IMG/VR virus record: IMGVR_UViG_2654587728_000014
Coordinates: 5,853 to 69,852 of that record
DNA length: 64,000 nucleotides
DNA from: a virus
Taxonomy: Duplodnaviria > Heunggongvirae > Uroviricota > Caudoviricetes
Reading direction: 5' to 3' (one strand)
Positions 1 through 64,000 of this stretch are shown piece by piece (the stretch's first letter is position 1; every line of letters starts with the position of its first letter). The notes under the pieces were generated by a model. The model was not told the origin of the DNA. It worked only from the letters and a program-made list of their open reading frames with translations, and did not search any database. Made by a program: the position numbers and the translations under genes.

Positions 1-1
1 C

Positions 2-196
2 GGGATCGGTATGTCTTTTGATGCAATCAGAGGGGCTTTTTATGATGCAGGAACACGATCTGCGAGAATGCCGAATAACACAACTGATATAGGCAAAACC
101 GATGACCTTGGATTCGACGCCTCTCGTGTCGTGCCAACAGCTAATGAAAACCGTCCACGTAACATCGCCTTTAATTATATTGTGAGGGCTGCATAA
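2..196 (+). CDS. tail-fibre protein, C-terminal fragment (5' part lies upstream of the window)
   Basis: Frame is open from position 2; ends RPRNIAFNYIVRAA, the same C-terminal signature as the fibres at 38035-39489 and 1714-2220; immediately followed by a tfa gene. Confidence 0.6.
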   Translation, partial: GIGMSFDAIRGAFYDAGTRSARMPNNTTDIGKTDDLGFDASRVVPTANENRPRNIAFNYIVRAA

Positions 197-789
197 TGAA
201 ACCTGTTTTTGATGAAAATGGGCTGGCTACAGTGCCGGGTGATATGCGTTGTTATTATTATGATGCAGTAACGTCTGAATATACGGGCTGGTCTGATGAA
301 TATATTAATACTGGCGTAAGTATGCCCGTTTGTTCCACTGGTATTGACCCGGGCGAATACATTCCGGGAAGAGTGGCAGTATTTACGGGTAAGGGATGGA
401 GCCATGAAGAAGACCATCGCAATGAGACCGTTTACTCAACTGAAAATGGCGCAGCTGTTACAGTGGATTATATCGGTGCCATCAAAGACGGTTATGTCAC
501 GCTTTCACCGTTAACGCCATACGATAAATGGGATGGTGAGAAATGGGTGACGGATACCGAGGCACAGCATAGCGCCGCAGTAGAAGCTGCAGAAGCACAG
601 CGCCAGTCGCTGATTGATGCTGCAATGGCTTCCATCAGTCTGATTCAACTGAAATTACAGGCCGGGCGGAAGCTGACGCAGCCAGAAAACACCCGACTTA
701 ACGCTGTGCTGGATTATATTGACGCGGTGACGGCAACAGATACCAGCACAGCGCCGGACGTCATCTGGCCTGAACTGCCGGAGGCGTAG
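196..789 (+). CDS. tail-fibre assembly chaperone (Tfa / Mu U / P2 G family)
   Basis: 197 aa; conserved ETVYSTENG, KWVTDTE and LNAVLDYID blocks shared with the homologue at 39496-40110; start overlaps upstream fibre stop. Confidence 0.8.
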   Translation: MKPVFDENGLATVPGDMRCYYYDAVTSEYTGWSDEYINTGVSMPVCSTGIDPGEYIPGRVAVFTGKGWSHEEDHRNETVYSTENGAAVTVDYIGAIKDGYVTLSPLTPYDKWDGEKWVTDTEAQHSAAVEAAEAQRQSLIDAAMASISLIQLKLQAGRKLTQPENTRLNAVLDYIDAVTATDTSTAPDVIWPELPEA

Positions 790-1204
790 GCCATTCAATA
801 TCTGGCGCACCGGAAGTATCGACCAGTTCCAGTGCGTCCAGATAATCCAGCCACAAATTATATTGCGCCAGTTCCTCACCTTTCAGGCGACCAATCGCCG
901 CTTTACCAGGCCATTGCTTACTGTATATGTATTCGTTGACCTGATTAATCAATTGCTGCTTTTCCAGTTCGGCTGCAGCAATTTGTTCCTCATGAGTTGG
1001 CGGTGGAATTTCCCCCCAGGTGGGAAGGCCATCATCACCCGCGATGCGTACTTTCCCTTGCAACGTTCTGTCTTCAATAAATTCCAGGTAAGTGTCATAT
1101 GTCACTTCGACAACATCAGCAAGTTCCCATCCGGCCTGTTCATATTTCGCCACATCATTTTTAGCGAAAAAACTATTTTTTGAGGCGCTATAAACCATTT
1201 CCAT
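761..1204 (-). CDS. tail-fibre assembly chaperone, inverted copy (U'-like)
   Basis: 147 aa with LWLDYLDALELVDTSGAPDIEWP tail typical of Tfa C-termini; convergent with and overlapping the 196-789 gene by 29 bp. Confidence 0.75.
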   Translation of the reverse strand: MEMVYSASKNSFFAKNDVAKYEQAGWELADVVEVTYDTYLEFIEDRTLQGKVRIAGDDGLPTWGEIPPPTHEEQIAAAELEKQQLINQVNEYIYSKQWPGKAAIGRLKGEELAQYNLWLDYLDALELVDTSGAPDIEWPTPPAVQAR

Positions 1205-1205
1205 A

Positions 1206-1724
1206 TTAATACCCTACTGCAATATAAAAAACTGATTCACCAGCGTCCTGAGAACCTACCCCCGGAACGCCAGACCAGGTTTTGTTAATGAATGCAAAAC
1301 TGGTATTACTCAGATCAGATGCTCTGTACATCGGGCTGAACATCCAGTAGTTGGCTCCATATGTTTGTCCGAAAACAATGCCATAGCACTGATTTGTAAA
1401 TGGCGTAGAAAATAATTTTCCACCAGTACCAGCGATAGTCCCGAATCGCATCTGGAACCCATTCGGGAAATTAATTCCGCCTGCCGGTGAAGACCAGTAA
1501 GACATATCAGGTATTTGCCCAGCACTATTTCCCACGTTTTTTGTTGCAACGGTTCCTAACCCAAGATTAGCTCTTGCGTCAGATTTATTTGTTAACTCAT
1601 AAAGATTATTTGCCTTTTGAAGTGCTCCTATTATGCGTAAATCATCACCAGCGGCAACGGTTCCGACTGTCGTGCCCACATCCCTTTTCGCCGCTTCTCC
1701 TAAACCAACGTTTCTATGCCGCCC
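1206..1724 (-). CDS. alternative tail-fibre C-terminal cassette (Sv'-like), probably promoterless
   Basis: ORF 1206-1679 stays open upstream to a stop at 1725-1727; the extension encodes NVGLGE across the motif at 1695-1720; Gly/Thr/Asn-rich receptor-binding-like sequence. Confidence 0.5.
   Translation of the reverse strand, partial: GRHRNVGLGEAAKRDVGTTVGTVAAGDDLRIIGALQKANNLYELTNKSDARANLGLGTVATKNVGNSAGQIPDMSYWSSPAGGINFPNGFQMRFGTIAGTGGKLFSTPFTNQCYGIVFGQTYGANYWMFSPMYRASDLSNTSFAFINKTWSGVPGVGSQDAGESVFYIAVGY
1695..1720. other. candidate gix/hix-like crossover site 1
   Basis: TTCTCCTAAACCAACGTTTCTATGCC; half-site TTCTCCTAAACC plus AA core resembles hixL TTCTTGAAAACCAAGG (from memory); encodes the LGLGE junction. 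Confidence 0.35.
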
Positions 1725-2220
1725 TTACGATGTAATTAAACGCAATGTTACGGGGACGAATGGTCACATAATTAACCCCATCGCCTCGCGAAGGACCTGC
1801 AAATGAAAAACGGGAGAATCCAGGTTGGTTGTCAAGGATTTGGTCATAGTTATTGATTGAATGACCAGACCCAATGTCAAAATTACCTGCGTAATGAGAA
1901 AAACTTGTACCATCCTGCCGTGAAAGCAGATCGCGCCCTGTATCCACTTTTCGCCCGTCGTCCCATCCACGGATAAACTCACCGCGCAAATCGGGAAGAC
2001 GGAGGGTCGGGTAGACTCTGGCCAGAACAGGATATTGTTCTTTTGTAAAGGCGCGCCCGTCGCACTTTAACCAGCCTGCTGGCGGTGTGGCAGTGGGCCA
2101 CGGAACAGGTACACCAACGGGCAGCGCCGAGCCTTCCCCCAAACCAACGTTTTCGTTTTTATCCCTACCTATACCAACTCTGTATTTTTCACGAAACAAA
2201 GAGGATGTTTTTTTATGCAA
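1714..2220 (-). CDS. alternative tail-fibre C-terminal cassette 2 (Sv''-like)
   Basis: Encodes NVGLGEGSALPVGVPVPWPTATPPAGWLKCDGRAFTKEQYPVLARVYPTLRLPDLRGEFIRGWDDGRKVDTGR and ends RPRNIAFNYIVRAA; nearly identical over ~200 bp to the H gene at 40425-40625; track start is a TTG so the real unit probably begins at the motif near 2134. Confidence 0.55.
   Translation of the reverse strand: MHKKTSSLFREKYRVGIGRDKNENVGLGEGSALPVGVPVPWPTATPPAGWLKCDGRAFTKEQYPVLARVYPTLRLPDLRGEFIRGWDDGRKVDTGRDLLSRQDGTSFSHYAGNFDIGSGHSINNYDQILDNQPGFSRFSFAGPSRGDGVNYVTIRPRNIAFNYIVRAA
2134..2159. other. candidate gix/hix-like crossover site 2
   Basis: TTCCCCCAAACCAACGTTTTCGTTTT about 55 bp upstream of the invertase start; partial dyad AAACC-AA-CGTTT. 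Confidence 0.4.
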
Positions 2221-2814
2221 ATTGGCTATATTCGTGTGTCAACAAATGACCAGAACACGGATTTACAACGCAATGCACTGAACTGCGCAGGATGTGAACT
2301 GATTTTTGAAGATAAAATCAGCGGAACGAAATCAGCCAGACCGGGATTGAAAAAACTGCTCAGAACGCTATCAGAAGGAGATACGCTGGTTGTCTGGAAG
2401 CTGGACAGACTGGGCAGAAGTATGAAACACCTGATCACGCTTATTGAGGAATTGCGGGAAAAAGGTGTTAATTTCCGTAGTCTGACGGACAGCATTGACA
2501 CATCAACACCCATGGGGCGTTTCTTTTTTCACGTCATGGGGGCTTTAGCCGAAATGGAACGTGAATTAATTGTAGAGCGTACACTGGCCGGGCTGGCAGC
2601 AGCACGCGCACAAGGACGCATTGGCGGACGTCGCCCGAAGTTGACAAAAGAACAACACGAGCAAATAGCGAGGCTGATTAAAAACGGTCATGACAGGAAA
2701 CAACTGGCGATCATTTACGACATCGGCATATCGACGATTTATCGTTATCACCCTGTAGGCGATATACAGGCTGAAGAAACAACCAGGCAGACTCAGGAAA
2801 ATAAAAACCGCTAA
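2215..2814 (+). CDS. gin: DNA invertase, serine recombinase (Gin/Hin/Pin/Cin family)
   Basis: 199 aa; MQIGYIRVSTNDQNTDLQRNAL, VVWKLDRLGRSMKHLI and MGRFFFHVMGALAEMERELIVERT match the Mu Gin sequence as I remember it, including the catalytic Ser region and C-terminal HTH. Confidence 0.9.
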   Translation: MQIGYIRVSTNDQNTDLQRNALNCAGCELIFEDKISGTKSARPGLKKLLRTLSEGDTLVVWKLDRLGRSMKHLITLIEELREKGVNFRSLTDSIDTSTPMGRFFFHVMGALAEMERELIVERTLAGLAAARAQGRIGGRRPKLTKEQHEQIARLIKNGHDRKQLAIIYDIGISTIYRYHPVGDIQAEETTRQTQENKNR

Positions 2815-2833
2815 TCTGACCATTAGCGGTTTT
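2804..2833. terminator. bidirectional intrinsic terminator hairpin between invertase and gpU
   Basis: AAAACCGCTAAT-CTGACC-ATTAGCGGTTTT perfect stem with A and T runs on both sides, overlapping the invertase stop. Confidence 0.45.
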
Positions 2834-2840
2834 GCGTTAA

Positions 2841-3335
2841 TCAAAACAGCCCTTTAACGGAGCTGGCCGCGCTGTTAAGGGATGATGTGACCTTATCTTT
2901 GAAGCCGGACAGCATATCACTGAACGATGAGGATTGCAGGCGCTCCCGCAAATCCTCATCACAGCGTTCAAGAGTCAGTGAAAATTCTATCTTTTTCGCC
3001 TTACCGTAGCGATCAAACTCGGAACGGGTCGTATTCGTTTCAGTCAGTACATACATGCCGTAAATCTGCCCGACACCATCAATCAGAGGCCAGGGGCGTC
3101 CTGTATATGCCTGCGTGGTCAGCAACGAAAGCGACACTTCGCCACCTGTAATTTCAGGATAAAGCACGCCGGAAAGCACGATGCGATCATCACCTGCGCC
3201 GATATACTGCCAGCTTGCTGAACGGTTAACGCGTTCATTTTTCACATGCCGCCAGCTTTTGTTTTGCTGTAACTGCTGATGCGGCAATGTGCGCAGCTCA
3301 AAAACAAACATGCCGTAGATCATCATCATGGCCAT
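2841..3335 (-). CDS. phage tail protein, P2 gpU-like
   Basis: 164 aa starting MAMMMIYGMFVFEL with GVLYPEITGG and WPLIDGVGQIYGMYV, matching the P2 gpU pattern as remembered. Confidence 0.75.
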   Translation of the reverse strand: MAMMMIYGMFVFELRTLPHQQLQQNKSWRHVKNERVNRSASWQYIGAGDDRIVLSGVLYPEITGGEVSLSLLTTQAYTGRPWPLIDGVGQIYGMYVLTETNTTRSEFDRYGKAKKIEFSLTLERCDEDLRERLQSSSFSDMLSGFKDKVTSSLNSAASSVKGLF

Positions 3336-3341
3336 GACTCC

Positions 3342-4757
3342 TCAATCTTTATCGTAAAAACTGCCACGCCCGGCACGGGCGCGCCGTTCCATTTCTGCCC
3401 TGACCATTTCGCCAATCAGTTTCGCCAGTTCGCGGGGATTCTGTGTAACAACGTTATGCAGATGAACATGAATTTCACCGCCAAATCCGGAGGCAACAGG
3501 CTCCCGGTTACGGGAAGTTGCAGGAACTGATGCCACTGGCGATCGTATAGCCTCCGCCACCGGGCGGGAGCTGGCCGCAACAACAGGGACCAGCGCCGGA
3601 GGCAGCGGAGCCGGAACCACGGGTGTGATAGTAATTGCGGGGGCAGGCTTACTGACCTGCGCAATCTTCCGCTCCTGCCACTCCCCACGAACAGCAAGTG
3701 CGCGGGGCAGGTTCTTAAAGACAATATCGCCGGGGCCAATGCGTTTTTTCGTCTCATCAACCAGCTTACCTGTGTTATCAGCAATTTTGCTGAGTCTGCG
3801 TAGCGTACCGGTATTGTTGTCTGTGAGCGGTTTGTTGTCTCTGGGTTTATCGCCTTTTTTGTCGTCGACCTTATCTGACGGGGCCGGGCCGGGAGTCCAT
3901 GGTTTCTGAACCATTTTCTTGAGAACCGGATCCCATTCCCACATTACAGGAGCCTTTGAAGCGTTCTCTATTTTCTTTCTCGCCCGTTCCGCTTCATCCG
4001 GAAGCACTCCGAGCTTTTCAAGTATCCACGCCAGTGAATCCATCAATGCTTTTGTTGGCGTCAGGACAAGCTCTATCGCTCCACCGAGTACCCTGCCGAA
4101 TACCTCGCCAGCACTGGTACATTTATCCAGCGTTTCCTTGCTGGACTCCATCGGTGACAGCAGCGATTTAAACCAGTTAAAGACCTGAATAATCCCATCG
4201 CGCACGACATCAAAAACTGGACCGAACCGTTCAAAGGTTTCGCGCAACGGAGCCAGCCGTTCCATAATCCCACTGAACACCCCTGCATAAAACGCCTTGA
4301 TGGGTTCCCAGTATTTCCAGATGAGAACCGCCGCAGCCACAAACGCAGCAGCAATCAATCCGACCGGGCTGAACAGCGCCCCGATAGCGCCCCCCAGTAA
4401 CGAAACGGAACCCGTCACCATTCCCCATAGTGCTGGCAGGAGCCTGACAGCATTCATTGATCCGGTCAGGAGGGAAAAGCCAAGACGCAGTTTTGCCAGC
4501 GGGCCAGCAAGCACACCAATAGCCAACGACAACGAGCCGACCGTTGCAGTCATCGCCAGCAATGCCCCACCTGCAATCAGTAGCTGGCGCGTCAGTGCCG
4601 GATGGGCCTGCGCCAGCGCCGTCACCTTTGATACCACCCGCGTGAGCCACTGCGTGACAGAACGCAGCGGACCGTCAATCAGATCTGCAATGCGGATGCG
4701 CAACCCTTCCCATGCACTGCCGAGTGATTTCAGATCGCCGTCAAGGTTGTTGGCCAT
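3342..4757 (-). CDS. tail tape-measure protein, C-terminal part only (5'-truncated, likely pseudogene)
   Basis: 471 aa with Gly/Ala-rich TM-like stretches and a C-terminal proline-rich region; about half the length of P2 gpT; frame stays open upstream only to ~4895 where unrelated sequence begins. Confidence 0.6.
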   Translation of the reverse strand: MANNLDGDLKSLGSAWEGLRIRIADLIDGPLRSVTQWLTRVVSKVTALAQAHPALTRQLLIAGGALLAMTATVGSLSLAIGVLAGPLAKLRLGFSLLTGSMNAVRLLPALWGMVTGSVSLLGGAIGALFSPVGLIAAAFVAAAVLIWKYWEPIKAFYAGVFSGIMERLAPLRETFERFGPVFDVVRDGIIQVFNWFKSLLSPMESSKETLDKCTSAGEVFGRVLGGAIELVLTPTKALMDSLAWILEKLGVLPDEAERARKKIENASKAPVMWEWDPVLKKMVQKPWTPGPAPSDKVDDKKGDKPRDNKPLTDNNTGTLRRLSKIADNTGKLVDETKKRIGPGDIVFKNLPRALAVRGEWQERKIAQVSKPAPAITITPVVPAPLPPALVPVVAASSRPVAEAIRSPVASVPATSRNREPVASGFGGEIHVHLHNVVTQNPRELAKLIGEMVRAEMERRARAGRGSFYDKD

Positions 4758-4831
4758 AACCTTTGCTGTGCGTTCAGCCTCACCGCGCGCGCCTTCAAGT
4801 TCTTTTCTCAGTTTGGGTAAGGAGCCGTCAC

Positions 4832-4906
<75 letters not shown>

Positions 4907-4907
4907 T

Positions 4908-4964
<57 letters not shown>

Positions 4965-4993
4965 CAGAACTCGCGCCAGCCTGATTGCAGATA

Positions 4994-5383
4994 TTACTCT
5001 TTTTTCTCCGTATCTGCATCGGGTTCATCAGCAAATAGCTTGCCCTGCATCCGATCCAGTTCTTCTTTTCTTACCCGCTTAACCACGCTGTAGACCCACT
5101 GAAGCGAAACACCAAATTTGCGGGCCAGTTCGTGGTGGTTGCGTCCGTTAAACTCCCTGAAGATTTCCCGGTCGCGCTGACTGACCTTCCATACCATGCC
5201 CATCGGGAAATAAACGTTTTGCCCGCCCCAGACCTGCATCATTCGGTTCGCGACGGCCTGACCAATCTGGTCGGCAACTTCGGGCTCAATATCAATAATC
5301 TCGCGAACGGTCTCAGAGGTATGCTGTGCCAGTTCCACCAGGAGTTCCGGCCCCTTACTTCGAAACTGATTCAGGTCGCTCAT
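4994..5383 (-). CDS. Mor/C-family transcriptional activator
   Basis: 129 aa; C-terminal FNGRNHHELARKFGVSLQWVYSVVKR resembles the Mor HTH region (Mu Mor FNGRN...YG...VY..I.R); acidic tail. Confidence 0.65.
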   Translation of the reverse strand: MSDLNQFRSKGPELLVELAQHTSETVREIIDIEPEVADQIGQAVANRMMQVWGGQNVYFPMGMVWKVSQRDREIFREFNGRNHHELARKFGVSLQWVYSVVKRVRKEELDRMQGKLFADEPDADTEKKE

Positions 5384-5804
5384 GTTTGACTCCCGCAGCT
5401 CTGCGCTGCCACTTCTTCAGTTTCTCAATAACACTGCTTGCCTGTTCAGTACTGAGCCAGCGCAGGGCGCTGATGCCCGTTTCCCGCTTGATCCACCTCG
5501 CTAATGCATTTTCTGAACGGTCACGAACAATGCCGGCAGCAGCCATTTCAAGCCATAGCGCACGAATTTTCCTGGACTGCGGATGGTTATCCAGCGGTAA
5601 ACCGGAGCTGGCTTTTCTGGCTGGTTTAACGCGAAAGCCTTTCTTTTTCATGGATTCCAGCACGCAGTTTAGTTGTGTGGTATCCATTCCTTTGGTTGAG
5701 GCTTTACCGGTCAGCCCCTGTAACATCTGGCGGTAGGTGTCTTCATCCATACCCAGTTCATTACGGGCAATATGGATAAGCTGTATCAGGCGTTTTTTCT
5801 GCAT
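5355..5804 (-). CDS. GemA-like protein (Mu gp16 / DUF1018 family)
   Basis: 149 aa; LIQLIHIARNELGMDEDTYRQMLQ and KIRALWLEMAAAGIVRD blocks, position just upstream of Mor as in Mu. Confidence 0.5.
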   Translation of the reverse strand: MQKKRLIQLIHIARNELGMDEDTYRQMLQGLTGKASTKGMDTTQLNCVLESMKKKGFRVKPARKASSGLPLDNHPQSRKIRALWLEMAAAGIVRDRSENALARWIKRETGISALRWLSTEQASSVIEKLKKWQRRAAGVKHERPESVSK

Positions 5805-5805
5805 A

Positions 5806-6168
5806 TCATCTCCTTTTTTTCAGTCTGTCGGCAACAATGTCGGTTGCAGCTGGCAGGGTGACTGGCCAGAACAACATGACGGCGGTCATGTACAGGATGT
5901 AATGCGCGGTGTCGTAGTGCCTGCCATAGCCCAGGGAACGATGAAGTCTTGCGCTGCATGATCCTGCGTACATATACCAGAAAAGAAAACAGACAATGGT
6001 TTCAGTAGTCATTCTGAATACCTCCCCATTCGATATGAATATTACGGGCAGCAATGACAGGGTCGTTATTCCACCATGCACCTGACATGTATTTTTCAAC
6101 CTGTTCGCGTCCGGCAATAACACCAATTGTGATCCCCGGCCTGACGTTCTTAAAAAAGGCGCGGGCAA
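5806..6168 (-). CDS. small hypothetical membrane protein (probable start near 6012)
   Basis: Hydrophobic segments CFLFWYMYAG and ILYMTAVMLFWPVTL; abuts the GemA-like stop. Confidence 0.3.
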   Translation of the reverse strand: MPAPFLRTSGRGSQLVLLPDANRLKNTCQVHGGITTLSLLPVIFISNGEVFRMTTETIVCFLFWYMYAGSCSARLHRSLGYGRHYDTAHYILYMTAVMLFWPVTLPAATDIVADRLKKRR

Positions 6169-6232
6169 AAAGGTATCTGGCAGATATTCGGCAGGCTTTT
6201 AATTTCCGGCTTTTACCTGATAGCGTAATCAT
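6002..6232 (-). CDS. hypothetical protein
   Basis: 76-aa ORF in the early-operon strand between flanking genes; no recognisable motif. Confidence 0.25.
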   Translation of the reverse strand: MITLSGKSRKLKACRISARYLFARAFFKNVRPGITIGVIAGREQVEKYMSGAWWNNDPVIAARNIHIEWGGIQNDY

Positions 6233-6948
6233 CTGGCCTCCAGTTTCTGTTGTTCCTGCCCACTGACCGGGCGGTGCAGTCTGACGTTCTGCCCTTCACG
6301 AAACCCCGCATAGCGCGAGGCGTCGCCATTGCGGCTTCTTCCCGGTTTACGCGCCCTGGTGGTTTGCGTCTGCGGGTATTTATGTTCCAGCCACTGCTGC
6401 ATCAGTTCACGCTCATCATCGGTCAGGGCAAAGGACTGTATTTCACTGATAACGGCCAGCACCCAGCCTTCGGCAAACTGGTCTCCACGGCTGGTGCGGG
6501 TGGCGGTTTTTATTCTTTTGTTCTGTGCACTGATATACTGCTGACGCGCCTTTTTCAGCTGACGGGCCAGCACTTCCCAGGTGTATGCAGCCAGTGCCGC
6601 ACGTTCCCGGTTGCCGTAGAACCCCACAGACGGATGCGTGCCGGGGTGAATGATGGAGTTAACACCAAATACCTCGCGGATGATGTTCATCAGGCCCAGC
6701 ATGTAGCGCGGTGGACGGAGACTGCCTGTCGGCCAGTAGTGACTGATGGTTTCATCAATATCACTCATAGCAATGTCGGAATGTGTGATGCCGTGAACAT
6801 CCATCAGTTTACGGGCTCGGCACAGTGCCAGAGCGGCCTCGTGCGGGTTGCCGGATGCGGCCAGCGCCAGCAACTTTTTCAGTTTCTCAATGTGTTTATT
6901 CTGGTCTGTCATTGTTCTGTATCTCCGGTATTTTTCTGCCGTTTCCAT
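6229..6948 (-). CDS. DUF2786-like protein
   Basis: 239 aa; N-terminal KLKKLLALAASGNPHEAALALCRARKLM motif typical of the DUF2786 family as I recall. Confidence 0.45.
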   Translation of the reverse strand: METAEKYRRYRTMTDQNKHIEKLKKLLALAASGNPHEAALALCRARKLMDVHGITHSDIAMSDIDETISHYWPTGSLRPPRYMLGLMNIIREVFGVNSIIHPGTHPSVGFYGNRERAALAAYTWEVLARQLKKARQQYISAQNKRIKTATRTSRGDQFAEGWVLAVISEIQSFALTDDERELMQQWLEHKYPQTQTTRARKPGRSRNGDASRYAGFREGQNVRLHRPVSGQEQQKLEAR

Positions 6949-7124
6949 GCCCGGACAGCGTCGGACAGCTCTTTCAGGCTGTATGCTGCTTTAAGCTTTT
7001 CCCATAACCACTGTGTTGTTATGTGCATCAGCAGGGCAGCCAGGGCTGCCCCCGCACTGAGGCATGTCGCCAGGCCAGTAAGAATCAGTATCCATGCGGT
7101 GATTTCCCTGAGTATGTCAGCCAT
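6909..7124 (-). CDS. small membrane protein
   Basis: 71 aa with one clear TM helix WILILTGLATCLSAGAALAALLM. Confidence 0.35.
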   Translation of the reverse strand: MADILREITAWILILTGLATCLSAGAALAALLMHITTQWLWEKLKAAYSLKELSDAVRAWKRQKNTGDTEQ

Positions 7125-7138
7125 TGAATGCCTCCCGG

Positions 7139-7435
7139 TTACTCGTTCGTGTAAATCACGCCCAGTCGTGCAGCCAGACGTTCCAGTTTTTTCTGTTTGT
7201 GGAAGTCAATCAGCCGGTCCATCCCCTGAAGGCGCAATTGCTCTGTCATGATTTCCACGTCTGCCAGCTCTGCCGCGAGGTCGCTTTCGCTGCCCTGTCC
7301 GTTCAGATTGCGGGCAGCACTGGCCGCCAGTTCAGCGGCCTCTTCTGTCAGTTTCAGGGCCTGTGCGTCCGGCCCGAAACGCTGCAGGGCCAGACGGTAG
7401 AGGGCGGTGCGGGTGAGTATGGTGTTCCGTGTCAT
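7139..7435 (-). CDS. hypothetical protein, possible MazG-like all-alpha fold
   Basis: 98 aa; LTEEAAELAASAA and ELADVEIM motifs resemble MazG/HisE-type helices; weak. Confidence 0.3.
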   Translation of the reverse strand: MTRNTILTRTALYRLALQRFGPDAQALKLTEEAAELAASAARNLNGQGSESDLAAELADVEIMTEQLRLQGMDRLIDFHKQKKLERLAARLGVIYTNE

Positions 7436-7444
7436 GCCGCGCCC

Positions 7445-7717
7445 TCAGTGCTTCCGGCTGACGGTGATGTGCAGGCCGCCTTCTGCAGTGGTTTCCATCC
7501 GGTACGGCACCTCATGCGCTGCCGTGTGGGTTAGTGTGTTCACCAGTACCTGCAGGGCAGCCGCCTTTCCGTTGGTCGCCACAATGGCTTGAGCGGTCAT
7601 GCTGATTAGCGCCGTCAGGACGTGCTTCACATCGGTGAGGTCGCGGCATTCACACTCGTTGACATAGTGTTCAACAAGGGTTCGGGTGCGCTGTCGTGCT
7701 TCCTGTGGGGTAATCAT
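7445..7717 (-). CDS. hypothetical protein
   Basis: 90-aa ORF tightly packed in the minus-strand operon. Confidence 0.35.
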   Translation of the reverse strand: MITPQEARQRTRTLVEHYVNECECRDLTDVKHVLTALISMTAQAIVATNGKAAALQVLVNTLTHTAAHEVPYRMETTAEGGLHITVSRKH

Positions 7718-7908
7718 TGCGAGTCCTCCCTGTCAGGGCGGGAGAATTCCATGACGGGCACGTCTGCCGAAAAATGCTGGCTGCAGTACGGGCAGACCAG
7801 GGTGACGCGTACCGCAGGGATGTGGTATTTACCGGACATCACGGCGATGGCGCTGTGAAAACGCAGGGCTGTTATATCCCTCTCGCACTGAATACATTTA
7901 AATATCAT
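7714..7908 (-). CDS. small Cys4 zinc-ribbon-like protein
   Basis: 64 aa with CIQC...CPYC spacing typical of a zinc ribbon. Confidence 0.35.
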   Translation of the reverse strand: MIFKCIQCERDITALRFHSAIAVMSGKYHIPAVRVTLVCPYCSQHFSADVPVMEFSRPDREDSQ

Positions 7909-8005
7909 GATTTAATTCTCCTCTGTTTCCGGCGTGCAGAAGCCCGCGGCGCTGACGTCGGAATAAAAAAGAAAATGTTTTTATTAAATAATTAACGTGG
8001 TGTGT

Positions 8006-8536
8006 TTACTGCACATCCTGCTCAAAAGGAATTATTGAAAAATCCTCAATGTCGCTTTTAATGGAAATACCGGGAATATTTTTCACGGCCTCTTTTTCAT
8101 TCAGGATAGCGTCTTTATTTATTTCCTCTTTTACACGAATAAAGCGCTCAAGCCCCAGACGTCTCAGCAGTTCAATGACATTATCCGCCCCGCGAATGCT
8201 GACTGACGGCGGACGGTTTCGCCACTGCACCTCGCCGGTGGTGAGGTTAGCGAACTTCACCTTCCCGTTGCCGGTCAGTTCATCACGGTGCGCCTCACAC
8301 CATGTCTGGATACCGGACTGCAGTTCGGCCATGCGTTTTTTCAGGCTCTCGGTGAGCGGGGCATAACGTGCAGTGATGTCGCCAATGGTGTCATTCATTT
8401 CTGTTTCAGCCCTGACCAGTTCACGTTGCGCGTCACCAAGCAGTCTGATTCCCTCAATGACCTCTTCGCGTGTCCCCGGCACCCAGAGTGCTGCTGCGGC
8501 TTTGATACGTTTTGCCCCTTTTGTACTTTTTGCCAT
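8006..8536 (-). CDS. gam: host-nuclease inhibitor protein Gam (Mu Gam family)
   Basis: 176 aa; MAKSTKGAKRIKAAAA, ELTGNGKVKFANLTTGEVQWRNRPPSVSIRG and GISIKSDIEDFSIIPFEQ match Mu Gam closely as remembered. Confidence 0.85.
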   Translation of the reverse strand: MAKSTKGAKRIKAAAALWVPGTREEVIEGIRLLGDAQRELVRAETEMNDTIGDITARYAPLTESLKKRMAELQSGIQTWCEAHRDELTGNGKVKFANLTTGEVQWRNRPPSVSIRGADNVIELLRRLGLERFIRVKEEINKDAILNEKEAVKNIPGISIKSDIEDFSIIPFEQDVQ

Positions 8537-8563
8537 ATTTTATGACTCCTCCTGTTGTGCTGA

Positions 8564-8833
8564 TTACCACAAAGATTCCGGCCACACGACGCGACAGCCG
8601 TGCAGTTCGAAAACGCCCTGACGGAAATGTCCCCTGTGGTCATGACCGGTATACAGATAACAGGCCTTTCCCTGCTCAAGCATGCGCATGCAATGCGCAC
8701 TCCGGGAAACGCGGATGACAGGTTTGTTACCCCTGATGGTGATGCTTTGTACATCCGTGTTCGTCGCCTTAAGCGCCATAATGGCTGACTGCACTTTGCT
8801 GATTTGCTGGTTGATACCTGTGGTGGATTTCAT
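8564..8833 (-). CDS. hypothetical protein (kil position between B and gam)
   Basis: 89-aa ORF. Confidence 0.4.
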   Translation of the reverse strand: MKSTTGINQQISKVQSAIMALKATNTDVQSITIRGNKPVIRVSRSAHCMRMLEQGKACYLYTGHDHRGHFRQGVFELHGCRVVWPESLW

Positions 8834-8835
8834 TA

Positions 8836-10041
8836 TTAAACCCCTTTGACAACGTCAGCGTTGACCTGTGGAACCCCGATTTCAGCGGCCAGATTCATGG
8901 CGGCTATTACCAGGTTACTGACGGCCAGCGGATACAGCAGGCTGACCATATTTTTACGATGACTTCCCGGATTGCTCAGGCGGGCACGTATGGCATCCAC
9001 TGCGCTGGCGTCCATAATGTCCGTCAGTTGTTTACCGGCCCGTTGCAGTTTGAACGTCAGAAACTCTTCAAGGTTATTGTCCAGAGGCAGAAGTTCGACC
9101 ACCTCACAGCGCTGAACGACTTCACGGACTTCCATATTGCGTTCAGACAGTTTTGTCGCCAGTTCCGGCTGGCCAATCAGCACGATGGACAGCAGTTTTT
9201 TGAAACCGGACTCCAGCTCAAAAAAGCGTTTGAGGTGTTTCAGTGTCGGAATGGGCAGACTGTGGGCCTCCTCAATCACCAGAACGTGGCTGAACCCCGC
9301 CTGGCTGCTGTCTTTCAGGACGCGATGCAACTGGCGAAAGCGGGCGTCCTGACTGCGTCTGATGCTTTCCAGTGGTGCGATGGTACTGATAATGGCTTCG
9401 GCAATCGCTGCTGCCTTCAGGGTTTTCCCTTTCACATCGTTGTCTTCCATAGCGATGATGTATGGCTCGATAACAATTACCGGCGCATTCTCGCGGTTGA
9501 TACGTTCAGTCAGGTCGCGGCGCAGCGTGGATTTACCCGCACCGGACTCACCGATGACGGCCATAAACCCACCATGACGGGCTGTCTGGTACAACGCCTC
9601 ACGCACGTAGCGAATATCCGGGGTGGTGAACACATCATCAGAACCCTGCATGGCTTCGTCGGCGAACGGGTCACGGAAAAGACCAAACGCTTTTTTGGTT
9701 GCTGGAAATAACACCTGTTTTTTGAGTAACATATTCTCTTCCTCACTGAGGCTCGTTTTATCTGTGGTACCCGCTGTACGGGGCGTGGCCGCGCCCTGTA
9801 CAGCATCAAAACTCTTCGTTGTATCAATCCCCTGACTTTCCAGCCAGGACGCAAGACGCCGGCGCACTTCTCCGGGGCTGGTGCGGGGCCACGCGTTATG
9901 ATTCACAATCTGGGCCAGCGTGGCCTCAGAAACATCGACAGCTCTCGCCACCACCGCCTGTGGAATACGGGCCTCTTTCAGTTGCTGCTTCAGTACCAGC
10001 ATGTTTCCCTCCTCAGTTGCCGTTAACAATGCTGATAACAC
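8836..10041 (-). CDS. Mu-type transposition protein B (AAA+ ATPase)
   Basis: 401 aa; N-terminal HTH-like region, Walker A VIGESGAGKST, directly downstream of and overlapping the transposase. Confidence 0.8.
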   Translation of the reverse strand: MLSALLTATEEGNMLVLKQQLKEARIPQAVVARAVDVSEATLAQIVNHNAWPRTSPGEVRRRLASWLESQGIDTTKSFDAVQGAATPRTAGTTDKTSLSEEENMLLKKQVLFPATKKAFGLFRDPFADEAMQGSDDVFTTPDIRYVREALYQTARHGGFMAVIGESGAGKSTLRRDLTERINRENAPVIVIEPYIIAMEDNDVKGKTLKAAAIAEAIISTIAPLESIRRSQDARFRQLHRVLKDSSQAGFSHVLVIEEAHSLPIPTLKHLKRFFELESGFKKLLSIVLIGQPELATKLSERNMEVREVVQRCEVVELLPLDNNLEEFLTFKLQRAGKQLTDIMDASAVDAIRARLSNPGSHRKNMVSLLYPLAVSNLVIAAMNLAAEIGVPQVNADVVKGV

Positions 10042-11782
10042 TGCTGCGGGCCGGTGTGGTCAGCGTGGCCATGACTTCATCCAGTGCGGCTTCCGGTACG
10101 CCGTCCGGGTACTGTGCCGTTAACTGGCGGTAATGTTCCGGCGTCCAGGTAAGGCCGTCGGCGCTGAACTTATCGCGCAGGGCTTTCGCGGCCTCCACAT
10201 GAGTCATGGGACGTTGTTCAGTGCGCGGCCCGCGTACGTCAGAGGCCTGACCACGCTTCGGCATATAGGCCGGAAGTGTGGTGTCGTCGATATGTTTATA
10301 CGGGTCAAGCCGCCCGCCGAACGGCAGCGCCTTCGCCTTGCGTGCGGCGGCTGCATCTGCGGCGTTGTCTGTACCGGTAACCAGCGCTTCGGTTTCTTTT
10401 GCCGCCATCTGTGCCGGGGTTTCCGGCAGGGCTTTGTAACTTTCGCCAAATACCGCCGCGCCTTCAGCAAAGCCAAACTCGTTCTTTCTGACCTCTTCGA
10501 CCAGGAAGAACGTCTCGTGGCCGTCCTCACCGGTCAGAACCACCTGTGCCACATCGCTGCGCCATGGGTTACGGGTAATCATCAGTTTTTCACCAACCAG
10601 TACGCCCGGTACCGTTGATACGTCAAATTCAGTGCCCCGGAACGAGACACGAAGTTTTGGCGTGACTTTGCGGAGTTCTGGTGCCGCCACAGCCAGTTCA
10701 CGACATACCTCAACGGAAGGCGCTTTTTTCAGCTGCTCAGCAGTAATCTTCAGCCAGATATCCGTGCGGGTTTTACCGTGGCGGCTGTGAACAGCCGTGG
10801 CGTTAAAGTGGCTGCGCCATTTCGCGGCCAGCGCGTTGAGTTCTTCCAGACTGTGAACCGGCCGGAACTTCAGACCCGGCTCCAGCTTGCGTTCGATAAT
10901 GTCACGCGCCTTTTCCACCTGTCCGGTGGCGCGGGCGTTATGCGGCTTGTGCGCTATCAGGTCGATGCCCAGTGAGCGGCACATGTTTTTCGTCATACCC
11001 GCGGTGTTTGCCGAGCCGGGGTCGAGATAGAGTATTTTCGGCACGCCGTGCAGCACGTCTGCGCCGCCACGCTCCTGCATGGCGTTGATAAGCACAGAAC
11101 ACAGGTTCTCACCTGATTCCGCGCCCGTCACATACTCAACGTAAATCCAGCCGCTGGCATGGTCGGTAATCTCGTAACTCCACACGCGGTCACTGGCGAT
11201 ACGGGCAAGGTTAGCGGGCTTGTTCTTGTAGAACTTCGCGCTGTCCATCACCTGCAGCCCTTTATGTCCATTGCTCAGGTAGTAAAGCGTGCAGAGTGAG
11301 GCGTCAATCTGCCAGACATGATTGGGATGCAGACTGGCCACTTCGGTATGTGGTGCAGGGGCATCCAGTTGTTCCGGGTGCAGGCCATAGTTACGCAGAG
11401 CACGGCTGATGGCATCTTCAGACAACGGGAAAAACTCACTGGTGGTTTCATCTGTTCTGCCTGCGGTGATAAAGCCGTTAGCCCGCAGGGTTTCCACTGC
11501 ATCTGCGATGGAATAGAGACGCTTACCGTTCTTGCGGGTGGCCTCACGCAGTGTGGCAGATATCAGCGCGGCTTCGTCGCGGGTCAGGGCGCTGCGCCCG
11601 GCATCGGCGCGTTTTTTGCGTTTATCAGTCACAGATACCTCCTTCAGCCTGCGCAGCAGAGTGGCGCGGGACATGCCAAGTTCAGCACAGGCAGCGTCGT
11701 ATATTGCACCGCGTTTACCATGCCCCGCGTCACGTGCCGCGCGGGCTGTTTCAACCAGTTTTTCAGTCAGTGCCGGGGTCAT
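10013..11782 (-). CDS. Mu-family DDE transposase (A protein)
   Basis: 589 aa; N-terminal DNA-binding region, then catalytic core with VWQIDAS, LYLDPGSANT and QVEKARDIIE consistent with a DDE triad. Confidence 0.85.
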   Translation of the reverse strand: MTPALTEKLVETARAARDAGHGKRGAIYDAACAELGMSRATLLRRLKEVSVTDKRKKRADAGRSALTRDEAALISATLREATRKNGKRLYSIADAVETLRANGFITAGRTDETTSEFFPLSEDAISRALRNYGLHPEQLDAPAPHTEVASLHPNHVWQIDASLCTLYYLSNGHKGLQVMDSAKFYKNKPANLARIASDRVWSYEITDHASGWIYVEYVTGAESGENLCSVLINAMQERGGADVLHGVPKILYLDPGSANTAGMTKNMCRSLGIDLIAHKPHNARATGQVEKARDIIERKLEPGLKFRPVHSLEELNALAAKWRSHFNATAVHSRHGKTRTDIWLKITAEQLKKAPSVEVCRELAVAAPELRKVTPKLRVSFRGTEFDVSTVPGVLVGEKLMITRNPWRSDVAQVVLTGEDGHETFFLVEEVRKNEFGFAEGAAVFGESYKALPETPAQMAAKETEALVTGTDNAADAAAARKAKALPFGGRLDPYKHIDDTTLPAYMPKRGQASDVRGPRTEQRPMTHVEAAKALRDKFSADGLTWTPEHYRQLTAQYPDGVPEAALDEVMATLTTPARSSVISIVNGN

Positions 11783-11797
11783 AGCTTGTCTTCCCTG

Positions 11798-12115
11798 TTA
11801 TCCGATTCTGGCGGCAATTTTTCTGGCGAGGTCGCACAGTGTTTCGCCATCGCAGGTTTTCACCACGGTATTTACCGGTTGCGGTGCAACTACCGGGCGT
11901 AATGCTGACTGATTCTGCAGACGTCTTATCTGCTGCATCAGCATCACCTCCATCGTCAGTACAAACGGGTGCGTCTCCTGTGCGGGTACGCAGATTTCAC
12001 CGGAAGGGGTCACCACGCGGAAACCCTGCACCATCTCCGGCAGCAGATTACACAGTGCGTGCCCCAGTGCCTCCGGGCTGTCCATCAGGGTATTTTGTGT
12101 GTTATTCGTATTCAT
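11798..12115 (-). CDS. hypothetical protein
   Basis: 105-aa ORF immediately upstream of the transposase. Confidence 0.4.
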   Translation of the reverse strand: MNTNNTQNTLMDSPEALGHALCNLLPEMVQGFRVVTPSGEICVPAQETHPFVLTMEVMLMQQIRRLQNQSALRPVVAPQPVNTVVKTCDGETLCDLARKIAARIG

Positions 12116-13035
12116 TACTGCATATCCTCCGGTCGGTTGATTTCAGGTTCCGGTTCGGTCAGCCAGGCGGGGGCATCGTTACCCGATGGAGCGGCCTCAA
12201 GGTCAAACGTCTCACGTAATGCATGAACACTGCGTTCAATCTGGCAGACCAGACCGGCCATGAAATCTCTGGGGGTATCGATCATGTTTTTGGTGCAGTA
12301 TTCACACAGGGTCTCAAAAACACTGGACAGCCGGACGGCGATAGCCGATTCGGCCTCAACCGCTAATGCCGTCACTTCCGCCCGCAATTTTTTCAGTTCT
12401 TCGTCTGGCGGCGGAGGTTGCAGGCGCGATTTCTTCTCCAGTTTTGTGGCCAGTTCGTTGATTTTTTCGTCCTTTCCGGCAAGCACCTGTTGCTGAGCTG
12501 CGTTGGTTTCGCGCGCTTCACGCAGGGCGGCCTTCAGTTCGCGGCTGGTCATGCGATCAATATCATCAAGCGTTGCACCGGCGACGGTTCCACCATCAGC
12601 TAATGCGTCGAGTTCTTCGTCATCCAGAACCATCAGTTCATATAACTTGGTTTTTCCCAAAACGCTCAGCGCTGAGCGTTTTGGCTGTTCATCTCCATTG
12701 CCGAGAAATTTCACGCTGGCCTGCATCATGCGACGAGCTACCTGTGGTGCTAATCCGAGGTCGTTTTCCAGAATATTTGTGAAATCACCATGCGGTTCAT
12801 TTTCTTTTAAGATGATCAGCCGCTTACCCGCTTCCAACATAGATTCAGCACTCTGCGCCATATAAAAACGTGCTTCGTGAACGATGCGTTCACGTTCATA
12901 AGGCAGTCCATCACCAAACTGCTGCATGATCTCCATGCGATGCTGTGTCATGGCATTCAGGCTGACGTTGAGATCATCCGACAGCGGTACATCGGCGTTC
13001 AGTTCAGTGTTAATCGGTGATTTGGTACGTCCCAT
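12115..13035 (-). CDS. DUF3102-like protein
   Basis: 306 aa, coiled-coil-rich; family commonly found next to transposases in Mu-like prophages (from memory). Confidence 0.45.
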   Translation of the reverse strand: MGRTKSPINTELNADVPLSDDLNVSLNAMTQHRMEIMQQFGDGLPYERERIVHEARFYMAQSAESMLEAGKRLIILKENEPHGDFTNILENDLGLAPQVARRMMQASVKFLGNGDEQPKRSALSVLGKTKLYELMVLDDEELDALADGGTVAGATLDDIDRMTSRELKAALREARETNAAQQQVLAGKDEKINELATKLEKKSRLQPPPPDEELKKLRAEVTALAVEAESAIAVRLSSVFETLCEYCTKNMIDTPRDFMAGLVCQIERSVHALRETFDLEAAPSGNDAPAWLTEPEPEINRPEDMQ

Positions 13036-13045
13036 TGATTACTCC

Positions 13046-13360
13046 TTACAAACGACTACCTGAAATGACACGTTGGTTAATTTCGTTAATACGATCCTGT
13101 GCACGTGCCATCTCGTTACTGTGGGCCATGGCGATCTGCAGTAACTGGATGCCCGGTGCAAAACGTCCGTTCTCCAGTTTCAGAGCCAGCCCTTCTTCAA
13201 TGAGGGTGTTGAGTGCCCGGTTGATGTTTGCCGGTGACTCGTGCAGTGCTGTCGCCAGTTCACCGTTAGAAATACCGTTCAGGGCATGACCGCGCAGCGC
13301 TTTGAGTACCCGGAGGATGCGACTGCCGGAGCTTGAAACATTCGTCTTACTCATCTGCAT
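13046..13360 (-). CDS. putative winged-helix DNA-binding protein
   Basis: 104 aa; GISNGELATALHESPANINRALNTLIEEGLA looks like a winged HTH. Confidence 0.4.
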   Translation of the reverse strand: MQMSKTNVSSSGSRILRVLKALRGHALNGISNGELATALHESPANINRALNTLIEEGLALKLENGRFAPGIQLLQIAMAHSNEMARAQDRINEINQRVISGSRL

Positions 13361-13406
13361 ACCTCTTTTGCGATATGTGATAACCTTTTACAAAGACTCA
13401 AAATAT

Positions 13407-13595
13407 TTAGGCCGCCTGAGCTGTTGATTTCAGTCCCAACTTCACGGCGATTTCATGGGATTTACCGTAACGGGCTTTGGTCTGCCCGTTGAGAACGCGG
13501 TATACCTCATTGCGGTTGTAGCCGTTTTCTTCTGCCCAGCGGGTGAAAGTGATCCCGCGCTGGCGGAAGAGAGCTTTGACTTGTTCTGCAGTCAT
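13407..13595 (-). CDS. Ner-like DNA-binding regulator
   Basis: 62 aa basic HTH protein at the head of the early operon, divergent from the repressor. Confidence 0.45.
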   Translation of the reverse strand: MTAEQVKALFRQRGITFTRWAEENGYNRNEVYRVLNGQTKARYGKSHEIAVKLGLKSTAQAA

Positions 13596-13688
13596 CGTTG
13601 TCTCCTTTGTTGATGCAATGATGTTTGCCTTATATGTGTTAGATTATTGCTCATAATTATGAGCATATCAAGATAGAGATTCACTTTT

Positions 13689-14045
13689 ATGAGCAAAGAT
13701 ATAGGAGAGCGCGTTATTTCTGTGAGGAAGAAAGCAGGGTTGAACCAGAGAGAATTTGCAGCTCGTTTAGGTATTTCTAATGGTGGTATCAGTCAGATTG
13801 AAAATGGAAAGGCGATGCCTGGAGGGGAGTTTCTGTTAAAGATGCATCAAGAGTTTAATGTTGATGTAAATTGGTTGCTCACTGGAATGAGCACAGATGG
13901 TATGACTAGAAACCAGAATCAAATTTCCCCAGAAAAACAAAAACTAATAGATACTTTTGACGACATGACACCAGACCAACAACGCTCATTTCTTGAGATT
14001 GGGCGATTCTATACTCAGCCAAAACCAGGAAAAATCGCAGGCTGA
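13689..14045 (+). CDS. XRE-family HTH repressor (c-repressor analogue)
   Basis: 118 aa; N-terminal HTH LNQREFAARLGISNGGISQIENGK; divergent from the Ner/transposase operon. Confidence 0.7.
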   Translation: MSKDIGERVISVRKKAGLNQREFAARLGISNGGISQIENGKAMPGGEFLLKMHQEFNVDVNWLLTGMSTDGMTRNQNQISPEKQKLIDTFDDMTPDQQRSFLEIGRFYTQPKPGKIAG

Positions 14046-14130
14046 TACTGACCCGGACACAAAGGACAGGTGGTTGATCTGGATGCTTTCAGAAAACATC
14101 GCCAGTGACATAGTGGAAGTTGTTTGGTTT

Positions 14131-14160
14131 ACCGGAAAGCATTGTGCTTTCCGGTTTTGT
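14131..14160 (+). terminator. intrinsic terminator after repressor gene
   Basis: ACCGGAAAGCA-TTGT-GCTTTCCGGTTTTGTTT hairpin followed by T run. Confidence 0.5.
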
Positions 14161-14161
14161 T

Positions 14162-14926
14162 TCAGAAGTTGCAGATTAGCAGTTCACGGCGCGGCGTGGG
14201 TTTACCCGCCAGACTGTAGTTGATATTCACTGTCTGTATGTTCAGTCCAGTGAACACCTCGCGCATCTGCGGGATGTCGTTCACCGAAATTATCATTTTT
14301 CCTCTGATGCACCGGGCCAGCTCTGCCAGCCGCGAGTAGTTCCCTTCAGGAAAATCCACACCATAGCCTTCCGTACCCAGGTACGGTGGGTCGCAGTAGA
14401 ACAGCGTGTGCGGACGATCATAACGCTCAATGCACTGTTGCCAGTCCATGTGTTCTATGACTGTTCTGGAAAGCCGCAGGTGTGCCGCTGACAGTTCTTC
14501 TTCAATACGTAGCAGGTTGAAGCGTGGCGGGGATGTGGTGGAGGTACCGAAGCTGTGCTCTGCCACCTTGCCGCCAAACGCCTGCTTCTGAAGGTAGTAG
14601 AACCGTGCCGCACGCTGGATATCCGTCAGTGTTTCTTCCGGGGTGATCTGCAGCCATTTGTAGATCTGACGGCTGACCAGCGCCCATTTGAACTGGCGGA
14701 CAAATTCTTCCAGGTGATGCTTTACCACCCGGTACAGATTCACCAGTTCACCGTTGATATCATTGATGACTTCGATCTTGCCGGGTGTCTTAAGAAAATA
14801 GAGCGCTGCTGCCCCACAAAACGGCTCCACATAACATTCATGCGCCGGAAACAGCGGCAGAATGTGTTTTGCAAGGCGGCGTTTGCCACCAATCCACGGC
14901 ACGATGGGTAATGTCTGCATTTTCAT
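14162..14926 (-). CDS. DNA N6-adenine methyltransferase (Dam-like)
   Basis: PIVPWIGGKRRLAKHILPLFP AdoMet-binding start and DPPY catalytic motif; probable start at the internal MKMQ. Confidence 0.8.
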   Translation of the reverse strand: MKMQTLPIVPWIGGKRRLAKHILPLFPAHECYVEPFCGAAALYFLKTPGKIEVINDINGELVNLYRVVKHHLEEFVRQFKWALVSRQIYKWLQITPEETLTDIQRAARFYYLQKQAFGGKVAEHSFGTSTTSPPRFNLLRIEEELSAAHLRLSRTVIEHMDWQQCIERYDRPHTLFYCDPPYLGTEGYGVDFPEGNYSRLAELARCIRGKMIISVNDIPQMREVFTGLNIQTVNINYSLAGKPTPRRELLICNF

Positions 14927-15116
14927 AATCTGCAAGCCTTTTACAATTATTAAAAAATATGGCAGTCTGGTCAGGTCTCGCGAGACTGACTGAACCTTGG
15001 TCGGCTCACAGCGCATTCCTGTGGGGCGATGACCAGCCCGGCTTTCGGGTGCCGGGCTGGTCGTTCTTTCATGATGCGGCAGGGATGGCGGGATTTCTGT
15101 TAATGTGGTTTAGGGA

Positions 15117-15332
15117 TTATCCGGGGCGATTTTCTGACCTTATCCGGTCCAGGGCATAAGTAATACCTTCTGCAAAAACAGAAGTATCAAACTGCTTTTG
15201 TATTCCCTGAAAATGAAAAGCGGCACGACAGACACTCAGTTCTCCGCGGTATAACCGGATAATATCTTCCAGAACATTGTTCACTGCTTCAGCACGGCGC
15301 TGATGTTCTGTTAACGTTAATCGGGGATTCAT
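15117..15332 (-). CDS. hypothetical protein
   Basis: 71-aa ORF with strong Shine-Dalgarno (AAGGAG, 6-nt spacer) upstream of its ATG. Confidence 0.4.
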   Translation of the reverse strand: MNPRLTLTEHQRRAEAVNNVLEDIIRLYRGELSVCRAAFHFQGIQKQFDTSVFAEGITYALDRIRSENRPG

Positions 15333-15735
15333 GATGCACTCCTTAAATGATGATTTTTATGTACTCACCGGCAAAATATTCTGCCGATTACTGAACACGC
15401 ATCCGGCACCTCAGGTTTTGATTTATTCTGGTTTTTTCGATATCCCGGACCAGGTTGATCACGACCAGAAAAAGTGCCGGTGTTTTATTGATACGCTGAT
15501 ATGGCTTCGGGATAACAGCTATATTCGTTACTCTCAGTTGCTGGCTGTGGGAGCGGCTGATGTCGTCCTCACGGAAAAAACGCTCTGTCTGCTCAATGCC
15601 ATGCCGACCTTTCTGCAGCCCCGGCCCGTACCATTTAAAGAGTCACTTCTGGATGCAGTAAAAACCGGTGAAAATGCAGTCATCGCTGAATGCGTATCCC
15701 GGATTATGCGTTACGTGTTTAATGAACGTAAGTGA
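15331..15735 (+). CDS. hypothetical protein (uncertain; lone plus-strand ORF in the island)
   Basis: 134-aa ORF with weak GGGG RBS; convergent with and overlapping the P-loop gene. Confidence 0.25.
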   Translation: MMHSLNDDFYVLTGKIFCRLLNTHPAPQVLIYSGFFDIPDQVDHDQKKCRCFIDTLIWLRDNSYIRYSQLLAVGAADVVLTEKTLCLLNAMPTFLQPRPVPFKESLLDAVKTGENAVIAECVSRIMRYVFNERK

Positions 15736-16439
15736 GGTTTATCCGCTGTCTGCATAATCCCGATAGCCAGTGCGAGGGGAAGTAATTCCGGGGAAACTCT
15801 TTCAAACAGCGATGCCCATTCTCCTCTCGCCATCACTCTGTCCAGCCCGCCCTCCAGTTGCATTTCAGCAATCTTCCTGATTTCCCGGAACAACGCCGCT
15901 TTGATCTCTTCATGCTCAGCTTTATTTTCCGGTGTCAGAAGGTATTCGTCGAAGAACCGGGGAGGCTGGTTAATCGGGATGTGTTCCTGTTTGCCGTACT
16001 TCGGGGACGAACAACATTCTGTTGACTGACCAGTGAGTTTACGTAACTCCTTCATGAGCAGCTCCTGATCGTAAACTGTCATCAGTGCCGCAATGGTGGC
16101 ATGCAGTGCATCGGGCAGTATCCAGGGTTGCCGGCCCGTGGGGCATATAACATCCAGCAGCTCATTCGTCCGACAGATACGCTCCTCGCCGTATGACAAC
16201 AGGCCCTGTCCCGTGTATTCCTCCAGCCTGATCACTGTGCCAGCCCGTGGTTTCTGCCATGTGCTCAGATCATCCCCACTCATACGGCGCTCACCGTCCA
16301 CGTCTGCGGCGTCGACAATGACGCTGTTTCCGAATTCCTGTTTCACCACTTCCTCTATTCGCGCCAGTACGTAACTTTTACCGCTGCCCACAGGACCGGA
16401 CACGGTGACAGTGATGACCGGATTCAGTGTCTGCGTCAT
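15711..16439 (-). CDS. P-loop NTPase of unknown function
   Basis: 242 aa; N-terminal Walker A VSGPVGSGKSYV, candidate Walker B VIVDAADVD; C-terminal 150 aa without recognisable motif. Confidence 0.55.
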   Translation of the reverse strand: MTQTLNPVITVTVSGPVGSGKSYVLARIEEVVKQEFGNSVIVDAADVDGERRMSGDDLSTWQKPRAGTVIRLEEYTGQGLLSYGEERICRTNELLDVICPTGRQPWILPDALHATIAALMTVYDQELLMKELRKLTGQSTECCSSPKYGKQEHIPINQPPRFFDEYLLTPENKAEHEEIKAALFREIRKIAEMQLEGGLDRVMARGEWASLFERVSPELLPLALAIGIMQTADKPHLRSLNT

Positions 16440-16536
16440 ATCGTATTCTCCTCTGTGAATAATTCATCGTTTATCCTGCACATCCCGTATCCCCGGCTCT
16501 CTTAACGCGCTTTAAAATCCTTCGCGCCCTGTATTT

Positions 16537-16920
16537 GTGATGCTGTCTCCACCAGATAAGGAGACACACATGAAAAAACTGAAAAAATTCATTCCCCCTG
16601 TTAAAAAACCTCGCCTCAGCGGCTGGCTGCTGACCTCAGTGCTGTTGCTGGGCACCATCGCTCTGGTCTCACCACAGCAGCTGCCTGTTGTGATCTACAA
16701 GCTGGCACTCATCACGCTGGCAGCAGTGCTGGGTTACTGGCTTGACCGTTCGCTCTTCCCCAAAGCCCGTCCCGGTCAGTACCTGAAACATGACGACAGG
16801 CTGATGGCTGAAGGGCGTTTCCCGGTACAGACCGGCCTTCACCTGGTGTTTTCTGCTGCGTTAATCCGCCGTGCACTGATTGTTGCAGCGGTCTGCCTGG
16901 CTGTTGCGATGGGGCTTTAA
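16537..16920 (+). CDS. putative holin / lysis-cassette membrane protein
   Basis: Three hydrophobic helices; first gene of the plus-strand late arm, directly upstream of the endolysin; probable start at MKKLKKF near 16570. Confidence 0.4.
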   Translation: MMLSPPDKETHMKKLKKFIPPVKKPRLSGWLLTSVLLLGTIALVSPQQLPVVIYKLALITLAAVLGYWLDRSLFPKARPGQYLKHDDRLMAEGRFPVQTGLHLVFSAALIRRALIVAAVCLAVAMGL

Positions 16921-16922
16921 TC

Positions 16923-17663
16923 ATGAACTGGCCGCAGATCACCTGGATTGTATGCATGTCCCTGAAACTGGCTTTCGAAGCCTTTCGGGTCTTCATCAGA
17001 ACCGAACGCCTGTCAGTCCGCGCCGGGACCTTTCTGGTTCATATGGCATGGGTATTCTTTGTCGCAATGTTGCTCTGGTGTGGCGGCTTTTTCAGCCAGG
17101 CATGCGCAGCACAACCTCCGCAGGCTGCGCTGCAGTATCGCGATGATGTGATCCGTAATGCCCGGCTTGAATGGGGACTGTCTGCGCCGGTGGCCGATTT
17201 CGCCGCGCAACTGCATCAGGAAAGCGGCTGGCGACCTGATGCGATCTCGCCGGCTGGCGCTCAGGGACTGGCGCAGTTCATGCCTGCCACTGCCGACTGG
17301 ATAAGCCAGTTGATACCGATGCTGAGCAGTCGTGAGCCGTTTAATCCGGCATGGGCTATCCGGGCGCTGGTCAGCTATGACCGCTGGCTGTGGCAGCGTG
17401 TCAGCGCCGCCAGTGACTGCGAGCGTATGGCCATGACACTGTCGGGCTATAACGGTGGTCTGGGCTGGGTACAACGGGACAGGCGGCTTGCATCACAGAA
17501 AGGTCTGGACAGCACCCGCTGGTTCGGACATGTCGCCACGGTGAATGCCGGACGCAATGCGGCCAGCTGGCGGGAGAACCGCCATTATCCGCAGCGCATC
17601 CTGCGCGAACTGGCACCGCGATATCTCACATGGGGAGGCAGCAGTTGTGTGGCATCTGGTTAA
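16923..17663 (+). CDS. endolysin, lytic transglycosylase (SLT domain) with N-terminal hydrophobic segment
   Basis: 246 aa; ISPAGAQGLAQFMPATA SLT signature; N-terminal TM-like helix suggests a signal-anchor-release type. Confidence 0.75.
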   Translation: MNWPQITWIVCMSLKLAFEAFRVFIRTERLSVRAGTFLVHMAWVFFVAMLLWCGGFFSQACAAQPPQAALQYRDDVIRNARLEWGLSAPVADFAAQLHQESGWRPDAISPAGAQGLAQFMPATADWISQLIPMLSSREPFNPAWAIRALVSYDRWLWQRVSAASDCERMAMTLSGYNGGLGWVQRDRRLASQKGLDSTRWFGHVATVNAGRNAASWRENRHYPQRILRELAPRYLTWGGSSCVASG

Positions 17664-18297
17664 AAAGCTGCCGTGGCGCGGCATTCTGCTGGCCATTCTT
17701 ATCAATGCCTTTCTGGTCGGCCTGTATGCCATGGGATACAGAAGTGGTCATGACTCTGCAAAGCGTGACGGTGATACCGCGCTAAGTCAGTTGCAGTCAG
17801 CATTTGACGCGTACAAAACGGAGCAGGCAACGCTTGAGAATGCTGCGCTGCGGGCCTGGGCCAGACGGTATCAGGAGCAGGTGGCCGCCGGGCAGCGGGC
17901 TGAAGCCGGTTATCTTGAGCAGATTGCTCAACTGGAGAGCCGGAACAAACAACTACAGGGGCAAATTAACGATGTCACACAGCGCTGGATTGATGAAAAA
18001 GGTAAGAGTCATCCCATTGAGTGCGTGTTTACTCGCGGTTTCGTGCGCCAGTACAACGCCGCACTCGGATATGACAACGCATCCGTCGACACCGGTCATT
18101 CAGACTCAGTTGCCGCCACTGGCACCCGCTCTGGCACAGCGACCGGGCAACCTGAAACCACTGACACCCGGTTACGCGATTCGGGTGTCTCCCAGCGTGA
18201 CGTTCTCGCCAACATCATCGACAACGCATGGCAATGTCGTCGCTGGCGGAACCAGATAAACGCGCTGCTGGATGAACGGGAAGGATTACAGAAATGA
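17647..18297 (+). CDS. i-spanin (Rz-like)
   Basis: N-terminal TM helix GILLAILINAFLVGLYAMG then coiled-coil periplasmic domain; probable GTG start at 17647. Confidence 0.5.
   Translation: MWHLVKKLPWRGILLAILINAFLVGLYAMGYRSGHDSAKRDGDTALSQLQSAFDAYKTEQATLENAALRAWARRYQEQVAAGQRAEAGYLEQIAQLESRNKQLQGQINDVTQRWIDEKGKSHPIECVFTRGFVRQYNAALGYDNASVDTGHSDSVAATGTRSGTATGQPETTDTRLRDSGVSQRDVLANIIDNAWQCRRWRNQINALLDEREGLQK
17993..18259 (+). CDS. o-spanin (Rz1-like lipoprotein) embedded in the i-spanin gene
   Basis: Starts MKKVRVIPLSACLLAVSCAS with lipobox LAVSC, then proline-rich region; in +1 frame entirely inside 17647-18297. Confidence 0.5.
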   Translation: MKKVRVIPLSACLLAVSCASTTPHSDMTTHPSTPVIQTQLPPLAPALAQRPGNLKPLTPGYAIRVSPSVTFSPTSSTTHGNVVAGGTR

Positions 18298-18620
18298 CAC
18301 TGCAGGTTGAATTCTGGACGGTGGTGAGTTTTCTGCTCACCTTCATGGGGTTTGTGGGAGGGCTCGCCAAATGGTTGTTCAGTAAAACAGAAGAACGCCA
18401 GGCGGCACGATTCGCCTCCCTTGAACAGGCCCTGCAACAATCCGCCTCCAACTGGGGCGAGCTGGAAAAAGAATTTATGCGATTTAAAGCGGATTTACCG
18501 CTGAATTATGTCCGTCGAGAGGATTATATCCGTGGCCAGACAGTCATTGAGGCCAAACTGGACGCGCTTTATAACAAACTGGAAGTGGTACAGCAGTACC
18601 GCAATACCGGAGGTCAATAA
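18294..18620 (+). CDS. small membrane protein
   Basis: 108 aa; N-terminal TM VVSFLLTFMGFVGGLAKWLF then coiled coil. Confidence 0.4.
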   Translation: MTLQVEFWTVVSFLLTFMGFVGGLAKWLFSKTEERQAARFASLEQALQQSASNWGELEKEFMRFKADLPLNYVRREDYIRGQTVIEAKLDALYNKLEVVQQYRNTGGQ

Positions 18621-18931
18621 TGGTCGATATTACCCGGGTACGCCGCGAATCCCTGCGCTGGAGTCTGCTGGTTGCCCTGAACAAGACCCGCCCTTACACC
18701 GCCAGCGAGACGCTGCTGCTGGATGTGTCCCGTGCCATCTACCCGGACACCACACCGCTGGAACTGCGCCGCGAACTGGATTATCTGGCTGACCGTAAAA
18801 TGGTTGAGCTGGAGAAAAAACCTTCTGGCGACTGGTTTGCTGACCTGACCCGCCTCGGCGTAGACCTGGTGGAATACACCGTGGAATGTGGTCCGGGTAT
18901 TGCCCGCCCGGAAAAGTACTGGAGTGAATAA
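18620..18931 (+). CDS. hypothetical protein
   Basis: 103-aa ORF, start overlaps upstream stop. Confidence 0.45.
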   Translation: MVDITRVRRESLRWSLLVALNKTRPYTASETLLLDVSRAIYPDTTPLELRRELDYLADRKMVELEKKPSGDWFADLTRLGVDLVEYTVECGPGIARPEKYWSE

Positions 18932-19476
18932 TGGCCAGACGCAGCACAATAGAAAAGCTGCCGGAAGACGTGCGCCGCTGGCTTGAACGGGCGCTGACTG
19001 AATCCGGCTTCAGCGGGTATAACGAGCTGGAGTCACTGTTGCGTGAGCGGGGGTACGTCATCAGCAAATCCGCTATCCATCGCTATGGACAGAAGATTGA
19101 GCGCCGCTATGGTGCTATCCGTGCGGCAACAGAAGCGGCCCGCATGCTGACCGAAGGCGCAGCAGACGATCAGGATGCGCGTTCGGAGGCTGTGATAGCC
19201 CTTATTCAGACCGAGCTGTTCGAGAGTATTGTCCAGTTGCAGGAGGCGGAAGAAGGCGAAGTCGATCCTAAAGAACGCGTGGCCCTGCTGTCGAAGGTGG
19301 CGAAGAATGTGGCTACGCTGTCCCGCGCGTCCGTCAACCTCAAAAAGTTCCAGTCTGAAGTACGGGCCAGAGCGCAGCAGGCAGCCAGCAACGCCGAGAA
19401 AATTGCCCGTAAGGGGGGACTGTCAAGCGACGCAGTACAGGCGCTTCGTCGCGAGATTCTGGGGATTGCCACATGA
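18931..19476 (+). CDS. putative terminase small subunit (Mu gp27 / DUF3486-like)
   Basis: 181 aa, position immediately upstream of the large terminase; helical and charged. Confidence 0.5.
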   Translation: MARRSTIEKLPEDVRRWLERALTESGFSGYNELESLLRERGYVISKSAIHRYGQKIERRYGAIRAATEAARMLTEGAADDQDARSEAVIALIQTELFESIVQLQEAEEGEVDPKERVALLSKVAKNVATLSRASVNLKKFQSEVRARAQQAASNAEKIARKGGLSSDAVQALRREILGIAT

Positions 19477-21068
19477 CAAAATCATCCGGAGTGATTTTAA
19501 ACGCCGCTGGCGGCGGCCCCGAAGGGATGAGTCCCATGGACGGGAGGAATAACCTTGCTCCCGTTTTGCCTGATACCTCGGCGCTGGATGCCCCTCCCGT
19601 TCTGTTGCCTTACCAGCAGCGCTGGGTGGCAGACACCTCTCCGCTTAAGGTGATAGAAAAGAGCCGTCGTACCGGTATTACATGGGCTGAGGCATCCGAT
19701 AACGTACTGACCGCCGCCTCTTCTGCGCCAGCAGGCGGGATGAATGTGTATTACATCGCTTATAACCAGGACATGACCGTCGAATACATTCAGGCGTGTG
19801 CGATGTGGGCACGGGCATTCAACTATGCGGCCAGTGAAATTGAAGAAGGATTCTGGGAAGAGGACGACGACGACAAACACATCAGGACTTACACCATCAA
19901 ATTTCCTGACTCCGGCTTTCGTATTGTTGCGCTCTCCAGCCGCCCGTCTAACCTGCGTGGCCGTCAGGGTATTATTGTTATCGACGAAGCGGCGTTCCAT
20001 GAGCAACTGGACGAACTGCTGAAAGCGGCGCTGGCGATGCTTATCTGGGGGGGAAAGGTACGCGTTATCTCCACCCATGACGGTGACGACAATCCGTTCA
20101 ATACGCTTATCGGGGATATCCGTGCCGGACGTCAGGGAGGCAGCATACATCGCATCACTTTCCGGGAAGCCGTATCTGAGGGGCTGTTCCGGCGCGTCTG
20201 TCTGCGCACCGGGAAGGAATGGTCGGAGGCATCCGAGCAGGCCTGGATGGCATCGGTGTACAAATTCTACGGTGCCGGCGCATCCGAAGAGCTTGACTGT
20301 ATTCCGGCCAACGGTGGCGGTGCCTGGCTGTCCCGTGCCCTGATAGAGTCCCGCATGTCCGCTGATACGCCGGTATTGCGTCTGACCTGCAAGGAAGGTT
20401 ATGAACTGCTGTCTGATGAGGTTCGCTTCCGCGAGACGCAGGACTGGCTTGATGAGTATCTGAAACCATTGCTGGAGGCACTCCCCACTGATGCCCGCTC
20501 TTTCCTGGGGCGCGACTTTGGCCGTAGCGGTGATTTGTCGGTGGACTATCCCCTGCTGCAGGAGAAGAACCTGGTACGACGCGTGCCATTCGTACTGGAG
20601 CTGCGTAACGTGCCGTTCAGACAGCAGGAGCAAATCACCTGGTATCTGATGGATGGCCTGCCCGGTCTGCTGGGTGCAGCGTTTGATGCCCGTGGTAATG
20701 GTGCCTATCTGGCTGAATACGCCATGCAGCGCTACGGCTCCGGCCGGGTTCAGCAGGTGATGCCAACCGAAGGCTGGTACCGGGAGCATATGCCTCCGGT
20801 CAAAGCTGCACTGGAAGACGGCAACCTGGTGGACTTACCAAAGGATGAAGACACACTGGATGACCTGCGGGCCGTTCAGGTGGTGAACGGTGTCCCCCGC
20901 GTACCGGAGCAACGCTCAAAAGCAAAGGCTGACGGTGGTAAACGCCACGGGGATTCAGCCATCGCACTGGCGCTGGCGTATTTCGCCAGCCGTGAAATTA
21001 ACAAAGGGCCGGTGAAGGCAAGCTCACGCCGTCGTCGTCAGGCGGCCCGTATGCTGGAGGGATTCTGA
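19473..21068 (+). CDS. terminase large subunit (Mu gp28-like)
   Basis: 531 aa; position and size, ATPase-like N-terminus and acidic nuclease-like motifs (IVIDEAAF). Confidence 0.8.
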   Translation: MTKSSGVILNAAGGGPEGMSPMDGRNNLAPVLPDTSALDAPPVLLPYQQRWVADTSPLKVIEKSRRTGITWAEASDNVLTAASSAPAGGMNVYYIAYNQDMTVEYIQACAMWARAFNYAASEIEEGFWEEDDDDKHIRTYTIKFPDSGFRIVALSSRPSNLRGRQGIIVIDEAAFHEQLDELLKAALAMLIWGGKVRVISTHDGDDNPFNTLIGDIRAGRQGGSIHRITFREAVSEGLFRRVCLRTGKEWSEASEQAWMASVYKFYGAGASEELDCIPANGGGAWLSRALIESRMSADTPVLRLTCKEGYELLSDEVRFRETQDWLDEYLKPLLEALPTDARSFLGRDFGRSGDLSVDYPLLQEKNLVRRVPFVLELRNVPFRQQEQITWYLMDGLPGLLGAAFDARGNGAYLAEYAMQRYGSGRVQQVMPTEGWYREHMPPVKAALEDGNLVDLPKDEDTLDDLRAVQVVNGVPRVPEQRSKAKADGGKRHGDSAIALALAYFASREINKGPVKASSRRRRQAARMLEGF

Positions 21069-22564
21069 TGGCGAGGGGTATCTGGGTTTCACCCGATGAA
21101 TTTGTTGCTTTTTCTGAGCCTCAGAAATCACTGACCGCGCAGATTGCCTCCCGCAGCCGCGCGATCGACTTTTACGGACTGGGCATGTATCTGCCCAATC
21201 CTGATCCCATTCTCAAGGCTCAGGGACGGGATATCCGTATCTACCGCGAACTGCGCACCGACCCGCTGGTCGGGGGCTGTATCCGCAGACGTAAAGCAGC
21301 GCTTAAATCGCTGGAGCGTGGACTGGAGCGTGGTCACGCCTCTGCCCGGGTCTTCCGTTTCATCCGCGACATGCTCGACGATCTGGATCTGTCCCGCATC
21401 ATCGGTGAAATGAGCGATGCCGTGCTCTACGGGTATCAGCCCTGTGAAATCATGTGGGGCCGTTCGGTCAGGTCGTGGGCGGTGACGGATATTGTCGGCA
21501 AACCGCCTGAGTGGTTTCAGTTTGATACGGACAACTGCCTGCGCTTCCGGGCGCGTGATGCGGGTGTGGAGGGTGAGCTGCTGTCACCGTCAAAATTCGT
21601 GGTGCCGGCACAGGATGCCTCGTATGACAATCCTTACGGTTTCCCGGACCTGTCCATGTGCTTCTGGCCGGTCGCCTTCAAGAAAGGCGGGATGAAATTC
21701 TGGCTCCGCTTTGCCGAAAAGTTTGGCTCCCCGTGGGTGATCGGTAAGCACCCGAGGGGTGCAAATGATGCAGAGATTGAAAAACTGCTGGACTCCATGG
21801 AGCAGATGGTGGAGGACGCGGTGGCCGCCATCCCCGATGACAGCAGCATCGAACTCAAAGCCGCGGATGGTAAGGCGGACAGCAGCGAGGTATTCCGCGA
21901 GCTGATCACACTGTCACGCAGTGAGATCTCCATTGCATTACTCGGTCAGAATCAGACCACGGAAGCGAACAGTAACAAGGCCTCTGCACAGGCCGGGCTG
22001 GAGGTAACGGCTGATATCCGCGATGCGGATGCGGACATCATTCAGGCGGCAGTGAATCAGGTCATCAGAACGGTGGTCACCCTGAACTTCGGCGATGTGC
22101 CGTGTCCGGTCTGGGCCATGTGGGAACAGGAGGCCATTGATGACACCCGTGCCACCCGCGACGAAAAACTCACCCGGGCGGGTCTGCGTCTGACCCCGCA
22201 GTACTTCAAGCGTGAGTACCAACTGCAGGACGGCGATATTGACGAGACACCACCGTCGGAACGACAGAATAACATGCTGCCGCTGTCATTTGCCGAGGCG
22301 ATTGATGCTGATATTCAGGCTCAGCAGCAGCTTGACGACGCGCTGGACATTCTGATGAACGGAGGCGCGTTAAATGGCACGCTGGAACCCGTCCTGGCAC
22401 CTCTGTTCAGGCGGGTCGAAAATGGGGTTAACCCGTCTGAGCTGCTGGGCGAACTGGCGGAGCTCTACCCTCAGATGAACACGGACGATCTGCAGGAGCG
22501 GCTGGCCCGCATTCTCTTTGTGACAAATATCCGGGGGCGTCTGCATGAGCGTGACAACGGCTGA
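21068..22564 (+). CDS. portal protein (Mu gp29 / DUF935-like)
   Basis: 498 aa, between terminase and MuF-like gene. Confidence 0.8.
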   Translation: MARGIWVSPDEFVAFSEPQKSLTAQIASRSRAIDFYGLGMYLPNPDPILKAQGRDIRIYRELRTDPLVGGCIRRRKAALKSLERGLERGHASARVFRFIRDMLDDLDLSRIIGEMSDAVLYGYQPCEIMWGRSVRSWAVTDIVGKPPEWFQFDTDNCLRFRARDAGVEGELLSPSKFVVPAQDASYDNPYGFPDLSMCFWPVAFKKGGMKFWLRFAEKFGSPWVIGKHPRGANDAEIEKLLDSMEQMVEDAVAAIPDDSSIELKAADGKADSSEVFRELITLSRSEISIALLGQNQTTEANSNKASAQAGLEVTADIRDADADIIQAAVNQVIRTVVTLNFGDVPCPVWAMWEQEAIDDTRATRDEKLTRAGLRLTPQYFKREYQLQDGDIDETPPSERQNNMLPLSFAEAIDADIQAQQQLDDALDILMNGGALNGTLEPVLAPLFRRVENGVNPSELLGELAELYPQMNTDDLQERLARILFVTNIRGRLHERDNG

Positions 22565-23366
22565 ACTGGCGTACTGCATGACGCTTCCCCCGAAGCGGGC
22601 AATCAACTACCTGAAGTCCAAAGGGTATCAGATTACCTGGGACTGGGAAGAAATGTGGCAGGAGGCCCATGCCCGCGCCTTTACCGTTGCTAAAGTGACC
22701 CGCCTGGATATCCTGGAAGATATTCGCGGGGCACTGCAGCAGGCTGTCGATGAAGGAAAAACCGATCGCTGGTTCCGGCAGGAGCTGGAGCCGGTGCTGA
22801 AGCGTAAGGGATGGTGGGGACCACGTGACACGACTGACCCGGTAACGGGTGAGCCAGTCACCATTCAGCAGGGCAGTCCGTGGCGGCTCGATACCATCTT
22901 TCGCACCAATATGTCCGTACTCTACAGCGCCGGTCGTTGGGCGGAACAGATGGAAAACGTCGACGACAGGCCGTACTGGATGTATACCGGCATCAACGAC
23001 AGCCATACCCGCAGGAGCCATCTGGCGCTGCATGGTCTGGTGCTGCGCTGGGATGACCCGTTCTGGCAGGCATTTTACCCGCCGAACGGCTGGCGCTGCC
23101 GCTGTAGTGTGATTGCCCTGAGTGCGGCGGATGTACGTGCCCGTGGCCTGAAGGTTATCAGCTCCGGCTCTGCCATGGGCCAGGAACTGAAACTGGTCTC
23201 AGAGAAAACCGGCGAAATGCGGAACGTGGCCACCTTTAATACCGGCACCACGAAGGTGATCACCGACGTCGGCTGGTCTTATGCACCGGGGGCAGCATAC
23301 CGTCCCGACCTGGCCCGCTATCAGGGTACGCTTCAGCCACTGGCACAACAGGAACTGAGAGGATAA
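22545..23366 (+). CDS. head morphogenesis protein (Mu F-like)
   Basis: 273 aa; WRTVLDSRTR-like core (DSHTRRSHLALHG) typical of the MuF family. Confidence 0.7.
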   Translation: MSVTTAELAYCMTLPPKRAINYLKSKGYQITWDWEEMWQEAHARAFTVAKVTRLDILEDIRGALQQAVDEGKTDRWFRQELEPVLKRKGWWGPRDTTDPVTGEPVTIQQGSPWRLDTIFRTNMSVLYSAGRWAEQMENVDDRPYWMYTGINDSHTRRSHLALHGLVLRWDDPFWQAFYPPNGWRCRCSVIALSAADVRARGLKVISSGSAMGQELKLVSEKTGEMRNVATFNTGTTKVITDVGWSYAPGAAYRPDLARYQGTLQPLAQQELRG

Positions 23367-23368
23367 CA

Positions 23369-23827
23369 ATGGCTTCCGATAACCTGGTCAGTATCACCAT
23401 TAACGATAAATCCCTGCGCCGGAGCCTCCGTGCGCTGGATCTTGCTGCCACAGACCTGGAGCCCGCGATGCGCAAAATTGCCGGAACCCTGCTGGCGGAA
23501 ACACAGTTTAACTTTCTTGATGAGGGGCGTCCGGGGTGGATGCCCTCGCTGGCAGCGGAAGAGCGTGACGGGCAGACACTGCAGGATACCGGGCGTCTGA
23601 TGGGGTCAGTATCAACCGACCATGACGACCGGCAGGCTGTTGTGGGGACCAACGTTGTTTACGGTGCCATTCACCAGTTCGGGGGTAAAACGGGGCGTAA
23701 TGAGTCTGTTGAACTTCCGGCCCGCCCGTTCCTGCCGGTGACGGGGGATGGAGAACTACAGCCTGAAGTGGTAATCCCCATCCTCGATACCATTGTCCGC
23801 CATCTTGAATCAGCGGCCCGTCGCTGA
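23369..23827 (+). CDS. virion morphogenesis protein (Mu G-like)
   Basis: 152 aa following the MuF gene. Confidence 0.5.
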   Translation: MASDNLVSITINDKSLRRSLRALDLAATDLEPAMRKIAGTLLAETQFNFLDEGRPGWMPSLAAEERDGQTLQDTGRLMGSVSTDHDDRQAVVGTNVVYGAIHQFGGKTGRNESVELPARPFLPVTGDGELQPEVVIPILDTIVRHLESAARR

Positions 23828-24041
23828 GTTTTCTCTCTTCAGGCGGGTGATTTATCATTGCCAGCGAATGAGGGGCTGTATTACCTTTATAAAGGCTTTA
23901 CAGCCTCTGTTTTATAACCGCCTCCGGTTCACCGTATTGCTTTCCCTGTCCTTCTCCCCTGATGTTTTCTAAAGCAGATTAAAATCGCCGGGCCTGCATT
24001 TCTCACAAACTGTCTCCGACAACATAACGCGGGACAGCAAA

Positions 24042-25157
24042 ATGTCAGCCATTCACATTTTTAAAGCCGGTACTCATACCGATATGCACGGCAAAAAACT
24101 GCCGTTCACGCCAGACGATCTTGCCGCCTGCGTGAAAGCCTATGACCCGTCCGTCCATGAAGCACCACTCGTGATTGGTCATCCCAGAACGGAAGACCCG
24201 GCGTGGGGCTGGGTGAAAGCCCTGTCGCTCAGCGGCGTCGATCTGATGGCAGAGCCTGCCCAGCTGGACCCGCAGTTTGCTGAGATGGTCACCGACGGAC
24301 GATTCAAAAAAGTGTCCGCCTCTTTCTACCTCCCGGATTCACCGTCCAATCCGAAGCCCGGCGTGCTCTACCTGCGCCATGTGGGCTTTCTCGGGGCACA
24401 GCCACCTTCCGTCAAGGGGCTGAAACAGGTGTCCTTCAGTGAGCAGGAAGAAGGTGTGGTGGAGTTCGCCGACTGGCAGGCCATCACGAATGCCTCCCTG
24501 TGGGGAAAGCTGCGCGATTTTCTGATCGCCCGCTTCAGTCTGGACGAAGCAGAAAAAGTCCTGCCGGAATGGCAGCTCAACAATCTGCGCGAAGAGGCGT
24601 ACCGCGACACACCGTCGCAGGATGCAGCAGGTGCGCAATTCAGTGAGACAGGCCAGGTGCCGTCTTCCGCAAGTAACGAGGAATCATCGATGACAAAAGA
24701 AGAGATTGAAGCCCTTCAGGAGGAGAACCGCCGCCTGAAGCAGCAGGCTGCTGATCGCGATGCGCGTGATGCACAGGTCAGACAGGAGCAACTGCATAAG
24801 GACAATGTGGCCTTTGCAGAAAAACTGGTCGCAGAGGGCCGTCTGGCTCCCCGCGCCTCCTCCGTGGTGGTTGCCCTGCTGGATGCCGTCGCCGGTGGCG
24901 ACAAGCCGGTGGAGTTTGCTGAGGGGGAAAGCCGCACACCGCTGGCCACCGCCTTTCGTTCATTGCTCTCCGACGGGGAGCCGGTGATGAATTTCGCCGA
25001 ACAGGCCACAAAAGAGCGTGTCGGCGACACGGTGAAGGTGGATGTGGCAGAGTTTGCGGAAGCCGATCCTGAGCGTCTGGCCCTGCATCAGAAAGCAGTG
25101 GCCCTGTCCAAAAAAGAAGGCATCAGCTATGAGGCTGCTGTCGCACGCTGCCTGTAA
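24042..25157 (+). CDS. head maturation protease / scaffold (Mu I-like)
   Basis: 371 aa; N-terminal protease-like domain, C-terminal coiled-coil scaffold-like region, upstream of the major head gene. Confidence 0.6.
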   Translation: MSAIHIFKAGTHTDMHGKKLPFTPDDLAACVKAYDPSVHEAPLVIGHPRTEDPAWGWVKALSLSGVDLMAEPAQLDPQFAEMVTDGRFKKVSASFYLPDSPSNPKPGVLYLRHVGFLGAQPPSVKGLKQVSFSEQEEGVVEFADWQAITNASLWGKLRDFLIARFSLDEAEKVLPEWQLNNLREEAYRDTPSQDAAGAQFSETGQVPSSASNEESSMTKEEIEALQEENRRLKQQAADRDARDAQVRQEQLHKDNVAFAEKLVAEGRLAPRASSVVVALLDAVAGGDKPVEFAEGESRTPLATAFRSLLSDGEPVMNFAEQATKERVGDTVKVDVAEFAEADPERLALHQKAVALSKKEGISYEAAVARCL

Positions 25158-25171
25158 TTTAAGGAGAGAGC

Positions 25172-26125
25172 ATGTCTGATTACTTAAAAGGTAAACGTGT
25201 CGTTGATCCGGTACTGACCAGTATCGCCCGTGGCTATAAAAATGCCGCATTCATCGGCGAACGTATTTTCCCCGTCGTGCTGACGGACAAGGAAGGCGTG
25301 CGTGTACCGACCTTCGGGAAAACCGCCTTTGTGGAATATGACACCGAGCGTGCCGTCGGGGCGGACAGCAATGTTCTGGTTCGTGAAAAAACAGGCACGC
25401 TGGACCTGGTGCTGGGTGAACACGATCTGGCTGCGCCGGTGGACTATCGCGAGCAGGCGGAGTCCATGTTTAACGAAGAGAGCAAGGCCATCCGTCGCGC
25501 CACGAATGGCGTGAACCTGCGCCGTGAACTTATCGCTGCCCGTCTGGCTCAGGATGAAAAGGTCTACCGTACCGGGCACGTCAAAAAACTGACAGCCAGT
25601 GATCGCTGGGTCGGTGGTAAGGGGGACCCCATCGGGGTGATTGAAGCCGGTATGGAAGCGGTCCGTACGGCCACGGGGCTGCGTCCTAACCTGATGACCA
25701 TGGGGGCCGGCGTGATGGCGCTGCTGAAGTTCCACCCGGCGATTCAGGCCGCCATCGGAGCCAACGAACGCAAGCGCATCACCACAGAAATCCTGCAGGA
25801 CCTCTTTCAGATCGAAGAGATCGTCATCGGTGCCCCAGTCTCCCTGCCGTCCATGAAAGCGGCAATGGATAAGAACAGCGTGCCGGCGGATATCTGGGGA
25901 GACAATCTGATGCTGCACTATGTCGGCAAACCGCAGCCGGGGGCGGACAGCGCGGACGAGAACGAGCCGTCCTTCGGCTACACCCTGCGTCGTAAGGGGA
26001 TGCCTGTTGCCGACAAATACGACGGAGCCGGTGGCAAGGTGAAGTACTGCCGTTATACCGATATCTACAAAGTCGCCGTGGTTGGTGGCGATGCCGGGTA
26101 TCTCATTACCGGTATCAGTAAATAA
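25172..26125 (+). CDS. major head protein (Mu T-like)
   Basis: 317 aa following protease/scaffold; strong RBS GGAGAG. Confidence 0.7.
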   Translation: MSDYLKGKRVVDPVLTSIARGYKNAAFIGERIFPVVLTDKEGVRVPTFGKTAFVEYDTERAVGADSNVLVREKTGTLDLVLGEHDLAAPVDYREQAESMFNEESKAIRRATNGVNLRRELIAARLAQDEKVYRTGHVKKLTASDRWVGGKGDPIGVIEAGMEAVRTATGLRPNLMTMGAGVMALLKFHPAIQAAIGANERKRITTEILQDLFQIEEIVIGAPVSLPSMKAAMDKNSVPADIWGDNLMLHYVGKPQPGADSADENEPSFGYTLRRKGMPVADKYDGAGGKVKYCRYTDIYKVAVVGGDAGYLITGISK

Positions 26126-26134
26126 GGAGGCGTT

Positions 26135-26473
26135 ATGGGAACCACTCAGCAGGTCATTCTGATCACAACCGTAACGGCAGGGGCAGCACTGGCACAGCAG
26201 CGTTTTGTCGGGGCAGATAATACCCCCTGTAAAGCCGGTGCCGCAGCGCTCGGGGTTGCCGAAGTGGATGCTGTTACCGGCGACAGCACGCCGGTGAGCG
26301 TTCTGGGCATTATTGCTGTCGAGGCCGGGGCCGCTGTCAGCCGTGGTGTGGCTGTTCAGTCAGATGCTCAGGCCAGAGCCGTGCCGCAGTCCGGCGACGG
26401 TAAATCCTGTGGTATTGCACTTGATGAAGCCGGGGGTGAAGGCGACGTCATTCGTATCCTGCGCGGGGTGTGA
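26135..26473 (+). CDS. head-associated hypothetical protein (DUF2190-like)
   Basis: 112 aa Ala/Val/Gly-rich. Confidence 0.4.
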   Translation: MGTTQQVILITTVTAGAALAQQRFVGADNTPCKAGAAALGVAEVDAVTGDSTPVSVLGIIAVEAGAAVSRGVAVQSDAQARAVPQSGDGKSCGIALDEAGGEGDVIRILRGV

Positions 26474-26474
26474 C

Positions 26475-26921
26475 ATGTACTGCACCCTGGAGGATTTGCT
26501 TGCGCAGGTGCCGGAGCGGACGCTTATCGAGCTCACCAGTGAAGAGATGGACTTCGACTCGCCTGCAACAGTGAATACCCGTGTGGTGGACAGCTGTATC
26601 CGCTATGCCGACGAGCTGATTGATGCCCATCTGCGCGGACGCTATATCCTGCCACTGGCAGAGATACCGACTGTTCTGCGGGACATTGCCATCACGCTGG
26701 TCCGTTACCGGCTCTACGCCCGCCGCCCGGAAGGTGACCTCCCGGATACGGTGAAGGATGACCACAAAGAAGCGCTGCGGCAACTCAGGGAGTTACGTGA
26801 TAACAGGCTCACGCTGGGGCTGCCGTCCACTCAGAAAGATGTGCCTGAGCCTGGCGAGTTTCGTGTACGCAGTCGCCCGGCCACTTTCGGCGGTCGTGAC
26901 GGTTTACTGGAGAAATACTGA
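26475..26921 (+). CDS. Mu gp36-like protein (DUF1320)
   Basis: Position after head genes; ATG at 26475. Confidence 0.45.
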   Translation: MYCTLEDLLAQVPERTLIELTSEEMDFDSPATVNTRVVDSCIRYADELIDAHLRGRYILPLAEIPTVLRDIAITLVRYRLYARRPEGDLPDTVKDDHKEALRQLRELRDNRLTLGLPSTQKDVPEPGEFRVRSRPATFGGRDGLLEKY

Positions 26922-27385
26922 TGAACGTTCTGCCCGTCCTTGATGCGGTACTGGCCCGGTTACGCGAGAAGCTGCCGCAACTGCAGGTGGAGTACTTCCC
27001 GGAGAAACCGGCTGAATATCGCCTGAACCATCCGGTTGGCGCGTTGCTGCTGAGCTATGCCGGTTCGCGCTTTGACAGGCCGGATGATACCGGTGCGGTG
27101 ATCCAGTCTCAGACTATCCAGCTCTGCGTCACGGTGGTCTTCCGCCAGCTCAACGGTAAAAAAGGGGCGATTAATGTCCTGGATGCTGTCCGCCGCATTC
27201 TCGGTGGCCACACCCCGCCCGGCTGCCGCCGCCGTATCTGGCTGACCCGCGAGGTGTTTATCGGTGAAGTCAGGGGGCTGTGGCAATACGCCCTCGACTT
27301 CGCGACTGAAAGCATCTTTATCGAAGACAGCGATTTACCGTCCGGCCCGCTGTTAACCGAAGTGAACTATGAGGAAAGCGAGTGA
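26921..27385 (+). CDS. Mu gp37-like protein (DUF1834)
   Basis: 154 aa in head-tail joining position. Confidence 0.45.
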   Translation: MNVLPVLDAVLARLREKLPQLQVEYFPEKPAEYRLNHPVGALLLSYAGSRFDRPDDTGAVIQSQTIQLCVTVVFRQLNGKKGAINVLDAVRRILGGHTPPGCRRRIWLTREVFIGEVRGLWQYALDFATESIFIEDSDLPSGPLLTEVNYEESE

Positions 27386-27636
27386 TGAAAGCATACCGCT
27401 ATTCCGGCCCGGCCAGCGGCGTCACGCTGTCGGACGGAACCGAAATCCTGCTCTGGCCGGGGAAGGCGGTTTCCCTGCCGGAGGAGCATGACTACGTGAA
27501 GGTACTGGTGGCGCTGAAGCATCTGACGCCGGTACCAGAAGATACTAAACCCGCCGTCACACCGGCTGTGCAGTCACCAAAGCGCAGAAGCAGCAGTGAC
27601 AGCGAAGTGAAAACGGAGGACGCCCATGGCAGCTAA
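27382..27636 (+). CDS. hypothetical protein
   Basis: 84-aa ORF with overlapping start/stop coupling to neighbours. Confidence 0.4.
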   Translation: MMKAYRYSGPASGVTLSDGTEILLWPGKAVSLPEEHDYVKVLVALKHLTPVPEDTKPAVTPAVQSPKRRSSSDSEVKTEDAHGS

Positions 27637-29053
27637 CTATCTGCATGGTCCCGAAACCATTGAGGTGGAAAACGGAGCCCGCCCGGTTAAAACGGTGAAA
27701 TCTGCCGTTATTGGCCTGATTGGTACCGCCCCGATGGGGGATGTCAATACGCTGGTACAGTGCCTGTCTGAGAAAGACGCAGCGGCATTTGGCAGCCAGT
27801 TCACCGGCTTTACCATTCCGCAGGCGCTGGATGCGATTTATGACCATGGTGCAGGCACCGTTCTGGTCATTAACGTCCTCGACCCGGCGAAACATAAAAC
27901 GGCGATCGAGGATGAGGTGGTTACCTTTGACAAATCGACAGGGCAGGCCAGACTGGCGCATCCGGTTGTCGCTAATGTGGTGGTGAAAAACAGTGAAGGC
28001 AGCACCACCCACACGGCGAACACGGACTACCGTGTTGATGCGCAGGCGGGTGTGCTCACGAACCTGGGCAAGGCTATTGAGGCCGGTGGCAGCGTGAAGG
28101 TGAGCTATGAGTACGCGGACCCGTCGAAGGTGACTGCGGCGGACATCATCGGCGGGGTGAACAGCGCCGGAAACCGAACCGGCATGAAGCTGCTTAACGA
28201 CAGCTTCAACCTGTACGGCTATTTCGCCAAAATTCTGATTGCGCCGGTGTTCTGCACCCAGAAGAGTGTCGCAGTTGAGCTTATCGCCATGGCAGAGAAG
28301 CTGGGCGCGGTAACCTACATTGATGCGCCTGTCGGTACCACCTTTGCACAGGCTCTGGCAGGTCGTGGCCCGGAAGGCACCATCAACTTCAATACCAGCT
28401 CCGACCGCGTCCGTCTGTGCTATCCGCATGTGAAGGTATATGACCCGGTGACAAACACAGAGCGTCTGGAGCCGCTCAGCCAGCGTGCAGCAGGTCTGCG
28501 TGCCAGAGTCGATCTGGACAAGGGCTACTGGTGGTCATCCTCCAATCAGGAGATTCTGGGGATCACCGGCGTGGAGCGCCAGCTGTCCGCGATGATTGAT
28601 GACCCGCAGAGTGAGGTAAACCTGCTTAACGAACAGGGGATCACCACGGTATTCAGCAGTTACGGCAGCGGCCTTCGTCTGTGGGGTAACCGGACGGCAG
28701 CATGGCCAACGGTCACCCATATGCGTAACTTTGAGAACGTTCGCCGCACCGGTGATGTGATCAACGAGTCCATTCGTTATTTCAGCCAGCAGTACATCGA
28801 CATGCCGATTACTCAGGCGCTGATTGATGCACTGACGGAGTCGGTCAACGCCTACGGTCGCAAAATGACTGGTGATGGTGCGGTACTGGGCTTCCGTTGC
28901 TGGTTTGATCCGGCCCGCAATCCGGAGACGGAGCTGGCCGCCGGGCACCTGTTGCTGAGCTACAAATATACGCCACCACCGCCGCTGGAGCGACTGACGT
29001 TTGAGACTGAGATCACCTCGGAATACCTGTTAACCCTGAAAGGGGGCAACTGA
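27626..29053 (+). CDS. tail sheath protein
   Basis: 475 aa directly upstream of the tube gene; typical contractile-tail order. Confidence 0.8.
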   Translation: MAANYLHGPETIEVENGARPVKTVKSAVIGLIGTAPMGDVNTLVQCLSEKDAAAFGSQFTGFTIPQALDAIYDHGAGTVLVINVLDPAKHKTAIEDEVVTFDKSTGQARLAHPVVANVVVKNSEGSTTHTANTDYRVDAQAGVLTNLGKAIEAGGSVKVSYEYADPSKVTAADIIGGVNSAGNRTGMKLLNDSFNLYGYFAKILIAPVFCTQKSVAVELIAMAEKLGAVTYIDAPVGTTFAQALAGRGPEGTINFNTSSDRVRLCYPHVKVYDPVTNTERLEPLSQRAAGLRARVDLDKGYWWSSSNQEILGITGVERQLSAMIDDPQSEVNLLNEQGITTVFSSYGSGLRLWGNRTAAWPTVTHMRNFENVRRTGDVINESIRYFSQQYIDMPITQALIDALTESVNAYGRKMTGDGAVLGFRCWFDPARNPETELAAGHLLLSYKYTPPPPLERLTFETEITSEYLLTLKGGN

Positions 29054-29574
29054 TGTCAAAGATTGAGATAAACCGCATCACGAATGCCAACATCTATCTG
29101 GATGGTACTAACCTGCTGGGACGGGCTGAGGAAGTTAAACTCCCCGATGTCTCCATGATTATGCAGGAACACAAGGCGCTGGGGATGGTGGGTAAGGTGG
29201 AACTCCCGGCTGGTTTTGACAAACTGGAAGGCGAAATCAAATGGAACAGCTTTTACCGCGATGCGATGCTGTCTGCCGCTAACCCGTACAGGTCGCTGGC
29301 ACTGCAGTGTCGTTCCAGCGTCCAGCGCTACAGCTCGCAGGGGCTGATTGACGAAATCCCGCTGGTCACCTTCCTGACGATTATGTTCAAGAAGAACCCT
29401 CTGGGGACGTTCAAACAGCACGAGAACGCCGAGTTCTCCAGTAGCTTCACCTGCACGTATATCAGACAGGTACTGGATGGTGAAGAGCTGCTGCAACTGG
29501 ACTATCTGGCCAACATCTTCCGGGTCGGCGGTGTTGATCAACTGACTGACTACCGTATCAATATCGGGGGCTGA
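29053..29574 (+). CDS. tail tube protein
   Basis: 173 aa following sheath. Confidence 0.7.
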   Translation: MSKIEINRITNANIYLDGTNLLGRAEEVKLPDVSMIMQEHKALGMVGKVELPAGFDKLEGEIKWNSFYRDAMLSAANPYRSLALQCRSSVQRYSSQGLIDEIPLVTFLTIMFKKNPLGTFKQHENAEFSSSFTCTYIRQVLDGEELLQLDYLANIFRVGGVDQLTDYRINIGG

Positions 29575-29652
29575 CGATGAGTGTTGAACTGACGGATAAA
29601 GGAAGACGATGTGCGGCACTGGGCATGTCAAATGGTACGTGGTTAACCCTCC

Positions 29653-29859
29653 TTGATATTCCGGGGGGTGGAAACCCTTTTTAATACCCGTAAAACCAAT
29701 GACCCGATTGACTGCACACGTTCAAAGGCCCGCAAACTGGCGGATTTGATTGAAGCATGGGAGCCTCCCGACCACTGGTTCTCCGGCACCGGCAAATCTG
29801 AGGGAAAGACGCTTCTCATCGCTTTCCTGCGTAACTGCAAGGGGTTTCGCACTTGCTGA
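29653..29859 (+). CDS. hypothetical small protein
   Basis: 68-aa ORF followed by hairpin terminator at 29867-29888. Confidence 0.25.
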   Translation: MIFRGVETLFNTRKTNDPIDCTRSKARKLADLIEAWEPPDHWFSGTGKSEGKTLLIAFLRNCKGFRTC

Positions 29860-29866
29860 CATCACA

Positions 29867-29888
29867 GGGGCTCCGGCCCCTTCTTCTT
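29867..29888 (+). terminator. intrinsic terminator hairpin
   Basis: GGGGCTCCGGCCCC followed by TTCTTCTT. Confidence 0.35.
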
Positions 29889-29956
29889 AATCTCCTTTAA
29901 TATCCGTCACGCGCTTCTCCCGACATACTGCCCTGAACTTACACAGGAGCACAATC

Positions 29957-30229
29957 ATGTCACAGACCCCATCCGATACTTTTAAATTGTCTTATCCCTT
30001 CACCACTGCTGCAGGCACCAGAATTGAGCAGGTTGAACTGAAACGCCTGACGGTAAAAGACCTGAAGCAGGTGCGCAAAATCAGCAAAAACCCGGCAGAC
30101 TGGGACGAACCGCTGATTGCCCGCAGTACTGGTCTTCTCCCGGAAGATCTCGACAATATGGATCTGGCTGATTACCTGCAGTTACAGAAACGATTTCAGC
30201 TCATCACGGGGATGGGTGAGAGCAACTAG
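29957..30229 (+). CDS. tail assembly chaperone (upstream of tape measure)
   Basis: 90 aa acidic protein in the position of P2 E / lambda G. Confidence 0.5.
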   Translation: MSQTPSDTFKLSYPFTTAAGTRIEQVELKRLTVKDLKQVRKISKNPADWDEPLIARSTGLLPEDLDNMDLADYLQLQKRFQLITGMGESN

Positions 30230-30374
30230 GGCGCTGACGCAGGCGCAGGGGCTGCTGGCGAGATGGTTCCGGTTTCAGCCGGGGGAGATTGATGCCCTCG
30301 ATACTGACGATCTGGAGATGTGGCTGGAGCAGGCTGAAGAGCAAATAAAAAGCGAGTACGGCGACAAATCATAG
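30210..30374 (+). CDS. candidate frameshift extension of the tail assembly chaperone (+1 frame)
   Basis: +1 frame relative to 29957-30229 continues as an acidic protein-like sequence (EIDALDTDDLEMWLEQAEEQIKSEYGDKS) past the zero-frame TAG at 30227. Confidence 0.35.
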   Translation, partial: GWVRATRALTQAQGLLARWFRFQPGEIDALDTDDLEMWLEQAEEQIKSEYGDKS

Positions 30375-30449
30375 TACAGACAGCCGCCAGTAGCGGCTGT
30401 TCTGCGTTATCCCCTCACGTCTTCTCACCTTCCCCGGAGGTTAACCACT

Positions 30450-33140
30450 ATGTCGGGACAGTTTTCAGTCGGCGTTGTTATCGGCGGGATGATTGGTAGC
30501 ACATTCCGTTCTGCAATGAGCGGTACCCGCCGTGCGCTTGATTCCCTGAGCGATACCTCACGCCGCCTGCAGGAACGTCAGAACGCTTTAACCCGTGCAA
30601 CAGAACGTTATGGTCAACTGGGTTCTTCCCGGATGCAGCATCTCAACAGCGAGCTGCTGCGGGTAAGCCGCACCATGGAGCAAATTGAGCGCCAGCAGCG
30701 CCGTCTGTCAGCGGCATCCGCTACCAGTGATGCGCTGAAAGCTAACCGCATGGCGCTGTATGGTCAGGGGATTGAAGCGTATGGCATGGCACAGACTGTT
30801 TATCATACGGTTTCCCCTGCCGTTCAGCAGTCCATGTCTTTTCAGGACAAAATGATTGATATGTCGATCACCGCAAAATATGACAATAAAACGCGGGATG
30901 GACTTGCCGGACAGATAAAAGGCTGGGCGCTTAAATACAATCAGTATCAGGATGAGCTGCAGGAGGCGGTGGGTTCACTCATCAGCGACAATATTGATAA
31001 TGTGTCAGATATCGGTTTTCTGATGCCGGATATTGCCCGCGCGGCAACGGCAACACGCACGTCTGCTCAGGACTGGGCAAAAGTGGCCGCAGTCTGGCAA
31101 AACTCCCTGAAAGGTGCGGCCAGAGATTTTGGTGCCGTTCAGAATATTATGGCTTATGCCGGTGACCAGGGGTCATTTGAAATCCCGGATCAGGTCAAGT
31201 GGATGCAGTCCCTGGCCCCAATGATGGCGGGTATTGCCAGTGGAAAAGAGGCTGTTGCTGAAATCGGGGCCAGTCTCCAGATAGCAAAAATCGGTGCAGG
31301 TTCCACCGACGAAGCAGCCAATAATTTTAAAAACTTTCTTACCAAAATTTTTGCCCGCGATACTCAGAAACAGTTTGCTGATCTGGGTATTGATTTGCAG
31401 GGATCTATTGCGAGTTATAAAGCTGCGGGGATCTCTCCGATTGAAGGGATGTTGAGTGTTATAGAACGTTACCTCAATGCCAAAAGCCCCGAAGCGCTGG
31501 CCGGCTTCAAATCAGCCATGAAAATAAAGAATGATACGGCAAGAGATGAGGCACTTCAGGCTCTGGCGAAAAACTTTGGTCTGGGCGATATGTTCGCGGA
31601 TATGCAGGTCATGGCATTTATCCGCCCGATGCTGGCCAACATGGACAGATATCGAGAGATCCGTGCCGGTGCTCTCAGGGCTGCGGATAACGATTTGCTT
31701 GCCAGTGCTTATGATCAGCGGCTGAAATCTCCCCTTGAAGCCACTAAAACACTTATGGTCAGCAGTCGCGATCTGGCAATTACGCTGGGCGATCAATTAG
31801 CTCCATCTTTTATTTCTTTGACTCAGGAACTGCTTCCACTCATTCAGGGGGCAAAACACTGGGTAGCGACTCACCCGCAATTTGTCAGTGGGGCTTTTAA
31901 GCTCATCAGTGCGCTCCTTGCGATTAAGATAGCGACTGTTGGTCTCAAACTGGGGCTGAATCTCCTTATTTCCCCCTTTGTAAGTGTCTGGAAAAATGCT
32001 GTTTTACTTCGGGCCAACTGGCTTCGTCTGTCGCTCGCACTGGGGCAAGGCGGTAAGCTCCGCTGGCTGGTGACCGGATTTAGCGCCGTCGCCAGAGGAG
32101 CCAGAACACTGAGTGGCGTGCTCTCCGGGGGGCTGGTTCGCGGAATTATGCTCGCCGGACGTGCTGTTCTCTGGATTGGACGTGCGCTGATGATGAATCC
32201 CATCGGTCTCGTTATCACCGCTGTCGCGGCAGCAGCTTACCTTATCTACCGCAACTGGGGGGCAGTCAGTGGCTGGTTTAAACAGCGCTGGGCAGACATT
32301 CAGGAAGCCTTTAACGGCGGCATTGTGGGAATTGGTAAGTTACTGATTAACTGGTCGCCGGCAGGCCTGCTCTATAAAGCCTTTGCAGCTGCGCTGAAAT
32401 ATCTTGGTGTTGATCTGCCGGCAAAGTTTACCGACTTCGGTGGCCATCTTGTCGATGGTCTGATTAACGGTATCAAAAACAAATGGGAGTCGCTCAAATC
32501 CAGTGTAACCGGAATGGGTGACAGCATCAGTGGCTGGTTCAGCGAAAAGCTGGGCATTCATTCGCCGAGCCGCGTGTTTATGGGCTTTGGTGACAATATC
32601 GCGCAGGGGGCCGCCATTGGCCTGCAGCGGACCACTCCGCTTGCAGCTCTGGCCGGGCAGCGAATGGCCAGTGAACTGCTCCCCAGAATGCCCGTGAGCA
32701 TCCAGGGGCCAGAAATACGGGATAACACTTCAGGTGTTCGCTTCAGTATGCCGTTGCCCGATATCAATGGGTTTATGTCGTCTGCTAAAAATGCGATCGG
32801 AGCCGTAATCAATAGTTTGTCTTCCATGCCCGCTATTCCGCTCTCCACCCGGGCATCGATTTTACCAGGGCAACGTCTGGCAAATGAGATGACACCGGAT
32901 GTTCCCCGTATCCCCTCGCCTGAAATCCTGGCTGCCGGATATTCAGGCCGTGGTGCAGCTGCAACCGGCGGTGGAACGTCTGGTGGTATCCAGGTCAGCT
33001 TTAATCCTCAGTTTTTCCTCAATGGCAGGGAAACCACAGCGCCTGCAGGACTGACTGGTGCCCTGAATATGAGTCTGCATGAGCTGGAAAAAATGCTGGA
33101 GCGTCTGCTGGCTCAGAAACAACGTAAGGAGTACCGCTGA
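30450..33140 (+). CDS. tail tape-measure protein
   Basis: 896 aa, helical N-terminal half and Gly/Ala-rich hydrophobic central segments. Confidence 0.85.
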   Translation: MSGQFSVGVVIGGMIGSTFRSAMSGTRRALDSLSDTSRRLQERQNALTRATERYGQLGSSRMQHLNSELLRVSRTMEQIERQQRRLSAASATSDALKANRMALYGQGIEAYGMAQTVYHTVSPAVQQSMSFQDKMIDMSITAKYDNKTRDGLAGQIKGWALKYNQYQDELQEAVGSLISDNIDNVSDIGFLMPDIARAATATRTSAQDWAKVAAVWQNSLKGAARDFGAVQNIMAYAGDQGSFEIPDQVKWMQSLAPMMAGIASGKEAVAEIGASLQIAKIGAGSTDEAANNFKNFLTKIFARDTQKQFADLGIDLQGSIASYKAAGISPIEGMLSVIERYLNAKSPEALAGFKSAMKIKNDTARDEALQALAKNFGLGDMFADMQVMAFIRPMLANMDRYREIRAGALRAADNDLLASAYDQRLKSPLEATKTLMVSSRDLAITLGDQLAPSFISLTQELLPLIQGAKHWVATHPQFVSGAFKLISALLAIKIATVGLKLGLNLLISPFVSVWKNAVLLRANWLRLSLALGQGGKLRWLVTGFSAVARGARTLSGVLSGGLVRGIMLAGRAVLWIGRALMMNPIGLVITAVAAAAYLIYRNWGAVSGWFKQRWADIQEAFNGGIVGIGKLLINWSPAGLLYKAFAAALKYLGVDLPAKFTDFGGHLVDGLINGIKNKWESLKSSVTGMGDSISGWFSEKLGIHSPSRVFMGFGDNIAQGAAIGLQRTTPLAALAGQRMASELLPRMPVSIQGPEIRDNTSGVRFSMPLPDINGFMSSAKNAIGAVINSLSSMPAIPLSTRASILPGQRLANEMTPDVPRIPSPEILAAGYSGRGAAATGGGTSGGIQVSFNPQFFLNGRETTAPAGLTGALNMSLHELEKMLERLLAQKQRKEYR

Positions 33141-34024
33141 TGTTTGCCGTACTGGGTGATATTGAGTTTGAGCTGATTACCTACTGGGACGGCTTCGAGG
33201 CCACGTTCGGCGTCGATTATGCGGAGCATGCCCGCATCGGGGGTAAGCCTGGCCTGCAGTTCGTCGGCGACAGGCTGGACGAAATCCAGATAACTCTGGT
33301 TTTCCATCAGCATTATTGTGTACCCGATGTGGAGCTGGCGAGACTGCGAACAGCCATGAAAGCCCATCAGGCACTGGCGCTGGTCTTCGGCAACGGTGAC
33401 TATCGCGGCTGGTTCGTGATTACCGATGTGACTGCAACCAGCGAGCAGACTGACAGTACCGGCAACGTGCTGGCTGTCAGTGCCACCGTGTCTCTCCGGG
33501 AATACACCGGTGACCCGAAAAATCCTCTGCAACCACCGGCAATACGCACGAAGCTCCCGGGTGTCGGGGCGGTCTCCGGTGCCATACCTTCACCTTCAGG
33601 GGTGGCGCAGTTCATCCGCAACGGCGTCAACTATGCGAAACAGGCGCAGTCTGTACTCCAGACCACTATCAGCGCCGTTCGGGTGACACAGAAAATGAAG
33701 GATAACCCCGTTGTCGCACTGACCCGTGTGCCGGGGCTGATGAGCGGACTGGGTAATATCTCCGGGGCTCTGGGGAAAAGTGTTCCGGCGTTTAACGCAC
33801 TCTCTGAATCCATGCCCGATGCCATCAGTCTGGCCAGAACAGCCAGCGAAGCAGCCACGTATGTACAGCAGGCACAGTCTGCGCTGAGTGGTGTGGACAA
33901 AAGAAATATTGCAGGTGCTCTGGATACCGTTTCCGGGCAGCTTAACGCCGCCGGCACAGCATTCAACCGCATGTCTCCGGAATTAAGTGCAATGGCCGCC
34001 AGAATACTGACGAGGAGTGTGTGA
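33140..34024 (+). CDS. tail protein with P2 gpU-like N-terminal domain
   Basis: Starts MFAVLGDIEFELITY, parallel to the gpU-like start at 2841-3335. Confidence 0.55.
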   Translation: MFAVLGDIEFELITYWDGFEATFGVDYAEHARIGGKPGLQFVGDRLDEIQITLVFHQHYCVPDVELARLRTAMKAHQALALVFGNGDYRGWFVITDVTATSEQTDSTGNVLAVSATVSLREYTGDPKNPLQPPAIRTKLPGVGAVSGAIPSPSGVAQFIRNGVNYAKQAQSVLQTTISAVRVTQKMKDNPVVALTRVPGLMSGLGNISGALGKSVPAFNALSESMPDAISLARTASEAATYVQQAQSALSGVDKRNIAGALDTVSGQLNAAGTAFNRMSPELSAMAARILTRSV

Positions 34025-34236
34025 TGTTTCTTGAACATGTTACCCGTGACGGAGAGCGCTGGGATTCGCTGGCATGGCAGTACTACGGTGACCCGCTGGG
34101 CTATCCCCGGATTATTGCCGCCAATCCGCACGTGGCCATCACGCCGGTGCTGCCCTCCGGGCTGTTGTTACTGATCCCGGTGATTGAGGCTGAAGAAGCC
34201 CGTACAGAAGAGGATATTGCCCCATGGCTGAGATAA
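34021..34236 (+). CDS. tail protein X-like (LysM-like)
   Basis: 71 aa; GERWDSLAWQYYGDP pattern like P2 gpX. Confidence 0.5.
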   Translation: MMFLEHVTRDGERWDSLAWQYYGDPLGYPRIIAANPHVAITPVLPSGLLLLIPVIEAEEARTEEDIAPWLR

Positions 34237-35378
34237 ACAGCACTGCGCAAGTCACATCAGCGTTAACCGGCGTCAGCGATGTGCTGACACCGGTGTTCAC
34301 TTTGTGGTATCTGCAGAAAAACATCACCTCTGATATCGCGCCTTATGTCACCCGTGTGACCTGGAGCGATAACATCAAAAATGAGTCCGATACCATTGAG
34401 GTGGAGCTGGACGACACCGATGGCCGCTGGCTGGATAAATGGTATCCGGGCAAGGGTGACACGCTGACGCTGAAAATGGGCTATCAGGGCGAGAAGCTGC
34501 TGTCCTGCGGTACGTTCTCTATAGACGAGATCGAAGTGAGTTCGCCCGCTTCCGTTGTTTCTATCCGTGGGGTGGCCACCTCGGTTAACAGTGCCCTGCG
34601 GACTAAAACCAGTCGTGGTTTTGAGAACACCACGCTGGCAGCTGTTGCGGGGCGGATTGCCAGAAAGCACCGACTGAAACTGGTGGGCAGCATTGAGTCC
34701 ATCAGAATCGACCGGGTGACCCAGTATGCTGAAACCGACGTGGGTTTTCTGCGCCGGCTGGCCAGCGAGTATGGTTATGCAGTGAAAGTGGTCAGTGACC
34801 AGCTGATTTTTTCTCATCTGGCCACACTGCGCAGTCAGGAGCCGGTCAGGCAGTTAAAACCGCAGGATGTGGCCCGCTTTTCCCTGCGTGACACCATCAA
34901 CCGGGTCTATAAATCTGCAAAGGTAAAACACCAGAAAAGCAGCAGTAAAAAACTGATCGTCTACGAAGCTGATGGTGGTACCCGTGAAAGCGACAAAAAG
35001 CTCAAAGGTGGTAAGGTTACCAGCGCTGACTCACTTAAAGTTAACAGCCGCGTCAGCGACCCGGACAGTGCCCGGATTAAAGCGGATTCAGCACTGGCCA
35101 GACATAACGAATACCAGCAGAACGGCTCCCTGACGCTGACGGGAACACCTCAACTGACAGCAGGCAACAAAATTGAACTGGTGGGTTTTGGGCAGTTATC
35201 CGGGCCATGGCTCATAACCACTGCCCGCCATGCGTTTGACCGTAACAGCGGCTACACCACAGAGCTGGAAGTGGCACGGGGGCCAGTCACAAGAGGGAAA
35301 AAACAAAAAACTCAGAAACTCACGGTTTATCACCCGGATGGCAGTACATCGACGGTGATTAAGGAGAAGAAAAAATGA
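34224..35378 (+). CDS. tail protein, P2 gpD / Mu P-like
   Basis: 384 aa in the position after tape measure and X. Confidence 0.7.
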   Translation: MAEINSTAQVTSALTGVSDVLTPVFTLWYLQKNITSDIAPYVTRVTWSDNIKNESDTIEVELDDTDGRWLDKWYPGKGDTLTLKMGYQGEKLLSCGTFSIDEIEVSSPASVVSIRGVATSVNSALRTKTSRGFENTTLAAVAGRIARKHRLKLVGSIESIRIDRVTQYAETDVGFLRRLASEYGYAVKVVSDQLIFSHLATLRSQEPVRQLKPQDVARFSLRDTINRVYKSAKVKHQKSSSKKLIVYEADGGTRESDKKLKGGKVTSADSLKVNSRVSDPDSARIKADSALARHNEYQQNGSLTLTGTPQLTAGNKIELVGFGQLSGPWLITTARHAFDRNSGYTTELEVARGPVTRGKKQKTQKLTVYHPDGSTSTVIKEKKK

Positions 35379-35971
35379 CTGGTGTCACTCGTCAGGTCGG
35401 TACGGTCAGTGCCGTTGATGCCGACAGGGTTCAGGCCCGCGTTCGTCTGCCTGAATGCGATAACCTGCGCACAAACTGGCTTAACGTGCTGCAGCGCAAT
35501 ACCCAGGATAACAAAGATTACTGGCTCCCTGACGTGGGGGAGCAGGTTGAGGTGCTGCTCGATGCCAACGGCGAGGATGGTGTTATTCTGGGCGCGGTGT
35601 ATTCAGACGTCGATAAACCACCGTTCAGTGACAAAAATATCCGGGGAACCCGGTTTGCTGATGGTGCAGAGTACAGCTACAACCGGAAGACGCACACTCT
35701 GACCATCCGGGGCGGCATTGAGCATATTGTCATTGAGTGTGGTGCTGATGTGGTATTGAAAACACAGAAAGCCACGATTGACGCACCGGAAACCGAACTT
35801 ACCGGAGATCTGCGTGTCAGGGGTAAGCTGATTTACGAAGGAGGCATGGCGGGTTCTGGTGGTGAAGGTGTTACCGCGACCATCCATGGCAATATCGAGA
35901 TTAAAGGGAATGCCCATGCCACGGGCAGTATGTTGTCTGATGGCGAAAACTCCAGCCACCACTCCCACTGA
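35375..35971 (+). CDS. baseplate assembly protein V (spike)
   Basis: 198 aa; order V-W-J-I. Confidence 0.7.
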   Translation: MTGVTRQVGTVSAVDADRVQARVRLPECDNLRTNWLNVLQRNTQDNKDYWLPDVGEQVEVLLDANGEDGVILGAVYSDVDKPPFSDKNIRGTRFADGAEYSYNRKTHTLTIRGGIEHIVIECGADVVLKTQKATIDAPETELTGDLRVRGKLIYEGGMAGSGGEGVTATIHGNIEIKGNAHATGSMLSDGENSSHHSH

Positions 35972-36025
35972 GCTTTTTAAACGCCTTTAATATCAGCGTT
36001 CCCGCACGGGGGCAATACTGCCCCC

Positions 36026-36373
36026 ATGAAAACAACCTCAGTATTCTGGCAACCGACCCTGCAGGCTCCCGGCGAAATTGTCCGGGGGCTGGATGATATC
36101 CGGCAGGCGATTCAAATTATCCTGCGGACTCCCCGCGGCAGCGACCCGCATCGCCCGGAGTTCGGCAGCAATCTGCATCTTTATATCGACTGGCCTGTAG
36201 ACCGGGCCATTCCGCATGTGGTGCGCGAATCCGTCGATGCCATCCGGCGCTGGGAGCCCCGCTGCCAGCTTATGTCAGTTAAACCCGCCGTCGACGGCGA
36301 ACATCTTACGCTCCGGGTGAGCTGGAAAGGCTCAGACGGACAGACCCGGACTCAGGAGCTGCTATGGCGCTGA
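36026..36373 (+). CDS. baseplate protein W (gp25-like)
   Basis: 115 aa between V and J. Confidence 0.65.
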   Translation: MKTTSVFWQPTLQAPGEIVRGLDDIRQAIQIILRTPRGSDPHRPEFGSNLHLYIDWPVDRAIPHVVRESVDAIRRWEPRCQLMSVKPAVDGEHLTLRVSWKGSDGQTRTQELLWR

Positions 36374-37467
36374 CAGAACCCGATTTTATTGAACGCGATG
36401 CCGACAAAATCACGGCAGAAATGATTGCGAAGTATGAAGCGGATACCGGCAAAACGCTGTACCCGGCACAGGCAGAACGTCTGCTGATTGATCTGTGGGC
36501 CTATCGCGAAATGCTGGTCAGGGTTGCGGTACAGGAGGCAGCAAAGCAGAATCTGGTCGCCTTTGCCCGTGAGCCGATGATTGATTACCTCGGTGAACTG
36601 GTCGGTGTATACCGTCTTGCCGCGCAGCCTGCCACTACCACGCTCCAGTTCTCCGTAGATGAGGCACTGGCCATTGATGTGCTGATCCCGGCAGGCACCC
36701 GCGTCAGCGCTTCCGACAGCGTTATTTTTGCCACCGATACAGATGTGGTACTGAAGGCCGGATTGCTGCTGGTCAATGTCACGTCCACCTGTACCGAACC
36801 CGGTACCGCTGGTAACGGCTGGCAACCTGCGCAGGTCAGTCAGTTACTCGATGAGATTGATAACGTCGACCTGCTGGTGAGCAATCTGACGGCCAGTTCC
36901 GGCGGTTCAGAACAGGAAGACGATGACAGGCTCCGGGAGCGTATCAGGCTGGCCCCGGAGTCATTCACCAATGCCGGAAGCCGTGGCGCATACCGCTTTC
37001 ATGCCATGCAGGCCCATCCCAACATTGTCGATGTTGCTGTGCTTTCCCCGGTTCCCGGGACCGTAGATCTGTATCCGCTGCTCAGTACCGGTCTGCCGGA
37101 CGGCGGTGTTCTCACGCTGGTAGAGAGTTTCTGCTCTGATGAGAAAGTCAGGCCACTCACTGATACAGTGCGGGCTAAAACACCAGTGAAGGTGGATTAC
37201 ACCATTGAAGCCAAGATTACGATCTATCGTGATCAGGATGCCAGGTCTGTAAAAGATGCCGCTAACAGCGCCATACAGAACTGGGTGGCATCACGTGCCG
37301 CCACGCTGGGGCGCGATATTGTCCCCAGCCAGATTATCAGTGCATTGTCCGTTTCCGGGGTGTACCAGGTTGAACTGGTGACACCGGCACTGCGGGTGGT
37401 GGCAGAAAACGAATGGGCAAACTGTACGGCAATCACTCTTAACATGACTGGAGTGTCTGATGACTGA
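36364..37467 (+). CDS. baseplate protein J
   Basis: 367 aa. Confidence 0.75.
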   Translation: MALTEPDFIERDADKITAEMIAKYEADTGKTLYPAQAERLLIDLWAYREMLVRVAVQEAAKQNLVAFAREPMIDYLGELVGVYRLAAQPATTTLQFSVDEALAIDVLIPAGTRVSASDSVIFATDTDVVLKAGLLLVNVTSTCTEPGTAGNGWQPAQVSQLLDEIDNVDLLVSNLTASSGGSEQEDDDRLRERIRLAPESFTNAGSRGAYRFHAMQAHPNIVDVAVLSPVPGTVDLYPLLSTGLPDGGVLTLVESFCSDEKVRPLTDTVRAKTPVKVDYTIEAKITIYRDQDARSVKDAANSAIQNWVASRAATLGRDIVPSQIISALSVSGVYQVELVTPALRVVAENEWANCTAITLNMTGVSDD

Positions 37468-38038
37468 GCCATTACAACTCCCGCCACCGCTTGAGGGTGA
37501 TATCAGTCTCAGGACGCTGGGAAGACTGGCAGGACGGCTGGATAACATCGACCTGAGCGTACTGATGGTCTTTCTCGTCGATATCGTCGACAGTTCCGCG
37601 CTGCCATGGCTGGGCGAGCAGTTCTCACTGTCTGGCGATGGCTGGGAGCTGGCGGAATCGGACGATGTTCGCCGCATGCTTATAAAAGCAGCCATCGAAC
37701 TGCACCGGTATAAAGGGACGCCGTGGTCAATCCGGGAAGTTATCCGCCGTTTTGGCTTTGGTGAAGTGGATCTGATTGAAGGCACAGGTCGTCTCAGTTA
37801 CGACGGCAATCGCAGCTATAACGGACTGTTTGTTCATGGAGATGCAGCCGCCTGGGCAGTTTATCGCGTTATTCTGAAACAGCCCATTACTAACGATCAG
37901 GCCGCGATGCTGCGTCAGACGCTCGCTGCATTTGCACCGGCCCGCTGCCATCTGGCCAGCCTGGAGTATCAGTCTGTGGCCATTCGCTATAACAATACCG
38001 CCATCCATGATGGCAGTTATAACCACGGGAGCAGTTGA
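37460..38038 (+). CDS. tail protein I (baseplate, fibre attachment)
   Basis: 192 aa between J and the tail fibre. Confidence 0.65.
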   Translation: MTEPLQLPPPLEGDISLRTLGRLAGRLDNIDLSVLMVFLVDIVDSSALPWLGEQFSLSGDGWELAESDDVRRMLIKAAIELHRYKGTPWSIREVIRRFGFGEVDLIEGTGRLSYDGNRSYNGLFVHGDAAAWAVYRVILKQPITNDQAAMLRQTLAAFAPARCHLASLEYQSVAIRYNNTAIHDGSYNHGSS

Positions 38039-39489
38039 TTATGGGAAACCTGAATGAAACAGAAAAGTGGGAAGAAAATATCTATCAACTGGAGACATCA
38101 GATCCGGTTCTGGGTGGTGCAGACGGGATATCAAATCGAGCCCCCCGGCAACTGGCAAACAGGACGAAATGGCTGAAGAAAAAAACGGAGGAAGCCGCAC
38201 AGTCACTGGCTGAACACGTACGTTCCCGTAACCACCCGGACGCGACACTGACAGCTAAGGGGTTCACCCAACTGAGCAGTGCCACCAACAGCACCTCTGA
38301 AACGCTGGCCGCCACACCAAAGGCCGTCAAGGCTGCATATGACCTGGCTGCCGGCAAGGCCCCCGTCAGCCATACTCACCCGTGGAGTCAGATAACGGGA
38401 GTGCCTGCTGCCTCGCTGACGGCAAAAGGCACCGTACAACTGAGCAGCGCCACGGACAGTCAATCAGAAACTGAGGCTGCCACGCCGAAGGCGGTCAAGG
38501 CTGCATACGACCTTGCAGCCGGCAAGGCGCCCGTCAGCCACACTCACCCGTGGAGTCAGATAACGGGAGTGCCTGCTGCCTCGCTGACGGCAAAAGGCAC
38601 CGTACAACTGAGCAGCGCCACGGACAGTCAATCAGAAACTGAGGCTGCCACGCCGAAGGCGGTCAAGGCTGCATACGACCTTGCAGCCGGCAAGGCGCCC
38701 GTCAGCCACACTCACCCGTGGAGTCAGATAACGGGAGTGCCTGCTGCCTCGCTGACGGCAAAAGGCACCGTACAATTGAGCAGTGCCATCAACAGCACGT
38801 CTGAAATACTGGCCGCCACACCGAAAGCGGTCAAGGCTGCATACGATCTGGCAAACGGAAAACAACCGGCAGATGCCACGCTCACTGCTCTGGCAGGACT
38901 TGCCACTGCAGCAGATCGGTTGCCTTATTTTACCGGAGCAGACCGCGCAGAGCTGGCAACCCTTACAGCTATTGGTCGCGCTATTATCGCTAAGGGCAGT
39001 ATAAAAGATGTCCTCAATTACCTTGGTTTGGGGGAAGGCTCTGCATTGCCTGTTGGTGTACCGGTTCCATGGCCCACCGCCACACCGCCAGCAGGCTGGT
39101 TACAGTGCAACGGAGCTACGTTCACCAAAGAACAATATCCTGTTCTGGCCAGAGTCTACCCGACCCTCCGTCTTCCCGATTTGCGCGGTGAGTTTATCCG
39201 TGGATGGGACGGTGGTCGCAAGGTTGATACCGGGCGTGCGCTACTTTCATTTCAGGAAGGGACTATCGTATCCGGTTTTGATGATAATGATACCGGAGAT
39301 ATCAGTTCGCTCGGCTCTACACAATACGGATTTGGTGACGCTTTAACCTCTAATCAACTGGGGGTCTTAAATGGCAAAAAGTGGATATTTGATGCATCCT
39401 CTAAAGGTGCACAAAGATATGACTGGTGGGCTTATGTATCAGCTCGCCCCCGCAATATCGCATTTAACTATATCGTGAGGGCGGCGTGA
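38035..39489 (+). CDS. tail-fibre protein of the Mu-like prophage
   Basis: 484 aa; three 56-aa shaft repeats; C-terminal NYLGLGEGSALPVGVPVPWPTATPPAGWL...RPRNIAFNYIVRAA shared with the P2-like H gene; no tfa gene follows on this strand. Confidence 0.85.
   Translation: MIMGNLNETEKWEENIYQLETSDPVLGGADGISNRAPRQLANRTKWLKKKTEEAAQSLAEHVRSRNHPDATLTAKGFTQLSSATNSTSETLAATPKAVKAAYDLAAGKAPVSHTHPWSQITGVPAASLTAKGTVQLSSATDSQSETEAATPKAVKAAYDLAAGKAPVSHTHPWSQITGVPAASLTAKGTVQLSSATDSQSETEAATPKAVKAAYDLAAGKAPVSHTHPWSQITGVPAASLTAKGTVQLSSAINSTSEILAATPKAVKAAYDLANGKQPADATLTALAGLATAADRLPYFTGADRAELATLTAIGRAIIAKGSIKDVLNYLGLGEGSALPVGVPVPWPTATPPAGWLQCNGATFTKEQYPVLARVYPTLRLPDLRGEFIRGWDGGRKVDTGRALLSFQEGTIVSGFDDNDTGDISSLGSTQYGFGDALTSNQLGVLNGKKWIFDASSKGAQRYDWWAYVSARPRNIAFNYIVRAA
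38251..38880. repeat. tandem 168-bp coding repeats (~3.7 copies) in the tail-fibre gene
   Basis: Copies at about 38419-38586 and 38587-38754 look identical by eye; flanking copies diverged; each encodes TAKG..QLSSA..S.SET.AATPKAVKAAYDLA..K.PVSHTHPWSQITGVPAASL. Confidence 0.7.
39011..39036. other. gix/hix-like motif in the Mu-like fibre gene
   Basis: TCCTCAATTACCTTGGTTTGGGGGAA; its GGTTTGGGGGAA half is the reverse complement of the TTCCCCCAAACC half at 2134. Confidence 0.3.
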
Positions 39490-39495
39490 TACCGT

Positions 39496-40110
39496 TCAGC
39501 CGGCAAGCGCCAGTGGCGCTTCCGGCCAGCTGATTTCAGGTGCCTTGCTGATATCCAGTGCGTTCAGCTCGTCGATATAATCCAGCACGGCGTTCAGTTT
39601 TGCCGTTTCTTCTGGTTTCAGACTGCGACCAGCACGCAGTTTGAGGTTGATAAGATCGACGGACGCCATCGCCTGTTTCACCCGTTGCTGGCGTTGCTGT
39701 CTGGCAACCTCCAGTTCTGCGGCTCGCTGCCGTTCAGTATCGGTTACCCACGCCTCACCGTTCCAGGTATCCCATGGCGTGGCTGGCTGTTTTGTGGTGG
39801 TGTCCGCCGGGTAATCACCCGGTTGGGTAATCAGAACGGGGTTACCGTTCTCCGTGCTGTATACCGTCTCGCCGCGGTGATCAGGCACATGCTCCCACCC
39901 GTTCAGCGTGGCAGTCCGGCAAACCACGTAACCCGAAATTGCTTCCGGCGGTGCATCGGCGCACGAATGTGCCGGAGTACCCACCCCAAGGGCGAGATAC
40001 TCCACAGAGGATGAGGTGTATTCCCGGGTTTCCTCGTCATAGTGATATACAGTGATATCGCCCGCTACAGTGGCGATACCGTTTTCATCCAGAACTGCAG
40101 TGTTACTCAT
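39496..40110 (-). CDS. tail-fibre assembly protein (P2 G-like)
   Basis: 204 aa homologous to the Tfa at 196-789; start overlaps the H stop. Confidence 0.8.
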   Translation of the reverse strand: MSNTAVLDENGIATVAGDITVYHYDEETREYTSSSVEYLALGVGTPAHSCADAPPEAISGYVVCRTATLNGWEHVPDHRGETVYSTENGNPVLITQPGDYPADTTTKQPATPWDTWNGEAWVTDTERQRAAELEVARQQRQQRVKQAMASVDLINLKLRAGRSLKPEETAKLNAVLDYIDELNALDISKAPEISWPEAPLALAG

Positions 40111-41759
40111 TAAACTGCCCTCACAATGTAATTAAGTGCAATGCTACGGGGTCTGACAGTGATACCCTTCGCATACCCGCTTCTGATAGAGGTCAGAATA
40201 GTAGCCTGCATACCATTGTCTGACATTGCCACGACAGGATCGCTGAATGTTGTCCCGTCCGGCATTTTAAAGCTGCCCTCACGAAGGTCTGTAATGGAAT
40301 CTTCATTGTTGAATCCCATGCCGACTATCCCCGAGGTTCCCGTAGTGTCCTGGTTATAATAATCCAGCATTGCTGTTCTTAACAGCGTTGCCCCTTGTGC
40401 GGACAGCAACTTACGTCCTGTATCAACTTTGCGCCCGTCGTCCCATCCACGGATAAACTCACCGCGTAAATCGGGAAGACGGAGGGTCGGGTAGACTCTG
40501 GCCAGAACAGGATATTGTTCTTTTGTAAAGGCGCGCCCGTCGCACTTTAACCAGCCTGCTGGCGGTGTGGCGGTGGGCCACGGAACAGGCACACCAACGG
40601 GTAGCGCCGAGCCTTCTCCTAAACCAAGGTAATCAAGAACTCCCTGAGTGCTGGTTTTACCAAGAATGGCACGTCCAACACTTGTCAACGCGGTTAACGC
40701 GGCACGATCTGCCCCTGTAAAATATGGGAGTTTATCTGCTGATGTAGCAAGCTCCGCCAGCGCCGTCAGGGTGGCATCCTTCGGTTGCTTACCCGCAAGC
40801 GCGTTAGTCATGGTGGTCGCAAAATTCGGGTCATTGCCCAGCGCTGCAGCCAGTTCGTTCAGCGTGTTCAGTGCATCAGGTGACGAATCTACAAGTGCGG
40901 CAATCGCAGCCATAACGAAAGCCGTGCTTGCGATCTGGGCACTATTAGTCCCCTGTGGCGCTGTTGGTGTTGTTGGCGTTCCGGTCAGTGCCGGGCTGTT
41001 TAATGGTGCTTTCTTGTTCGTTTCATCCATTACCGCCTTAACAGCTTTTGGTGTCGCTGCCAGCGTTTCAGACGTGCTGTTCGTGGCGCTACTGAGCTGA
41101 ACAATCCCTTTTTGTGTAGTGGTGGCGTTCTGGGCGGTATATTTCCCGTTAGCCAGGTCATATGCAGCCTTAACCGCTTTCGGTGTTGCGGCCAGTGTTT
41201 CTGATTCACTGTTAATTGCACTGCTTAACTGAGTAAAACCTTTTACGGTCAGCGAGGCGTCCGGGTGACGTCGTGACTGTTCGTGCTCTGATATTTTATC
41301 ATCCACATATTTGCGGGTTGCCAGAACCACAGACGGGTCGATTTTCAGCGTGATGGCTTCGGTGTTCGTGACAACCAGAATCATGCGGATAGTCTGGGTG
41401 CGTCCACTGCCTTCCTGCAACTGCGGTTTGTACGTTTCCGGGCAGTTTGCCACCGCAATGAGTGCACCTTCATCATCATAAAGACCAATCTCACGGATCC
41501 AGAATCCTCCCTCGTTTTCAGGGATGATTTGCTCCGCAATAATCTGGCTCTGATTGTTAGGGTCAACACTCAGAAGATTCAGCGGTGCAATGCGTTTCTG
41601 GTTAATCAGTTTTGTTTGTGCAGGGTCTGGTGTTGGTAACACACCATTTGCATCACCAACGGCCATTTGCGTCAGATTCAGCTTACTGCCGAGCATCGTC
41701 GCGTTAGCCAGTCGTGCTGCGCCCTGATTAGTCAGAATGGCGTAGTATTTCACTGTCAT
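40110..41759 (-). CDS. tail-fibre protein (P2 H-like)
   Basis: 549 aa; N-terminus MTVKYYAILTNQGAARLA with WIREIGLYDDEGALIAVAN matches the P2 gpH N-domain as remembered; C-terminal region shared with the other fibres. Confidence 0.85.
   Translation of the reverse strand: MTVKYYAILTNQGAARLANATMLGSKLNLTQMAVGDANGVLPTPDPAQTKLINQKRIAPLNLLSVDPNNQSQIIAEQIIPENEGGFWIREIGLYDDEGALIAVANCPETYKPQLQEGSGRTQTIRMILVVTNTEAITLKIDPSVVLATRKYVDDKISEHEQSRRHPDASLTVKGFTQLSSAINSESETLAATPKAVKAAYDLANGKYTAQNATTTQKGIVQLSSATNSTSETLAATPKAVKAVMDETNKKAPLNSPALTGTPTTPTAPQGTNSAQIASTAFVMAAIAALVDSSPDALNTLNELAAALGNDPNFATTMTNALAGKQPKDATLTALAELATSADKLPYFTGADRAALTALTSVGRAILGKTSTQGVLDYLGLGEGSALPVGVPVPWPTATPPAGWLKCDGRAFTKEQYPVLARVYPTLRLPDLRGEFIRGWDDGRKVDTGRKLLSAQGATLLRTAMLDYYNQDTTGTSGIVGMGFNNEDSITDLREGSFKMPDGTTFSDPVVAMSDNGMQATILTSIRSGYAKGITVRPRSIALNYIVRAV
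40614..40639. other. gix/hix-like motif in the H gene
   Basis: TTCTCCTAAACCAAGGTAATCAAGAA; left half identical to site 1 at 1695; inverted relative to the motif at 39011. Confidence 0.3.
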
Positions 41760-42397
41760 GCGTTTACTCTCAGATTATCAATTAAATGAATGGCCGGGGC
41801 AGGGAAATAATCCCCTTCGACAATAATGGACTCCGGGGTGTAGGGATAAACCGTCAGGGCATCGCCGTGATAGCATCCCGTACCAACGAAAATCTTTCCG
41901 TTCACACTCAGGCTGATCGCCAGCCCCGTCAGATGGCGACTTACTGGTTTTGCATCCGCAATAAGGCGCTCAAGTTCCTGATACATTTCATCGGTGATGC
42001 CCTGATCAAGTACTCCGACAACAATGCGAAATGTTCCTGGCTCCTCGTTGAGTTGCCACCACTCCTTTACTTCAATCAGGTAGCCGAGAGGCTCCACGGC
42101 TCTTCGCAGTGCGCTGATGGTCCCTTTGTGTCGGTGTATCAGCCATGCATCACGAATTACCTGTCGCTTTGTCTCTTCCGGCCAGTTGCGATCCCAGCGG
42201 TCAACGGAAAACGCCCAGGCGAGATAAGGCAGCAGATGCACCGGGCAGGTGTCCGGCGACCACAGCGTGTTGAGGTCTACCGGAATGTCTGTAATGCGTG
42301 TTCCGACGGCTTCGGCACAACGCATGAAATTGCTGGCTGATGGTGGTAACAGTGAATTACTCATTGCGTCCACCTTCGCTGATGGTGAATGACTCAC
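41756..42397 (-). CDS. tail protein I (P2 gpI-like)
   Basis: Position between J and H. Confidence 0.7.
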   Translation of the reverse strand: MSHSPSAKVDAMSNSLLPPSASNFMRCAEAVGTRITDIPVDLNTLWSPDTCPVHLLPYLAWAFSVDRWDRNWPEETKRQVIRDAWLIHRHKGTISALRRAVEPLGYLIEVKEWWQLNEEPGTFRIVVGVLDQGITDEMYQELERLIADAKPVSRHLTGLAISLSVNGKIFVGTGCYHGDALTVYPYTPESIIVEGDYFPAPAIHLIDNLRVNA

Positions 42398-43253
42398 AGC
42401 GCGCCGCCTGTATGTCGCTGATGGTCATATTCTGTGTGGGTTCGATTATCTCCACGCGTTGCACACCGTGCACATGCAGTGCGGCAGCAATGGCGGACAA
42501 CGCCACGTCCTGACCGATAAGCCCCTGCTCAGCCAGCCACTTCCTGAACGACGATTCAGCCGCGGCCAGAATAGGTTCGGATTCCGGGCCGGGGTAAAAG
42601 TACAGTTTTGCATTCAGCCGCCATGTCACGATTCTGGCGCTCTGTACGGTCAGGCGGTCGGCCACCGGGCGGGTATCCTCTGCATTCAGAACGGCGCGAA
42701 CGGTATTAAGCAACGCCTCCGTTGCTGTGCCGTCGCCTTCAGTGGACAGGATGGAAACCGTCACATTTGCCGGAGACGGACTGATAGCCCGCGCATCACG
42801 CACCAGACCGCTGGCGCTGCGGGCAAAATACTCGTATGCACCTGACGGGCCAGCAACACTCAGGCCATCGTACGCCCGCTGTGCCCGCAGTCTCAGCGAG
42901 GTGTCACTTTCCATCACTGCGTCGGTGGTATCCGTTGCCGGAGTGATGGTCAGGCGCTTTGTGTTCATATTGCCCGCGAGGTTGTCCAGGTCTGTCCCGG
43001 CGCTGTGGCTTAACATGCAGGCGTGTGCCCCCTCATTGACCCGCTGGCGTAACAGCATTTCACGAAACGCTGTTGTCTGGGCGATAACGTTCAGGGGTTC
43101 CGATTCCAGCTCCAGCGCGGCGGAGACGGCTTCACGCTGTTCGGCGGGATAAGCCGCAATCATCATGGCCTTTGTGTCAGCCAGAATTGCCTCAAAGTCA
43201 GGCTCCGCGATGATGGCGGGTTCCGGTAACTGGGAAAGGTCAACGGCGGGCAT
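42357..43253 (-). CDS. baseplate assembly protein J
   Basis: 298 aa; size and position as P2 gpJ. Confidence 0.75.
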   Translation of the reverse strand: MPAVDLSQLPEPAIIAEPDFEAILADTKAMMIAAYPAEQREAVSAALELESEPLNVIAQTTAFREMLLRQRVNEGAHACMLSHSAGTDLDNLAGNMNTKRLTITPATDTTDAVMESDTSLRLRAQRAYDGLSVAGPSGAYEYFARSASGLVRDARAISPSPANVTVSILSTEGDGTATEALLNTVRAVLNAEDTRPVADRLTVQSARIVTWRLNAKLYFYPGPESEPILAAAESSFRKWLAEQGLIGQDVALSAIAAALHVHGVQRVEIIEPTQNMTISDIQAARCESFTISEGGRNE

Positions 43254-43256
43254 GAT

Positions 43257-43607
43257 TTACTCCTTCAGCGTGATGGTTAACTCAACATTCTGCATGGTCT
43301 GCATGACAGTGCCCGACAGCGTCACCCCGGCGCGGCCTCCCGCTTTCCAGACAACGTCGATGGCGTCCAGGGCAATGCGGGGTTCCCATCGTGTCAGCGC
43401 AATCACGGCAGCACTCATGCATTGCAGACGAGTTGTGTTATTCATGGGTTCGTCAATCAAATCAGGCACAAGGCTGCCATATTCCCGTCGCATAACCCGG
43501 CTTGCCAGCGGGGTGATCAGGATGTCCCTGACTGACTGTTTCAGGTGCTCCATATCGTTCAGGTTTCCCGTCCCGTCCGGATTCATTCCTGTGTAGCGGG
43601 TTGTCAC
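43257..43607 (-). CDS. baseplate protein W
   Basis: 116 aa gp25-like. Confidence 0.7.
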   Translation of the reverse strand: MTTRYTGMNPDGTGNLNDMEHLKQSVRDILITPLASRVMRREYGSLVPDLIDEPMNNTTRLQCMSAAVIALTRWEPRIALDAIDVVWKAGGRAGVTLSGTVMQTMQNVELTITLKE

Positions 43608-44185
43608 TGCGGGCCTCCTGTCGAATCGCTGCCACCTTTAACGCCACCGTGCTTATGCGTATGCACTGTGATGCCGTTTGAGGTGAAATCGCCGCCGCTG
43701 TGCGTGATATTGCCGCTCATCTTTCCCCCTTTTGTGACGTCAAGCGTCGCTGTTCTCAGAAGGTCTGTGCATTCCACGACGGGCGTATCCAGTGTCACGC
43801 TGACGGATGCCTGCAGGGTGGCTGTTTTCATGCCGCTGGCGCTCAGTGCGCCTGCGTCCGTGTCGTAGCGGAACACCGCGCCATCCGGCGCGCTGATCAC
43901 GATTTCTTTCAGGCTTTTGCCGGGGGCCGGACTGGCATCACTCCACAGGCTGCCAATTATCATGGCGGTTTCCGGGTTGCCGCCAATGCAGGCAATTACC
44001 ACCTGTTCGCCTGGTGATGGCGGCAGCCACACATTGAAGGCTCCCGCGCGCGTGGTGTTCCAGCGCAGCCAGCCTGTTTCCAGTTCGCCGCTGCGAACGC
44101 GCACGCACCAGGATTCCTCATCAACTTCAGAGATGATCCCGGTACGGATGATGTTGCTCAGCAGTCGCATGAGTTCTGCGCTCAC
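43604..44185 (-). CDS. baseplate spike protein V
   Basis: 193 aa. Confidence 0.7.
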   Translation of the reverse strand: MSAELMRLLSNIIRTGIISEVDEESWCVRVRSGELETGWLRWNTTRAGAFNVWLPPSPGEQVVIACIGGNPETAMIIGSLWSDASPAPGKSLKEIVISAPDGAVFRYDTDAGALSASGMKTATLQASVSVTLDTPVVECTDLLRTATLDVTKGGKMSGNITHSGGDFTSNGITVHTHKHGGVKGGSDSTGGPQ

Positions 44186-44826
44186 CGTACAGCCTCCGCA
44201 ATCCGGCCCAGCACCGTGTTATAAATCAGGCGCTCATCTGCCTGGCTGATACCCAGCAGCTCACGTACCGGGTAATCGGTGAAAATGCCCGGCGCAACCT
44301 GATCGCGCTCACCGAACTGATGAACGCGTGCAATACGTGCGGCCACGCCGCTGTAACCCACCGTCACACCGGAAGCATCTGCACGGGCTTTCAGGTAGCG
44401 GGCGGTGCGCAGTTTTACGAACATGGGGACGCGCTTTGTGCTGTCCTGGTTGATGCGCCGGGTGCGTATTTCCAGAAAACGGTCGATGTCATCCCGGTAA
44501 AACGTGCGGATATTGTTTTTATCCTCATCCCACCCGGTAATGGTTCGCCCGTATTTCCCCGTGTCGTGATGCCAGTTTTTCAGCGTGCGTGCTTCGTTAT
44601 TCCAGATAAAGCGAATGCGCTCCTGTATCCGGGTTACGCGGCGTCTGCGTGGTGTCCATGCGGTCCCGTCCGGCGCTTTCTGTGACCGGATGCGCGCCTG
44701 CTGGGCGCGGCGTAAATCCTGTGCCAGCTTTCTGGCGATGTTATTGATGGCCTGCTGATTCAGGCTGTCGCGGATGGCCTCAAAGGTTTCATCCACACGG
44801 GTGAATGCCTTATCCATCGCTTTCAC
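44182..44826 (-). CDS. tail completion / virion morphogenesis protein (P2 gpS-like)
   Basis: Position between R and V. Confidence 0.5.
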   Translation of the reverse strand: MKAMDKAFTRVDETFEAIRDSLNQQAINNIARKLAQDLRRAQQARIRSQKAPDGTAWTPRRRRVTRIQERIRFIWNNEARTLKNWHHDTGKYGRTITGWDEDKNNIRTFYRDDIDRFLEIRTRRINQDSTKRVPMFVKLRTARYLKARADASGVTVGYSGVAARIARVHQFGERDQVAPGIFTDYPVRELLGISQADERLIYNTVLGRIAEAVR

Positions 44827-45277
44827 CCCACGTCACATCCTGGAATATATGCGACCAGTCGCCTTCGGAAGATGGCAGACGGGGTTTTGGCTCCGGCAGG
44901 TGCTCTGCCTGCGGTGTCCCCTGACTGCTGCGCGTAATGCGAACGCGTTCCCGCAGGGGGAGCGTAAACAGGAGATCGGCGCTGTCATCGTCATTGATAA
45001 CGGCGGAGAATTTGATGTCCTGATTACGCTCCGGATTGAGCAACAACTGTGGCTGATTTTCGGATAACCACGCCAGTAGCGGCAGCGTGAGGTCGTCCAG
45101 CTCCCCGGCGTAATCCATGACAAACATCACCATCTGATAGCGGTAAACAAACGAGGGCGTTTCTCCGGTCGTTTCAATGTTGCCGCTCTCCACGAAAATG
45201 GTGAATTTTTCCGGGTTGGCCTGACACCATCGGCATGAACGGGTCATGGCTTCACGCAGGGAATCAGTTTTCAGCAT
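44810..45277 (-). CDS. tail completion protein (P2 gpR-like)
   Basis: 155 aa, same size as P2 gpR. Confidence 0.55.
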   Translation of the reverse strand: MLKTDSLREAMTRSCRWCQANPEKFTIFVESGNIETTGETPSFVYRYQMVMFVMDYAGELDDLTLPLLAWLSENQPQLLLNPERNQDIKFSAVINDDDSADLLFTLPLRERVRITRSSQGTPQAEHLPEPKPRLPSSEGDWSHIFQDVTWGESDG

Positions 45278-45584
45278 GGTTGTTGTCCTCGTTGTTCAGT
45301 CGTTGCAGTCTGCGCTGTTCCAGTAATTCAATGGCCCGTTTATCCGCGTTACAGGTTTCCAGTGCATCCAGAAGGCGGTCGCCCCATATACCGAGATTTC
45401 CCCATGTGGGAGTGTCAGGGAAGGGGGGAGGCGTTACCGGTATGGTCAGCGTCTGCGGTATAAGCCGGACTGACGGCGCTGGCCGTGGCGCGTTCTGCGT
45501 GCCTGCGCAACCTGTCAGTAAAACGAGCATCAGACAAAGCGTGGGCGCATTCATCTTTTGCAATATCGTTGCGTAGCTGTTCAC
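45264..45584 (-). CDS. o-spanin lipoprotein (P2 LysC-like)
   Basis: Lipobox LLTGCAG after a signal sequence; overlaps the 3' part of the i-spanin gene in another frame. Confidence 0.5.
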   Translation of the reverse strand: MNSYATILQKMNAPTLCLMLVLLTGCAGTQNAPRPAPSVRLIPQTLTIPVTPPPFPDTPTWGNLGIWGDRLLDALETCNADKRAIELLEQRRLQRLNNEDNNHAEN

Positions 45585-45822
45585 GTCTGGCTTCTCCGTC
45601 CTGATTGCGTTGCTGATTTTCCACGCGGAGTTGCGCCAGCACCTGCTGCATATCCTGTACCCCGGTGCTGATGATATTCAGGGTGTCGACGGTACTTTTC
45701 AGGGTGCTGGCCTGCGCTTCGTTTCTGGCGTTCTCCCGGCCCAGCGACCACGACAGACGTATGGATGTTCCCCATGCGGCAATCAGAAGGAAAGCGACAC
45801 CCAGCGTGGGCCAGAGCTTCAT
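45415..45822 (-). CDS. i-spanin (P2 LysB-like)
   Basis: Start MKLWPTLGVAFLLIAAWG (TM helix) overlapping the endolysin stop as ATGA; coiled-coil periplasmic domain. Confidence 0.5.
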   Translation of the reverse strand: MKLWPTLGVAFLLIAAWGTSIRLSWSLGRENARNEAQASTLKSTVDTLNIISTGVQDMQQVLAQLRVENQQRNQDGEARREQLRNDIAKDECAHALSDARFTDRLRRHAERATASAVSPAYTADADHTGNASPLP

Positions 45823-46211
45823 GCCGGATAGGCTCCGTGTGGTAACTGAAAATGCGGTCCGTCTTTCAGGGTCTTCCAGTCGCCGCCCCATTCCACCGGA
45901 ATATTCAGTTCCCGGCTGGCCTGTCTGAATGCTGCTGCGATTTTTTCGTACAGCGACCATTCCCATGACACCTGGCTGCCGATATAAGCCACAACATCCA
46001 CGGCATGCCCCGTAAGGTGGCGGCTGTTCATGGTCTGGCTCTTACCCGTGGCCACCAGTTGCTTCTGGCGGTAACGGCTGCGCAACCCTTCGGTGATACC
46101 AAAATCCACTTCCGAGATTTCCAGTGCCCGTCGGGTCACTTTCACCAGATCAGGATTTACGCCCTGCAAATTCTTTTCGCTCCGGCTGCTGAATTTAAAT
46201 GTGTTGCTCAT
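45819..46211 (-). CDS. endolysin, peptidase M15-like
   Basis: 130 aa; SRHLTGHAVDV and WGGDW...GPHFQL resemble the Zn-binding motifs of M15 peptidases. Confidence 0.55.
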   Translation of the reverse strand: MSNTFKFSSRSEKNLQGVNPDLVKVTRRALEISEVDFGITEGLRSRYRQKQLVATGKSQTMNSRHLTGHAVDVVAYIGSQVSWEWSLYEKIAAAFRQASRELNIPVEWGGDWKTLKDGPHFQLPHGAYPA

Positions 46212-46531
46212 TCGTCCTTCTCCTTCACCCTGCGATTAAAGGCCGCAATAACCTTGTCGCGTGCTTTCTCTGCCCCCATAAAACCGATTGATGCGCCGAT
46301 AAACGTCACGGCATCTTCAGGAAAACCGAAGAAGCGCAACGACCCGGCCACGGCCATGGCAAGAACGCCGCACGCCAGCGATCCCGTTACGGTCTGAACC
46401 AGTGTTCGTCCGTCATAAAGACTCATCAGCGCGGAAATGCTGACCGCCGCGCCTACTGCATACACCGTTGGCAGGTGGTCAAAGAGCCATGCAATAACCT
46501 GCTCTGTGATCCCTGTTTGAATGGTGCTCAC
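46208..46531 (-). CDS. putative holin
   Basis: About 108 aa with two or three TM helices directly upstream of the endolysin; start codon uncertain. Confidence 0.4.
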   Translation of the reverse strand: MSTIQTGITEQVIAWLFDHLPTVYAVGAAVSISALMSLYDGRTLVQTVTGSLACGVLAMAVAGSLRFFGFPEDAVTFIGASIGFMGAEKARDKVIAAFNRRVKEKDE

Positions 46532-46533
46532 TG

Positions 46534-46734
46534 CTACTCCCCCCACAACGGAATCATTTCTCGTTTCTTCTTCTCCGGCTCCGGCATCTCCACTTCCTGC
46601 CCGGCGTCCAGAAATACCTGCTGACAGAGTCCGGGGTTGGCATCCAGCACCTTTTCGGTGACGCCCTGCGTCGTGCCGTAGTACCGGAAACAGAGCGAAT
46701 CCACGGTGTCGCCTTCCAGTGCCTTTACTTTCAT
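46534..46734 (-). CDS. tail protein X (LysM-like)
   Basis: GDTVDSLCFRYYGTTQG pattern typical of P2 gpX. Confidence 0.5.
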   Translation of the reverse strand: MKVKALEGDTVDSLCFRYYGTTQGVTEKVLDANPGLCQQVFLDAGQEVEMPEPEKKKREMIPLWGE

Positions 46735-47237
46735 CAGCACAACTCCGCAAAGATTCGCGGACGGCACAGAATGTCAGAGATGGCCCAGCTCACATCACGC
46801 CACAAATCCGATGTCTGTATATCCAGTGCGTCCGCCCGGCGGTCGCCCTTGTCCGTTGTGTCCGCATCGCGGTAACGCTCCAGAATCAGGGCGCGTGTGG
46901 CGGTGTAAACCGCATTGCGCCAGTGCCAGAGATTGACACTTTCTCCGTTAATTACGGGTGCCGGAACATCGGCCAGCGTCTGATGGCCAGCCGCCTGCTG
47001 TTCCTGCTGCCATGCTTCCAGCTCGCGGGTAACATGTGCCACAGCCCCGGTGGCGGTATGCAGCAGACGGGAGGTGGTCACACGGCCCGGCAGTCGTACC
47101 GCCAGACGCAGCTCACGCAGCACAATATCCGGCCAGAATGCACCCGCTGAAATACGGGTATCACCATCATCGGTATCGGTGATGTCGTCCTCTGCGGGGC
47201 CGGGGTTGGTTCTGGCAACCATACTCATGGGGTTCAC
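46734..47237 (-). CDS. head completion protein (P2 gpL-like)
   Basis: 167 aa, position after M. Confidence 0.65.
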   Translation of the reverse strand: MNPMSMVARTNPGPAEDDITDTDDGDTRISAGAFWPDIVLRELRLAVRLPGRVTTSRLLHTATGAVAHVTRELEAWQQEQQAAGHQTLADVPAPVINGESVNLWHWRNAVYTATRALILERYRDADTTDKGDRRADALDIQTSDLWRDVSWAISDILCRPRIFAELC

Positions 47238-47330
47238 TCCTGAAAAAAATCGGGCGGTGGGTGCGCGGTGTAAACGGTCACGGAGTCAAACCGGAACACC
47301 GCGCACGCCGCCCGCTGACGGGGTCAGTCG

Positions 47331-48131
47331 TTAACCGCGCTTCGCCTTCTGCGTCGCGGTGGTTTTTCGTGTTGCAGGCTTCCGCGTTGTCTTTTTACTT
47401 TTGCTGCTTTCGTCCTGCGCCTGCTGTGCGCTGGCGTCTTCTGGTTCGGCTGCGGAATCGGCTTTTTTCAGGGCGCGGGAAAGGGTTGCAATCTCGCGTT
47501 TCACACCTGCATTCGGGTTCAGGTGCATTGCTTCGCGCAGCAGCTTCAGTGACAGGGCCATGCTGTCCGCATCACTCAGGCCACGACGGGCAAAGGCGCA
47601 CGCCTTGCATAATTTGGCGCGCACTTCGTCCGGCATGTCCTGGTCGGTGACAATCTCCCGGAGGGTATCCAGTGGTTCGATAAAGGCGGACAAATCCGCG
47701 TCGGCATCCGTCCCGGCCTGCGTCAGTACCGGGTTGCAGATTTCTTCGGTCAGCACTGTGGCAGCAGTACGGCCAAAGTTATCCGGCATAATGAGGTTAT
47801 GACGGACCACATACGCACCAATACGCAACGCCAGCGGAAGATCGCCGCAGTCAATCGCCCACACCATCAGCGTGGCAATCACTTCATCCTGCTGCCCGCC
47901 GTCAGCCTCCAGCGTTCCCTCAATCCAGCCGGAAAAGTCCGGCAACAACTCTTTTTTGATGGCGGCTTTCGCGCTTCTGGCCTGTACGCCCTTAAGCCGG
48001 GCCTGTGCCAGACGCAGACGATACAGCACCTCTTCATGCGCGGTACGCGCGGCGTGGTCCACGCCTTCGTTCGCCCGGCCTGCGCGCTGTGCCATCACGT
48101 TCTGCCAGTGTTGCTGTGCAGGAGTAATCAT
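47331..48131 (-). CDS. terminase endonuclease (small) subunit (P2 gpM-like)
   Basis: 266 aa; basic C-terminal tail; position N-M-L. Confidence 0.7.
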   Translation of the reverse strand: MITPAQQHWQNVMAQRAGRANEGVDHAARTAHEEVLYRLRLAQARLKGVQARSAKAAIKKELLPDFSGWIEGTLEADGGQQDEVIATLMVWAIDCGDLPLALRIGAYVVRHNLIMPDNFGRTAATVLTEEICNPVLTQAGTDADADLSAFIEPLDTLREIVTDQDMPDEVRAKLCKACAFARRGLSDADSMALSLKLLREAMHLNPNAGVKREIATLSRALKKADSAAEPEDASAQQAQDESSKSKKTTRKPATRKTTATQKAKRG

Positions 48132-48176
48132 TTTTTCTCTCCGTTACAGGCGGGCATGATGCCCGCTGTGAGTTGA

Positions 48177-49229
48177 TTAGCTGTCGGCGAACTTCAGGCC
48201 AGTGACCATCGCGCACTTGCCATAGTCTTCAACGACATAAGCGTCATTGATGGACTGGTAGGTGGCGATGCGGTTGTATTCCGGTTCGTCTTTCATCAGA
48301 CGACGCATTGAACCTTTCTGCCAGTAAATCGACAGGTTGTTGAACGAGGTGATCAGCATCGTTGCATCCGGGAAGAACGGCGCAAGGAACACACCCAGCC
48401 CGCCAATGGTGCGCGATGACAGGATGAGCTGTCCGGCGAGTAATTCCGCATTGGGATTCTGGCCGCTGATGCTGTTCAGCACGGGCAGACGCAGCGAGTT
48501 AAACAGGTTGCGCCCCATAATCACCACGAGGTCGTCAGCTTCCTTGTGCCATTCATCCAGCAGGGATGAGCGTGCGTCCTGAACCAGTGCATCAGCGTTC
48601 GCATACTCACCCGCGTGCGCCACGGTGTTGTCCATGTTGCGGGAGGTCAGCGTCACGTCATTCATTACGCGCGCGCTGGCATTGGTTCTGATGTGCTCCA
48701 GCCACCCCACGTTAACGTCCTGAAGCAGCTTGTTGGTGCTGAAGTTGGATTTTTCCGCGTGTGACGTGCCGTTAAAGCCGATCATGATGCGGTCAAGCGC
48801 CACCTGTCGGGCAATCTGTGCGCTGATGCGGGTCTGGAAGTCATTGTGCGCCGCCCAGGCATCAAGCTGCGGATACGAAATAAACGTGTCGTAGTTCACC
48901 TGCTCACACTGGTACTGACGGGACTTCAGGTCGACAGCGTTAATCGGGTTGCGGCGATCTGTGCCGTCATAACTGGTATTTGTGCGCGCAATCGGCCCGG
49001 TGGTGTCCATGAGGACTTTTTCGCCTTTCTGGTCGGTCACACCGATCACGTTAATTTTTTTTGTAAGTTCGGTGCTATCCTTTGAGGCGTTTTCAAAACG
49101 CTGCTGCACCGAGGGTTCCACGGTAAATCGCGATACCAGCCCAGAAACCGGGATATTGTTAATCGACGCCTGTCGCGTCATGTAGCAGCCCAGCTTGTTA
49201 CGGGCATTATCTGACATCACCAGATTCAT
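48177..49229 (-). CDS. major capsid protein (P2 gpN-like)
   Basis: 350 aa. Confidence 0.8.
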   Translation of the reverse strand: MNLVMSDNARNKLGCYMTRQASINNIPVSGLVSRFTVEPSVQQRFENASKDSTELTKKINVIGVTDQKGEKVLMDTTGPIARTNTSYDGTDRRNPINAVDLKSRQYQCEQVNYDTFISYPQLDAWAAHNDFQTRISAQIARQVALDRIMIGFNGTSHAEKSNFSTNKLLQDVNVGWLEHIRTNASARVMNDVTLTSRNMDNTVAHAGEYANADALVQDARSSLLDEWHKEADDLVVIMGRNLFNSLRLPVLNSISGQNPNAELLAGQLILSSRTIGGLGVFLAPFFPDATMLITSFNNLSIYWQKGSMRRLMKDEPEYNRIATYQSINDAYVVEDYGKCAMVTGLKFADS

Positions 49230-49252
49230 AAAAAATTTGCTCCTTTGTCTTA

Positions 49253-50122
49253 TCAGAAGTCAGCCAGCTGGTCGGAGGCTGCGCCCGTTGCGGTGAACCG
49301 GTTCTGCGGATCGCCGTCCTGCGTGCGCAGCTTTTCCTTCAGTGCTGTCAGCTCTGTGGTCAGCGAAGTGATTTTCTGGCTGTCCTGCTGATGGCGGGTT
49401 TCCAGTGCATTAAAGCGGTCGATAATATCGGCCTGTGACGTTGCGACACCTTCCACCGCTTCCTGAATACGGGAGAAACTGGCGTCATCCGCTTTGCGGC
49501 CACGGCCAATAATCCCCATAACGCGGTTAAACCACTGGGTGCCTTCTTCCTGACGTTGTTCGGTGAGTTCGATAAGTTCTGACTCCATAGCGGCGGTGAA
49601 CATCGCCACGTCTCCCTGCTGACAGTTGAATGTCATCAGTTGCATACGTTGTTGTGCCGCAAAGGCCAGACGTTCCGTGCCCAGGCTGGCGGGGGTGTCG
49701 GTCATTGCCAGCCCGCGCAGGTAAGGGCCTCCCGTGATGGTTGACTGTGGTTCCAGCTCAATACTGGAGTAAATTTTTTTACCATCGTTAAGCAGGGACA
49801 TCATGCGAGCGGTCGGCTCAATTTCGGCATACAGTGCCGTGCGGCCTGCCAGCGGGCCATCGGTTATGTCTTCGGTGCTCAACCCCACAACATCGCCCAT
49901 AGCGGAAAACTCGCTACCGGGGAGTGGTGACAGGATGTGCTCAATATTCACACGTGCACCATAAACGGACGGGTTATAACTGGTGGCGGCAGCTTTCAGC
50001 ATGTCGCCGTTGATTTCGCGCCCGTCTGCCGTCACACCGGAGACAGCCACGCGAAACTTTTTGCGGGATGTCTTTTTTTCATTAGTCATAGTTTTTGCCC
50101 CTCTGACTGGTTCTTCAGTCAT
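49253..50122 (-). CDS. capsid scaffold protein (P2 gpO-like)
   Basis: 289 aa; divergent from P-Q. Confidence 0.7.
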   Translation of the reverse strand: MTEEPVRGAKTMTNEKKTSRKKFRVAVSGVTADGREINGDMLKAAATSYNPSVYGARVNIEHILSPLPGSEFSAMGDVVGLSTEDITDGPLAGRTALYAEIEPTARMMSLLNDGKKIYSSIELEPQSTITGGPYLRGLAMTDTPASLGTERLAFAAQQRMQLMTFNCQQGDVAMFTAAMESELIELTEQRQEEGTQWFNRVMGIIGRGRKADDASFSRIQEAVEGVATSQADIIDRFNALETRHQQDSQKITSLTTELTALKEKLRTQDGDPQNRFTATGAASDQLADF

Positions 50123-50243
50123 GATGGCAAAGCGTAACAGGCTGATACAAAGGGCTTTTGTTGTAAGAAAACAGTCAGAACAGGGGGTTAAGGAGAACGG
50201 TTTCGCGCGCGGGTAATCTTCCTGTAATTACTCAGGGGGAGCA

Positions 50244-51995
50244 ATGATTCAGGACGCTTTTGTGCGCCAGCGTGCGCGGCAACTTTACTGGCAGGGTTAT
50301 CCGCCCGCAGAAATATCACGTCTGATGGGAATAAACCCGAACACGATTTATGCGTGGAAAAAACGCGACCAGTGGGATGAAACGCCACCCGTGCAGCGTG
50401 TCACGCAGTCCATCGATGCGCGCCTCATCCAGCTTACTGAAAAACAGAATAAAACAGGTGGTGACTTCAAGGAAATAGACCTGCTGACCCGGCAGCTTAA
50501 AAAGCTGCATGATGGCCAGCCGGATGTGATGGCCGCAGGAAAGAAAGGCCGGGCGAAAAAACTCAAAAATCATTTCACGCCGGAACAGATTGCCGCACTG
50601 CGGGAAAAAATCATCAGCAGGCTGGAGTGGCATCAGCGGGGCTGGTTTGACTCCCTGACCCTTTGCAGGGAAGCCGGGATACGTAACAGGATGGTCCTGA
50701 AATCCCGACAGATTGGGGCGACCTGGTATTTTGCTCAGGAAGCACTGCTGATGGCGCTGCGTGACGATGTGGCGCAACCTTACCAGCGTAACCAGATTTT
50801 TTTGTCTGCGTCGCGTCGTCAGGCGTTCCAGTTTAAAAGCATTATTCAGGAGGCTGCATCTGAAGTTGATGTGGAGCTGAAAGGGGGCGATAAAATCATC
50901 CTCTCCAACGGCGCAGAGCTGCATTTTCTTGGTACTTCTGCTGCGACGGCACAGTCCTACACGGGCAATTTTTATTTTGATGAATTTTTCTGGGTCAGTC
51001 GCTTTGCTGAACTGCGCAAGGTGGCTGGCGCTATGGCAACCCTCAGCGGACTGCGGCGCACCTACTTCTCCACGCCATCCACCGAAACGCACGAGGCATA
51101 CGCCTACTGGAACGGCGACCGCTGGAACGAGAAAAAGGCCTCGCATAAACGCCAGCGTTTTTCTGTGGACTGGAAAACGCTGCATAACGGGCTTATCTGC
51201 CCTGACCGGACGTGGCGGCAAATTGTCACGCTGGAAGATGTGGTTAATCACGGCTGGAAACACACCGATATTGATGAAATTCGTGATGAAAACACCGAAG
51301 ACGAGTTCCTCAATCTCTATATGTGTGAGTTTGTCCGCGAAGGGGAATCGGCATTTAACCTGAATATCCTGATTGGCTGTGGTGTTGACGGATACGACGA
51401 CTGGAAAGACTGGAAACCTTTTGCTCCCCGCCCGATGGGGAATCGTCCGGTATGGATTGGGTATGACGCAAACGGCAGCAGTGGAAACGGCGACAGCGGC
51501 GCTGTGTCCGTGGTGGTTCCTCCGGCTGTTCCTGGCGGCCGTTTTCGAACGGTGGAGACGCGACGCGTTCAGGGGCTGGAGTTTGAAGAACAGGCCAGAG
51601 TCATTGAAGAGTTCACGTGTCGCTACAACGTGGAACACATCGGCATTGATGTGACAGGCGGGAACGGGGAGGCTGTTTATCAGATAGTGAAACGGTTTTT
51701 CCCTGCTGCTATTCCGTACACCTTCACGCTGTCATCAAAACGGTCGCTGGTACTGAAAATGCTGCAAATAATGCGTGCCGGGCGGTGGGAATACGATCGC
51801 GCCGAACGCGAGCTGGTCGCAGCCTTTAACGCCGTGCGTAAGGTGAAAACACCGGGCGGCTTTATCACTTACGAAACGGACCGCGCGAGGGGGATCAGCC
51901 ACGGCGACCTTGCGTGGGCAACCATGCTTGCTGTCATTAACGAACCAATTGGCGGCGAAGGAGAAAACGAGCGTTTCACGGTTATGGAGTTCTGA
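50244..51995 (+). CDS. terminase ATPase (large) subunit (P2 gpP-like)
   Basis: 583 aa; N-terminal HTH-like, ATPase and nuclease regions. Confidence 0.8.
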   Translation: MIQDAFVRQRARQLYWQGYPPAEISRLMGINPNTIYAWKKRDQWDETPPVQRVTQSIDARLIQLTEKQNKTGGDFKEIDLLTRQLKKLHDGQPDVMAAGKKGRAKKLKNHFTPEQIAALREKIISRLEWHQRGWFDSLTLCREAGIRNRMVLKSRQIGATWYFAQEALLMALRDDVAQPYQRNQIFLSASRRQAFQFKSIIQEAASEVDVELKGGDKIILSNGAELHFLGTSAATAQSYTGNFYFDEFFWVSRFAELRKVAGAMATLSGLRRTYFSTPSTETHEAYAYWNGDRWNEKKASHKRQRFSVDWKTLHNGLICPDRTWRQIVTLEDVVNHGWKHTDIDEIRDENTEDEFLNLYMCEFVREGESAFNLNILIGCGVDGYDDWKDWKPFAPRPMGNRPVWIGYDANGSSGNGDSGAVSVVVPPAVPGGRFRTVETRRVQGLEFEEQARVIEEFTCRYNVEHIGIDVTGGNGEAVYQIVKRFFPAAIPYTFTLSSKRSLVLKMLQIMRAGRWEYDRAERELVAAFNAVRKVKTPGGFITYETDRARGISHGDLAWATMLAVINEPIGGEGENERFTVMEF

Positions 51996-53041
51996 TGAGC
52001 AGAAAAAATAAAAAAGTGCGCATGAGTTCACGCATTGATCTCGCTGATGCGCTCAGGAAAGAATCATCGCTCAGTGCATTCACATTTGATGGTCCTTATC
52101 GCCTGACCGGGCATGACCTGCTGGACAATATGTACTGTGCTGATAACGGGCGGTGGTATGAAACCCCGGTGGACTGGTACGGTCTGGCAAGAGCAGCCCG
52201 GCAAACGTCCTGGCATCAGTCTGCGCTTTACTTTAAGCGCAATGTATTACTCGGTTGCTACATCCCGCACCCGCTGCTTTCCCGGCAGGATTTCTCGGCG
52301 CTGGCGCTGGACTGGTTTGTGTTCGGTAACGCATTCCTTGAGCTTCGAAGCAATATGCTCGGCGAACCGCTTAAATTACGGCACGCCCTGGCGAAATACA
52401 TGCGACGCGGAAGCGATCTTGAATCATGGTGGTATGTGCAGGATGGCAAGGACGCGTTTCAGTTTCGTCCTGGCAAAGTGTGCCACCTGATGAATCCGGA
52501 TATTAACCAGGAAATCTACGGCATGCCGGAATATCTTGGCGCATTACTCTCGGCCAGCCTTTCTCATTCGGCGGACATGTTCAGAAAACTGTACTACGAC
52601 AACGGATCCCACGCCGGGTGCATCATCTACATCGGTGCAGCGCAGGTAAACCGCGAAAGCATGGACTCCCTGAAAGAAACGCTACAGGGGGCACGTGGTG
52701 GTGGTGCGTTTAAAAACGTGCTCATTCATGCGCCCAACGGGGGCAAAGAGGGGGTGCAAATTTTGCCGTTCCAGCAGATCACCGCAAAAGATGAATTCAT
52801 GAATGTTAAGGCGGCATCCCGTGATGATGTGCTGGCTGCGCACCGCGTTCCGCCGCAACTGATGGGGGCGATGCCGGGCGAAAAAAGTGCGTTTGGCGAT
52901 GTGGAGAAGGCAGCGCGGGTTTACGCAATTAACGAGCTGATGCCCGTCATGGAGGCTATGAAGCACATCAATGACTGGCTTGGCGAAGAGGTGATCCGTT
53001 TTAACTCTTATGCTCTTCTTGATGAAAAAACAGCCCCGTGA
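51995..53041 (+). CDS. portal protein (P2 gpQ-like)
   Basis: 348 aa immediately after P. Confidence 0.8.
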   Translation: MSRKNKKVRMSSRIDLADALRKESSLSAFTFDGPYRLTGHDLLDNMYCADNGRWYETPVDWYGLARAARQTSWHQSALYFKRNVLLGCYIPHPLLSRQDFSALALDWFVFGNAFLELRSNMLGEPLKLRHALAKYMRRGSDLESWWYVQDGKDAFQFRPGKVCHLMNPDINQEIYGMPEYLGALLSASLSHSADMFRKLYYDNGSHAGCIIYIGAAQVNRESMDSLKETLQGARGGGAFKNVLIHAPNGGKEGVQILPFQQITAKDEFMNVKAASRDDVLAAHRVPPQLMGAMPGEKSAFGDVEKAARVYAINELMPVMEAMKHINDWLGEEVIRFNSYALLDEKTAP

Positions 53042-53057
53042 TGGGGCTGTCCTTTTT
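53025..53057. terminator. bidirectional terminator hairpin between portal and cargo gene
   Basis: AAAAAACAGCCCC-GTGAT-GGGGCTGTCCTTTTT overlapping the Q stop. Confidence 0.4.
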
Positions 53058-53619
53058 ACCAGAGTTGAACCATTTTCTGGGTGCCGTCAGGCTTGAGATT
53101 ATCAATTTCAGAGAGAACGTAATATTGAATGGCTTCACAAACGGTGGTGTAGGGTGAATTACCTTCTTTAAGTGGCACGATATTATTATTAACGCGAACC
53201 TGTATTTCATCGTTATACATTGCGATCGAAACAGGCGTGTGCACGAACGCGACTTCGCCAGGTGTGTCGTCAACCACCGTTTCAATACTAAAAGTCAGTT
53301 TTCGCTCATCATTGCTGCCCCGTGCTTTGGGGGTAGCGGCAGGGATCTGGGATAAAGGCATTCTGCGAAATCCTTCGGCTGCTTCCAGTCCGCATGAAAC
53401 GTAATGCTGGCGATTACCGTCGCTATCTGTCCAGGTCTGTGATGGCAGCTCCAGCGAGATTTCATAAGCATCAACAATGCCCTGGGCAAGGCGTACAAGC
53501 GGGGTCAGATCTTCATTGCGGCGAAAGCTCTCCTTTACCTGCTCCCGTTTTTCTCTTAACTGCTTGTAATTAATGACCATAAGACAGCCTCCATTGATTT
53601 CTTTGCTCGTATTTTGCAC
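53056..53619 (-). CDS. hypothetical cargo protein (ORFan)
   Basis: 187-aa ORF (likely start at MVINYKQ) convergent with Q and bounded by terminator hairpins. Confidence 0.4.
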   Translation of the reverse strand: MQNTSKEINGGCLMVINYKQLREKREQVKESFRRNEDLTPLVRLAQGIVDAYEISLELPSQTWTDSDGNRQHYVSCGLEAAEGFRRMPLSQIPAATPKARGSNDERKLTFSIETVVDDTPGEVAFVHTPVSIAMYNDEIQVRVNNNIVPLKEGNSPYTTVCEAIQYYVLSEIDNLKPDGTQKMVQLW

Positions 53620-54108
53620 TTATGAAGTATGGTCGGCAAGGTGCCGTATCGCTGACGCGCTTCGCTTGTCTGCTGCTTCGCCGGGGCATAAAAAATTTAT
53701 GCCCCGGCTCTCCAGCTCCTGTATCAATCAGATAATTTCACGACGCCTTCCAGTTTATCGCCACCATCGACGGTCAGACTCTTACGCAATTCCACCGCGT
53801 TGACTGTATGTTCTCGCTGCCTCAGTGCGATTTTGACGGCCTTACCTTTCACCCCATCAAATCAAAAGCCCTCACGCCTTTTTCATGCTCAGCGTGAGAA
53901 ATATGGCCATTCTGTTGTGTCTCTGCGACATCGTTCAGGGAATGCTATTTACCCCCTGAAACGCGGGCTGTTCCCCCGTCACCTGCGCGCAGAAAAAACG
54001 CGTTTTTTTGTGCACGTACGGATCCTTGACGGATCCAGCCACCACGCGGGCCGGAAGTACAAAAAGTCGTTCAAAAAAATTGTGCAAACTTGTGCACTAT
54101 CGTGCAAA

Positions 54109-54135
54109 CAAAAAAAGCGCCTTATCGGCGCTTCA
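54109..54135 (-). terminator. intrinsic terminator after small cargo gene
   Basis: On minus strand GAAGCGCCGATAAGGCGCTTTTTTT. Confidence 0.4.
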
Positions 54136-54141
54136 AAAGTA

Positions 54142-54411
54142 TCAATTGTTGCTGTTTATTAATCGCCAACCACGAACATATGCTTCATAGGCATCTCTGT
54201 GCCTTACAGTTCCAGCCTGGCTAAACGGAATGTTAGCTAAAACTAAATCATTCTGAGCCATAGCGCGTCCTTCAAGCGCATCTTTTATGCCTAGCTCAAA
54301 AGCACAGGCAGCGCATTTGTGCCGACCTTCTTGTCCTTGATATTCAGGGAGAGACAGAAATGTTGGATTATAACGATGAGGGTTCTTGCAAATACCTGTT
54401 TTAGCCCGCAC
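54142..54411 (-). CDS. hypothetical small protein with His/Cys cluster
   Basis: 89 aa; GTG start with GAGGT RBS; RHKCAACAFE cluster. Confidence 0.4.
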   Translation of the reverse strand: MRAKTGICKNPHRYNPTFLSLPEYQGQEGRHKCAACAFELGIKDALEGRAMAQNDLVLANIPFSQAGTVRHRDAYEAYVRGWRLINSNN

Positions 54412-54536
54412 TTTATTTACCTCATAGGAAAAATATGCGTGCCTTTACAGAGGTGCGTGTAAGCAATAAAATATACGACGCACATTTTGATTTACTTCGG
54501 AAGGCACGCATATCAGGTTAAGTGAGCCCGACCGAG

Positions 54537-54577
54537 TTTTACGCCCCAATAGTTGCTGCTATTGGGGCGTTTTGCAT
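54537..54577 (+). terminator. hairpin with T run (plus-strand terminator-like)
   Basis: TTTTACGCCCCAATAG-TTGCTG-CTATTGGGGCGTTTTG. Confidence 0.35.
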
Positions 54578-54775
54578 GGACAATGCCGCGCAATTATCTT
54601 GTCGCTCACAATGCGAACGATCTTACAAAAAGGCACATTACTGTCAAGATAATTGATCGTTTTAATCGATAGATAATAGACAATCTATTTGTTTAACAGA
54701 TCGATTATTGAAGTAAGTGTGCCAAATGGAATGATACTGTCTCTATAAACGTGAGCATTTTTCGCGCAGATGCTT

Positions 54776-55087
54776 TTACTCAGGAAATAACGCCCGGATA
54801 TTCCCAGCCATCTGGCTGGTTATCTTAGCCACTGGTGCAGACTGTGCTTCAAACTTTTTTGAGCTGATTTGTGTCACAGGTAACATCTCATCATCAGCCC
54901 ATGCGGCCAGTCGGTAAGCCTCTGCCGGATTCGTCTTCAGAAGTGCCAGCCCGGCCAGAAAAGCCACGCGTTGGCCGCTTTTGCGGGCTTCTGGTGTAAG
55001 GCTGTCCAGCCAGGCGCATGCTTCTCCTTCGTTCTTGACGGCGGCGGGCTTCAGATAGAAACTTATCCGTCTGGTTGGTGTCGTCAT
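54776..55087 (-). CDS. ParR/StbB-like partition adaptor protein
   Basis: About 104 aa from the internal Met; ISFYLKP start resembles R1 ParR IAFKLNP; start overlaps the ParM stop. Confidence 0.45.
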   Translation of the reverse strand: MTTPTRRISFYLKPAAVKNEGEACAWLDSLTPEARKSGQRVAFLAGLALLKTNPAEAYRLAAWADDEMLPVTQISSKKFEAQSAPVAKITSQMAGNIRALFPE

Positions 55088-55091
55088 TGGT

Positions 55092-56051
55092 TTACTCCTT
55101 GTCCATTGCGTACAGCCCATTAACCAGAGCAAACTGTGGCACCCCGTCCGCGATGAAAGTCGCATTAACTCCGCAGGCTTCGCGGATAGCGGGTGCCACA
55201 ATCTCCGCCCCGCCACCGACAACCATCACCCGCCCGTAACCCGAAAAAACCGCCAGCGCGCGGATCACGCGTTGTTTCAGTGTTTCTTCCTTTTCACGAA
55301 TAACCGCCATCAGGCTGGCGTAATGCGCGTCATTGTGGATGTGCTGGCGCAGCCAGGCTTCATTATGGCGATGTTCGATAATGGTATTGGCGATGTGGTG
55401 ACTGGTGCGCATACCGTTAGTGGCCATCACCGACAGTACGGCATCGGCCATAAGAGAAACGCCTACGTGTGGATCGCAAAACACCTGGCTGATACCTGCC
55501 AGTTGCCCCTGAACCTTTGCCACATCCAGCGTGGTTCCGCCCAAATCCACAATCAGCAGGGATTCAAACGGACTCATGTCAGCCAGTGCTTTAAAGCCAG
55601 CCGGAATGGATTCAGGCATAACCCGTACGTTACGGATAGTGAATGCTTCGCCGTTCTGGTACTCCACCGGGCGCATGACGTTCGCTTTTTTGCGGTTGAT
55701 GTTGGCCATGTCCGGCTGTGCGTTTGTGTCGAAATATTCGCTCAGTGGCAGGGTAACAACCACATCCACTTCCTGTGGCGTGATGTCTGATTTGACCAGC
55801 GCGTGATGAATGGCAATGACATTCACATCGCTGTACTGGTATTGCGTGTCGGTCGTCTGGACAAAGCGATCGCTGACCGGATCAAAACCATAGCGCACGC
55901 CATCAAGCATGTAGTTAGCAGGCTGCGAGCCACCGAACGGCGCAGACCATTCCGACTTGAAGCTGTTCGGGCTGATGGCGTTGCGGCGTTCGCCGTTCTC
56001 AGTCCATGCCAGCTTGATGTTGGTGGAGCCGTCGTCGATGTAAATTTTCAT
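55092..56051 (-). CDS. ParM/StbA-like actin-family segregation ATPase
   Basis: 319 aa; MKIYIDDGSTNIKLAW, SDVNVIAIHHAL, MPESIPAG and IVDLGGTTLD match plasmid R1 ParM as remembered. Confidence 0.7.
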   Translation of the reverse strand: MKIYIDDGSTNIKLAWTENGERRNAISPNSFKSEWSAPFGGSQPANYMLDGVRYGFDPVSDRFVQTTDTQYQYSDVNVIAIHHALVKSDITPQEVDVVVTLPLSEYFDTNAQPDMANINRKKANVMRPVEYQNGEAFTIRNVRVMPESIPAGFKALADMSPFESLLIVDLGGTTLDVAKVQGQLAGISQVFCDPHVGVSLMADAVLSVMATNGMRTSHHIANTIIEHRHNEAWLRQHIHNDAHYASLMAVIREKEETLKQRVIRALAVFSGYGRVMVVGGGAEIVAPAIREACGVNATFIADGVPQFALVNGLYAMDKE

Positions 56052-56074
56052 GTCGGTTTTCCTTATGTTGATTA

Positions 56075-56190
56075 ATTAATCGTTTACGGGATTCTGAAAT
56101 CCCGTTTTTGCCTGTTTTGTGCGCGCCTCATATATCGCTGCGCGTTTTTTGCTCATTTACGGGATTCGTGAGTCCCGTTTCTGTCTGTTT
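56075..56190. repeat. two ~40-bp direct repeats each containing a palindrome (candidate parC-like centromere)
   Basis: TTTACGGGATTCTGAAATCCCGTTTTTGCCTGTTTTGTG and TTTACGGGATTCGTGAGTCCCGTTTCTGTCTGTTTTTTG immediately upstream of parM; the second overlaps the 3' end of gene A. Confidence 0.3.
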
Positions 56191-58995
56191 TTTGTTTCCA
56201 CTGGTCAGGCCACCCCGCAGCAGGTCTGCTTTGCGGCTGGCGCGTTCAGTGGTTTCACTGATTCTCTGTGCGTGCTCTGCGTCGCGGATGGCGCGCAGCA
56301 TGTCAGAAAGCACGGTAACGGGTGTTTTCATGGTGTTCTGGTCCTGCTGAAGTGTGGATGCCAGGCGTGCGGCGGCTTCAGGGTCTGATGCCCCCAGCTG
56401 TGCCAGATAGCTGGCGACCGGGTTATGGCGGATCTCCGTGCTGCTTACGCCATGATTACGGCTCAGACGCTGCCAGAGCTGCGTGATTCGGCTGTCCGGG
56501 CGGGTATCCGGTTTGCGTACAATTTCAAATCCCTGCGGTGCAATGATGCTGCCGTCAACGTACAGACTGCCGCCCCGTAACAGGTGCTGCATCTGTTGTT
56601 CACCGATATGCAGGCCGAGAGATTCAGCAGACTCCCGCCATTCTTTAGCGAGTAACTCGTGGTTATCAGGCAAAGGCCGCTGCTGTTTGCGGCTCTGTGT
56701 CCAGTTCTGCATTTCATCGCTGCTGTTTTTTGCCTGTTTGTCACGAAGCGAACGCATCAGCGCCCGGCGTTCGTGCCGTTTCAGTGAGCGCATCCATTCA
56801 TTTACTTCAACGCCGTCAGGAAGCTGCGGCCACGGTGCTGGCCGTTCTTCCGGCTGTTCTGTCCCGTTGTTGCCTGTTTCCTGTACACGGGGACAGTTAT
56901 TGCCACGAGTCCAAGGGGCGGCAGGGCCGCCCTGAAGGTCAAAACCATTTTCGCGGGCGCTGTCTTCCGCTTCCGGTTTGCGTCTTACCAGCTTCCAGTT
57001 ATCCGGATGCGTGCATACGCGGGAAGACTCCCCAATGAGCGGCGACCAGATCCCGTAAATCTGTACGCTCTGTTCACCGTAATCGTTCAGCTCATCTGCG
57101 AGGTCGTAGGCGGTGCGAATCAGGTAGTCTTTGCGTGGAACAAGTACGCCACCCTGTTTCTCAATGTAGGTGGCAAAACATCCGGCATCAGCGGCAGCGA
57201 GTACCGCGTCCATTGCGTCATCCTTCAGCCGTTGCGGGCCTTCCGGATTGCGTGCCATCTGGCTGGCAAGGCGGCGCAGTTCACGCCACACCTGACGGGA
57301 GGGGATGCCAAAGAACTGGAACTGACGGACCCGGTGAAGGCGCGCCCAGCCGATGGCGCGCTCCACGCTCTCGGCCATTGATTTACCTGTTTCGTGGTCA
57401 ACGCGTGGCTTGCCCGTTTTCGGGTCGATGCCATCCACGGCGCGGCTGTCCAGGTTCTTTCCGATGTAGGTGGCGATGTAGCTGGTTGGCGTGCCTTTTG
57501 AGCCGTCGACGTACTCCGCCTTAAAACGCGGAGTTATGTCATCGCCCAGCTCGTGGCGGTCTTCCTGAATGGCAATATCGCAGACGTGGGACACGATGGT
57601 TTCAATCTCGTCCGGATGTGCAAAGACCATCATATGCCAGTGCACAGTGCCGTCATGGTGAGGCTCCACCGTGCGGATGCCATACCAGCGCAGGCCGTCG
57701 CGGTTCAGTTTTTTGCGGACCGCCGCAAAAAACGTGTTAACCAGGTAATCGCTGGAGTCGCGCATTGTGGCCCCGTTCCATTTGGGATTCGGATGACCGT
57801 TCTCCGTTGTTGCGTGGTATTTTGACGGGCAGGTGACAGTCAGAAACACCGCTCTGTCGCCACGGGCTTCGGCCAGAAGTTCCAGCCCCTTCATGGTGGC
57901 CATCATTTCTGCCTTACGGTGAACCGGGTTACTTACTCCCGCGTAATACACCGTCTCGAGATCAATCGTGAACCCGTCTTCATTTTCCAGCATGAAACTT
58001 TTCAGGAAATCGCGTGTTTTCTCGCGCTGTGCGCGAAACTCGCTTAACGCGTCCTGGCTCAGATAGGGTGATGTTTTTCTGGAAACCAGACAGGCGGCGC
58101 GGAGTTGTTCTTCCCGCCACTCGCAACGTAACAGCCACAGTTTGCGTTTCCACCATTCCGCACAGGTCAGGCGAAGGGTTGCGCCCGGCAGCAGCTCCGT
58201 GTCCGGTTCGTTCCTCCGGTCTTTGTCTGTTGTCAGTGCGTCATAATGTGGAGGCATGGCGTGCAGGTGTAACGCCATGCGGGCCAGCATCTGATACGCC
58301 TTCAGCGTTACATCCATGGTCAGCTCACCATCGGTCGCGCCAAAGCCATCGCAGAGTTTTTCGAAGGTGCTGCTGAACATCGCCGCCGTCATGGTGGCCA
58401 GCGTCTGTATCTGGTGCTTGTTGAGCTGCGGCAGGTAAAGCAAATCATCCAGGCGTTCGCGTCCGGCAAGGGAGCGATAACCCGGTGTCAGCCAGCGGTG
58501 GTCGGTGCGGTCCAGGCGTTCGAATATTTTGCGCAGGGTTCCGCGCGCGTAGCGTTCAGCCTGCCAGCTCTTTTTGCCTTTCTGGCGATCGGCTTCCTGT
58601 TTTTTGCGCAGGAAAGAGAGGTGGCGGCTCAGAGGTTTACGCAGATAAACGGGAAGCACCTTCAGTGTGGCAAAAGCACGGGCCACCGGGTCTTGTTCTG
58701 TTGCCTGACGCTTGCTGATGATGCTTTGTGCCAGCTTTTCACGCTGTCCGGCTTCCTCAAGGGATGCCATGAGTTTTTTACCCACGGTGGATTGTGCGAA
58801 AAAGGCTTCCTCCTTCGCTTCCTGTTCTTCCAGAGCCTTTTTGTCTGCCTCAAGGTAGTAACGGATGGCGCGTTGCAGGTCGGTTTCAGTTTCCTGCCTG
58901 TGCTCCGTAAATCTGGCCGGATCAATGGCTGGCCGTGGTTCATTCCAGCTCCATGCAAACTCATTCATGGCTGGTATCCCGTCACGCGCTGCCAC
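56128..58995 (-). CDS. replication initiation endonuclease (P2 gpA-like, rolling-circle HUH)
   Basis: 955 aa; HUH-like TVHWHMMVF and Tyr-containing YIATYIGK motifs. Confidence 0.8.
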   Translation of the reverse strand: MAARDGIPAMNEFAWSWNEPRPAIDPARFTEHRQETETDLQRAIRYYLEADKKALEEQEAKEEAFFAQSTVGKKLMASLEEAGQREKLAQSIISKRQATEQDPVARAFATLKVLPVYLRKPLSRHLSFLRKKQEADRQKGKKSWQAERYARGTLRKIFERLDRTDHRWLTPGYRSLAGRERLDDLLYLPQLNKHQIQTLATMTAAMFSSTFEKLCDGFGATDGELTMDVTLKAYQMLARMALHLHAMPPHYDALTTDKDRRNEPDTELLPGATLRLTCAEWWKRKLWLLRCEWREEQLRAACLVSRKTSPYLSQDALSEFRAQREKTRDFLKSFMLENEDGFTIDLETVYYAGVSNPVHRKAEMMATMKGLELLAEARGDRAVFLTVTCPSKYHATTENGHPNPKWNGATMRDSSDYLVNTFFAAVRKKLNRDGLRWYGIRTVEPHHDGTVHWHMMVFAHPDEIETIVSHVCDIAIQEDRHELGDDITPRFKAEYVDGSKGTPTSYIATYIGKNLDSRAVDGIDPKTGKPRVDHETGKSMAESVERAIGWARLHRVRQFQFFGIPSRQVWRELRRLASQMARNPEGPQRLKDDAMDAVLAAADAGCFATYIEKQGGVLVPRKDYLIRTAYDLADELNDYGEQSVQIYGIWSPLIGESSRVCTHPDNWKLVRRKPEAEDSARENGFDLQGGPAAPWTRGNNCPRVQETGNNGTEQPEERPAPWPQLPDGVEVNEWMRSLKRHERRALMRSLRDKQAKNSSDEMQNWTQSRKQQRPLPDNHELLAKEWRESAESLGLHIGEQQMQHLLRGGSLYVDGSIIAPQGFEIVRKPDTRPDSRITQLWQRLSRNHGVSSTEIRHNPVASYLAQLGASDPEAAARLASTLQQDQNTMKTPVTVLSDMLRAIRDAEHAQRISETTERASRKADLLRGGLTSGNKKQTETGLTNPVNEQKTRSDI

Positions 58996-59354
58996 TCCTG
59001 CGAGAAGAGGGCAGAAAGGCGGTTAAATTCAGCGGTGTATTCACTCAGCGAGGCACACCCGCCAGCAGTGCGATGCGCCAGCATTGCCGCAAATACGGAG
59101 GTCGGGGAGTCGTAATACGCCAGCAGTGATTCTCCGTGTGGTGTCAGGCAGTGCAACGCCAGCCCGTGTGGTGTGAAGTCCACGCGGTAGCAGTCGTCTA
59201 CTGTGAAATAAAGGGTGTCTGCATTCTCCGGTTTTGTGGTGCGTGCTCTGTTGTCACGACCACGGATGTAGAGATCAAATAATCCCTGAAGAACGGGAGC
59301 CAGACGGGTGTCCTGTGTGCGCACCCATCTTGTGAAGTCATGAGCGTCAATCAT
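58965..59354 (-). CDS. hypothetical early protein
   Basis: 129-aa ORF overlapping the start of A. Confidence 0.4.
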   Translation of the reverse strand: MIDAHDFTRWVRTQDTRLAPVLQGLFDLYIRGRDNRARTTKPENADTLYFTVDDCYRVDFTPHGLALHCLTPHGESLLAYYDSPTSVFAAMLAHRTAGGCASLSEYTAEFNRLSALFSQEWQRVTGYQP

Positions 59355-59426
59355 GCTGCAATTCTCTTTACTACAGATGTGCGAAGGCCTCCCGCCGCAA
59401 GGTGCAGGAAAGGCCCGGAACAGGAA

Positions 59427-59657
59427 TTAATGGGGTTTGTTTTGCTGCTCGATGAGCTGCTGAAGCTCGCGCAGATCATCCGCCAGATAGCTAAATACTG
59501 CGGCGGAGTAGGCGTTTGACAGCACGTGGCTGTGCTCATGTGACATGTTGATGAACATGATACGAGCGACGCGTGATGCGCGGTAAAGTCTGCGGTTGAT
59601 TTCAGTCTGGATGTGACGACGCGCAGCGTATGCGCGCTGTTGTTTGCGGTTTGCCAT
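59427..59657 (-). CDS. hypothetical small basic protein
   Basis: 76-aa ORF. Confidence 0.3.
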   Translation of the reverse strand: MANRKQQRAYAARRHIQTEINRRLYRASRVARIMFINMSHEHSHVLSNAYSAAVFSYLADDLRELQQLIEQQNKPH

Positions 59658-59979
59658 GGGGTGGCCTCTTTGGTTGTAAGTTTTGAAAACTCACCATCCA
59701 GAGGTGGAAAACTCGGGGTGGTGAGACGTACAGGGTTTCCACAACCGGCAACCAAAGAACCCGGCCCGACCGAAGTCGGCCCTGTACGCCCCACCATAAT
59801 TCGTGTGCGAAAAAGACGTGGCGATACGGTACGCACAAAAAAACCGCTGGCGCGGTTGTGCGCTTTGGTTGTCAGCGGGGTGGAAATCCCGGCACCCGTT
59901 TTATGAGGTGCAGCGGAAATGTAACCTGACTGATTGCGGCATGGCAAGCGGTTTTTTTGTGTGTGCATGTTCTGGTTTC

Positions 59980-60279
59980 TTACTGGTTCAGAAAAAAATC
60001 AAAAACCTTGTCAATGCGTTGCAGCAGCTCTTGCTGTATTGCTTCCGGCGTTTCCGGTTCGCCCGGCGCCTCCAACGTCGCGCAGAAATCAGCGATTTCA
60101 TGATGGAGCGTCAGGCGAATGGCAGGAGCCGTGGTTCTGGCGTGCTCCAGCTCATTCAGCAGTGCCAGCACAGCAGACGGCGAGAGCATTGCGCGAAATG
60201 CCAGTAATTTTTGAGGCGTTGCCATTCGTTGCAGGGCAAATGCCAGTTCGCGTAGCTTCTGGTGGTTGATGGTGCTCAT
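59980..60279 (-). CDS. hypothetical protein
   Basis: 99-aa ORF with start/stop coupling to neighbours. Confidence 0.35.
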   Translation of the reverse strand: MSTINHQKLRELAFALQRMATPQKLLAFRAMLSPSAVLALLNELEHARTTAPAIRLTLHHEIADFCATLEAPGEPETPEAIQQELLQRIDKVFDFFLNQ

Positions 60280-60542
60280 GCTCTGGCTTCCTTCAGTAGC
60301 TGGTTAAACATGTGAGTAAGTGGATTGCTACACCCGAACGGCATCGGGTTTACGTGGTAAGAAGCCTGGCCTCCTGTTTTGCGAGCGCGACCACCTGTGC
60401 TGCGGTTTGTTCTGATGACTAAGCCGCCGCGCCAAAGTCGGCGTAACTCAGCATTAATGGCTGTGGTTGGGGTATTCAGTGCTGCGGCGATCTCTCCGCC
60501 GCTACACCCCGGATGAGTAGCGATGTAGTCCAGAATGGTCAT
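60276..60542 (-). CDS. putative winged-helix DNA-binding protein
   Basis: 88 aa; ILDYIATHPGCSGGEIAAALNTPTTAINAELRRLWRGGLV. Confidence 0.4.
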   Translation of the reverse strand: MTILDYIATHPGCSGGEIAAALNTPTTAINAELRRLWRGGLVIRTNRSTGGRARKTGGQASYHVNPMPFGCSNPLTHMFNQLLKEARA

Positions 60543-60742
60543 CTGCGTGGCTCCTGTACCTGTCGGATAAGATTTACTCGCGCCACGTTGGTGGCGCAGA
60601 AGTAAGTGCCGTCAGTGAGGTAGATGTGGTGTGCATCCTTTTCCGAACGATGTTTGTCGATAGTGGTAATCAGGCGTTCGTCGACCTCGTATTCGCGCCC
60701 TCTGGAGGTAAAGCGAACGACGGGAAAATGCTTAATTGCCAT
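60539..60742 (-). CDS. hypothetical protein
   Basis: 67-aa ORF. Confidence 0.35.
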   Translation of the reverse strand: MAIKHFPVVRFTSRGREYEVDERLITTIDKHRSEKDAHHIYLTDGTYFCATNVARVNLIRQVQEPRR

Positions 60743-60765
60743 TGCGCCCCCTTTGTCCAGTAACC

Positions 60766-61182
60766 CTATGCGTTAAATACGGCACGTTGCGCGTCATCAA
60801 TGAATACAGCTTGAGAGCGTTCTATCAGGCGGAGATTTGTCAGAAGCTCTGACTCTTTTGTGTGGTAAGGCGTTATCAGGTATTTGCCGTGCAGTTCGGC
60901 AATAATGGTGTATTGCGTCATTATTGCCGAACCAAGAATGTAAATGCGGCGTCCAATGCTGGACGGATTCATGGCTGCAACTGTTGACTGTGTTTTAAGA
61001 GTATCGATTTCTTTGCCCTGTTCCTCAATAATTTTGGCTGCGTCAGCGGTGATTTTTGCAATGGTCAGTGCGTGAAGTGCTGCCATATGTTGGCTACGCT
61101 TCACGGCATCTTTAGCCATTTCATCTTCCGCTTCTGATATTTTTTTAAATGTGTCGATAATGCCTTCTTCTTTTGCTTTCAT
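60766..61182 (-). CDS. hypothetical protein
   Basis: 138-aa ORF. Confidence 0.35.
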   Translation of the reverse strand: MKAKEEGIIDTFKKISEAEDEMAKDAVKRSQHMAALHALTIAKITADAAKIIEEQGKEIDTLKTQSTVAAMNPSSIGRRIYILGSAIMTQYTIIAELHGKYLITPYHTKESELLTNLRLIERSQAVFIDDAQRAVFNA

Positions 61183-61384
61183 TTTATATCTCCGTTATTT
61201 ACGCGTGCGAATACCTCCATTAATACGGATGGTTTTCACGTTTTCTTATTTAATTTGATGTTTTATTTGTATCGTTATTCATCAGAGAAAAAACGCTCGA
61301 TCTTTTTCACTGAATTAATAATTCGCATAATCCCAATGGCGCAGACCACCGAAATAATCAGAACAAGCCATGAGATAAATATAC

Positions 61385-61630
61385 TCATGCGATATTTCCC
61401 AACTTATACGGTTCAATATGTTCCCCGCATTCTGCGGCACAGATCAGCTCGGAAAGTTCGTTAAGTGCATCCAGATCATCAGCGTAAAAAGCCACGTCAT
61501 ACAGACTTCGGATTGCTCTGGTCAATGAGTCACGGGCCGCACGTTCAGCATGAGCGCCTGATGCACTTAAGCGAAAATAAAAACGCTCAAGTGCTTTGTT
61601 AATGAGAGTTTTATATTCTTTGCCCATCAC
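61385..61630 (-). CDS. hypothetical protein
   Basis: 81-aa ORF. Confidence 0.3.
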   Translation of the reverse strand: MMGKEYKTLINKALERFYFRLSASGAHAERAARDSLTRAIRSLYDVAFYADDLDALNELSELICAAECGEHIEPYKLGNIA

Positions 61631-61638
61631 AACGCCCT

Positions 61639-62040
61639 TTAATCTGCTTTCTGTATTTCAGCTTCTGAATCCATACAAATAATTTCGATATAGGGTTCAT
61701 CGGCATTAACCTGGCGTGCCTTTTCAGCTTCGCTAATGATTTCTCGTACGGTCTGGTACGGAAGTTCCACAAGCAGTCGCGTGCCGTTCAGATAAACGTA
61801 AGTGGCTTCGTCGGTTCCGTTTTTACCCGCCGGAGTCACTCCGTCAATAGCGGATGCACGTAATAACAGTTCACCGCGAAAATCAATAAAACGGATAAAT
61901 ACACCTTGTGCATGGTCTTTGGTCATAAAGCGCCTGTTATAAATCAGCCTGTTTAATAAAACTTTGCCCGCGAAGCAGACGATCAACCGTGCGAAGTGCT
62001 TCGTATAATGTGAAATCCTGCCCGAACTGATTGTCGCCAC
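61639..62040 (-). CDS. hypothetical protein
   Basis: 133-aa ORF; partly overlaps 61937-62275 so one of the two may be spurious. Confidence 0.3.
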   Translation of the reverse strand: MATISSGRISHYTKHFARLIVCFAGKVLLNRLIYNRRFMTKDHAQGVFIRFIDFRGELLLRASAIDGVTPAGKNGTDEATYVYLNGTRLLVELPYQTVREIISEAEKARQVNADEPYIEIICMDSEAEIQKAD

Positions 62041-62275
62041 AGCTCAATGCAAAAATGCGGTTTCCGGTAAACGGATTGCGTGGGCATTTGTGGATCACGA
62101 TTCCAGCTTTCTCAATCAGCCAGGCGTGCTCGCCGATTTGTTTTACTGGGTAGCCATCCGGCGTTGCGTGTGTATCACTCAGGCTGTAGCGAGAGTTGCT
62201 GCGTGATGCACTGGTAGTGAAACGGTTAGCGTGGCGTTCTGTTCCGGTACGAAAATTACGGCGTTGCTTCAGCAT
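61937..62275 (-). CDS. hypothetical protein
   Basis: 112-aa ORF. Confidence 0.3.
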   Translation of the reverse strand: MLKQRRNFRTGTERHANRFTTSASRSNSRYSLSDTHATPDGYPVKQIGEHAWLIEKAGIVIHKCPRNPFTGNRIFALSCGDNQFGQDFTLYEALRTVDRLLRGQSFIKQADL

Positions 62276-62289
62276 AAAATGACACCTCG

Positions 62290-62568
62290 TTATTTTGTCA
62301 TCTGCACGTATTTTTCTGCGCTCCTGATTGTTTTCAGGAAAAGAGCGAAGAGATTTACTGTGCGTCTTGAGTTCTTTTCATCCTGGTTGATGGGAATTGA
62401 ACCTCTGTCAGCCTGTCTTTTCACTGTGTTAACAGCTTGGTTGGTACGCTTTGCGTAATCTTTCAGGCTTTCTTCAAGTACTGGTAACCCATGCTCATCG
62501 CGGTAGGGATAGAACGCTGCTAAACGCTCAAAGTCTGCCTGTTCGTGTGTGTTCAGGACTTTTGCCAT
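62290..62568 (-). CDS. putative early lytic regulator (Cox/Apl position)
   Basis: 92 aa, first gene of the minus-strand early operon, divergent from the C repressor; assignment by position only. Confidence 0.35.
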   Translation of the reverse strand: MAKVLNTHEQADFERLAAFYPYRDEHGLPVLEESLKDYAKRTNQAVNTVKRQADRGSIPINQDEKNSRRTVNLFALFLKTIRSAEKYVQMTK

Positions 62569-62664
62569 GTGTGATAACCTGCGCTATCTGTGGTTGTTTG
62601 TGACTTGGTGTACTTATAAGTACACCTTGTGCGCAAGCTTAGTGTACTTATAGGAACACTGTCA

Positions 62665-62973
62665 ATGCTTATCGGTGAAAAAATTAGAGTGATTCGTGAA
62701 TCAGAGGATTTAACGCGCGAAGAATTTTGCGGCCTGATTGATGTGCCTATCGGCACTTTGCGTCGTTATGAAACGGGGCGGATTGAAAACATAGGGGGCG
62801 AAGTGCTTATCAAGATTGTTAATCACCCTCGCTTTTTTAAGTACATGAATTGGCTTATGACGGGAAAAACAAATGAGGCTGCTGGGCAGATCAGTCCGTC
62901 TCTCTCCCCTGATGGGCCAAAAAGCACATCGCCTTCTCAAAAACCCCGCAAGACTGGCACACAGCCCGGCTAA
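62665..62973 (+). CDS. immunity repressor (P2 C-like)
   Basis: From internal Met MLIGEKIRVIRESEDLTREEF; HTH and C-terminal GQISPSLSPDG...SQKPRKTG parallel the P2 C repressor as remembered. Confidence 0.65.
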   Translation: MLIGEKIRVIRESEDLTREEFCGLIDVPIGTLRRYETGRIENIGGEVLIKIVNHPRFFKYMNWLMTGKTNEAAGQISPSLSPDGPKSTSPSQKPRKTGTQPG

Positions 62974-63022
62974 TCATGGAGCGCTGGGGGCATGGTGGTC
63001 TTGTAACGCTGGGGTTTCACGA

Positions 63023-64000
63023 ATGAGCATAAAATCAATTCCGGGAGGGTATCTTCTTGACATACGCCCGGAGGGGCGTAAAGGCAAACGCATTCGTAAA
63101 AAATTTAAAACGAAATCGGATGCAGTTTTATATGAGCGGTGGGTGCTGGCGCAACAGCATAACAATGAGTGGAAAGGAAACTCTATTGATCGCCGTCCGC
63201 TGTCAGTGCTTATTGACTTGTGGTGGAAATACCACGGCCAGCTAATGAAGTCAGGGCATAACACGCGCCTTAAATTGCTGCGCTTGAGTGAGGCAATGGA
63301 TGACCCGTGCGTGCATAAACTTAATACAACGATGCTCACCGAGCTACGTGTGTCCAGGATAGAGCAGGGGATACAGCCCAGCACCATAAATCGAGAGATT
63401 GGGGCGTTAAGCGCGATGTTTACCGCACTCATCTCATCCGGCCATTTTCTTAACGATAACCCCGTTCAAGGCCTTAAAGGAATGAAGGTTAACGAGCGCG
63501 AAATGGGATACCTGAGTAAGTCTGAATGTGTTCAGTTGCTGGATGCACTGGCTGAAAATCCCGATGAACGGCTGGCTGTCGAAATCCTTCTGTCGACCGG
63601 GGCGCAATGGGGCGAGGTAGCGGCACTGGAGCAGCGCCGTGTTCTTCATTGTCGAATCACTTTTTCAAAAACGAAGAACAGCAAAAACCGTACCGTTCCT
63701 ATTTCTGAAAGCCTGTTTGAAAAGATCAAAAAACGGGGCGGGAAACTGGTGTTTCCGACGCTGGATTATTCATTGGTTCGCGATGTCATCAAAACGGTCG
63801 CACCTGATGTTCCTGACGGCCAGGCTGTTCATGCGCTGCGCCACACCTTCGCCAGTCATTTCATGATGAACGGCGGCAATATTCTGACGCTCCAGAAAAT
63901 TCTGGGGCACGCAAAGATTCAGACAACGATGATTTATGCCCATCTTGCGCCGGATTACCTGCAGGATGCGGTGAGGTTTAATCCACTAGGAGGTGCTTAA
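63023..64000 (+). CDS. int: tyrosine integrase (P2 Int-like)
   Basis: About 325 aa; C-terminal catalytic motifs HALRHTFASHFMMNGGNILTLQKILGHAKIQTTMIYAHL; stop at 63998-64000. Confidence 0.85.
   Translation: MSIKSIPGGYLLDIRPEGRKGKRIRKKFKTKSDAVLYERWVLAQQHNNEWKGNSIDRRPLSVLIDLWWKYHGQLMKSGHNTRLKLLRLSEAMDDPCVHKLNTTMLTELRVSRIEQGIQPSTINREIGALSAMFTALISSGHFLNDNPVQGLKGMKVNEREMGYLSKSECVQLLDALAENPDERLAVEILLSTGAQWGEVAALEQRRVLHCRITFSKTKNSKNRTVPISESLFEKIKKRGGKLVFPTLDYSLVRDVIKTVAPDVPDGQAVHALRHTFASHFMMNGGNILTLQKILGHAKIQTTMIYAHLAPDYLQDAVRFNPLGGA

What the first reader, a model, noticed from the sequence alone, without database searches (positions are those of the whole stretch)
1..2833. Multi-cassette tail-fibre inversion region with more than two candidate crossover sites
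Besides the expected convergent tfa pair there are two tandem promoterless fibre C-terminal cassettes on the minus strand (1206-1724 and 1714-2159). Each begins in frame at a TTCYCCYAAACCAA-type motif (1695-1720, 2134-2159) encoding the same LGLGE junction. The invertase gene starts about 55 bp from site 2. Several cassettes with several sites suggests a shufflon-like multiple-inversion system rather than a simple two-state switch. The fibre constant part and the partner site lie upstream of the window.
Basis: partly seen in the sequence, partly recalled or inferred. Interest (0 to 1): 0.6.

Follow-up and report, generated by a model that had tools for sequence, protein, structure and literature searches.

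The report
Stranded phage tail-fibre cassette store
This is a known kind of phage switch, in which a DNA-flipping enzyme swaps the tips of tail fibres, caught in an unusual state: two nested prophages share five flip sites, and a flip of about 37 kb has cut these spare tips off from both fibre genes.

Summary
Window 1-2833 carries a convergent tfa pair, two intact in-frame fibre C-terminal cassettes on the minus strand (B 1206-1706, C 1714-2145), two 26-bp pix-type crossover sites (1695-1720, 2134-2159) and an intact Gin/Pin-family serine invertase 55 nt from site 2.

The source contig (GCA_001267345.1, 100% identical) shows no fibre constant part upstream. Upstream lie a third inverted site, a second invertase gene, the right end of a Mu-like prophage, and the N-terminal half of a P2-like tape-measure gene. 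That half lies in the opposite orientation to its C-terminal half at 3342-4831.

The two constant parts are inside the window. They face each other at 38035-39036 and 40640-41759, each with its own site.

A BcepMu/EC958-Phi2-type phage transposed into gene T of a P88-type P2-like prophage. At least one inversion of about 37-39 kb between sites of the two phages then stranded cassettes A, B and C between the two invertase genes.

Three-site, four-state fibre switches of this same family are already proven experimentally in E. coli E2348/69 (PMC4272514). The kind is therefore known. The two-phage, five-site, two-invertase state is an unusual instance resting on one draft assembly.

The parts
1..196 (+). 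3' end of silent fibre cassette A (collar type). The cassette starts about 268 nt upstream of the window, at site 0.
   Evidence: One search gives the translation ...RPRNIAFNYIVRAA*. Searches show the upstream part with GLGE at -268. It is 100% identical to the tip of the full-length fibre in L004.
196..789 (+). tfaA, tail-fibre assembly chaperone for collar-type tips
   Evidence: Caudo_TAP, E 3.7e-27. phrog_105, E 3e-83.
761..1204 (-). tfaB, chaperone paired with cassette B
   Evidence: Caudo_TAP, E 4e-30. phrog_188, E 8e-57.
1206..1706 (-). Silent fibre cassette B (gp53-like tip, 166 aa from GLGE)
   Evidence: The frame is open. phrog_1396 tail fibre, E 4.6e-27. It is 100% identical to the tip fused to the 544-aa fibre in L009 and L010.
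1695..1720 (+). Crossover site 1: TTCTCCTAAACC-AA-CGTTTCTATGCC. The outer half contains the stop codon of C.
   Evidence: The homology breakpoint is confined to 1694-1713.
1714..2145 (-). Silent fibre cassette C (collar domain, 143 aa from GLGE, with no tfa gene of its own)
   Evidence: Collar PF07484, E 7e-16. phrog_523, E 5e-62. Copies 98-99% identical lie next to the invertase gene in Mu-like (L016, L003), P2-like (L017) and P1-like (L002) elements. In L019 it is fused to a constant part.
2134..2159 (+). Crossover site 2: TTCCCCCAAACC-AA-CGTTTTCGTTTT. The outer half belongs to the inv199 side.
2215..2814 (+). inv199, the serine DNA invertase of the P2-like prophage
   Evidence: Resolvase plus HTH_7. 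Match to Gin 4m6f at E 3e-91. 82% identical to PinE and 85.6% to inv190.
2804..2833 (.). Perfect 12-bp hairpin between inv199 and gpU, terminator-like
   Evidence: (I11).
2841..3335 (-). P2-like tail gene U
   Evidence: Phage_P2_GpU, E 5.5e-39.
3342..4831 (-). C-terminal part of P2-like tape-measure gene T (nt 1325-2814 of the intact gene). The N-terminal part lies upstream of the window on the opposite strand.
   Evidence: 100% identical to T of L004. The 6-bp overlap GTGACG is the target-site duplication.
4832..39036 (+). Body of the transposable Mu-like (BcepMu / EC958-Phi2-type) prophage, from its left end (TGATTAGACTTGAGATAAATG) to the site in its fibre gene
   Evidence: Mor, GemA, rve transposase and AAA_22; Gam. 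Ends. The same left end abuts many different host genes in other genomes.
38035..39489 (+). Mu-like fibre gene: constant part fused to tip X, with no co-oriented tfa gene downstream
39011..39036 (-). Crossover site 3: TTCCCCCAAACC-AA-GGTAATTGAGGA. The outer half is the Mu-like constant part.
   Evidence: The outer half is identical to EC958 Phi2_5prime (PMC4134206).
39496..40110 (-). tfaY, chaperone
   Evidence: Caudo_TAP, E 5.6e-27. phrog_105.
40110..41759 (-). P2-like fibre gene H: constant part fused to tip Y
   Evidence: Phage_tail_fib N-terminal domain, fibre repeats and Collar. Translation.
40614..40639 (+). Crossover site 4: TTCTCCTAAACC-AA-GGTAATCAAGAA. The outer half is the P2-like constant part.

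Best explanation
Window 1-2833 is one end of a Pin/Gin-type tail-fibre cassette system that spans two nested prophages.

A P88/Xuanwuvirus-type P2-like prophage carries invertase inv199. A transposable BcepMu/EC958-Phi2-type prophage carries invertase inv190 and inserted into the P2-like tape-measure gene T. Together they hold five mutually compatible 26-bp crossover sites, each with 12-bp halves around an AA core. They also hold five fibre tips (A, B, C, X, Y), three chaperone genes and two constant parts.

After the insertion, at least one inversion of about 37-39 kb occurred between a site on the P2-like side and the site in the Mu-like fibre gene. It flipped the block [inv199, U, T C-terminal part, Mu-like genome up to its fibre constant part].

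In the isomer that was sequenced:
- The two constant parts face each other across a 1.6-kb segment. The P2 fibre is fused to Y with tfaY downstream. The Mu fibre is fused to X with no co-oriented chaperone gene.
- Cassettes A, tfaA, tfaB, B and C are stranded between the two outward-reading invertase genes, joined to no constant part.
- The Mu-like ends are in direct rather than inverted orientation, so that prophage is split.

Shown:
- the anatomy;
- the breakpoints at the sites;
- the inverted target-site duplication;
- that both invertases are intact;
- alternative isomers of the same modules in other genomes.

Inferred:
- that an invertase made the large inversion;
- that the state is reversible;
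- the order of events.
For: 1. Source and upstream sequence. L012 (GCA_001267345.1) is 100% identical to window 1-14757 and supplies 6.3 kb upstream. That stretch holds site 0, inv190, the Mu-like right end, the N-terminal part of T, E', E, FII, FI and D.

2. Split tape-measure gene. T nt 1-1330 lies on the plus strand upstream, and nt 1325-2814 lies on the minus strand at 4831-3342. The halves share a 6-bp duplication, GTGACG. Both Mu-like ends are TGAT...GATAAATG.

3. Five sites. All five fit one scheme, with an invariant TTC.CC.AAACCAA.GT. The outer halves fall into five classes that follow their flank: Sc_P2, Sc_Mu, inv199, inv190 and the 3' end of C. The variable halves travel with the tips.

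4. Breakpoints lie inside the sites. Window -273..1713 is 100% identical to the A/B segment of L004. Window 1694..3400 is 99.1% identical to [C, inv199, U, T] of L017. The overlap is the 20 nt of site 1. X is 100% and C 99% identical to copies elsewhere, with no chimeric collar regions.

5. Backbones. The P2-like backbone is 99.5-99.98% identical to L004 and L009. Sc_Mu-X-tfaY-Y is 99.3% identical to the copy in 165 complete genomes.

6. Invertases. Both are intact. They are 74% identical to Gin and 75-82% to PinE, and each starts 54-55 nt from a site.

7. Isomers of the same modules in other assemblies. L004 versus L009 and L010 show the A and B states. L016 versus L019 show Sc-Y with silent C against Sc-C. 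E2348/69 (L020) carries Sc-C.

8. Experiments on relatives. Four variants coexist in E2348/69 (PMC4272514). Inversion of EC958 Phi2, which has the same outer half-sites, was seen with PacBio reads (PMC4134206). An invertase of one prophage can act in trans on another prophage (PMC12529663).

9. Number of states. A search over allowed inversions gives 64 reachable isomers, 32 of them with the Mu-like prophage split. In all three starting arrangements I considered, exactly one large inversion is needed.
Against: - The whole arrangement rests on one draft assembly. An independent Logan contig confirms only the T/Mu junction through inv199, and it breaks inside the collar region of C.
- No complete E. 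coli genome has the same Mu-in-T junction or a Sc_Mu...Sc_P2 face-to-face segment.
- No reads were available to show coexisting isomers, or that the large inversion reverses.
- The Fis enhancer was not identified.
- The ancestral cassette content of each phage cannot be resolved. The three scenarios need 1, 2 or 4 inversions.
- Whether inversion works over 37 kb is assumed, not measured.
Confidence: 0.8

Rival explanations
1. This is an ordinary single-phage three-site switch, with the fibre constant part and left site just upstream of the window. Cassettes A, B and C are alternately fused to that constant part.
For: This architecture exists in relatives. The P1-like plasmid pF719-4 has Sc-A tfaA | tfa' B2' < C' < invertase. 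E2348/69 has a proven three-site switch. It is also one of the 64 isomers reachable here, one inversion away (scenario III).
Against: The 100%-identical source contig shows site 0 followed by invertase inv190, a Mu-like end and the N-terminal part of T upstream. There is no constant part.
Confidence: 0.03
2. Assembly artefact. The draft contig is a wrong or chimeric path through repeated collar regions and sites, or a consensus of a mixed population. The real chromosome has a contiguous Mu-like prophage.
For: The source is a short-read-style draft assembly. The collar region of about 217 bp occurs four times, and C and Y are about 96% identical in it. The Logan assembly of another run breaks in that repeat. 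No other genome shows the arrangement.
Against: Producing this order from a colinear state needs two coordinated wrong joins, each exactly at a 26-bp site that shares only 14-19 identical bases with the others. X and C match their relatives end to end, with no chimeric collars. The contig runs unbroken through all five sites.
Confidence: 0.1
3. RecA-dependent homologous recombination between inverted collar repeats of about 200 bp made the large inversion, not the invertase.
For: Inverted collar repeats 72-87% identical exist (A or X against C or Y).
Against: The breakpoints map to the 20 nt of the site itself. The collar regions are not mosaic. The half-site classes re-sort exactly at the AA core.
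Confidence: 0.05
4. Frozen relic. The inversion happened once and the system no longer switches. The cluster at 1-2159 is inert DNA in two dead prophages.
For: The P2-like prophage is already dead, because T is disrupted. The Mu-like prophage is split. Nothing reads into the cluster, and promoter-like sites are not enriched. There is no population data.
Against: Both invertase genes, all five sites and all five tips are intact. The tips are 99-100% identical to copies in elements that switch (PMC4272514; PMC4134206).
Confidence: 0.15

Closest known systems
Three-site 'shufflon' in a P2-like prophage of EPEC E2348/69 (Goldberg et al. 2014, PMC4272514)
   Same: It is the same prophage family, with the order fibre, cassettes, 199-aa invertase, U, T. 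The site sequences match: TTCCCCCAAACCAA-GGTAATCAAGAA on the constant side and ...CGTTTTCGTTTT next to the invertase. A C-type tip is present, 85% identical overall and 93% in its distal part, and there it is fused to the constant part. The site spacing in L020 is 2.0 kb and 1.56 kb. Adding the collar repeat of about 217 bp gives about 2.2 and 1.8 kb, the sizes reported in the paper. The paper confirmed four variants by PCR.
   Different: That system has one phage, one invertase, three sites and one constant part. Here there are two phages, two invertases, five sites and two constant parts, and the cassette cluster is detached from both constant parts.
Min multiple-inversion system of plasmid p15B (Sandmeier et al. 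1990, cited as ref. 34 in PMC5903667; details are from my own knowledge)
   Same: A serine invertase of the Din family acts on more than two crossover sites within overlapping segments that carry fibre 3' cassettes.
   Different: Min has six sites in a single 3.5-kb region of one P1-related element. No second invertase and no second fibre gene are involved. The p15B sequence was not compared here.
Pin/P segment of e14, Gin/G segment of Mu and Cin/C segment of P1 (two-site switches)
   Same: inv199 is 82% identical to PinE and 74% to Gin. The e14 pix sites TTCTCCCAAACCAACGTTTATGAAAA and TTCTCCCAAACCAAGGTTTTCGAGAG share the invariant core of all five sites. Both have the convergent layout tip-tfa | tfa-tip.
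   Different: Those systems have two sites and two states.
EC958 (ST131) prophage Phi2 tail-fibre inversion (Forde et al. 2014, PMC4134206)
   Same: The Mu-like prophage here is of this type. Its outer half-sites are identical to Phi2_5prime and Phi2_3prime. Y, X and C are 99-100% identical to those of Phi2-type prophages such as L016.
   Different: In EC958 the module sits intact at the right end of the prophage, and a 2067-bp inversion was seen. Here the module is split between two places.
R64 shufflon (Rci, pilV)
   Same: It works in a similar way: several inverted sites shuffle the C-terminal ends of one gene.
   Different: It uses a tyrosine recombinase, 19-bp sfx sites and a pilus adhesin. 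The window is not a member of this family.

Membership tests
Din (Hin/Gin/Cin/Pin) serine-invertase inversion systems | Small serine recombinase with an N-terminal catalytic domain, catalytic Ser9/10, and a C-terminal HTH | tested here: met
   Resolvase, E 1.5e-51, plus HTH_7. The motif is GYIRVSTNDQ. Match to Gin structures 4m6f and 3uj3 at E 3e-91. 74% identical to Gin and 82% to PinE. inv190 is likewise intact.
Din (Hin/Gin/Cin/Pin) serine-invertase inversion systems | 26-bp crossover sites made of two imperfectly symmetric 12-bp halves around a 2-bp core, with the same core in partner sites | tested here: met
   All five sites read TTCYCCYAAACC-AA-SGT.... The e14 pix sites fit the same pattern. 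There are 4 matches in the window against 0.05 expected.
Din (Hin/Gin/Cin/Pin) serine-invertase inversion systems | Sites in inverted orientation that bracket segments switching the 3' part of a tail-fibre gene and its chaperone gene | tested here: met
   Sites 0 and 3 are inverted relative to sites 1, 2 and 4. Relatives are found in both orientations: L004 versus L009 and L010, and L016 versus L019.
Din (Hin/Gin/Cin/Pin) serine-invertase inversion systems | Fis-dependent recombinational enhancer inside the 5' part of the invertase gene | tested here: inconclusive
   A crude Fis-motif scan of inv199, inv190 and pinE found nothing, including in pinE, so the scan itself is uninformative. The 5' coding sequence is well conserved among the three.
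Multiple-inversion fibre systems (p15B Min; E2348/69 P2-like three-site switch) | More than two compatible sites, so that overlapping inversions give more than two fibre C-termini | tested here: met
   There are five sites and five tips. An enumeration of allowed inversions gives 64 isomers. The three-site relatives L016, L017, L019, L020 and L002 are found in different states.
Multiple-inversion fibre systems (p15B Min; E2348/69 P2-like three-site switch) | Several isomers coexisting in a clonal population | not testable with these tools
   No reads of the source strain are available. This was shown for the E2348/69 homologue (PMC4272514).
R64-type shufflon | Rci tyrosine recombinase and sfx repeats acting on pilV | tested here: not met
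   Both recombinases are serine invertases. The target is a phage fibre gene.
Transposable Mu-like (BcepMu-type) prophage | DDE transposase plus a MuB-like ATPase, Mor, GemA and Gam, TG-terminal inverted ends, a short target duplication, and insertion at varied loci | tested here: met
   rve, AAA_22, Mor and GemA. Gam. The ends are TGAT...GATAAATG and the duplication is GTGACG. The left end abuts different genes in other genomes.
P2-like (P88/Xuanwuvirus-type) prophage | Gene order V W J I H tfa | tfa' tip' | invertase | U' T' E' E FII' FI' D | tested here: met
   The backbone is 99.5-99.98% identical to L004 and L009.

The most novel reading that the evidence does not exclude
Two unrelated co-resident prophages, one P2-like and one BcepMu-like, work as a single recombination network with five sites and two invertases. 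Fibre tips pass from one phage type to the other by conservative site-specific exchange. That would explain why tips A, B and C, at 95-100% identity, sit in P2-like and Mu-like elements, and A and C also in a P1-like one. A reversible 37-39 kb inversion alternately splits and restores the Mu-like prophage. The window would be that exchange caught half-way.
Probability: 0.4. Interest if true: 0.55.

Novelty: new member of a known kind. Interest (0 to 1): 0.35.

Why it matters
The switch itself is textbook, and the three-site version is already proven in a close relative, so the finding as written adds little.

The state of the locus is worth keeping. It gives direct sequence evidence that invertase sites of different prophage types in one chromosome recombine with each other. 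That is a concrete route by which identical receptor-binding tips and their chaperones spread between P2-, Mu- and P1-like phages.

It also shows that such cross-talk can break a prophage, and potentially rejoin it.

It is a practical warning for annotation and for assembly. A cluster of fibre tips with an invertase gene on each side and no constant part is not a decayed gene. Two full-length fibre genes facing each other can share one invertible segment.

Tried and rejected
- I looked for the same Mu-in-T junction and for a Sc_Mu...Sc_P2 face-to-face segment in 5,426 complete E. coli genomes. Neither exists, so no long-read assembly corroborates the arrangement.
- Exact-protein look-ups of the truncated T ORF, the C ORF and both fibre fusions found only GCA_001267345.1, plus one partial Logan contig.
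- I tried to decide which phage originally owned which cassettes. The identities point both ways. The A/B segment is 100% identical to a P2-like relative and 98.8% to a Mu-like one. C next to inv199 is 99.1% identical to a P2-like relative, while Y, X and C are 99-100% identical to Mu-like relatives. Minimal inversion counts are 1, 2 or 4 depending on the assumed start. This is unresolved.
- A crude Fis-site scan for the enhancer gave nothing, even in pinE, so it says nothing either way.
- The promoter scan of 1-3000 shows no enrichment, 4 sites against 4.4 expected.
- Pfam Gp53-like_C on cassette B falls below the curated cut-off (E 0.0096). I relied instead on PHROGs and on the fused isomers.
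- I did not predict a structure for B. Its identity as a fibre tip is settled by the 100%-identical fused copies.
- The p15B paper could not be read. One script and two paper look-ups failed on technical grounds.


Full report
**1. The observation**

- A fibre C-terminus ends at 196 (...RPRNIAFNYIVRAA*).
- tfaA (196-789, +) and tfaB (761-1204, -) converge and overlap. Both are Caudo_TAP proteins.
- On the minus strand two frames are open from a shared motif to their stops. Cassette B (1206-1724) reads GRHRNVGLGEAAKRD...IAVGY*. Cassette C (1714-2166) reads RDKNENVGLGEGSALPVGVPVPW...RPRNIAFNYIVRAA*.
- C has a phage tail Collar domain (E 7e-16).
- B matches a PHROGs tail-fibre family at E 4.6e-27, and Pfam Gp53-like_C only weakly.
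- The motif TTCYCCYAAACCAACGTTT occurs at 1695 and 2134. With up to three mismatches it occurs four times in the window against 0.05 expected.
- The invertase (2215-2814) has Resolvase and HTH_7 domains and the catalytic serine. It is 74% identical to Gin and 82% to PinE of e14. It starts 55 nt after site 2.

One detail differs. The silent cassettes encode NVGLGE. LGLGE is formed only once a cassette is joined to a constant part ending in ...YL.

**2.

The same scan found two more sites.
- One lies at 39011-39036 on the minus strand, inside a full-length fibre gene at 38035-39489 (+).
- The other lies at 40614-40639 on the plus strand, inside another full-length fibre gene at 40110-41759 (-).
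- Both encode YLGLGE at the junction between constant and variable parts.
- The first gene ends a Mu-like late operon with Baseplate_J and Tail_P2_I. The second is P2 gene H, with the Phage_tail_fib N-terminal domain, followed by I, J and so on.
- Only one chaperone gene (tfaY, 39496-40110, -) lies between them.

Right of the invertase come P2 gene U (2841-3335, -) and a 471-aa ORF that is the C-terminal half of a tape-measure protein. After these come Mor, GemA, a MuB-like ATPase and a DDE transposase, all on the minus strand.

**3. The sequence upstream of the window**

An exact-protein look-up with the truncated tape-measure ORF returned contig JHRJ01000008.1 of GCA_001267345.1 (L012). Its reverse complement is identical to window 1-14757 with no mismatch, and it supplies 6,283 nt upstream.

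Going leftwards from window position 1, that stretch contains:
- the rest of cassette A, with GLGE at -268;
- a fifth site, site 0 (TTCTCCCAAACCAACGTTTATCTCTC, at -257 to -282 on the minus strand);
- a second intact invertase gene, inv190 (-337 to -909, minus strand, 54 nt from site 0, 85.6% identical to inv199);
- a Mu-type end;
- the N-terminal 456 codons of the tape-measure gene on the plus strand, then E', E, FII, FI and D.

There is no fibre constant part upstream. The cluster A-tfaA | tfaB-B <site 1< C <site 2< is bracketed by two invertase genes that read outwards.

**4. A prophage inside a prophage, then an inversion**

I aligned an intact T gene from a nearly identical P2-like prophage (L004).
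- T nt 1-1330 matches window -2317 to -988 on the plus strand.
- T nt 1325-2814 matches window 4831 to 3342 on the minus strand.
- The two halves share six bases, GTGACG, which is a target-site duplication.

The DNA abutting the two halves begins TGATGCGCCGCGCGATAAATG and TGATTAGACTTGAGATAAATG, which are Mu-like terminal repeats. In other E. coli genomes the same left end, next to Mor, abuts many unrelated host genes. The element is therefore a transposable phage with the BcepMu gene order. It matches the prophage called Phi2 in EC958 (PMC4134206), which a PHASTER-based ST131 preprint probably labels Burkho_phiE255 (Bcepmuvirus).

The two halves of T and the two copies of the duplication are now in opposite orientation, and the two Mu-like ends are in direct orientation. 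The block [site 2, inv199, U, T C-terminal part, Mu-like genome up to its fibre constant part, site 3] is therefore inverted relative to both flanks. The flanks themselves are colinear with an intact P2-like prophage, at 99.5-99.98% identity to L004 and L009.

**5. The joints lie in the sites**

The homology breakpoints fall inside the sites.
- Window -273 to 1713 is 100% identical to the A/B segment of L004, and 98.8% to that of the Mu-like prophage L008.
- Window 1694 to 3400 is 99.1% identical to [C, site, inv199, U, T] of the P2-like prophage in strain 1434 (L017).
- Window -987 to -256 is 99.9% identical to inv190 plus the right end in L008.
- The first two blocks overlap only in the 20 nt of site 1.

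Across 27 sites from the window, seven relatives and e14, the pattern TTC.CC.AAACCAA.GT is invariant.
- The outer halves fall into classes fixed by what flanks them: the P2 constant part, the Mu constant part, the inv199 side, the inv190 side and the 3' end of C.
- The inner halves follow the tips.
- This is what exchange at the central AA predicts.

Tips X and C match their relatives end to end, at 100% and 99% identity. The collar repeats of about 217 bp are not mosaic, which argues against homologous recombination and against a misjoin within the repeats.

**6. How many events, and who owned what**

I treated the five sites as boundaries and allowed only inversions between inverted sites. 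A breadth-first search then reaches 64 isomers. Half of them have the Mu-like prophage split, and either constant part can receive any of the five tips.

The observed order lies at different distances from different assumed starting states.
- One inversion from a state with P2 = A/B/C and Mu = X/Y (worked out by hand, not by the search).
- Two inversions from P2 = Y/X/C and Mu = A/B.
- Four inversions from P2 = A/B and Mu = Y/X/C.

Each of these routes contains exactly one large inversion. Database identities support each ownership in part, so the history is left open.

**7. The family is known, and it switches**

The same tfaA protein occurs in canonical P2-like prophages in both orientations. 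L004, L005, L006 and L011 carry Sc-A, while L009 and L010 carry Sc-B. It also occurs in a Mu-like prophage with its own 190-aa invertase (L008).

Tip C, without a chaperone gene of its own, is the cassette nearest the invertase gene in three kinds of element: Mu-like (L016, L003), P2-like (L017) and a P1-like plasmid (L002). It is fused to the full-length fibre in strain S7 (L019), and a C-like tip is fused in E2348/69 (L020).

Three papers give experimental backing.
- Goldberg et al. 2014 (PMC4272514) showed that a P2-like prophage of E2348/69 has three inverted repeats and two overlapping inversions of about 2.2 and 1.8 kb. They found four variants coexisting in clonal cultures, confirmed by PCR, and three alternative C-termini, and called it a shufflon. 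The site spacing in L020 plus the collar repeat reproduces those sizes, so this is very probably that locus. That link is my inference.
- Forde et al. 2014 (PMC4134206) saw the Phi2 segment inverted in PacBio reads. The sites they list have the same outer halves as sites 3 and 0 here.
- Kirigo et al. 2025 (PMC12529663) showed that an invertase of one prophage can invert a segment in another.

p15B Min is the classical many-site precedent. I cite it from my own knowledge and from a reference list.

**8. Mechanism**

- Shown: two intact Din-family invertases and five compatible sites with a common core; joints at the sites; an inverted target duplication.
- From established knowledge of Hin, Gin and Cin: the invertase dimers bound at two inverted sites, together with a Fis-bound enhancer in the invertase gene, form an invertasome. 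It exchanges strands at the 2-bp core and strongly favours inversion over deletion.
- Inferred: one of the invertases joined a P2-side site to the site in the Mu-like fibre gene across about 37-39 kb. The present isomer expresses Sc_P2-Y with tfaY, and Sc_Mu-X without a co-oriented chaperone gene. A, B and C are silent. A further inversion (sites 1, 2 or 0 with 3, or 0 with 4) would restore a contiguous Mu-like prophage and hand it a different tip.

**9. Caveats**

Everything beyond the T/Mu/inv199 junction rests on one draft contig. The independent Logan contig stops 72 nt into the collar region of C. No complete genome shows the same state. The enhancer was not found by my crude scan. I put the chance of an assembly artefact at about 10%.

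**10. Verdict**

The idea of a multiple-inversion system is right in kind but already known for this very family.

The specific prediction of a constant part upstream is wrong. The region is a cassette store cut off from both fibre genes by an inter-prophage inversion. I score interest as moderate to low at 0.35, and class the finding as a new member of a known kind in an unusual, possibly transient, configuration.

Noticed in passing
L007 8691-10001 (GCA_048120985.1, DBFUUW010000014.1); compare L022 2410-3702 (K-12 ycjN): The chromosomal gene ycjN, which encodes a periplasmic sugar-binding protein, is fused in frame to fibre tip A exactly at the crossover site (...EGDPKNV|GLGEGSALP...). The result is a 436-aa ORF with SBP_bac_1 and Collar domains. 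Homology to the Mu-like locus L008 starts exactly at the site. K-12 ycjN carries a natural quasi-site there, CCGAAAAACGTCGGTTTCGTGG. This looks like invertase-mediated recombination with a chromosomal quasi-site that removed the body of the prophage.
   Followed up: partly
window 4832-39036, plus about 700 nt upstream of the window: A complete-looking transposable BcepMu / EC958-Phi2-type prophage is inserted in tape-measure gene T of a P2-like prophage, with a 6-bp duplication GTGACG. No complete E. coli genome shares this junction.
   Followed up: yes
window 38246-38861: The Mu-like fibre constant part contains three nearly identical tandem copies of a 56-aa (168-nt) Phage_fiber_2 unit (...SHTHPWSQITGVPAASLTAKGTVQLSSATDSQSETEAATPKAVKAAYDLAAGKAPV...). 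This is a likely source of length variation and of assembly trouble.
   Followed up: no
L019 4169-5040 (E. coli S7, NZ_CP107128.1): This Phi2-type prophage carries two tandem copies of tip C (97% and 99% identical). The first is fused to the constant part. That makes four sites and four cassettes in one module.
   Followed up: partly
window 53056-56051: Cargo region of the P2-like prophage between portal gene Q and replication gene A. It holds a ParM/StbA-type actin-like segregation protein (55092-56051, -) and a 187-aa ORF with no Pfam match (53056-53619, -).
   Followed up: no
window 14162-15016 and 15711-16439: The Mu-like prophage encodes a D12-class N6-adenine methyltransferase next to its repressor region. 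It also has a 242-aa minus-strand ORF with no Pfam match, lying between the early and late operons.
   Followed up: no
L017 2476-4889 (E. coli 1434): An IS66-family element is inserted in the silent X cassette of an otherwise similar three-site P2-like module. Silent tips can evidently be hit without affecting the fibre that is expressed.
   Followed up: no
window 2804-2833: A perfect 12-bp inverted repeat with a 6-nt loop lies between the convergent inv199 and gpU genes. It is followed by a T-run on the minus strand (the gpU side) and looks like a terminator.
   Followed up: no

Follow-up and report, generated by a model that had tools for sequence, protein, structure and literature searches.

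The tail-fibre switching systems of two nested prophages appear to have recombined with each other: a Mu-like phage inserted into a resident P2-like prophage, after which inversions probably driven by Gin-family invertases exchanged fibre cassettes between the two. We give this reading a probability of about 80%. It bears on a pair of direct repeats in the 64,000-nt stretch of DNA analysed here (the window), whose copies lie 38.5 kb apart, on this reading because a Mu-like phage entered a P2-like prophage and fibre-switching enzymes then flipped ~40 kb. The source contig, a draft short-read assembly for which one assembled state is available, supplies a further 6.3 kb to the left of the window, and this flank resolves the structure (Table 1).

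Table 1. Features of the composite locus, in window coordinates
Feature	Position	Strand	Remarks
Crossover x1	270 nt left of window	+	Mu-type invertase side joined to c0; hybrid junction
Fibre cassette c0, 3' part	1..196	+	Ends in RPRNIAFNYIVRAA; cassette begins at x1
tfa0, P2-type tail-fibre assembly gene	196..789	+	phrog_105, 3e-83
tfa1, tail-fibre assembly gene	761..1204	-	phrog_188, 8e-57
Fibre cassette c1	1206..1692	-	phrog_1396 tail fibre; different fold class, no collar head
Crossover x2	1693..1708	-	Cassette C tail / c1 head
Fibre cassette C	1714..2131	-	Mu-type; repeat copy 1; cassette 2 of the earlier note
Crossover x3	2132..2147	-	P2-invertase side / cassette C head; hybrid junction
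inv_P2, Gin-family serine invertase of P88-like prophage	2215..2814	+	Resolvase and HTH_7 domains
P2 gpU-type tail protein	2841..3335	-	PF06995, 5.5e-39
C-terminal half of P2-like tape-measure gene T	3342..4831	-	Cut by Mu-like insertion
PhiKM-like Bcepmuvirus prophage body	4832..39022		Mor-side terminus (TGATTAGAC...) to end of constant part of S
Mu-like fibre gene S	38035..39489	+	Constant part Sc plus cassette A
Crossover x4	39023..39038	+	Sc / cassette A; native Mu-type junction
tfa_B, Mu-type tail-fibre assembly gene	39496..40110	-	PF02413
Fibre cassette B	40110..40611	-	Mu-type; repeat copy 2
Crossover x5	40612..40627	-	P2-type constant part Hc / cassette B; hybrid junction; proposed breakpoint of the large inversion
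Hybrid fibre gene H	40110..41759	-	P2-type N-terminal and constant part, Mu-type B tip; in-frame
P88-like remainder	41756..64000	- (mostly)	Pfam labels on source contig

Two nested prophages

On gene labels and similarity, the host prophage is assigned to the P2-like phages (Peduovirinae, P88-like Xuanwuvirus). Pfam labels are found for Q, P, O, N, M, L, X, R, S, V, W, J, I and H, together with GPA and gpU, and DNA identity to Xuanwuvirus P884B11 and P88 is ~90% across the invertase, U and T, with the invertase adjoining gpU as it does in P88. In the right-hand remainder, I, J, W, V, S, R, the lysis genes, X, L, M, N and O lie on the minus strand and P and Q on the plus strand, accompanied by ParM, stability genes and replication gene A; the integrase is located at the window edge. 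The second element has the features of a Mu-like phage. Its Pfam matches, which include rve, AAA_22, Mor and Gam, describe Mor, Gam, a MuB-like ATPase, an rve transposase, a repressor region and late genes; from ~4832 its body is 100% identical to many E. coli prophages, and it is 99.4% identical to phage PhiKM, which is classified in Bcepmuvirus. It has defined termini (TGAT...ATCA), 6-bp target duplications at both sites checked (gene T and EcPF7) and three different insertion sites (otsB/araH, aroA/ycaL and gene T). The intact Mu-like prophage of EcPF7 has the same termini, a 6-bp duplication of CCATTT and its own invertase at its end.

Left of the window come cassette c0 and a second invertase (190 aa); next is the N-terminal half of T, running opposite to the C-terminal half, and after it gpE, tube, sheath and gpD. 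On an intact reference T, the N-terminal half covers positions 1-1330 and the C-terminal half 1325-2808. GTGACG occurs at each end of the Mu sequence (TGATGCGCC... and ...CTAATCA), and the target-duplication copy CGTCAC occupies 4826-4831 at the end of the C-terminal half. These features show a first step in which a PhiKM-like Bcepmuvirus transposed into gene T of the P88-like prophage, duplicating the 6 bp GTGACG. P2-like genes do stand on both sides of the Mu-like element, as they would if two different P2-like prophages flanked it and no inversion were needed, but the gene content of the two sides adds up to exactly one set: the left has D, FI, FII and E with the N-terminal half of T, then comes the C-terminal half of T with U and the invertase, and the right has H through the integrase. 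Moreover, the halves of T tile one gene with a 6-bp duplication, and we regard a second P2-like prophage as extremely improbable.

Both the T halves and the two Mu termini are in the wrong relative orientation. Because both pairs are oppositely oriented, ~40 kb was inverted after the insertion, an outcome visible in the assembled order itself. The inverted segment comprises the Mu body, the C-terminal half of T, gpU, inv_P2 and some of the cassettes.

Origin of the direct repeat

A repeat search of the window returns 1922-2150 and 40402-40630 as a direct pair of 229 nt, 93% identical, at a spacing of 38,480; a separate count gives 214 of 229 positions matching, 15 mismatches and a longest exact run of 104 nt. 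The earlier note had described near-identical direct repeats ~38.5 kb apart that differ at a handful of positions, and this description is borne out: only eight mismatches fall within 1945-2145, and the alignment lies beyond the limits of ~90% identity and 50 bp that the note had set for the pair. Identity over the 100 nt on either side drops to 28% and 23%, which is background level, and both copies are coding on the minus strand. A third copy, at 39020-39263 on the plus strand, lies in cassette A. As the note had also judged by eye, the C and B copies are nearer to each other (~92-93%) than either is to this Mu-like fibre copy (86% for C-A, 84% for A-B). Cassettes C and B are receptor-binding cassettes, and the 229-nt repeat corresponds to the conserved collar-domain head that begins each of them. 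In a native Mu-like shufflon the two heads are ~440 nt apart, and inversions would have carried them to their present distance.

The note had further proposed that cassette 2 and its neighbouring invertase were native to the P2-like fibre locus and were separated from it by an unspecified rearrangement, the repeat also providing a substrate for RecA-mediated deletion of the Mu-like prophage. For the invertase this attribution is sound, as is its separation from gene H by rearrangement: the 300-nt flank of inv_P2 is 99.3% identical to the P2-like prophage of FAM21845 and only 77.6% identical to Mu-like references, and on this parentage we assign the gene to the P2-like phage. Cassette C has a different parentage. 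Its closest relative is Mu-like, with 99.3% identity over 1694-2150 to the fibre-gene C-terminus of the Mu-like prophage in EcPF7 (L003 7240-7696) and 300/300 nt over its head, against 98.7% for the best P2-like copy. The other repeat copy, which the note had placed in a P2-like H gene, is joined to a P2-type constant region exactly at a crossover site but is itself the Mu-type cassette B (300/300 nt in EcPF7, LS4 and 4/0). Both cassettes are thus probably of PhiKM-like Bcepmuvirus origin, at 99-100% identity, and for neither is a P2 reference the nearest match. Some P2-like prophages do have C-type cassettes, with H-fused copies at ~92%. Indeed, the P88-like prophage of BEC1 natively carries A/B/C-type cassettes (98.7-100%, 98.7% for C), in a shufflon 98-100% identical to the Mu-like one. 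Because these types are native to some P88-like prophages, cassette ownership is read here from identity levels and is relative.

At 104 nt, the exact run is longer than the minimum that RecA recombination requires, and deletion between the copies is possible in principle. However, the 38.5-kb deletion product, searched as a synthetic junction, has no place covering at least 80% of it in 5,426 closed E. coli genomes. Nor do the repeats bracket the whole Mu-like prophage, as had been supposed, because the Mu invertase and second terminus lie to the left of the window (at -987 to -300 in the extended sequence); a deletion would leave that invertase and the right terminus behind. Parentage already appears to refute part of this P2-native, RecA-deletion account, and we consider it unlikely as a whole. 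The rearrangement that parted the sequences would instead be the ~40-kb inversion between crossover sites after Mu transposition into T.

Crossover sites and junction parentage

Both invertases are intact Gin homologues, small serine recombinases with the catalytic serine, and are 86% identical to each other. inv_P2 matches PF00239 (1.5e-51) and PF02796, aligns to the Gin structure 4m6f at E = 3e-91, and is 73% identical to phage Mu Gin and 99.2% identical in DNA to FAM21845. The Mu-type enzyme aligns with Gin residues 1-181, VSTNDQ included. A Fis-dependent recombinational enhancer in cis, in the 5' part of the invertase gene, is expected from the homology to Gin. Five crossover sites of the form ...ACG/ACC-TT-GGTTTRGGRGAAG, oriented + - - + -, share the central TT. 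They are short sites with a conserved 2-bp core, placed at constant/variable junctions and including inverted pairs; the Mu-like and BEC1-type prophages have three each. In the natural isomers EcPF7 and LS4, the same three constant half-sites are joined to permuted cassette half-sites, as expected for exchange at the core. Constant half-sites are fixed and cassette half-sites mobile, both between these isomers and at the hybrid junctions of the composite.

For parentage, we compared the 300 nt to either side of the core and, at base level, 60 nt. At x1, the constant side is 100% Mu and the cassette side 99.3% P2; the latter figure is for the c0 head against the H-fused cassette of the P2-like prophage in Ceylon31, and to Mu references this head is 74% identical. 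The reciprocal composition is found at x3 (constant side 99.3% P2, cassette side 100% Mu) and x5 (99% P2 and 100% Mu), and base-level agreement at x5 is 60/60 with FAM21845 on the constant side and 60/60 with EcPF7 on the cassette side. Each of the three hybrid junctions changes parent inside an interval of at most 7 nt, TTGGTTT. This confinement to TT-GGTTT indicates site-specific rather than homologous recombination. At x2, a constant side that agrees at 60/60 positions with the 'C-tail' site internal to the EcPF7 and LS4 shufflons, and likewise with the BEC1 P2-like prophage, meets the P2-type cassette c1, whose head matches the P2-type c1 of FAM21845 and Ceylon31 over 35 nt only.

The constant part of H belongs to a stretch (40612-42400) that is 98.7% identical to FAM21845, tfa_B sits inside a 1,611-nt stretch 99.88% identical to EcPF7, and 146-1012, around tfa0, is 96.4% identical to the FAM21845 P2-like prophage. 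By parentage, the P2-type H gene now carries the Mu-type tip B with its chaperone, as an intact 549-aa ORF whose exact protein is found only on this contig. The Mu-like fibre gene S carries a tandem repeat of 3 x 168 nt.

Homologous recombination is well known to invert DNA between prophages of E. coli, for example in O157, and the ~40-kb inversion could be real and yet RecA-dependent, occurring between inverted fibre-gene repeats with no part played by an invertase. Such repeats exist in the window (I1, 392 nt at 77%; I2, 244 nt at 86%). Nevertheless, the three hybrid junctions switch at the core even though homology is far better in the 230 nt alongside, the cassette heads are 99-100% single-parent from the first base, and the partner sites on the minimal path have almost no flanking homology. 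We judge a purely homologous inversion to be quite unlikely. The closed genome of E. coli 4/0 contains an independent inversion of like kind, ~45 kb long and with both reciprocal junctions present, in which ~16 kb of core chromosome, with the genes from dmsA to aroA, lies inverted between a P88-like prophage and a Mu-like one. The 4/0 parents share regions of 98-99% identity near the sites, a similarity too high for site-specific and homologous recombination to be separated there.

Path and present state of the composite

We propose that the endpoints of the large inversion were Gin-type crossover sites, one from each phage's fibre shufflon, and that one or both Gin-family invertases very probably carried out the recombination at the 2-bp core. 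Should the Mu-like phage have arrived with A, B and C, which its near-identical copy in EcPF7 has, at least one local inversion (x1-x3) within the composite cluster would probably have followed; the minimum path to the observed order is then one large and one local inversion between inverted sites. On this two-step route, the large inversion would have joined site B to site c1/Hc. These partners offer little usable RecA homology: past the core, B and c1 are 28.5% identical with a longest exact run of 13 nt, and over 60 nt no Mu sequence matches the Hc side at more than 37/60. As BEC1-type prophages natively carry A, B and C, a single large x1-x5 inversion from another original cassette distribution is also possible.

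A false order could in theory arise if the assembler crossed between similar cassette heads. The source is a short-read draft, and in a second run with the same insertion the contig breaks inside the 104-nt exact run, so that run provides no confirmation of the orientation. Shufflons are also heterogeneous, with mixed states within cultures (PMC4272514). However, both reciprocal junctions are on one contig and mutually consistent, the cassette heads differ by 7-30%, which makes assembly through them feasible, and like architecture is present in the closed 4/0 genome. Moreover, reasoning from the map, a path switch at the C/B repeat would produce a 38.5-kb circle and an orphaned Mu end but no native order. 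An assembly artefact is, on balance, very improbable.

The Mu-like termini are now in direct orientation, and the prophage is thereby probably locked for transposition until the segment flips back. A more speculative reading, which we think rather doubtful, is that the composite is still a live switch able to flip in both directions and no frozen accident. If it is live, a ~40-kb flip would alternately restore and break the Mu-like prophage as its termini pass between inverted and direct, receptor-binding tips would shuttle between P2-type and Mu-type fibre genes, and cross-talk of the 4/0 type would flip core chromosome between prophages in a reversible way. Cross-talk between the invertases of prophages that share a host would then be a general route both to the exchange of host-range modules across phage families and to programmed large inversions.

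More broadly, the fibre-switching invertases of co-resident prophages can apparently act on each other's sites. There are several implications. First, such cross-talk can carry host-range cassettes across phage families. Second, it can disable a transposable prophage through misoriented ends and, as in 4/0, invert ~16 kb of core chromosome. Finally, in the vicinity of such switches an annotated 'P2 tail-fibre gene' or 'Mu-like prophage boundary' may be a chimera, and short-read assemblies break there or may be wrongly joined.

Comparison with known switching systems

The closest parallels are the Mu G segment and Gin, together with the P1 C segment and Cin and the e14 P segment and Pin. Like them, the composite has Gin-family serine invertases of 190-199 aa (73% to Mu Gin), crossover at the constant/variable fibre junction, and promoterless alternative C-terminal cassettes with tail-fibre assembly chaperones. 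In Mu a 2-4-kb segment flips, whereas here there are more than two sites per phage, the recombining sites lie in two prophages ~40 kb apart, and an entire prophage body is inverted. Min of plasmid p15B is a multiple-inversion, shufflon-like fibre system with six crossover sites. As in Min, several sites permit permutation as well as flipping of cassettes (three sites in the Mu-like shufflon, five in the composite, with 64 reachable isomers). Unlike Min, the composite is a five-site, two-invertase system built from two separate ones, and half of its isomers break a prophage.

Unrelated phages exchange tail-fibre segments horizontally, as Haggard-Ljungquist in 1992 and Sandmeier in 1992-94 reportedly inferred from mosaic sequences. 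The present case resembles that exchange in that P2-like and Mu-like phages draw on one cassette pool (the BEC1 shufflon, 98-100%), and differs from those mosaics in keeping both reciprocal products on one molecule. With homologous inversions in E. coli O157 it shares two co-resident prophages as endpoints, with core genes inverted too in 4/0; by contrast, the breakpoints here lie within a crossover core at most 7 nt wide, and the flanks are parent-pure.

PinQ of a cryptic prophage inverts the e14 P segment, so there, too, a Pin/Gin-family invertase from one prophage works on sites that belong to another (PMC12529663). Both of those sites are inside e14 and the result is a local 1.8-kb flip, whereas here one site comes from each prophage, and the DNA between the switches is therefore inverted and cassettes change owner. 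Among ST131 wound isolates, 'translocation' of fibre genes has been described for P88-type, BP-4795-type and phiE255-type prophages (bioRxiv 10.1101/2022.05.07.487787). That study involves the same two prophage families in E. coli, with invertases in both and fibre segments that vary between sister isolates; it gives altered fibre proteins and a 70-bp repeat, without the crossover cores, reciprocal junctions and large inversion described here. All components of the composite are of known kinds, and its exchange between prophages is an uncommon, well-resolved variant in which the mechanism can be read directly, because both reciprocal products are on one molecule with their breakpoints at the crossover core.

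Identity of the flagged repeat

A repeat search of the window recovered the direct pair at 1922-2150 and 40402-40630 as 229 nt at 93% identity, with 15 mismatched positions by our own count and at most 104 nt matching without a break, whereas the 100 nt flanking it on each side are 28% and 23% identical, which is background. The near-identical direct repeats described in an earlier note on this DNA are thus confirmed, with values that fall neither below about 90% identity nor below 50 bp. That note had also ranked the Mu-like fibre copy as more distant, and the inverted third copy (39020-39263) is indeed only 86% and 84% identical to the other two. All three copies encode one shared peptide, LGLGEGSALPVGVPVPWPTATPPAGWL...RGEFIRGWD, and the repeat is the beginning, within the collar domain, of a fibre C-terminal cassette. 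More specifically, the flagged pair consists of the heads of cassettes C (the note's ‘cassette 2’) and B. These heads are direct neighbours in the native Mu-like shufflon, ~440 nt apart (sites 8960 and 9399 in the reference prophage LS4); inversions would have moved them to 38.5 kb apart while preserving their direct orientation.

Features of the window and its left flank (negative positions lie left of the window; Sc and Hc, constant parts of fibre genes S and H; tfa, tail-fibre assembly gene; parentage values over 300 nt)
Feature	Position	Strand	Remarks
x1	-270	+	Mu-type invertase side joined to cassette c0; constant 100% Mu (P2 references 77%), cassette 99.3% P2 (Ceylon31; Mu references 74%)
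c0, end part	left edge	+	
tfa0; tfa1	after c0	+; -	
c1; C	after tfa1	-; -	
x2	1693-1708	-	C tail (Mu-type) joined to c1 head (P2-type)
x3	2132-2147	-	P2-type invertase side joined to C; constant 99.3% P2, cassette 100% Mu
Gin-family serine invertase (inv_P2)	2215-2814	+	
P2 gpU gene	right of invertase	-	
471-aa ORF	right of gpU	-	C-terminal half of tape-measure gene
Target duplication GTGACG	-993 to -988; 4826-4831		
Mu-like early genes		-	Mor, Gam, MuB-like ATPase, rve transposase
D12-class N6-adenine DNA methyltransferase	14162-15016	-	between Mu-like early and late regions
Mu-like late genes	S at 38035-39489	+	S is the final one
Tandem repeat in S	38248-38861		3 x 168 nt (Phage_fiber_2 repeats)
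x4	39023	+	Sc joined to A; Mu both sides
tfa	39496-40110	-	6 bases past S stop, opposite strand to S
H	40110-41759	-	then P2-type I, J, W, V onward to integrase
x5	40612-40627	-	Hc joined to B; constant 99% P2, cassette 100% Mu
ParM actin-like segregation protein (PF06406, PF21523), Plasmid_stab_B	54776-56051	-	beside replication gene A
42-nt direct repeats (TCGTTTACGGGATTC...)	56080-56194; 56842-56883		3' end of replication gene A region

A Mu-like prophage within a P2-like prophage

With Escherichia phage PhiKM, a Bcepmuvirus by classification, the Mu-like element shares 99.4% identity; with prophages of many E. coli genomes it shares 100%, in a match that starts sharply at window 4832. The intact Mu-like prophage of EcPF7, inserted between otsB and araH, has its Mor end on one side and, on the other, the fibre cassettes followed by its own 190-aa invertase. 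The P2-like element is a member of the P88-like (Xuanwuvirus) group, in which H, cassettes and invertase are normally followed by U, T (the tape-measure gene), E, FII and FI on the opposite strand, and these by D and ogr. We ruled out a rearrangement as the source of the opposite-strand FI-U tail block beside the invertase: the same order is normal in P88-like phages, FAM21845, Ceylon31 and BEC1, and no crossover-like site was found between D and FI. The window has no detected tRNA genes, and its base composition shows no sharp boundaries. The partition genes of the P2-like element, whose ParM is of plasmid type, are unexpected for an integrating phage of this kind, and the 42-nt direct repeats nearby may be related to a replication origin.

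The window corresponds to bases 6284-70283 of its source contig (GCA_001267345.1, JHRJ01000008.1), which was identified through exact protein matches, leaving a left flank of 6,283 nt. This flank contains the c0 head, another invertase (Mu type, 190 aa), one terminus of the Mu-like phage and the N-terminal half of T, on the strand opposite to the C-terminal half, and then gpE, E', tube, sheath and gpD, exactly as forecast from our model before the flank was read. Aligned to the intact T of FAM21845, the half in the flank spans 1-1330, and that in the window (4831 down to 3342) spans 1325-2808. At the N-terminal half the junction is ...GCGG GTGACG | TGATGCGCC..., at the C-terminal half it is ...CTAATCA | GTGACG GCTCC..., and uninterrupted T reads ...GGTGACGGCTCC... 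at the insertion point. The EcPF7 termini are identical to those here and have a 6-bp duplication, CCATTT, on each side. These junctions show that the Mu-like phage entered T by transposition and duplicated 6 bp of the target; the P88-like prophage has no intact tape measure. Both Bcepmuvirus duplications, GTGACG and the CCATTT of EcPF7, are thus 6 bp, and the termini have the form TGAT...ATCA with GATAAATG motifs; phage Mu itself duplicates 5 bp.

In the present DNA, the two halves of T lie on opposite strands, as do the two phage termini, an arrangement explained only by an inversion with an endpoint inside the invertible region of the phage. Moreover, a Mu-type phage end is too big for the 6-base gap between S and the H locus, and this junction therefore had to arise by recombination. 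Readings of the locus as two P2 prophages or as a misassembly were rejected.

Hybrid junctions at invertase crossover sites

A pattern search found five crossover-type sites of the form ...ACG/ACC-TT-GGTTTRGGRGAAG, and parentage was assigned by identity to reference prophages over 300 nt on either side of each core (see table). Comparison of the EcPF7 and LS4 isomers and of the hybrid junctions reveals that constant half-sites stay in context and cassette half-sites move with their cassettes. By BLAST, window 39020-40630 (A, tfa_B and B) is 99.88% identical to EcPF7, and 40612-42400 matches H and I of the FAM21845 P2-like prophage at 98.7%, the two matches overlapping by the 19-nt site only. 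Likewise, 1694-2150 (C) matches the fibre-gene C-terminus of EcPF7 at 99.3%, and 2133-2900 matches the FAM21845 invertase region at 99.2%. The suggestion that cassette 2 and the invertase originally belonged to the P2-like fibre locus therefore holds for the invertase, but cassette 2 is closest to the Mu-like reference.

The exchange at x5 falls inside TTGGTTT, since bases diagnostic of P2 extend to -1 and those diagnostic of B begin at +6. This pattern is what serine-invertase cleavage at a 2-bp core would be predicted to leave. Inversion by homologous recombination, by contrast, would resolve in the far better 230-nt homology beside the site, and the partner sites of the large inversion on the shortest route have almost nothing in common past the core (identity of B to c1 is 28.5% there, and no exact match exceeds 13 nt); an invertase is strongly favored. 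Both invertases are intact, 86% identical to each other and close to Gin (E ~1e-91 to 1e-93 against Gin crystal sequences); inv_P2 shares 73% identity with Gin of phage Mu, and the catalytic VSTNDQ motif is present. Members of the Gin, Cin, Pin and Hin set are known to be able to replace one another. PinQ of one cryptic prophage inverts the e14 segment (PMC12529663).

H is an intact 549-aa in-frame hybrid of a P2-type shaft and a Mu-type B tip, with a chaperone gene downstream, and S is an intact fusion of Sc with A. The copy number of the S tandem repeat seems to vary among strains, and RefSeq calls the LS4 and 4/0 copies pseudogene fragments.

History and consequences of the rearrangement

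In a model of the locus with six blocks and five oriented sites, an exhaustive search over inversions between inverted sites reached 64 arrangements. Supposing that A, B and C were brought by the Mu-like phage and that c0 and c1 were owned by the P88-like prophage, in line with the near-identical EcPF7 copy, which has A, B and C, and with Ceylon31 and FAM21845, which have c0 and c1, the shortest route from the native to the observed order takes two events. First, a large inversion between the B head and the c1|Hc site would flip the Mu body. Second, a local x1-x3 inversion would occur in the new cluster flanked by two invertase genes; because this event is possible only after the first, the system seems to have stayed active. 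If cassette ownership differed, a single x1-x5 inversion would suffice; this may have been the case, because the P88-like BEC1 prophage natively has A, B, C and tfa_B at 98.7-100%.

BEC1 itself (E. coli BEC1-S17-ESBL-09, 6335-10290 of the extracted locus) is un-rearranged, and its shufflon, which adjoins a P2-type invertase, is 98-100% identical to the Bcepmuvirus one. Common to both are the three sites, A, B, C, tfa_B, the internal ‘C-tail’ site and the final 300 nt of the fibre constant part. This shufflon looks as if it had been exchanged between the two families at an earlier time and then become fixed.

There are functional implications for the Mu-like phage. Its termini, at -987 and 4832, both read rightward and would thus be direct rather than inverted, which should block transposition-replication until the segment flips back. 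Sites x1 and x5 are still inverted relative to each other, making such reversal mechanistically possible.

An independent case and the wider distribution

Among 5,426 closed genomes, only E. coli 4/0 has Mu-type and P2-type baseplate genes converging on a common cassette cluster. In this genome, aroA/ycaL is the site of the Mu-like prophage and serS/dmsA that of a P88-like one. From the left, the order is serS, ogr, D, FI...T, U and the P2-invertase, then cassettes, then the Mu-invertase, aroA, serC ... dmsCBA, all inverted; it continues with the integrase ... J, I and Hc, then cassettes, then Sc ... Mor and ycaL. Both reciprocal junctions are present, and the order is that of a ~45-kb inversion between the two shufflons that includes ~16 kb of core chromosome. 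Because the insertion site is unlike that in the window, the event is independent, and because the assembly is closed, an artefact is unlikely; such events are therefore rare but recurrent. In 4/0 (NZ_CP023849.1, ~955.0-1004 kb), dmsABC, ycaC, ycaD, pflAB, focA, ycaO, ycaP, serC and aroA are reversed relative to K-12, and the post-exchange cluster between the two invertases has two A-type cassette heads.

The left composite cluster of the window (Mu invertase, cassettes, P2 invertase) has no match in closed E. coli genomes. A look-up of the truncated tape-measure ORF found the same Mu-in-T insertion in one further sequencing run. A 36.3-kb contig from Logan SRR21136863, equivalent to the window from 2062 onward, starts inside the 104-nt C/B exact run, indicating that short-read assemblies break at the flagged repeat; from its length, its other end is expected within the S tandem repeat.

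The repeat pair had also been put forward as a substrate for RecA-mediated deletion of everything between. The 104-nt exact run is sufficient in principle, but the product is absent from closed E. coli genomes, where a synthetic deletion junction had no match covering at least 80%. Deletion would leave the Mu-type invertase and one terminus, with T unrepaired. Gin-type invertases normally disfavour deletion between direct sites. As a whole, the earlier interpretation is partly supported.

Comparison with known systems

Earlier work has documented local inversion of fibre segments in E. coli prophages of the Mu and P2-like kinds (PMC4272514), and a preprint on ST131 wound isolates reports ‘translocation’ of fibre segments among invertase-bearing P88-type and phiE255-type (BcepMu-like) prophages, without mechanistic resolution (bioRxiv 10.1101/2022.05.07.487787). 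In our limited full-text literature search, no account turned up of an inversion between the shufflons of two prophages that is reciprocal and resolved to the core. The components described here, Gin-type shufflons, a Mu-like transposable phage and a P2-like prophage, are all of known kinds. What is uncommon, and unusually well resolved, is their combination through an invertase-mediated inversion between prophages, which leaves a composite shufflon with two invertases and one prophage split.

Follow-up and report, generated by a model that had tools for sequence, protein, structure and literature searches.

Excludons and divergent type I toxin-antitoxin loci are made up of divergent genes whose antisense 5' ends overlap. 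Orphan DNA methyltransferases of the Dam family are present in the Burkholderia phages phiE125, phi1026b and KS9, in Vibrio phage VP882 and in Pseudomonas phage B3. In P2-like phages the old/tin locus, which lies between the genes for the portal protein gpQ and the replication protein gpA, is a defence hotspot (Rousset et al. 2022, PMC9122126; Vassallo et al. 2022, PMC9519451). The interval analysed here, which resembles each of these systems in part, belongs to a BcepMu-like transposable prophage that occupies about 4832-40630 of the 64,000-nucleotide stretch of DNA under study (the window). Escherichia phage PhiKM is 100% identical to this prophage across the region compared.

The interval contains four ORFs, all of them under purifying selection as judged by dN/dS. 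All four are present at the positions given in the first-pass annotation, with the qualification that 14162-15016 is only the longest reading of the methylase gene. The interval is also located as proposed there, between the repressor and the lysis genes. Its left neighbor is the HTH repressor gene c (13689-14045) and its right neighbors are the holin and SLT endolysin genes (16570-17663), of which the holin gene (16570-16920, plus strand; PF13272 E=1.5e-41; phrog_1528; RefSeq start) is the first of the lysis/late arm. Gene c and the methylase gene are convergent, and are separated by a terminator-like hairpin between gene c and the methylase 3' end (14131-14155; an 11-bp stem with six G-C pairs, followed by TTTTG). 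An Rfam scan of 12500-17500 detected no RNA family. The best explanation for the interval as a whole, and one that we consider probable, is that it is a composite of three independent units rather than one methylase-plus-ATPase module.

The methylase gene (14162-14926, minus strand) encodes an orphan D12-class N6-adenine DNA methyltransferase of 254 amino acids. The protein matches PF02086 (E=8.7e-29; 101.4 bits against a cutoff of 22) and the PADLOC MTase_II model (9.4e-112), and barely passes the cutoff of the Dam family TIGR00571 (116.6 versus 114.85 bits). It contains an AdoMet-binding motif of the FxGxG type (EPFCGAAAL) and the catalytic DPPY motif (CDPPYL), both of which align with their counterparts in M.DpnIIA and E. 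coli Dam. From sequence comparison, the true start is almost certainly the ATG at 14926 and not that at 15016. This is the RefSeq start, the sequence AAAAGGCTTrCAGATwATG at this ATG is kept in an alignment of 14 relatives, and the 90 nucleotides upstream behave in that alignment as a conserved non-coding region. The upstream region (14927-15023, minus strand) comprises the ribosome-binding site (RBS), a palindrome GTCTCGCGAGAC (14975-14986) and an inverted repeat CACAG-N7-CTGTG (15005-15023). The palindrome and the inverted repeat each occur only once in the window; the palindrome site varies in sequence between relatives, with its near-palindromic character mostly retained. Control of the methylase gene by the repressor was considered and dropped because the upstream palindrome has no copy at the repressor operator.

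Relatives of the methylase are found at 571 or more loci at 62-87% identity, and dN/dS is about 0.07 (0.06-0.10). With these features and its own conserved upstream region, it is a core gene that holds a fixed position between the repressor and lysis genes in this phage family, and not the cargo gene it had been taken for. No nuclease domain is present in any ORF flanking the methylase (the neighbors being the repressor gene and the gene for a 71-residue protein), and a Type II restriction-modification system was rejected because there is no cognate endonuclease gene adjacent to it. GATC specificity cannot be assumed because the enzyme may differ from E. coli Dam at K9, L122, R124 and P134, the base-contacting residues of the target-recognition hairpin in the Dam co-crystal structure: a HMMER alignment, uncertain in this loop, has P, K, A and S (or a shifted P) at these positions. 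GATC counts are uninformative, being depleted equally in the prophage and the host flanks. The methylase would be expected to modify phage DNA, together with host DNA when it is expressed, and this methylation could protect the phage from restriction in the next host or serve to time phage events.

Between the methylase and the holin gene is a cargo slot with sharp boundaries. The left, core-side boundary is a conserved intrinsic terminator (15031-15071, plus strand) in which the stem GACCAGCCCGGC/GCCGGGCTGGTC is followed by GTTCTTTC, and compensatory double changes are seen at 8 of its 16 predicted pairs among 11 relatives. The right boundary is a box upstream of the holin gene, CTCTTAACGCGCTTTAAAATCC (16499-16520, plus strand), which is conserved in 13 relatives, cargo-bearing and cargo-less alike. 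This box is presumed to be a late-promoter element; its use as a general late-promoter motif was rejected because the window has just one occurrence of it. A degenerate second copy of the box (15097-15122) is found at the left edge of the cargo; its sequence, CTGTTAATGTGGTTTAGGGATTATCC, can be aligned with the box present in relatives that have no cargo. The slot is empty in relatives from Photorhabdus, Xenorhabdus, Brenneria and Symbiopectobacterium, and in 11 cargo-less relatives about 250 bp separate the methylase and holin genes. It holds other genes in Trabulsiella, Buttiauxella, Erwinia, Citrobacter, Serratia and a Klebsiella phage KP12 contig, and in relatives with different contents the methylase-holin distance is 1.0-2.4 kb. 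A 2TM effector-like protein in Trabulsiella (PADLOC E=7.5e-5) and a DUF2441 protein are among the alternative contents. As expected of a hotspot or moron site, conserved flanks thus enclose genes that are present, absent or replaced in related phages. The earlier suggestion of a cargo site holds for the DNA that separates the methylase gene from the lysis genes, with its variable contents and its absence of cargo in some relatives, but does not extend to the methylase. In the window the slot is filled by two unrelated cargo units, a head-to-head cassette encoding proteins of 71 and 134 amino acids and a mosaic protein of 242 amino acids with an N-terminal P-loop motif. In the literature searched we found no description of the methylase-holin slot and no relevant paper on the RefSeq accessions, the PHROG identifiers or DUF2513.

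These observations are difficult to reconcile with the proposal that the methylase, the P-loop protein and the small ORFs constitute a single DNA-modification, anti-restriction or defence module. The methylase and P-loop genes are adjacent and on the same strand, the genes accompany one another in most copies of the prophage in E. coli, and the methylase weakly matches the PD-Lambda-5 methylase, among many generic MTase models, in PADLOC. However, the proposal is contradicted by the phyletic pattern, in which the methylase stands alone beside the holin gene in 11 relatives, and we regard it as very improbable. The methylase has a conserved upstream region of its own, the conserved terminator lies between this gene and the cargo, selection on the two proteins is strongly different (dN/dS 0.07 for the methylase versus 0.3 for the P-loop protein), and no nuclease gene or PADLOC system was found. 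Nor are the methylase and the P-loop protein a conserved pair, since in most relatives the methylase is present and the P-loop protein is not, and the P-loop domain is found in phages with no methylase called nearby.

The smaller partner of the cassette is the 71-residue protein (15117-15332, minus strand), which matches phrog_4490 end to end (E=7e-53) and has a Serratia homologue at 31% identity. Its gene does have the strong RBS ascribed to it (AAGGAG, 7 nucleotides before the ATG), and has a dN/dS of 0.23-0.35. The GC content of this gene is 0.444 against 0.551 for the prophage, and that of the cassette is 0.44-0.46 against 0.55. The larger partner (15331-15735, plus strand; alternative ATG at 15334) encodes the 134-residue protein and overlaps the 3' end of the gene for the 242-residue protein by 25 nucleotides. 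Originally recorded as a possible ORF, it proves to be a genuine gene: its product matches phrog_2266 (E=2.6e-44), is annotated in RefSeq as WP_000972294, and has an intact homologue at the same place in Serratia (53% identity) and homologues in P2-like phages (31-34% identity), with dN far below dS (dN/dS 0.1-0.55 here, median 0.08 in the P2 type). Its overlap with both neighbors and its lack of a recognizable promoter might suggest an ORF that occurs by chance on the strand opposite a non-coding spacer, but this conservation refutes such a reading and leaves it next to no probability. Purifying selection acts on both cassette genes in each of the two subfamilies.

The two divergent start codons of the cassette overlap in a CATG palindrome (15330-15333), as read directly in the sequence. 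The same overlap is found in every one of the 52 viral contigs carrying the family, P2-like phages included, and the small partner is 63-73 residues long at 49 of these 52 loci. A Type II toxin-antitoxin pair was rejected as a candidate because the genes are divergent at all 52 loci, not co-directional. In P2-like phages the cassette lies between gpQ and gpA and is not accompanied by the 242-residue protein; in one such phage it adjoins a type VI retron reverse transcriptase, and Fic is among the other cargo beside it in the P2 hotspot. The small partners of the two subfamilies have no homology detectable by hhalign, and the identity of the cassette is therefore shown for the large gene and the geometry only. 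PADLOC gave no match for the P2-type homologues of either protein.

The 134-residue protein may be of the winged-helix type, a reading that comes from the sequence pattern WLxxNGYI ... vLTEKtLxxLN and from an HHpred note by the annotators of phage Midge, who list its homologue as a putative transcriptional regulator. Profile searches with the family against Pfam and PDB sequences returned nothing. The pattern, the Midge annotation and the position of the gene next to the conserved holin-upstream box would all suit a transcription factor for the lysis/late promoter or the methylase gene, in which case the genes would serve phage regulation and not be conflict cargo. We consider this unlikely given that close relatives retain this lysis promoter region and lack the gene, that its P2-like members are far from any lysis genes, and that the protein matches no DNA-binding family.

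There is no space between the two cassette genes, and therefore each promoter would have to lie inside or beyond the other gene, making the mRNAs antisense over the start regions. We infer this transcript overlap, and the timing of expression, purely from the arrangement of the genes because sigma-70 promoter scans found nothing convincing for any of the three cargo genes. Likewise, no clear promoters or terminators belonging to the cargo genes were found. The cassette could act as an either/or switch. Expression of the 134-residue protein would probably take place in the lysogen, where it would be an exclusion factor or a regulator of winged-helix-like type, because its gene is read in the same direction as the repressor gene and because a paralogue in Photorhabdus closes an apparent repressor operon, a run of four closely spaced ORFs of one orientation that are headed by a repressor and also encode a membrane protein and a lipoprotein. 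The 71-residue protein, encoded on the same strand as the mosaic protein and the methylase, would be made with them and would counteract or replace the 134-residue product.

The second cargo unit is the gene for the 242-residue mosaic protein (15711-16439, minus strand), which matches phrog_3787 and has a dN/dS of 0.27-0.37. The protein is composed of an N-domain (residues 1-76; 16212-16439), a middle module that is shared with other proteins (residues 104-135; 16035-16130) and a C-terminal module (residues 177-228; 15756-15911) that is 46% identical to an 89-residue Serratia protein. Another 62 proteins, 70-364 residues long, contain a match to the N-domain, and the modules are shared piecemeal. 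Stand-alone N-domain proteins of 70-90 residues are found in other phages, and in prophage-like and phage regions of Pseudomonas and Acinetobacter they are encoded in the same direction as the neighboring genes for recombination or for functions from replication to packaging. The N-terminal Walker A motif reported previously is present as GPVGSGKS at residues 15-22 (16374-16397). Across an alignment of 75 sequences the conserved positions of the N-domain are G15, G20, K21, S22, E50 and E74, with G20 invariant and K21, S22 and E74 each at least 90% conserved. A conserved hhhhE, here VIRLEE with E74, closes the third strand of the domain and, by its pattern, would be a Walker B motif. The conserved part of the family amounts to only about 75 residues (a "mini P-loop").

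The description of this protein as an NTPase is unproven, with some 75 conserved residues, no curated P-loop family above its cutoff and no beta-sheet modelled. Among the curated families of Pfam and NCBIfam none scored above threshold for the full protein, and PADLOC gave P-loop noise alone (E of 0.003 or higher). Single-sequence AlphaFold reached a pLDDT of 39.5; with the 75-sequence alignment the N-domain alone rose to about 80, and the model has no beta-sheet. Fold searches with the N-domain model came back empty. In ABC ATPases and nucleotide kinases it is the beta1-P-loop-alpha1 region that the N-domain profile matches, and a search of PDB sequences gave the profile no specific relative. 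The labels "ABC transporter ATPase" and "KAP family NTPase" that members of the family carry derive from the Walker A motif alone. We suggest that this small protein could be an accessory factor that binds nucleotide and uses its modules to contact a varying set of partners, with a role in host takeover or counter-defence.

A broader version of this idea is that the cargo as a whole is counter-defence or host-takeover equipment for lytic growth, the mosaic protein being a polyvalent inhibitor in which each shuffled module binds a different host target. The extreme shuffling of modules behind a constant N-domain fits such an inhibitor, as do the company kept by the stand-alone N-domain genes, selection that is relaxed yet purifying, and the location of the mosaic gene on the strand of the methylase and early genes, divergent from the lysis promoter region. 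Set against this, the cargo has no similarity to any known anti-defence protein and the gene for the 134-residue protein has the opposite orientation, so that we see this as a possibility on the unlikely side.

The cargo DNA is present in 584 of 5426 complete E. coli genomes, and about 92% of these prophages in E. coli have all three genes (584 versus 636 genomes), which means that the genes may have a joint function. Near-fixation of the trio in this lineage would also be expected of a new type of prophage-expressed anti-phage defence or superinfection-exclusion system, and is joined by the 2TM effector-like protein in the same slot in Trabulsiella, the residence of the cassette in the P2 defence hotspot, with retron, Fic and further cargo as its neighbors, and the repressor-headed run with membrane protein and lipoprotein that the Photorhabdus paralogue ends. 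We nevertheless think such a system rather unlikely. The first-pass annotation had pointed to a comparison with defence models, and no model in PADLOC-DB 2.0.0 matches the three cargo proteins. The trio is also divisible: the cassette lacks the mosaic protein in P2-like phages, and Citrobacter braakii and Serratia sp. Ag1 have the P-loop mosaic with no cassette. Only one of the three genes shares the orientation of the repressor, and the stand-alone N-domain genes run with recombination and replication genes instead of being set apart. Searches of Pfam, NCBIfam, PADLOC, PDB and folds gave no match that assigns a function to the three cargo genes, and relatives of the cargo proteins likewise drew a blank in Pfam, NCBIfam and PADLOC. 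On the composite reading that we prefer, their likeliest role would be in inter-phage conflict or regulation. It is conceivable, if doubtful, that the cassette is a new self-contained conflict module that moves between the hotspots of unrelated phages, in which a lysogen exclusion or regulatory protein and its lytic antagonist are made mutually exclusive by the CATG overlap, and that the N-domain of about 75 residues is the smallest natural P-loop nucleotide-binding domain, acting as an oligomer.

The cargo is thus held by about one in nine complete E. coli genomes, and all three of its genes are annotated only as hypothetical. Slots of this kind are a productive hunting ground for defence and counter-defence genes, and that of the BcepMu-like phages is now defined and, by way of a cassette present in both, tied to the well-studied hotspot of P2; the head-to-head layout of this cassette is unusual and strictly conserved. 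Should the mini P-loop domain bind nucleotide, it would be informative about the minimum size of a functional P-loop unit.

In comparison with the known systems, the methylase is 58-66% identical over its full length to the orphan Dam-family enzymes of the Burkholderia, Vibrio and Pseudomonas phages, and like them has DPPY and FxGxG-type motifs and is a single gene with no nuclease partner. The N-domain of the mosaic protein resembles P-loop NTPases in its nearly invariant Walker A motif (GxxGxGKS) and conserved hhhhE, but lacks the complete alpha/beta core of these enzymes in its model and, at about 75 residues, is roughly half the size of the smallest complete P-loop enzymes. The methylase-holin slot is like the gpQ-gpA hotspot in having fixed flanks and interchangeable short cargo, and the two sites have one cargo unit, the head-to-head cassette, in common; unlike the P2 hotspot, the slot belongs to another phage family and is flanked by a terminator and the lysis promoter, not by cos. 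Finally, the cassette resembles excludons and divergent type I toxin-antitoxin loci in its head-to-head genes with no intergenic space, from which overlapping transcripts would follow, and differs from them in that both partners are conserved proteins and the start codons themselves overlap.

The interval between the repressor and the lysis genes (14162-16439) is made up of three units that are independent of one another: a core methylase, a mobile cassette of two head-to-head genes and a mosaic protein with a miniature P-loop domain. The cassette and mosaic protein occupy a bounded, variable slot. The four ORFs recognized in the first-pass annotation are real genes, as judged by their ribosome-binding sites (RBS), RefSeq annotation, homologues and dN/dS. 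Pairwise dN/dS is 0.06-0.10 for the methylase, 0.23-0.35 for the 71-aa gene (15117-15332, minus strand; RBS AAGGAG), 0.27-0.37 for the 242-aa gene (15711-16439, minus strand) and 0.1-0.55 for the 134-aa gene (15331/15334-15735, plus strand), where dN is far below dS. The 134-aa ORF is also a RefSeq-annotated member of phrog_2266, with an intact homologue (53% identity) at the same position in Serratia. The accompanying interpretation, which took the whole interval as an accessory island, is supported in part. Relatives carry different genes in the same slot, and the accessory region is therefore 15097-16498, excluding the methylase.

The window is an E. coli chromosome segment carrying a BcepMu-type transposable prophage. 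Positions 13000-17700 have 100% identity with Escherichia phage PhiKM (PQ738613, assigned to Bcepmuvirus) and with numerous E. coli chromosomes, with a match in 636 of 5426 complete E. coli genomes. Compared with strain EcPF7, the prophage spans ~4832-40630, and the flanks differ between the two, as expected since the phage transposes. Early genes (Ner-like, IclR-like, DUF3102 protein, transposase, ExeA-like, Gam and Mor) are found left of 13595 and read from the minus strand, the HTH repressor gene is at 13689-14045 (plus strand), and the lysis and late genes run from 16570 on the plus strand. Between the repressor and the Ner-like gene is a perfect 18-bp palindrome, TGCTCATAATTATGAGCA (13648-13665), which is likely the immunity operator. 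Outside the prophage, short stretches within 1694-2759 match the tail-fibre/invertase end of the same prophage type at 99.6% and 79% identity, suggesting another phage remnant upstream. The PhiKM record lacks the repressor and 134-aa genes and draws the methylase out to its longest ORF, and the KP12_2 contig (OM835952) is filed under Vequintavirinae yet is BcepMu-like in gene content (transposase, methylase, holin, Mu-like portal).

The methylase is a core gene rather than cargo. Its ORF reaches 15016 and its functional start is ATG 14926 (254 aa), as in RefSeq; the RBS and start, AAAAGGCTTrCAGATwATG, are kept in 14 relatives, and in alignments the sequence upstream behaves as conserved non-coding DNA. 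In a scan with one genome per species, at least 571 of the 600 pattern matches listed are relatives of the methylase, the best 80 of which share 62-87% identity and come from Gamma- and Betaproteobacteria. Members of the family are also found in many further temperate phages, among them phiE125, phi1026b, KS9, VP882 and B3, and in Photorhabdus, Xenorhabdus, Brenneria and Symbiopectobacterium relatives only ~250 bp separate the methylase start from the holin start. Profile searches and alignment identify a D12-class enzyme. At K9, L122 and R124 of E. coli Dam, which we take to be the GATC-reading positions, the aligned residues of the window methylase are different, and GATC specificity is therefore an assumption rather than a result. 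From what is generally known of phage orphan methylases, the enzyme would modify phage DNA, allowing escape from restriction or the timing of phage events.

Whether or not a relative has cargo, conservation extends over some 170 bp upstream of the methylase, and this stretch contains a near-palindrome (GTCTCGCGAGAC in the window), an inverted repeat CACAG-N7-CTGTG and a hairpin. The near-palindrome (14975-14986) varies by relative while mostly remaining near-palindromic (TTCTCGAGAA and TCATCGATGA elsewhere), which suggests a putative co-evolving dimeric binding site; the element is not repeated at the repressor operator. The hairpin has a T-rich tail after its stem on the plus strand and shows compensatory double changes in 8 of 16 predicted pairs across 11 relatives. 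We infer that it is an intrinsic terminator (15031-15071), which would shield the lysis operon from rightward read-through.

The other boundary of the slot is a box, CTCTTAACGCGCTTTAAAATCC, upstream of the holin gene (16499-16520), which is kept in every relative aligned; a stem pairing with the holin RBS comes after it. In cargo-less relatives the box directly follows the terminator; in the window the two are 1.4 kb apart, and at 15097-15122 the box recurs in degenerate form. The stem itself (GTCTCC-N9-GGAGAC, 16545-16565) is conserved in 13 relatives, with some compensatory changes, and may control holin translation. Within the slot Trabulsiella odontotermitis has a 182-aa protein (L015, 4048-4596) weakly matching the PADLOC 2TM effector model (E=7.5e-5); Buttiauxella, Erwinia and the Klebsiella phage KP12 contig have a DUF2441 protein and a 107-127-aa module protein; Citrobacter braakii has a 291-aa P-loop mosaic accompanied by two small genes; and Serratia sp. 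Ag1 has a 250-aa P-loop mosaic only. A second cargo site, downstream of the repressor and on its strand, is filled in Photorhabdus (L019, 5819-7714), a further relative (L005, 3419-3817) and KP12_2 (3361-3894), and is empty in the window. Its Photorhabdus contents are genes for a membrane protein, a lipoprotein and a 134-aa family paralogue.

The 71-aa and 134-aa genes diverge from TTCATGATG, in which the CAT of the minus-strand start and the ATG of the plus-strand start have two bases in common. The cassette has a GC content of 0.44-0.46 versus 0.55 for the prophage. By tblastn, relatives of the 134-aa protein (31-32% identity) are present in the P2-like Klebsiella phage ST147-VIM1phi7.1, Salmonella phage FSL SP-004 and Escherichia phage Midge, each with a divergent 63-64-aa gene and the same start overlap. 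Scanning viral contigs recovered the CATG overlap at 52 of 52 cassette loci, with a small ORF of 63-73 aa at 49 of them. Both genes of the P2-type cassette are under strong purifying selection (median dN/dS: small gene 0.15, large gene 0.08). Homology between the small partners of the two subfamilies is not detectable, and what is conserved between them is the large protein and the geometry. The 134-aa family has a winged-helix-like pattern (WLxxNGYI then vLTEKtLxxLN), and the Midge annotators record HHpred similarity of its homologue to the T7 5.5/5.7 protein; none of our profile searches (Pfam, PDB sequences) confirmed a fold. In some E. coli prophages (variants L096, 5140-5970, and L097) a solitary 126-aa paralogue lies between the 71-aa gene and the methylase, beside a duplicated piece from the 5' end of the methylase gene, which marks a second point of insertion within the slot.

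Residues 15-22 of the 242-aa protein read GPVGSGKS. In an exhaustive search the N-terminal ~76 residues of the protein turned up in 62 further proteins of 70-364 aa (33-59% identity), in which this constant N-domain is backed by varying combinations of short modules. Residues 104-135 recur C-terminally in two other members, and residues 177-228 correspond to a separate 89-aa protein at the same position in Serratia. Across 75 sequences the conserved positions are G15, G20, K21, S22, I28, E50 and E74, a pattern that by sequence corresponds to a Walker A motif and an hhhhE resembling Walker B. Stand-alone versions of 70-90 aa are co-directional with surrounding phage genes in Pseudomonas, where the gene has small ORFs around it and precedes ERF/YqaJ recombination genes within a prophage-like region, and in Acinetobacter phage regions, where it lies between replication and terminase genes; those at L009 6001-6228 (Pseudomonas) and L011-L013 6001-6216 (Acinetobacter) encode 71-75-aa Walker-A proteins homologous to the N-domain. 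In ABC ATPases, nucleotide kinases and designed P-loop prototypes, the profile matches no more than the strand-loop-helix portion. AlphaFold run with the alignment gives a pLDDT of ~80 for residues 10-70 and no sheet, and fold searches were empty. Of the earlier designation "P-loop NTPase", the description as P-loop-containing is therefore correct, but NTPase is unproven.

Since the cassette has no intergenic space, each mRNA would start inside or beyond the opposite gene, the messages would be antisense across both start sites, and either/or expression would be favoured. In Photorhabdus a solitary paralogue of the 134-aa protein ends a run of four closely spaced ORFs in one orientation, which starts with the repressor and also includes a membrane protein and a lipoprotein. 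Together with gene orientation, this points to the 134-aa protein being made in the lysogen, and the 71-aa protein along with the minus-strand genes. Sigma-70 scans of the sequence detected no promoters for the cargo genes. The cargo products may bring about exclusion of other phages, act against defences of the host or serve in the phage's own regulation.

P2-like phages have the cassette flanked by the portal gene (gpQ) and replication gene A, next to variable cargo that includes, among others, the reverse transcriptase of a type VI retron (PADLOC E=5e-104) and a Fic protein. This site is the cos-proximal old/tin locus, a defence hotspot according to two experimental studies (PMC9122126, PMC9519451). 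The methylase-holin slot adds a new case to the known class of phage diversity hotspots, and the methylase is an ordinary representative of its family, which is known already. The cassette and mosaic families are uncharacterised: they have no entry in Pfam, NCBIfam or PADLOC, PHROGs gives their function as unknown, and the literature searched has no description of them. The most unusual feature is the strict CATG head-to-head layout, which is present in two phage families.
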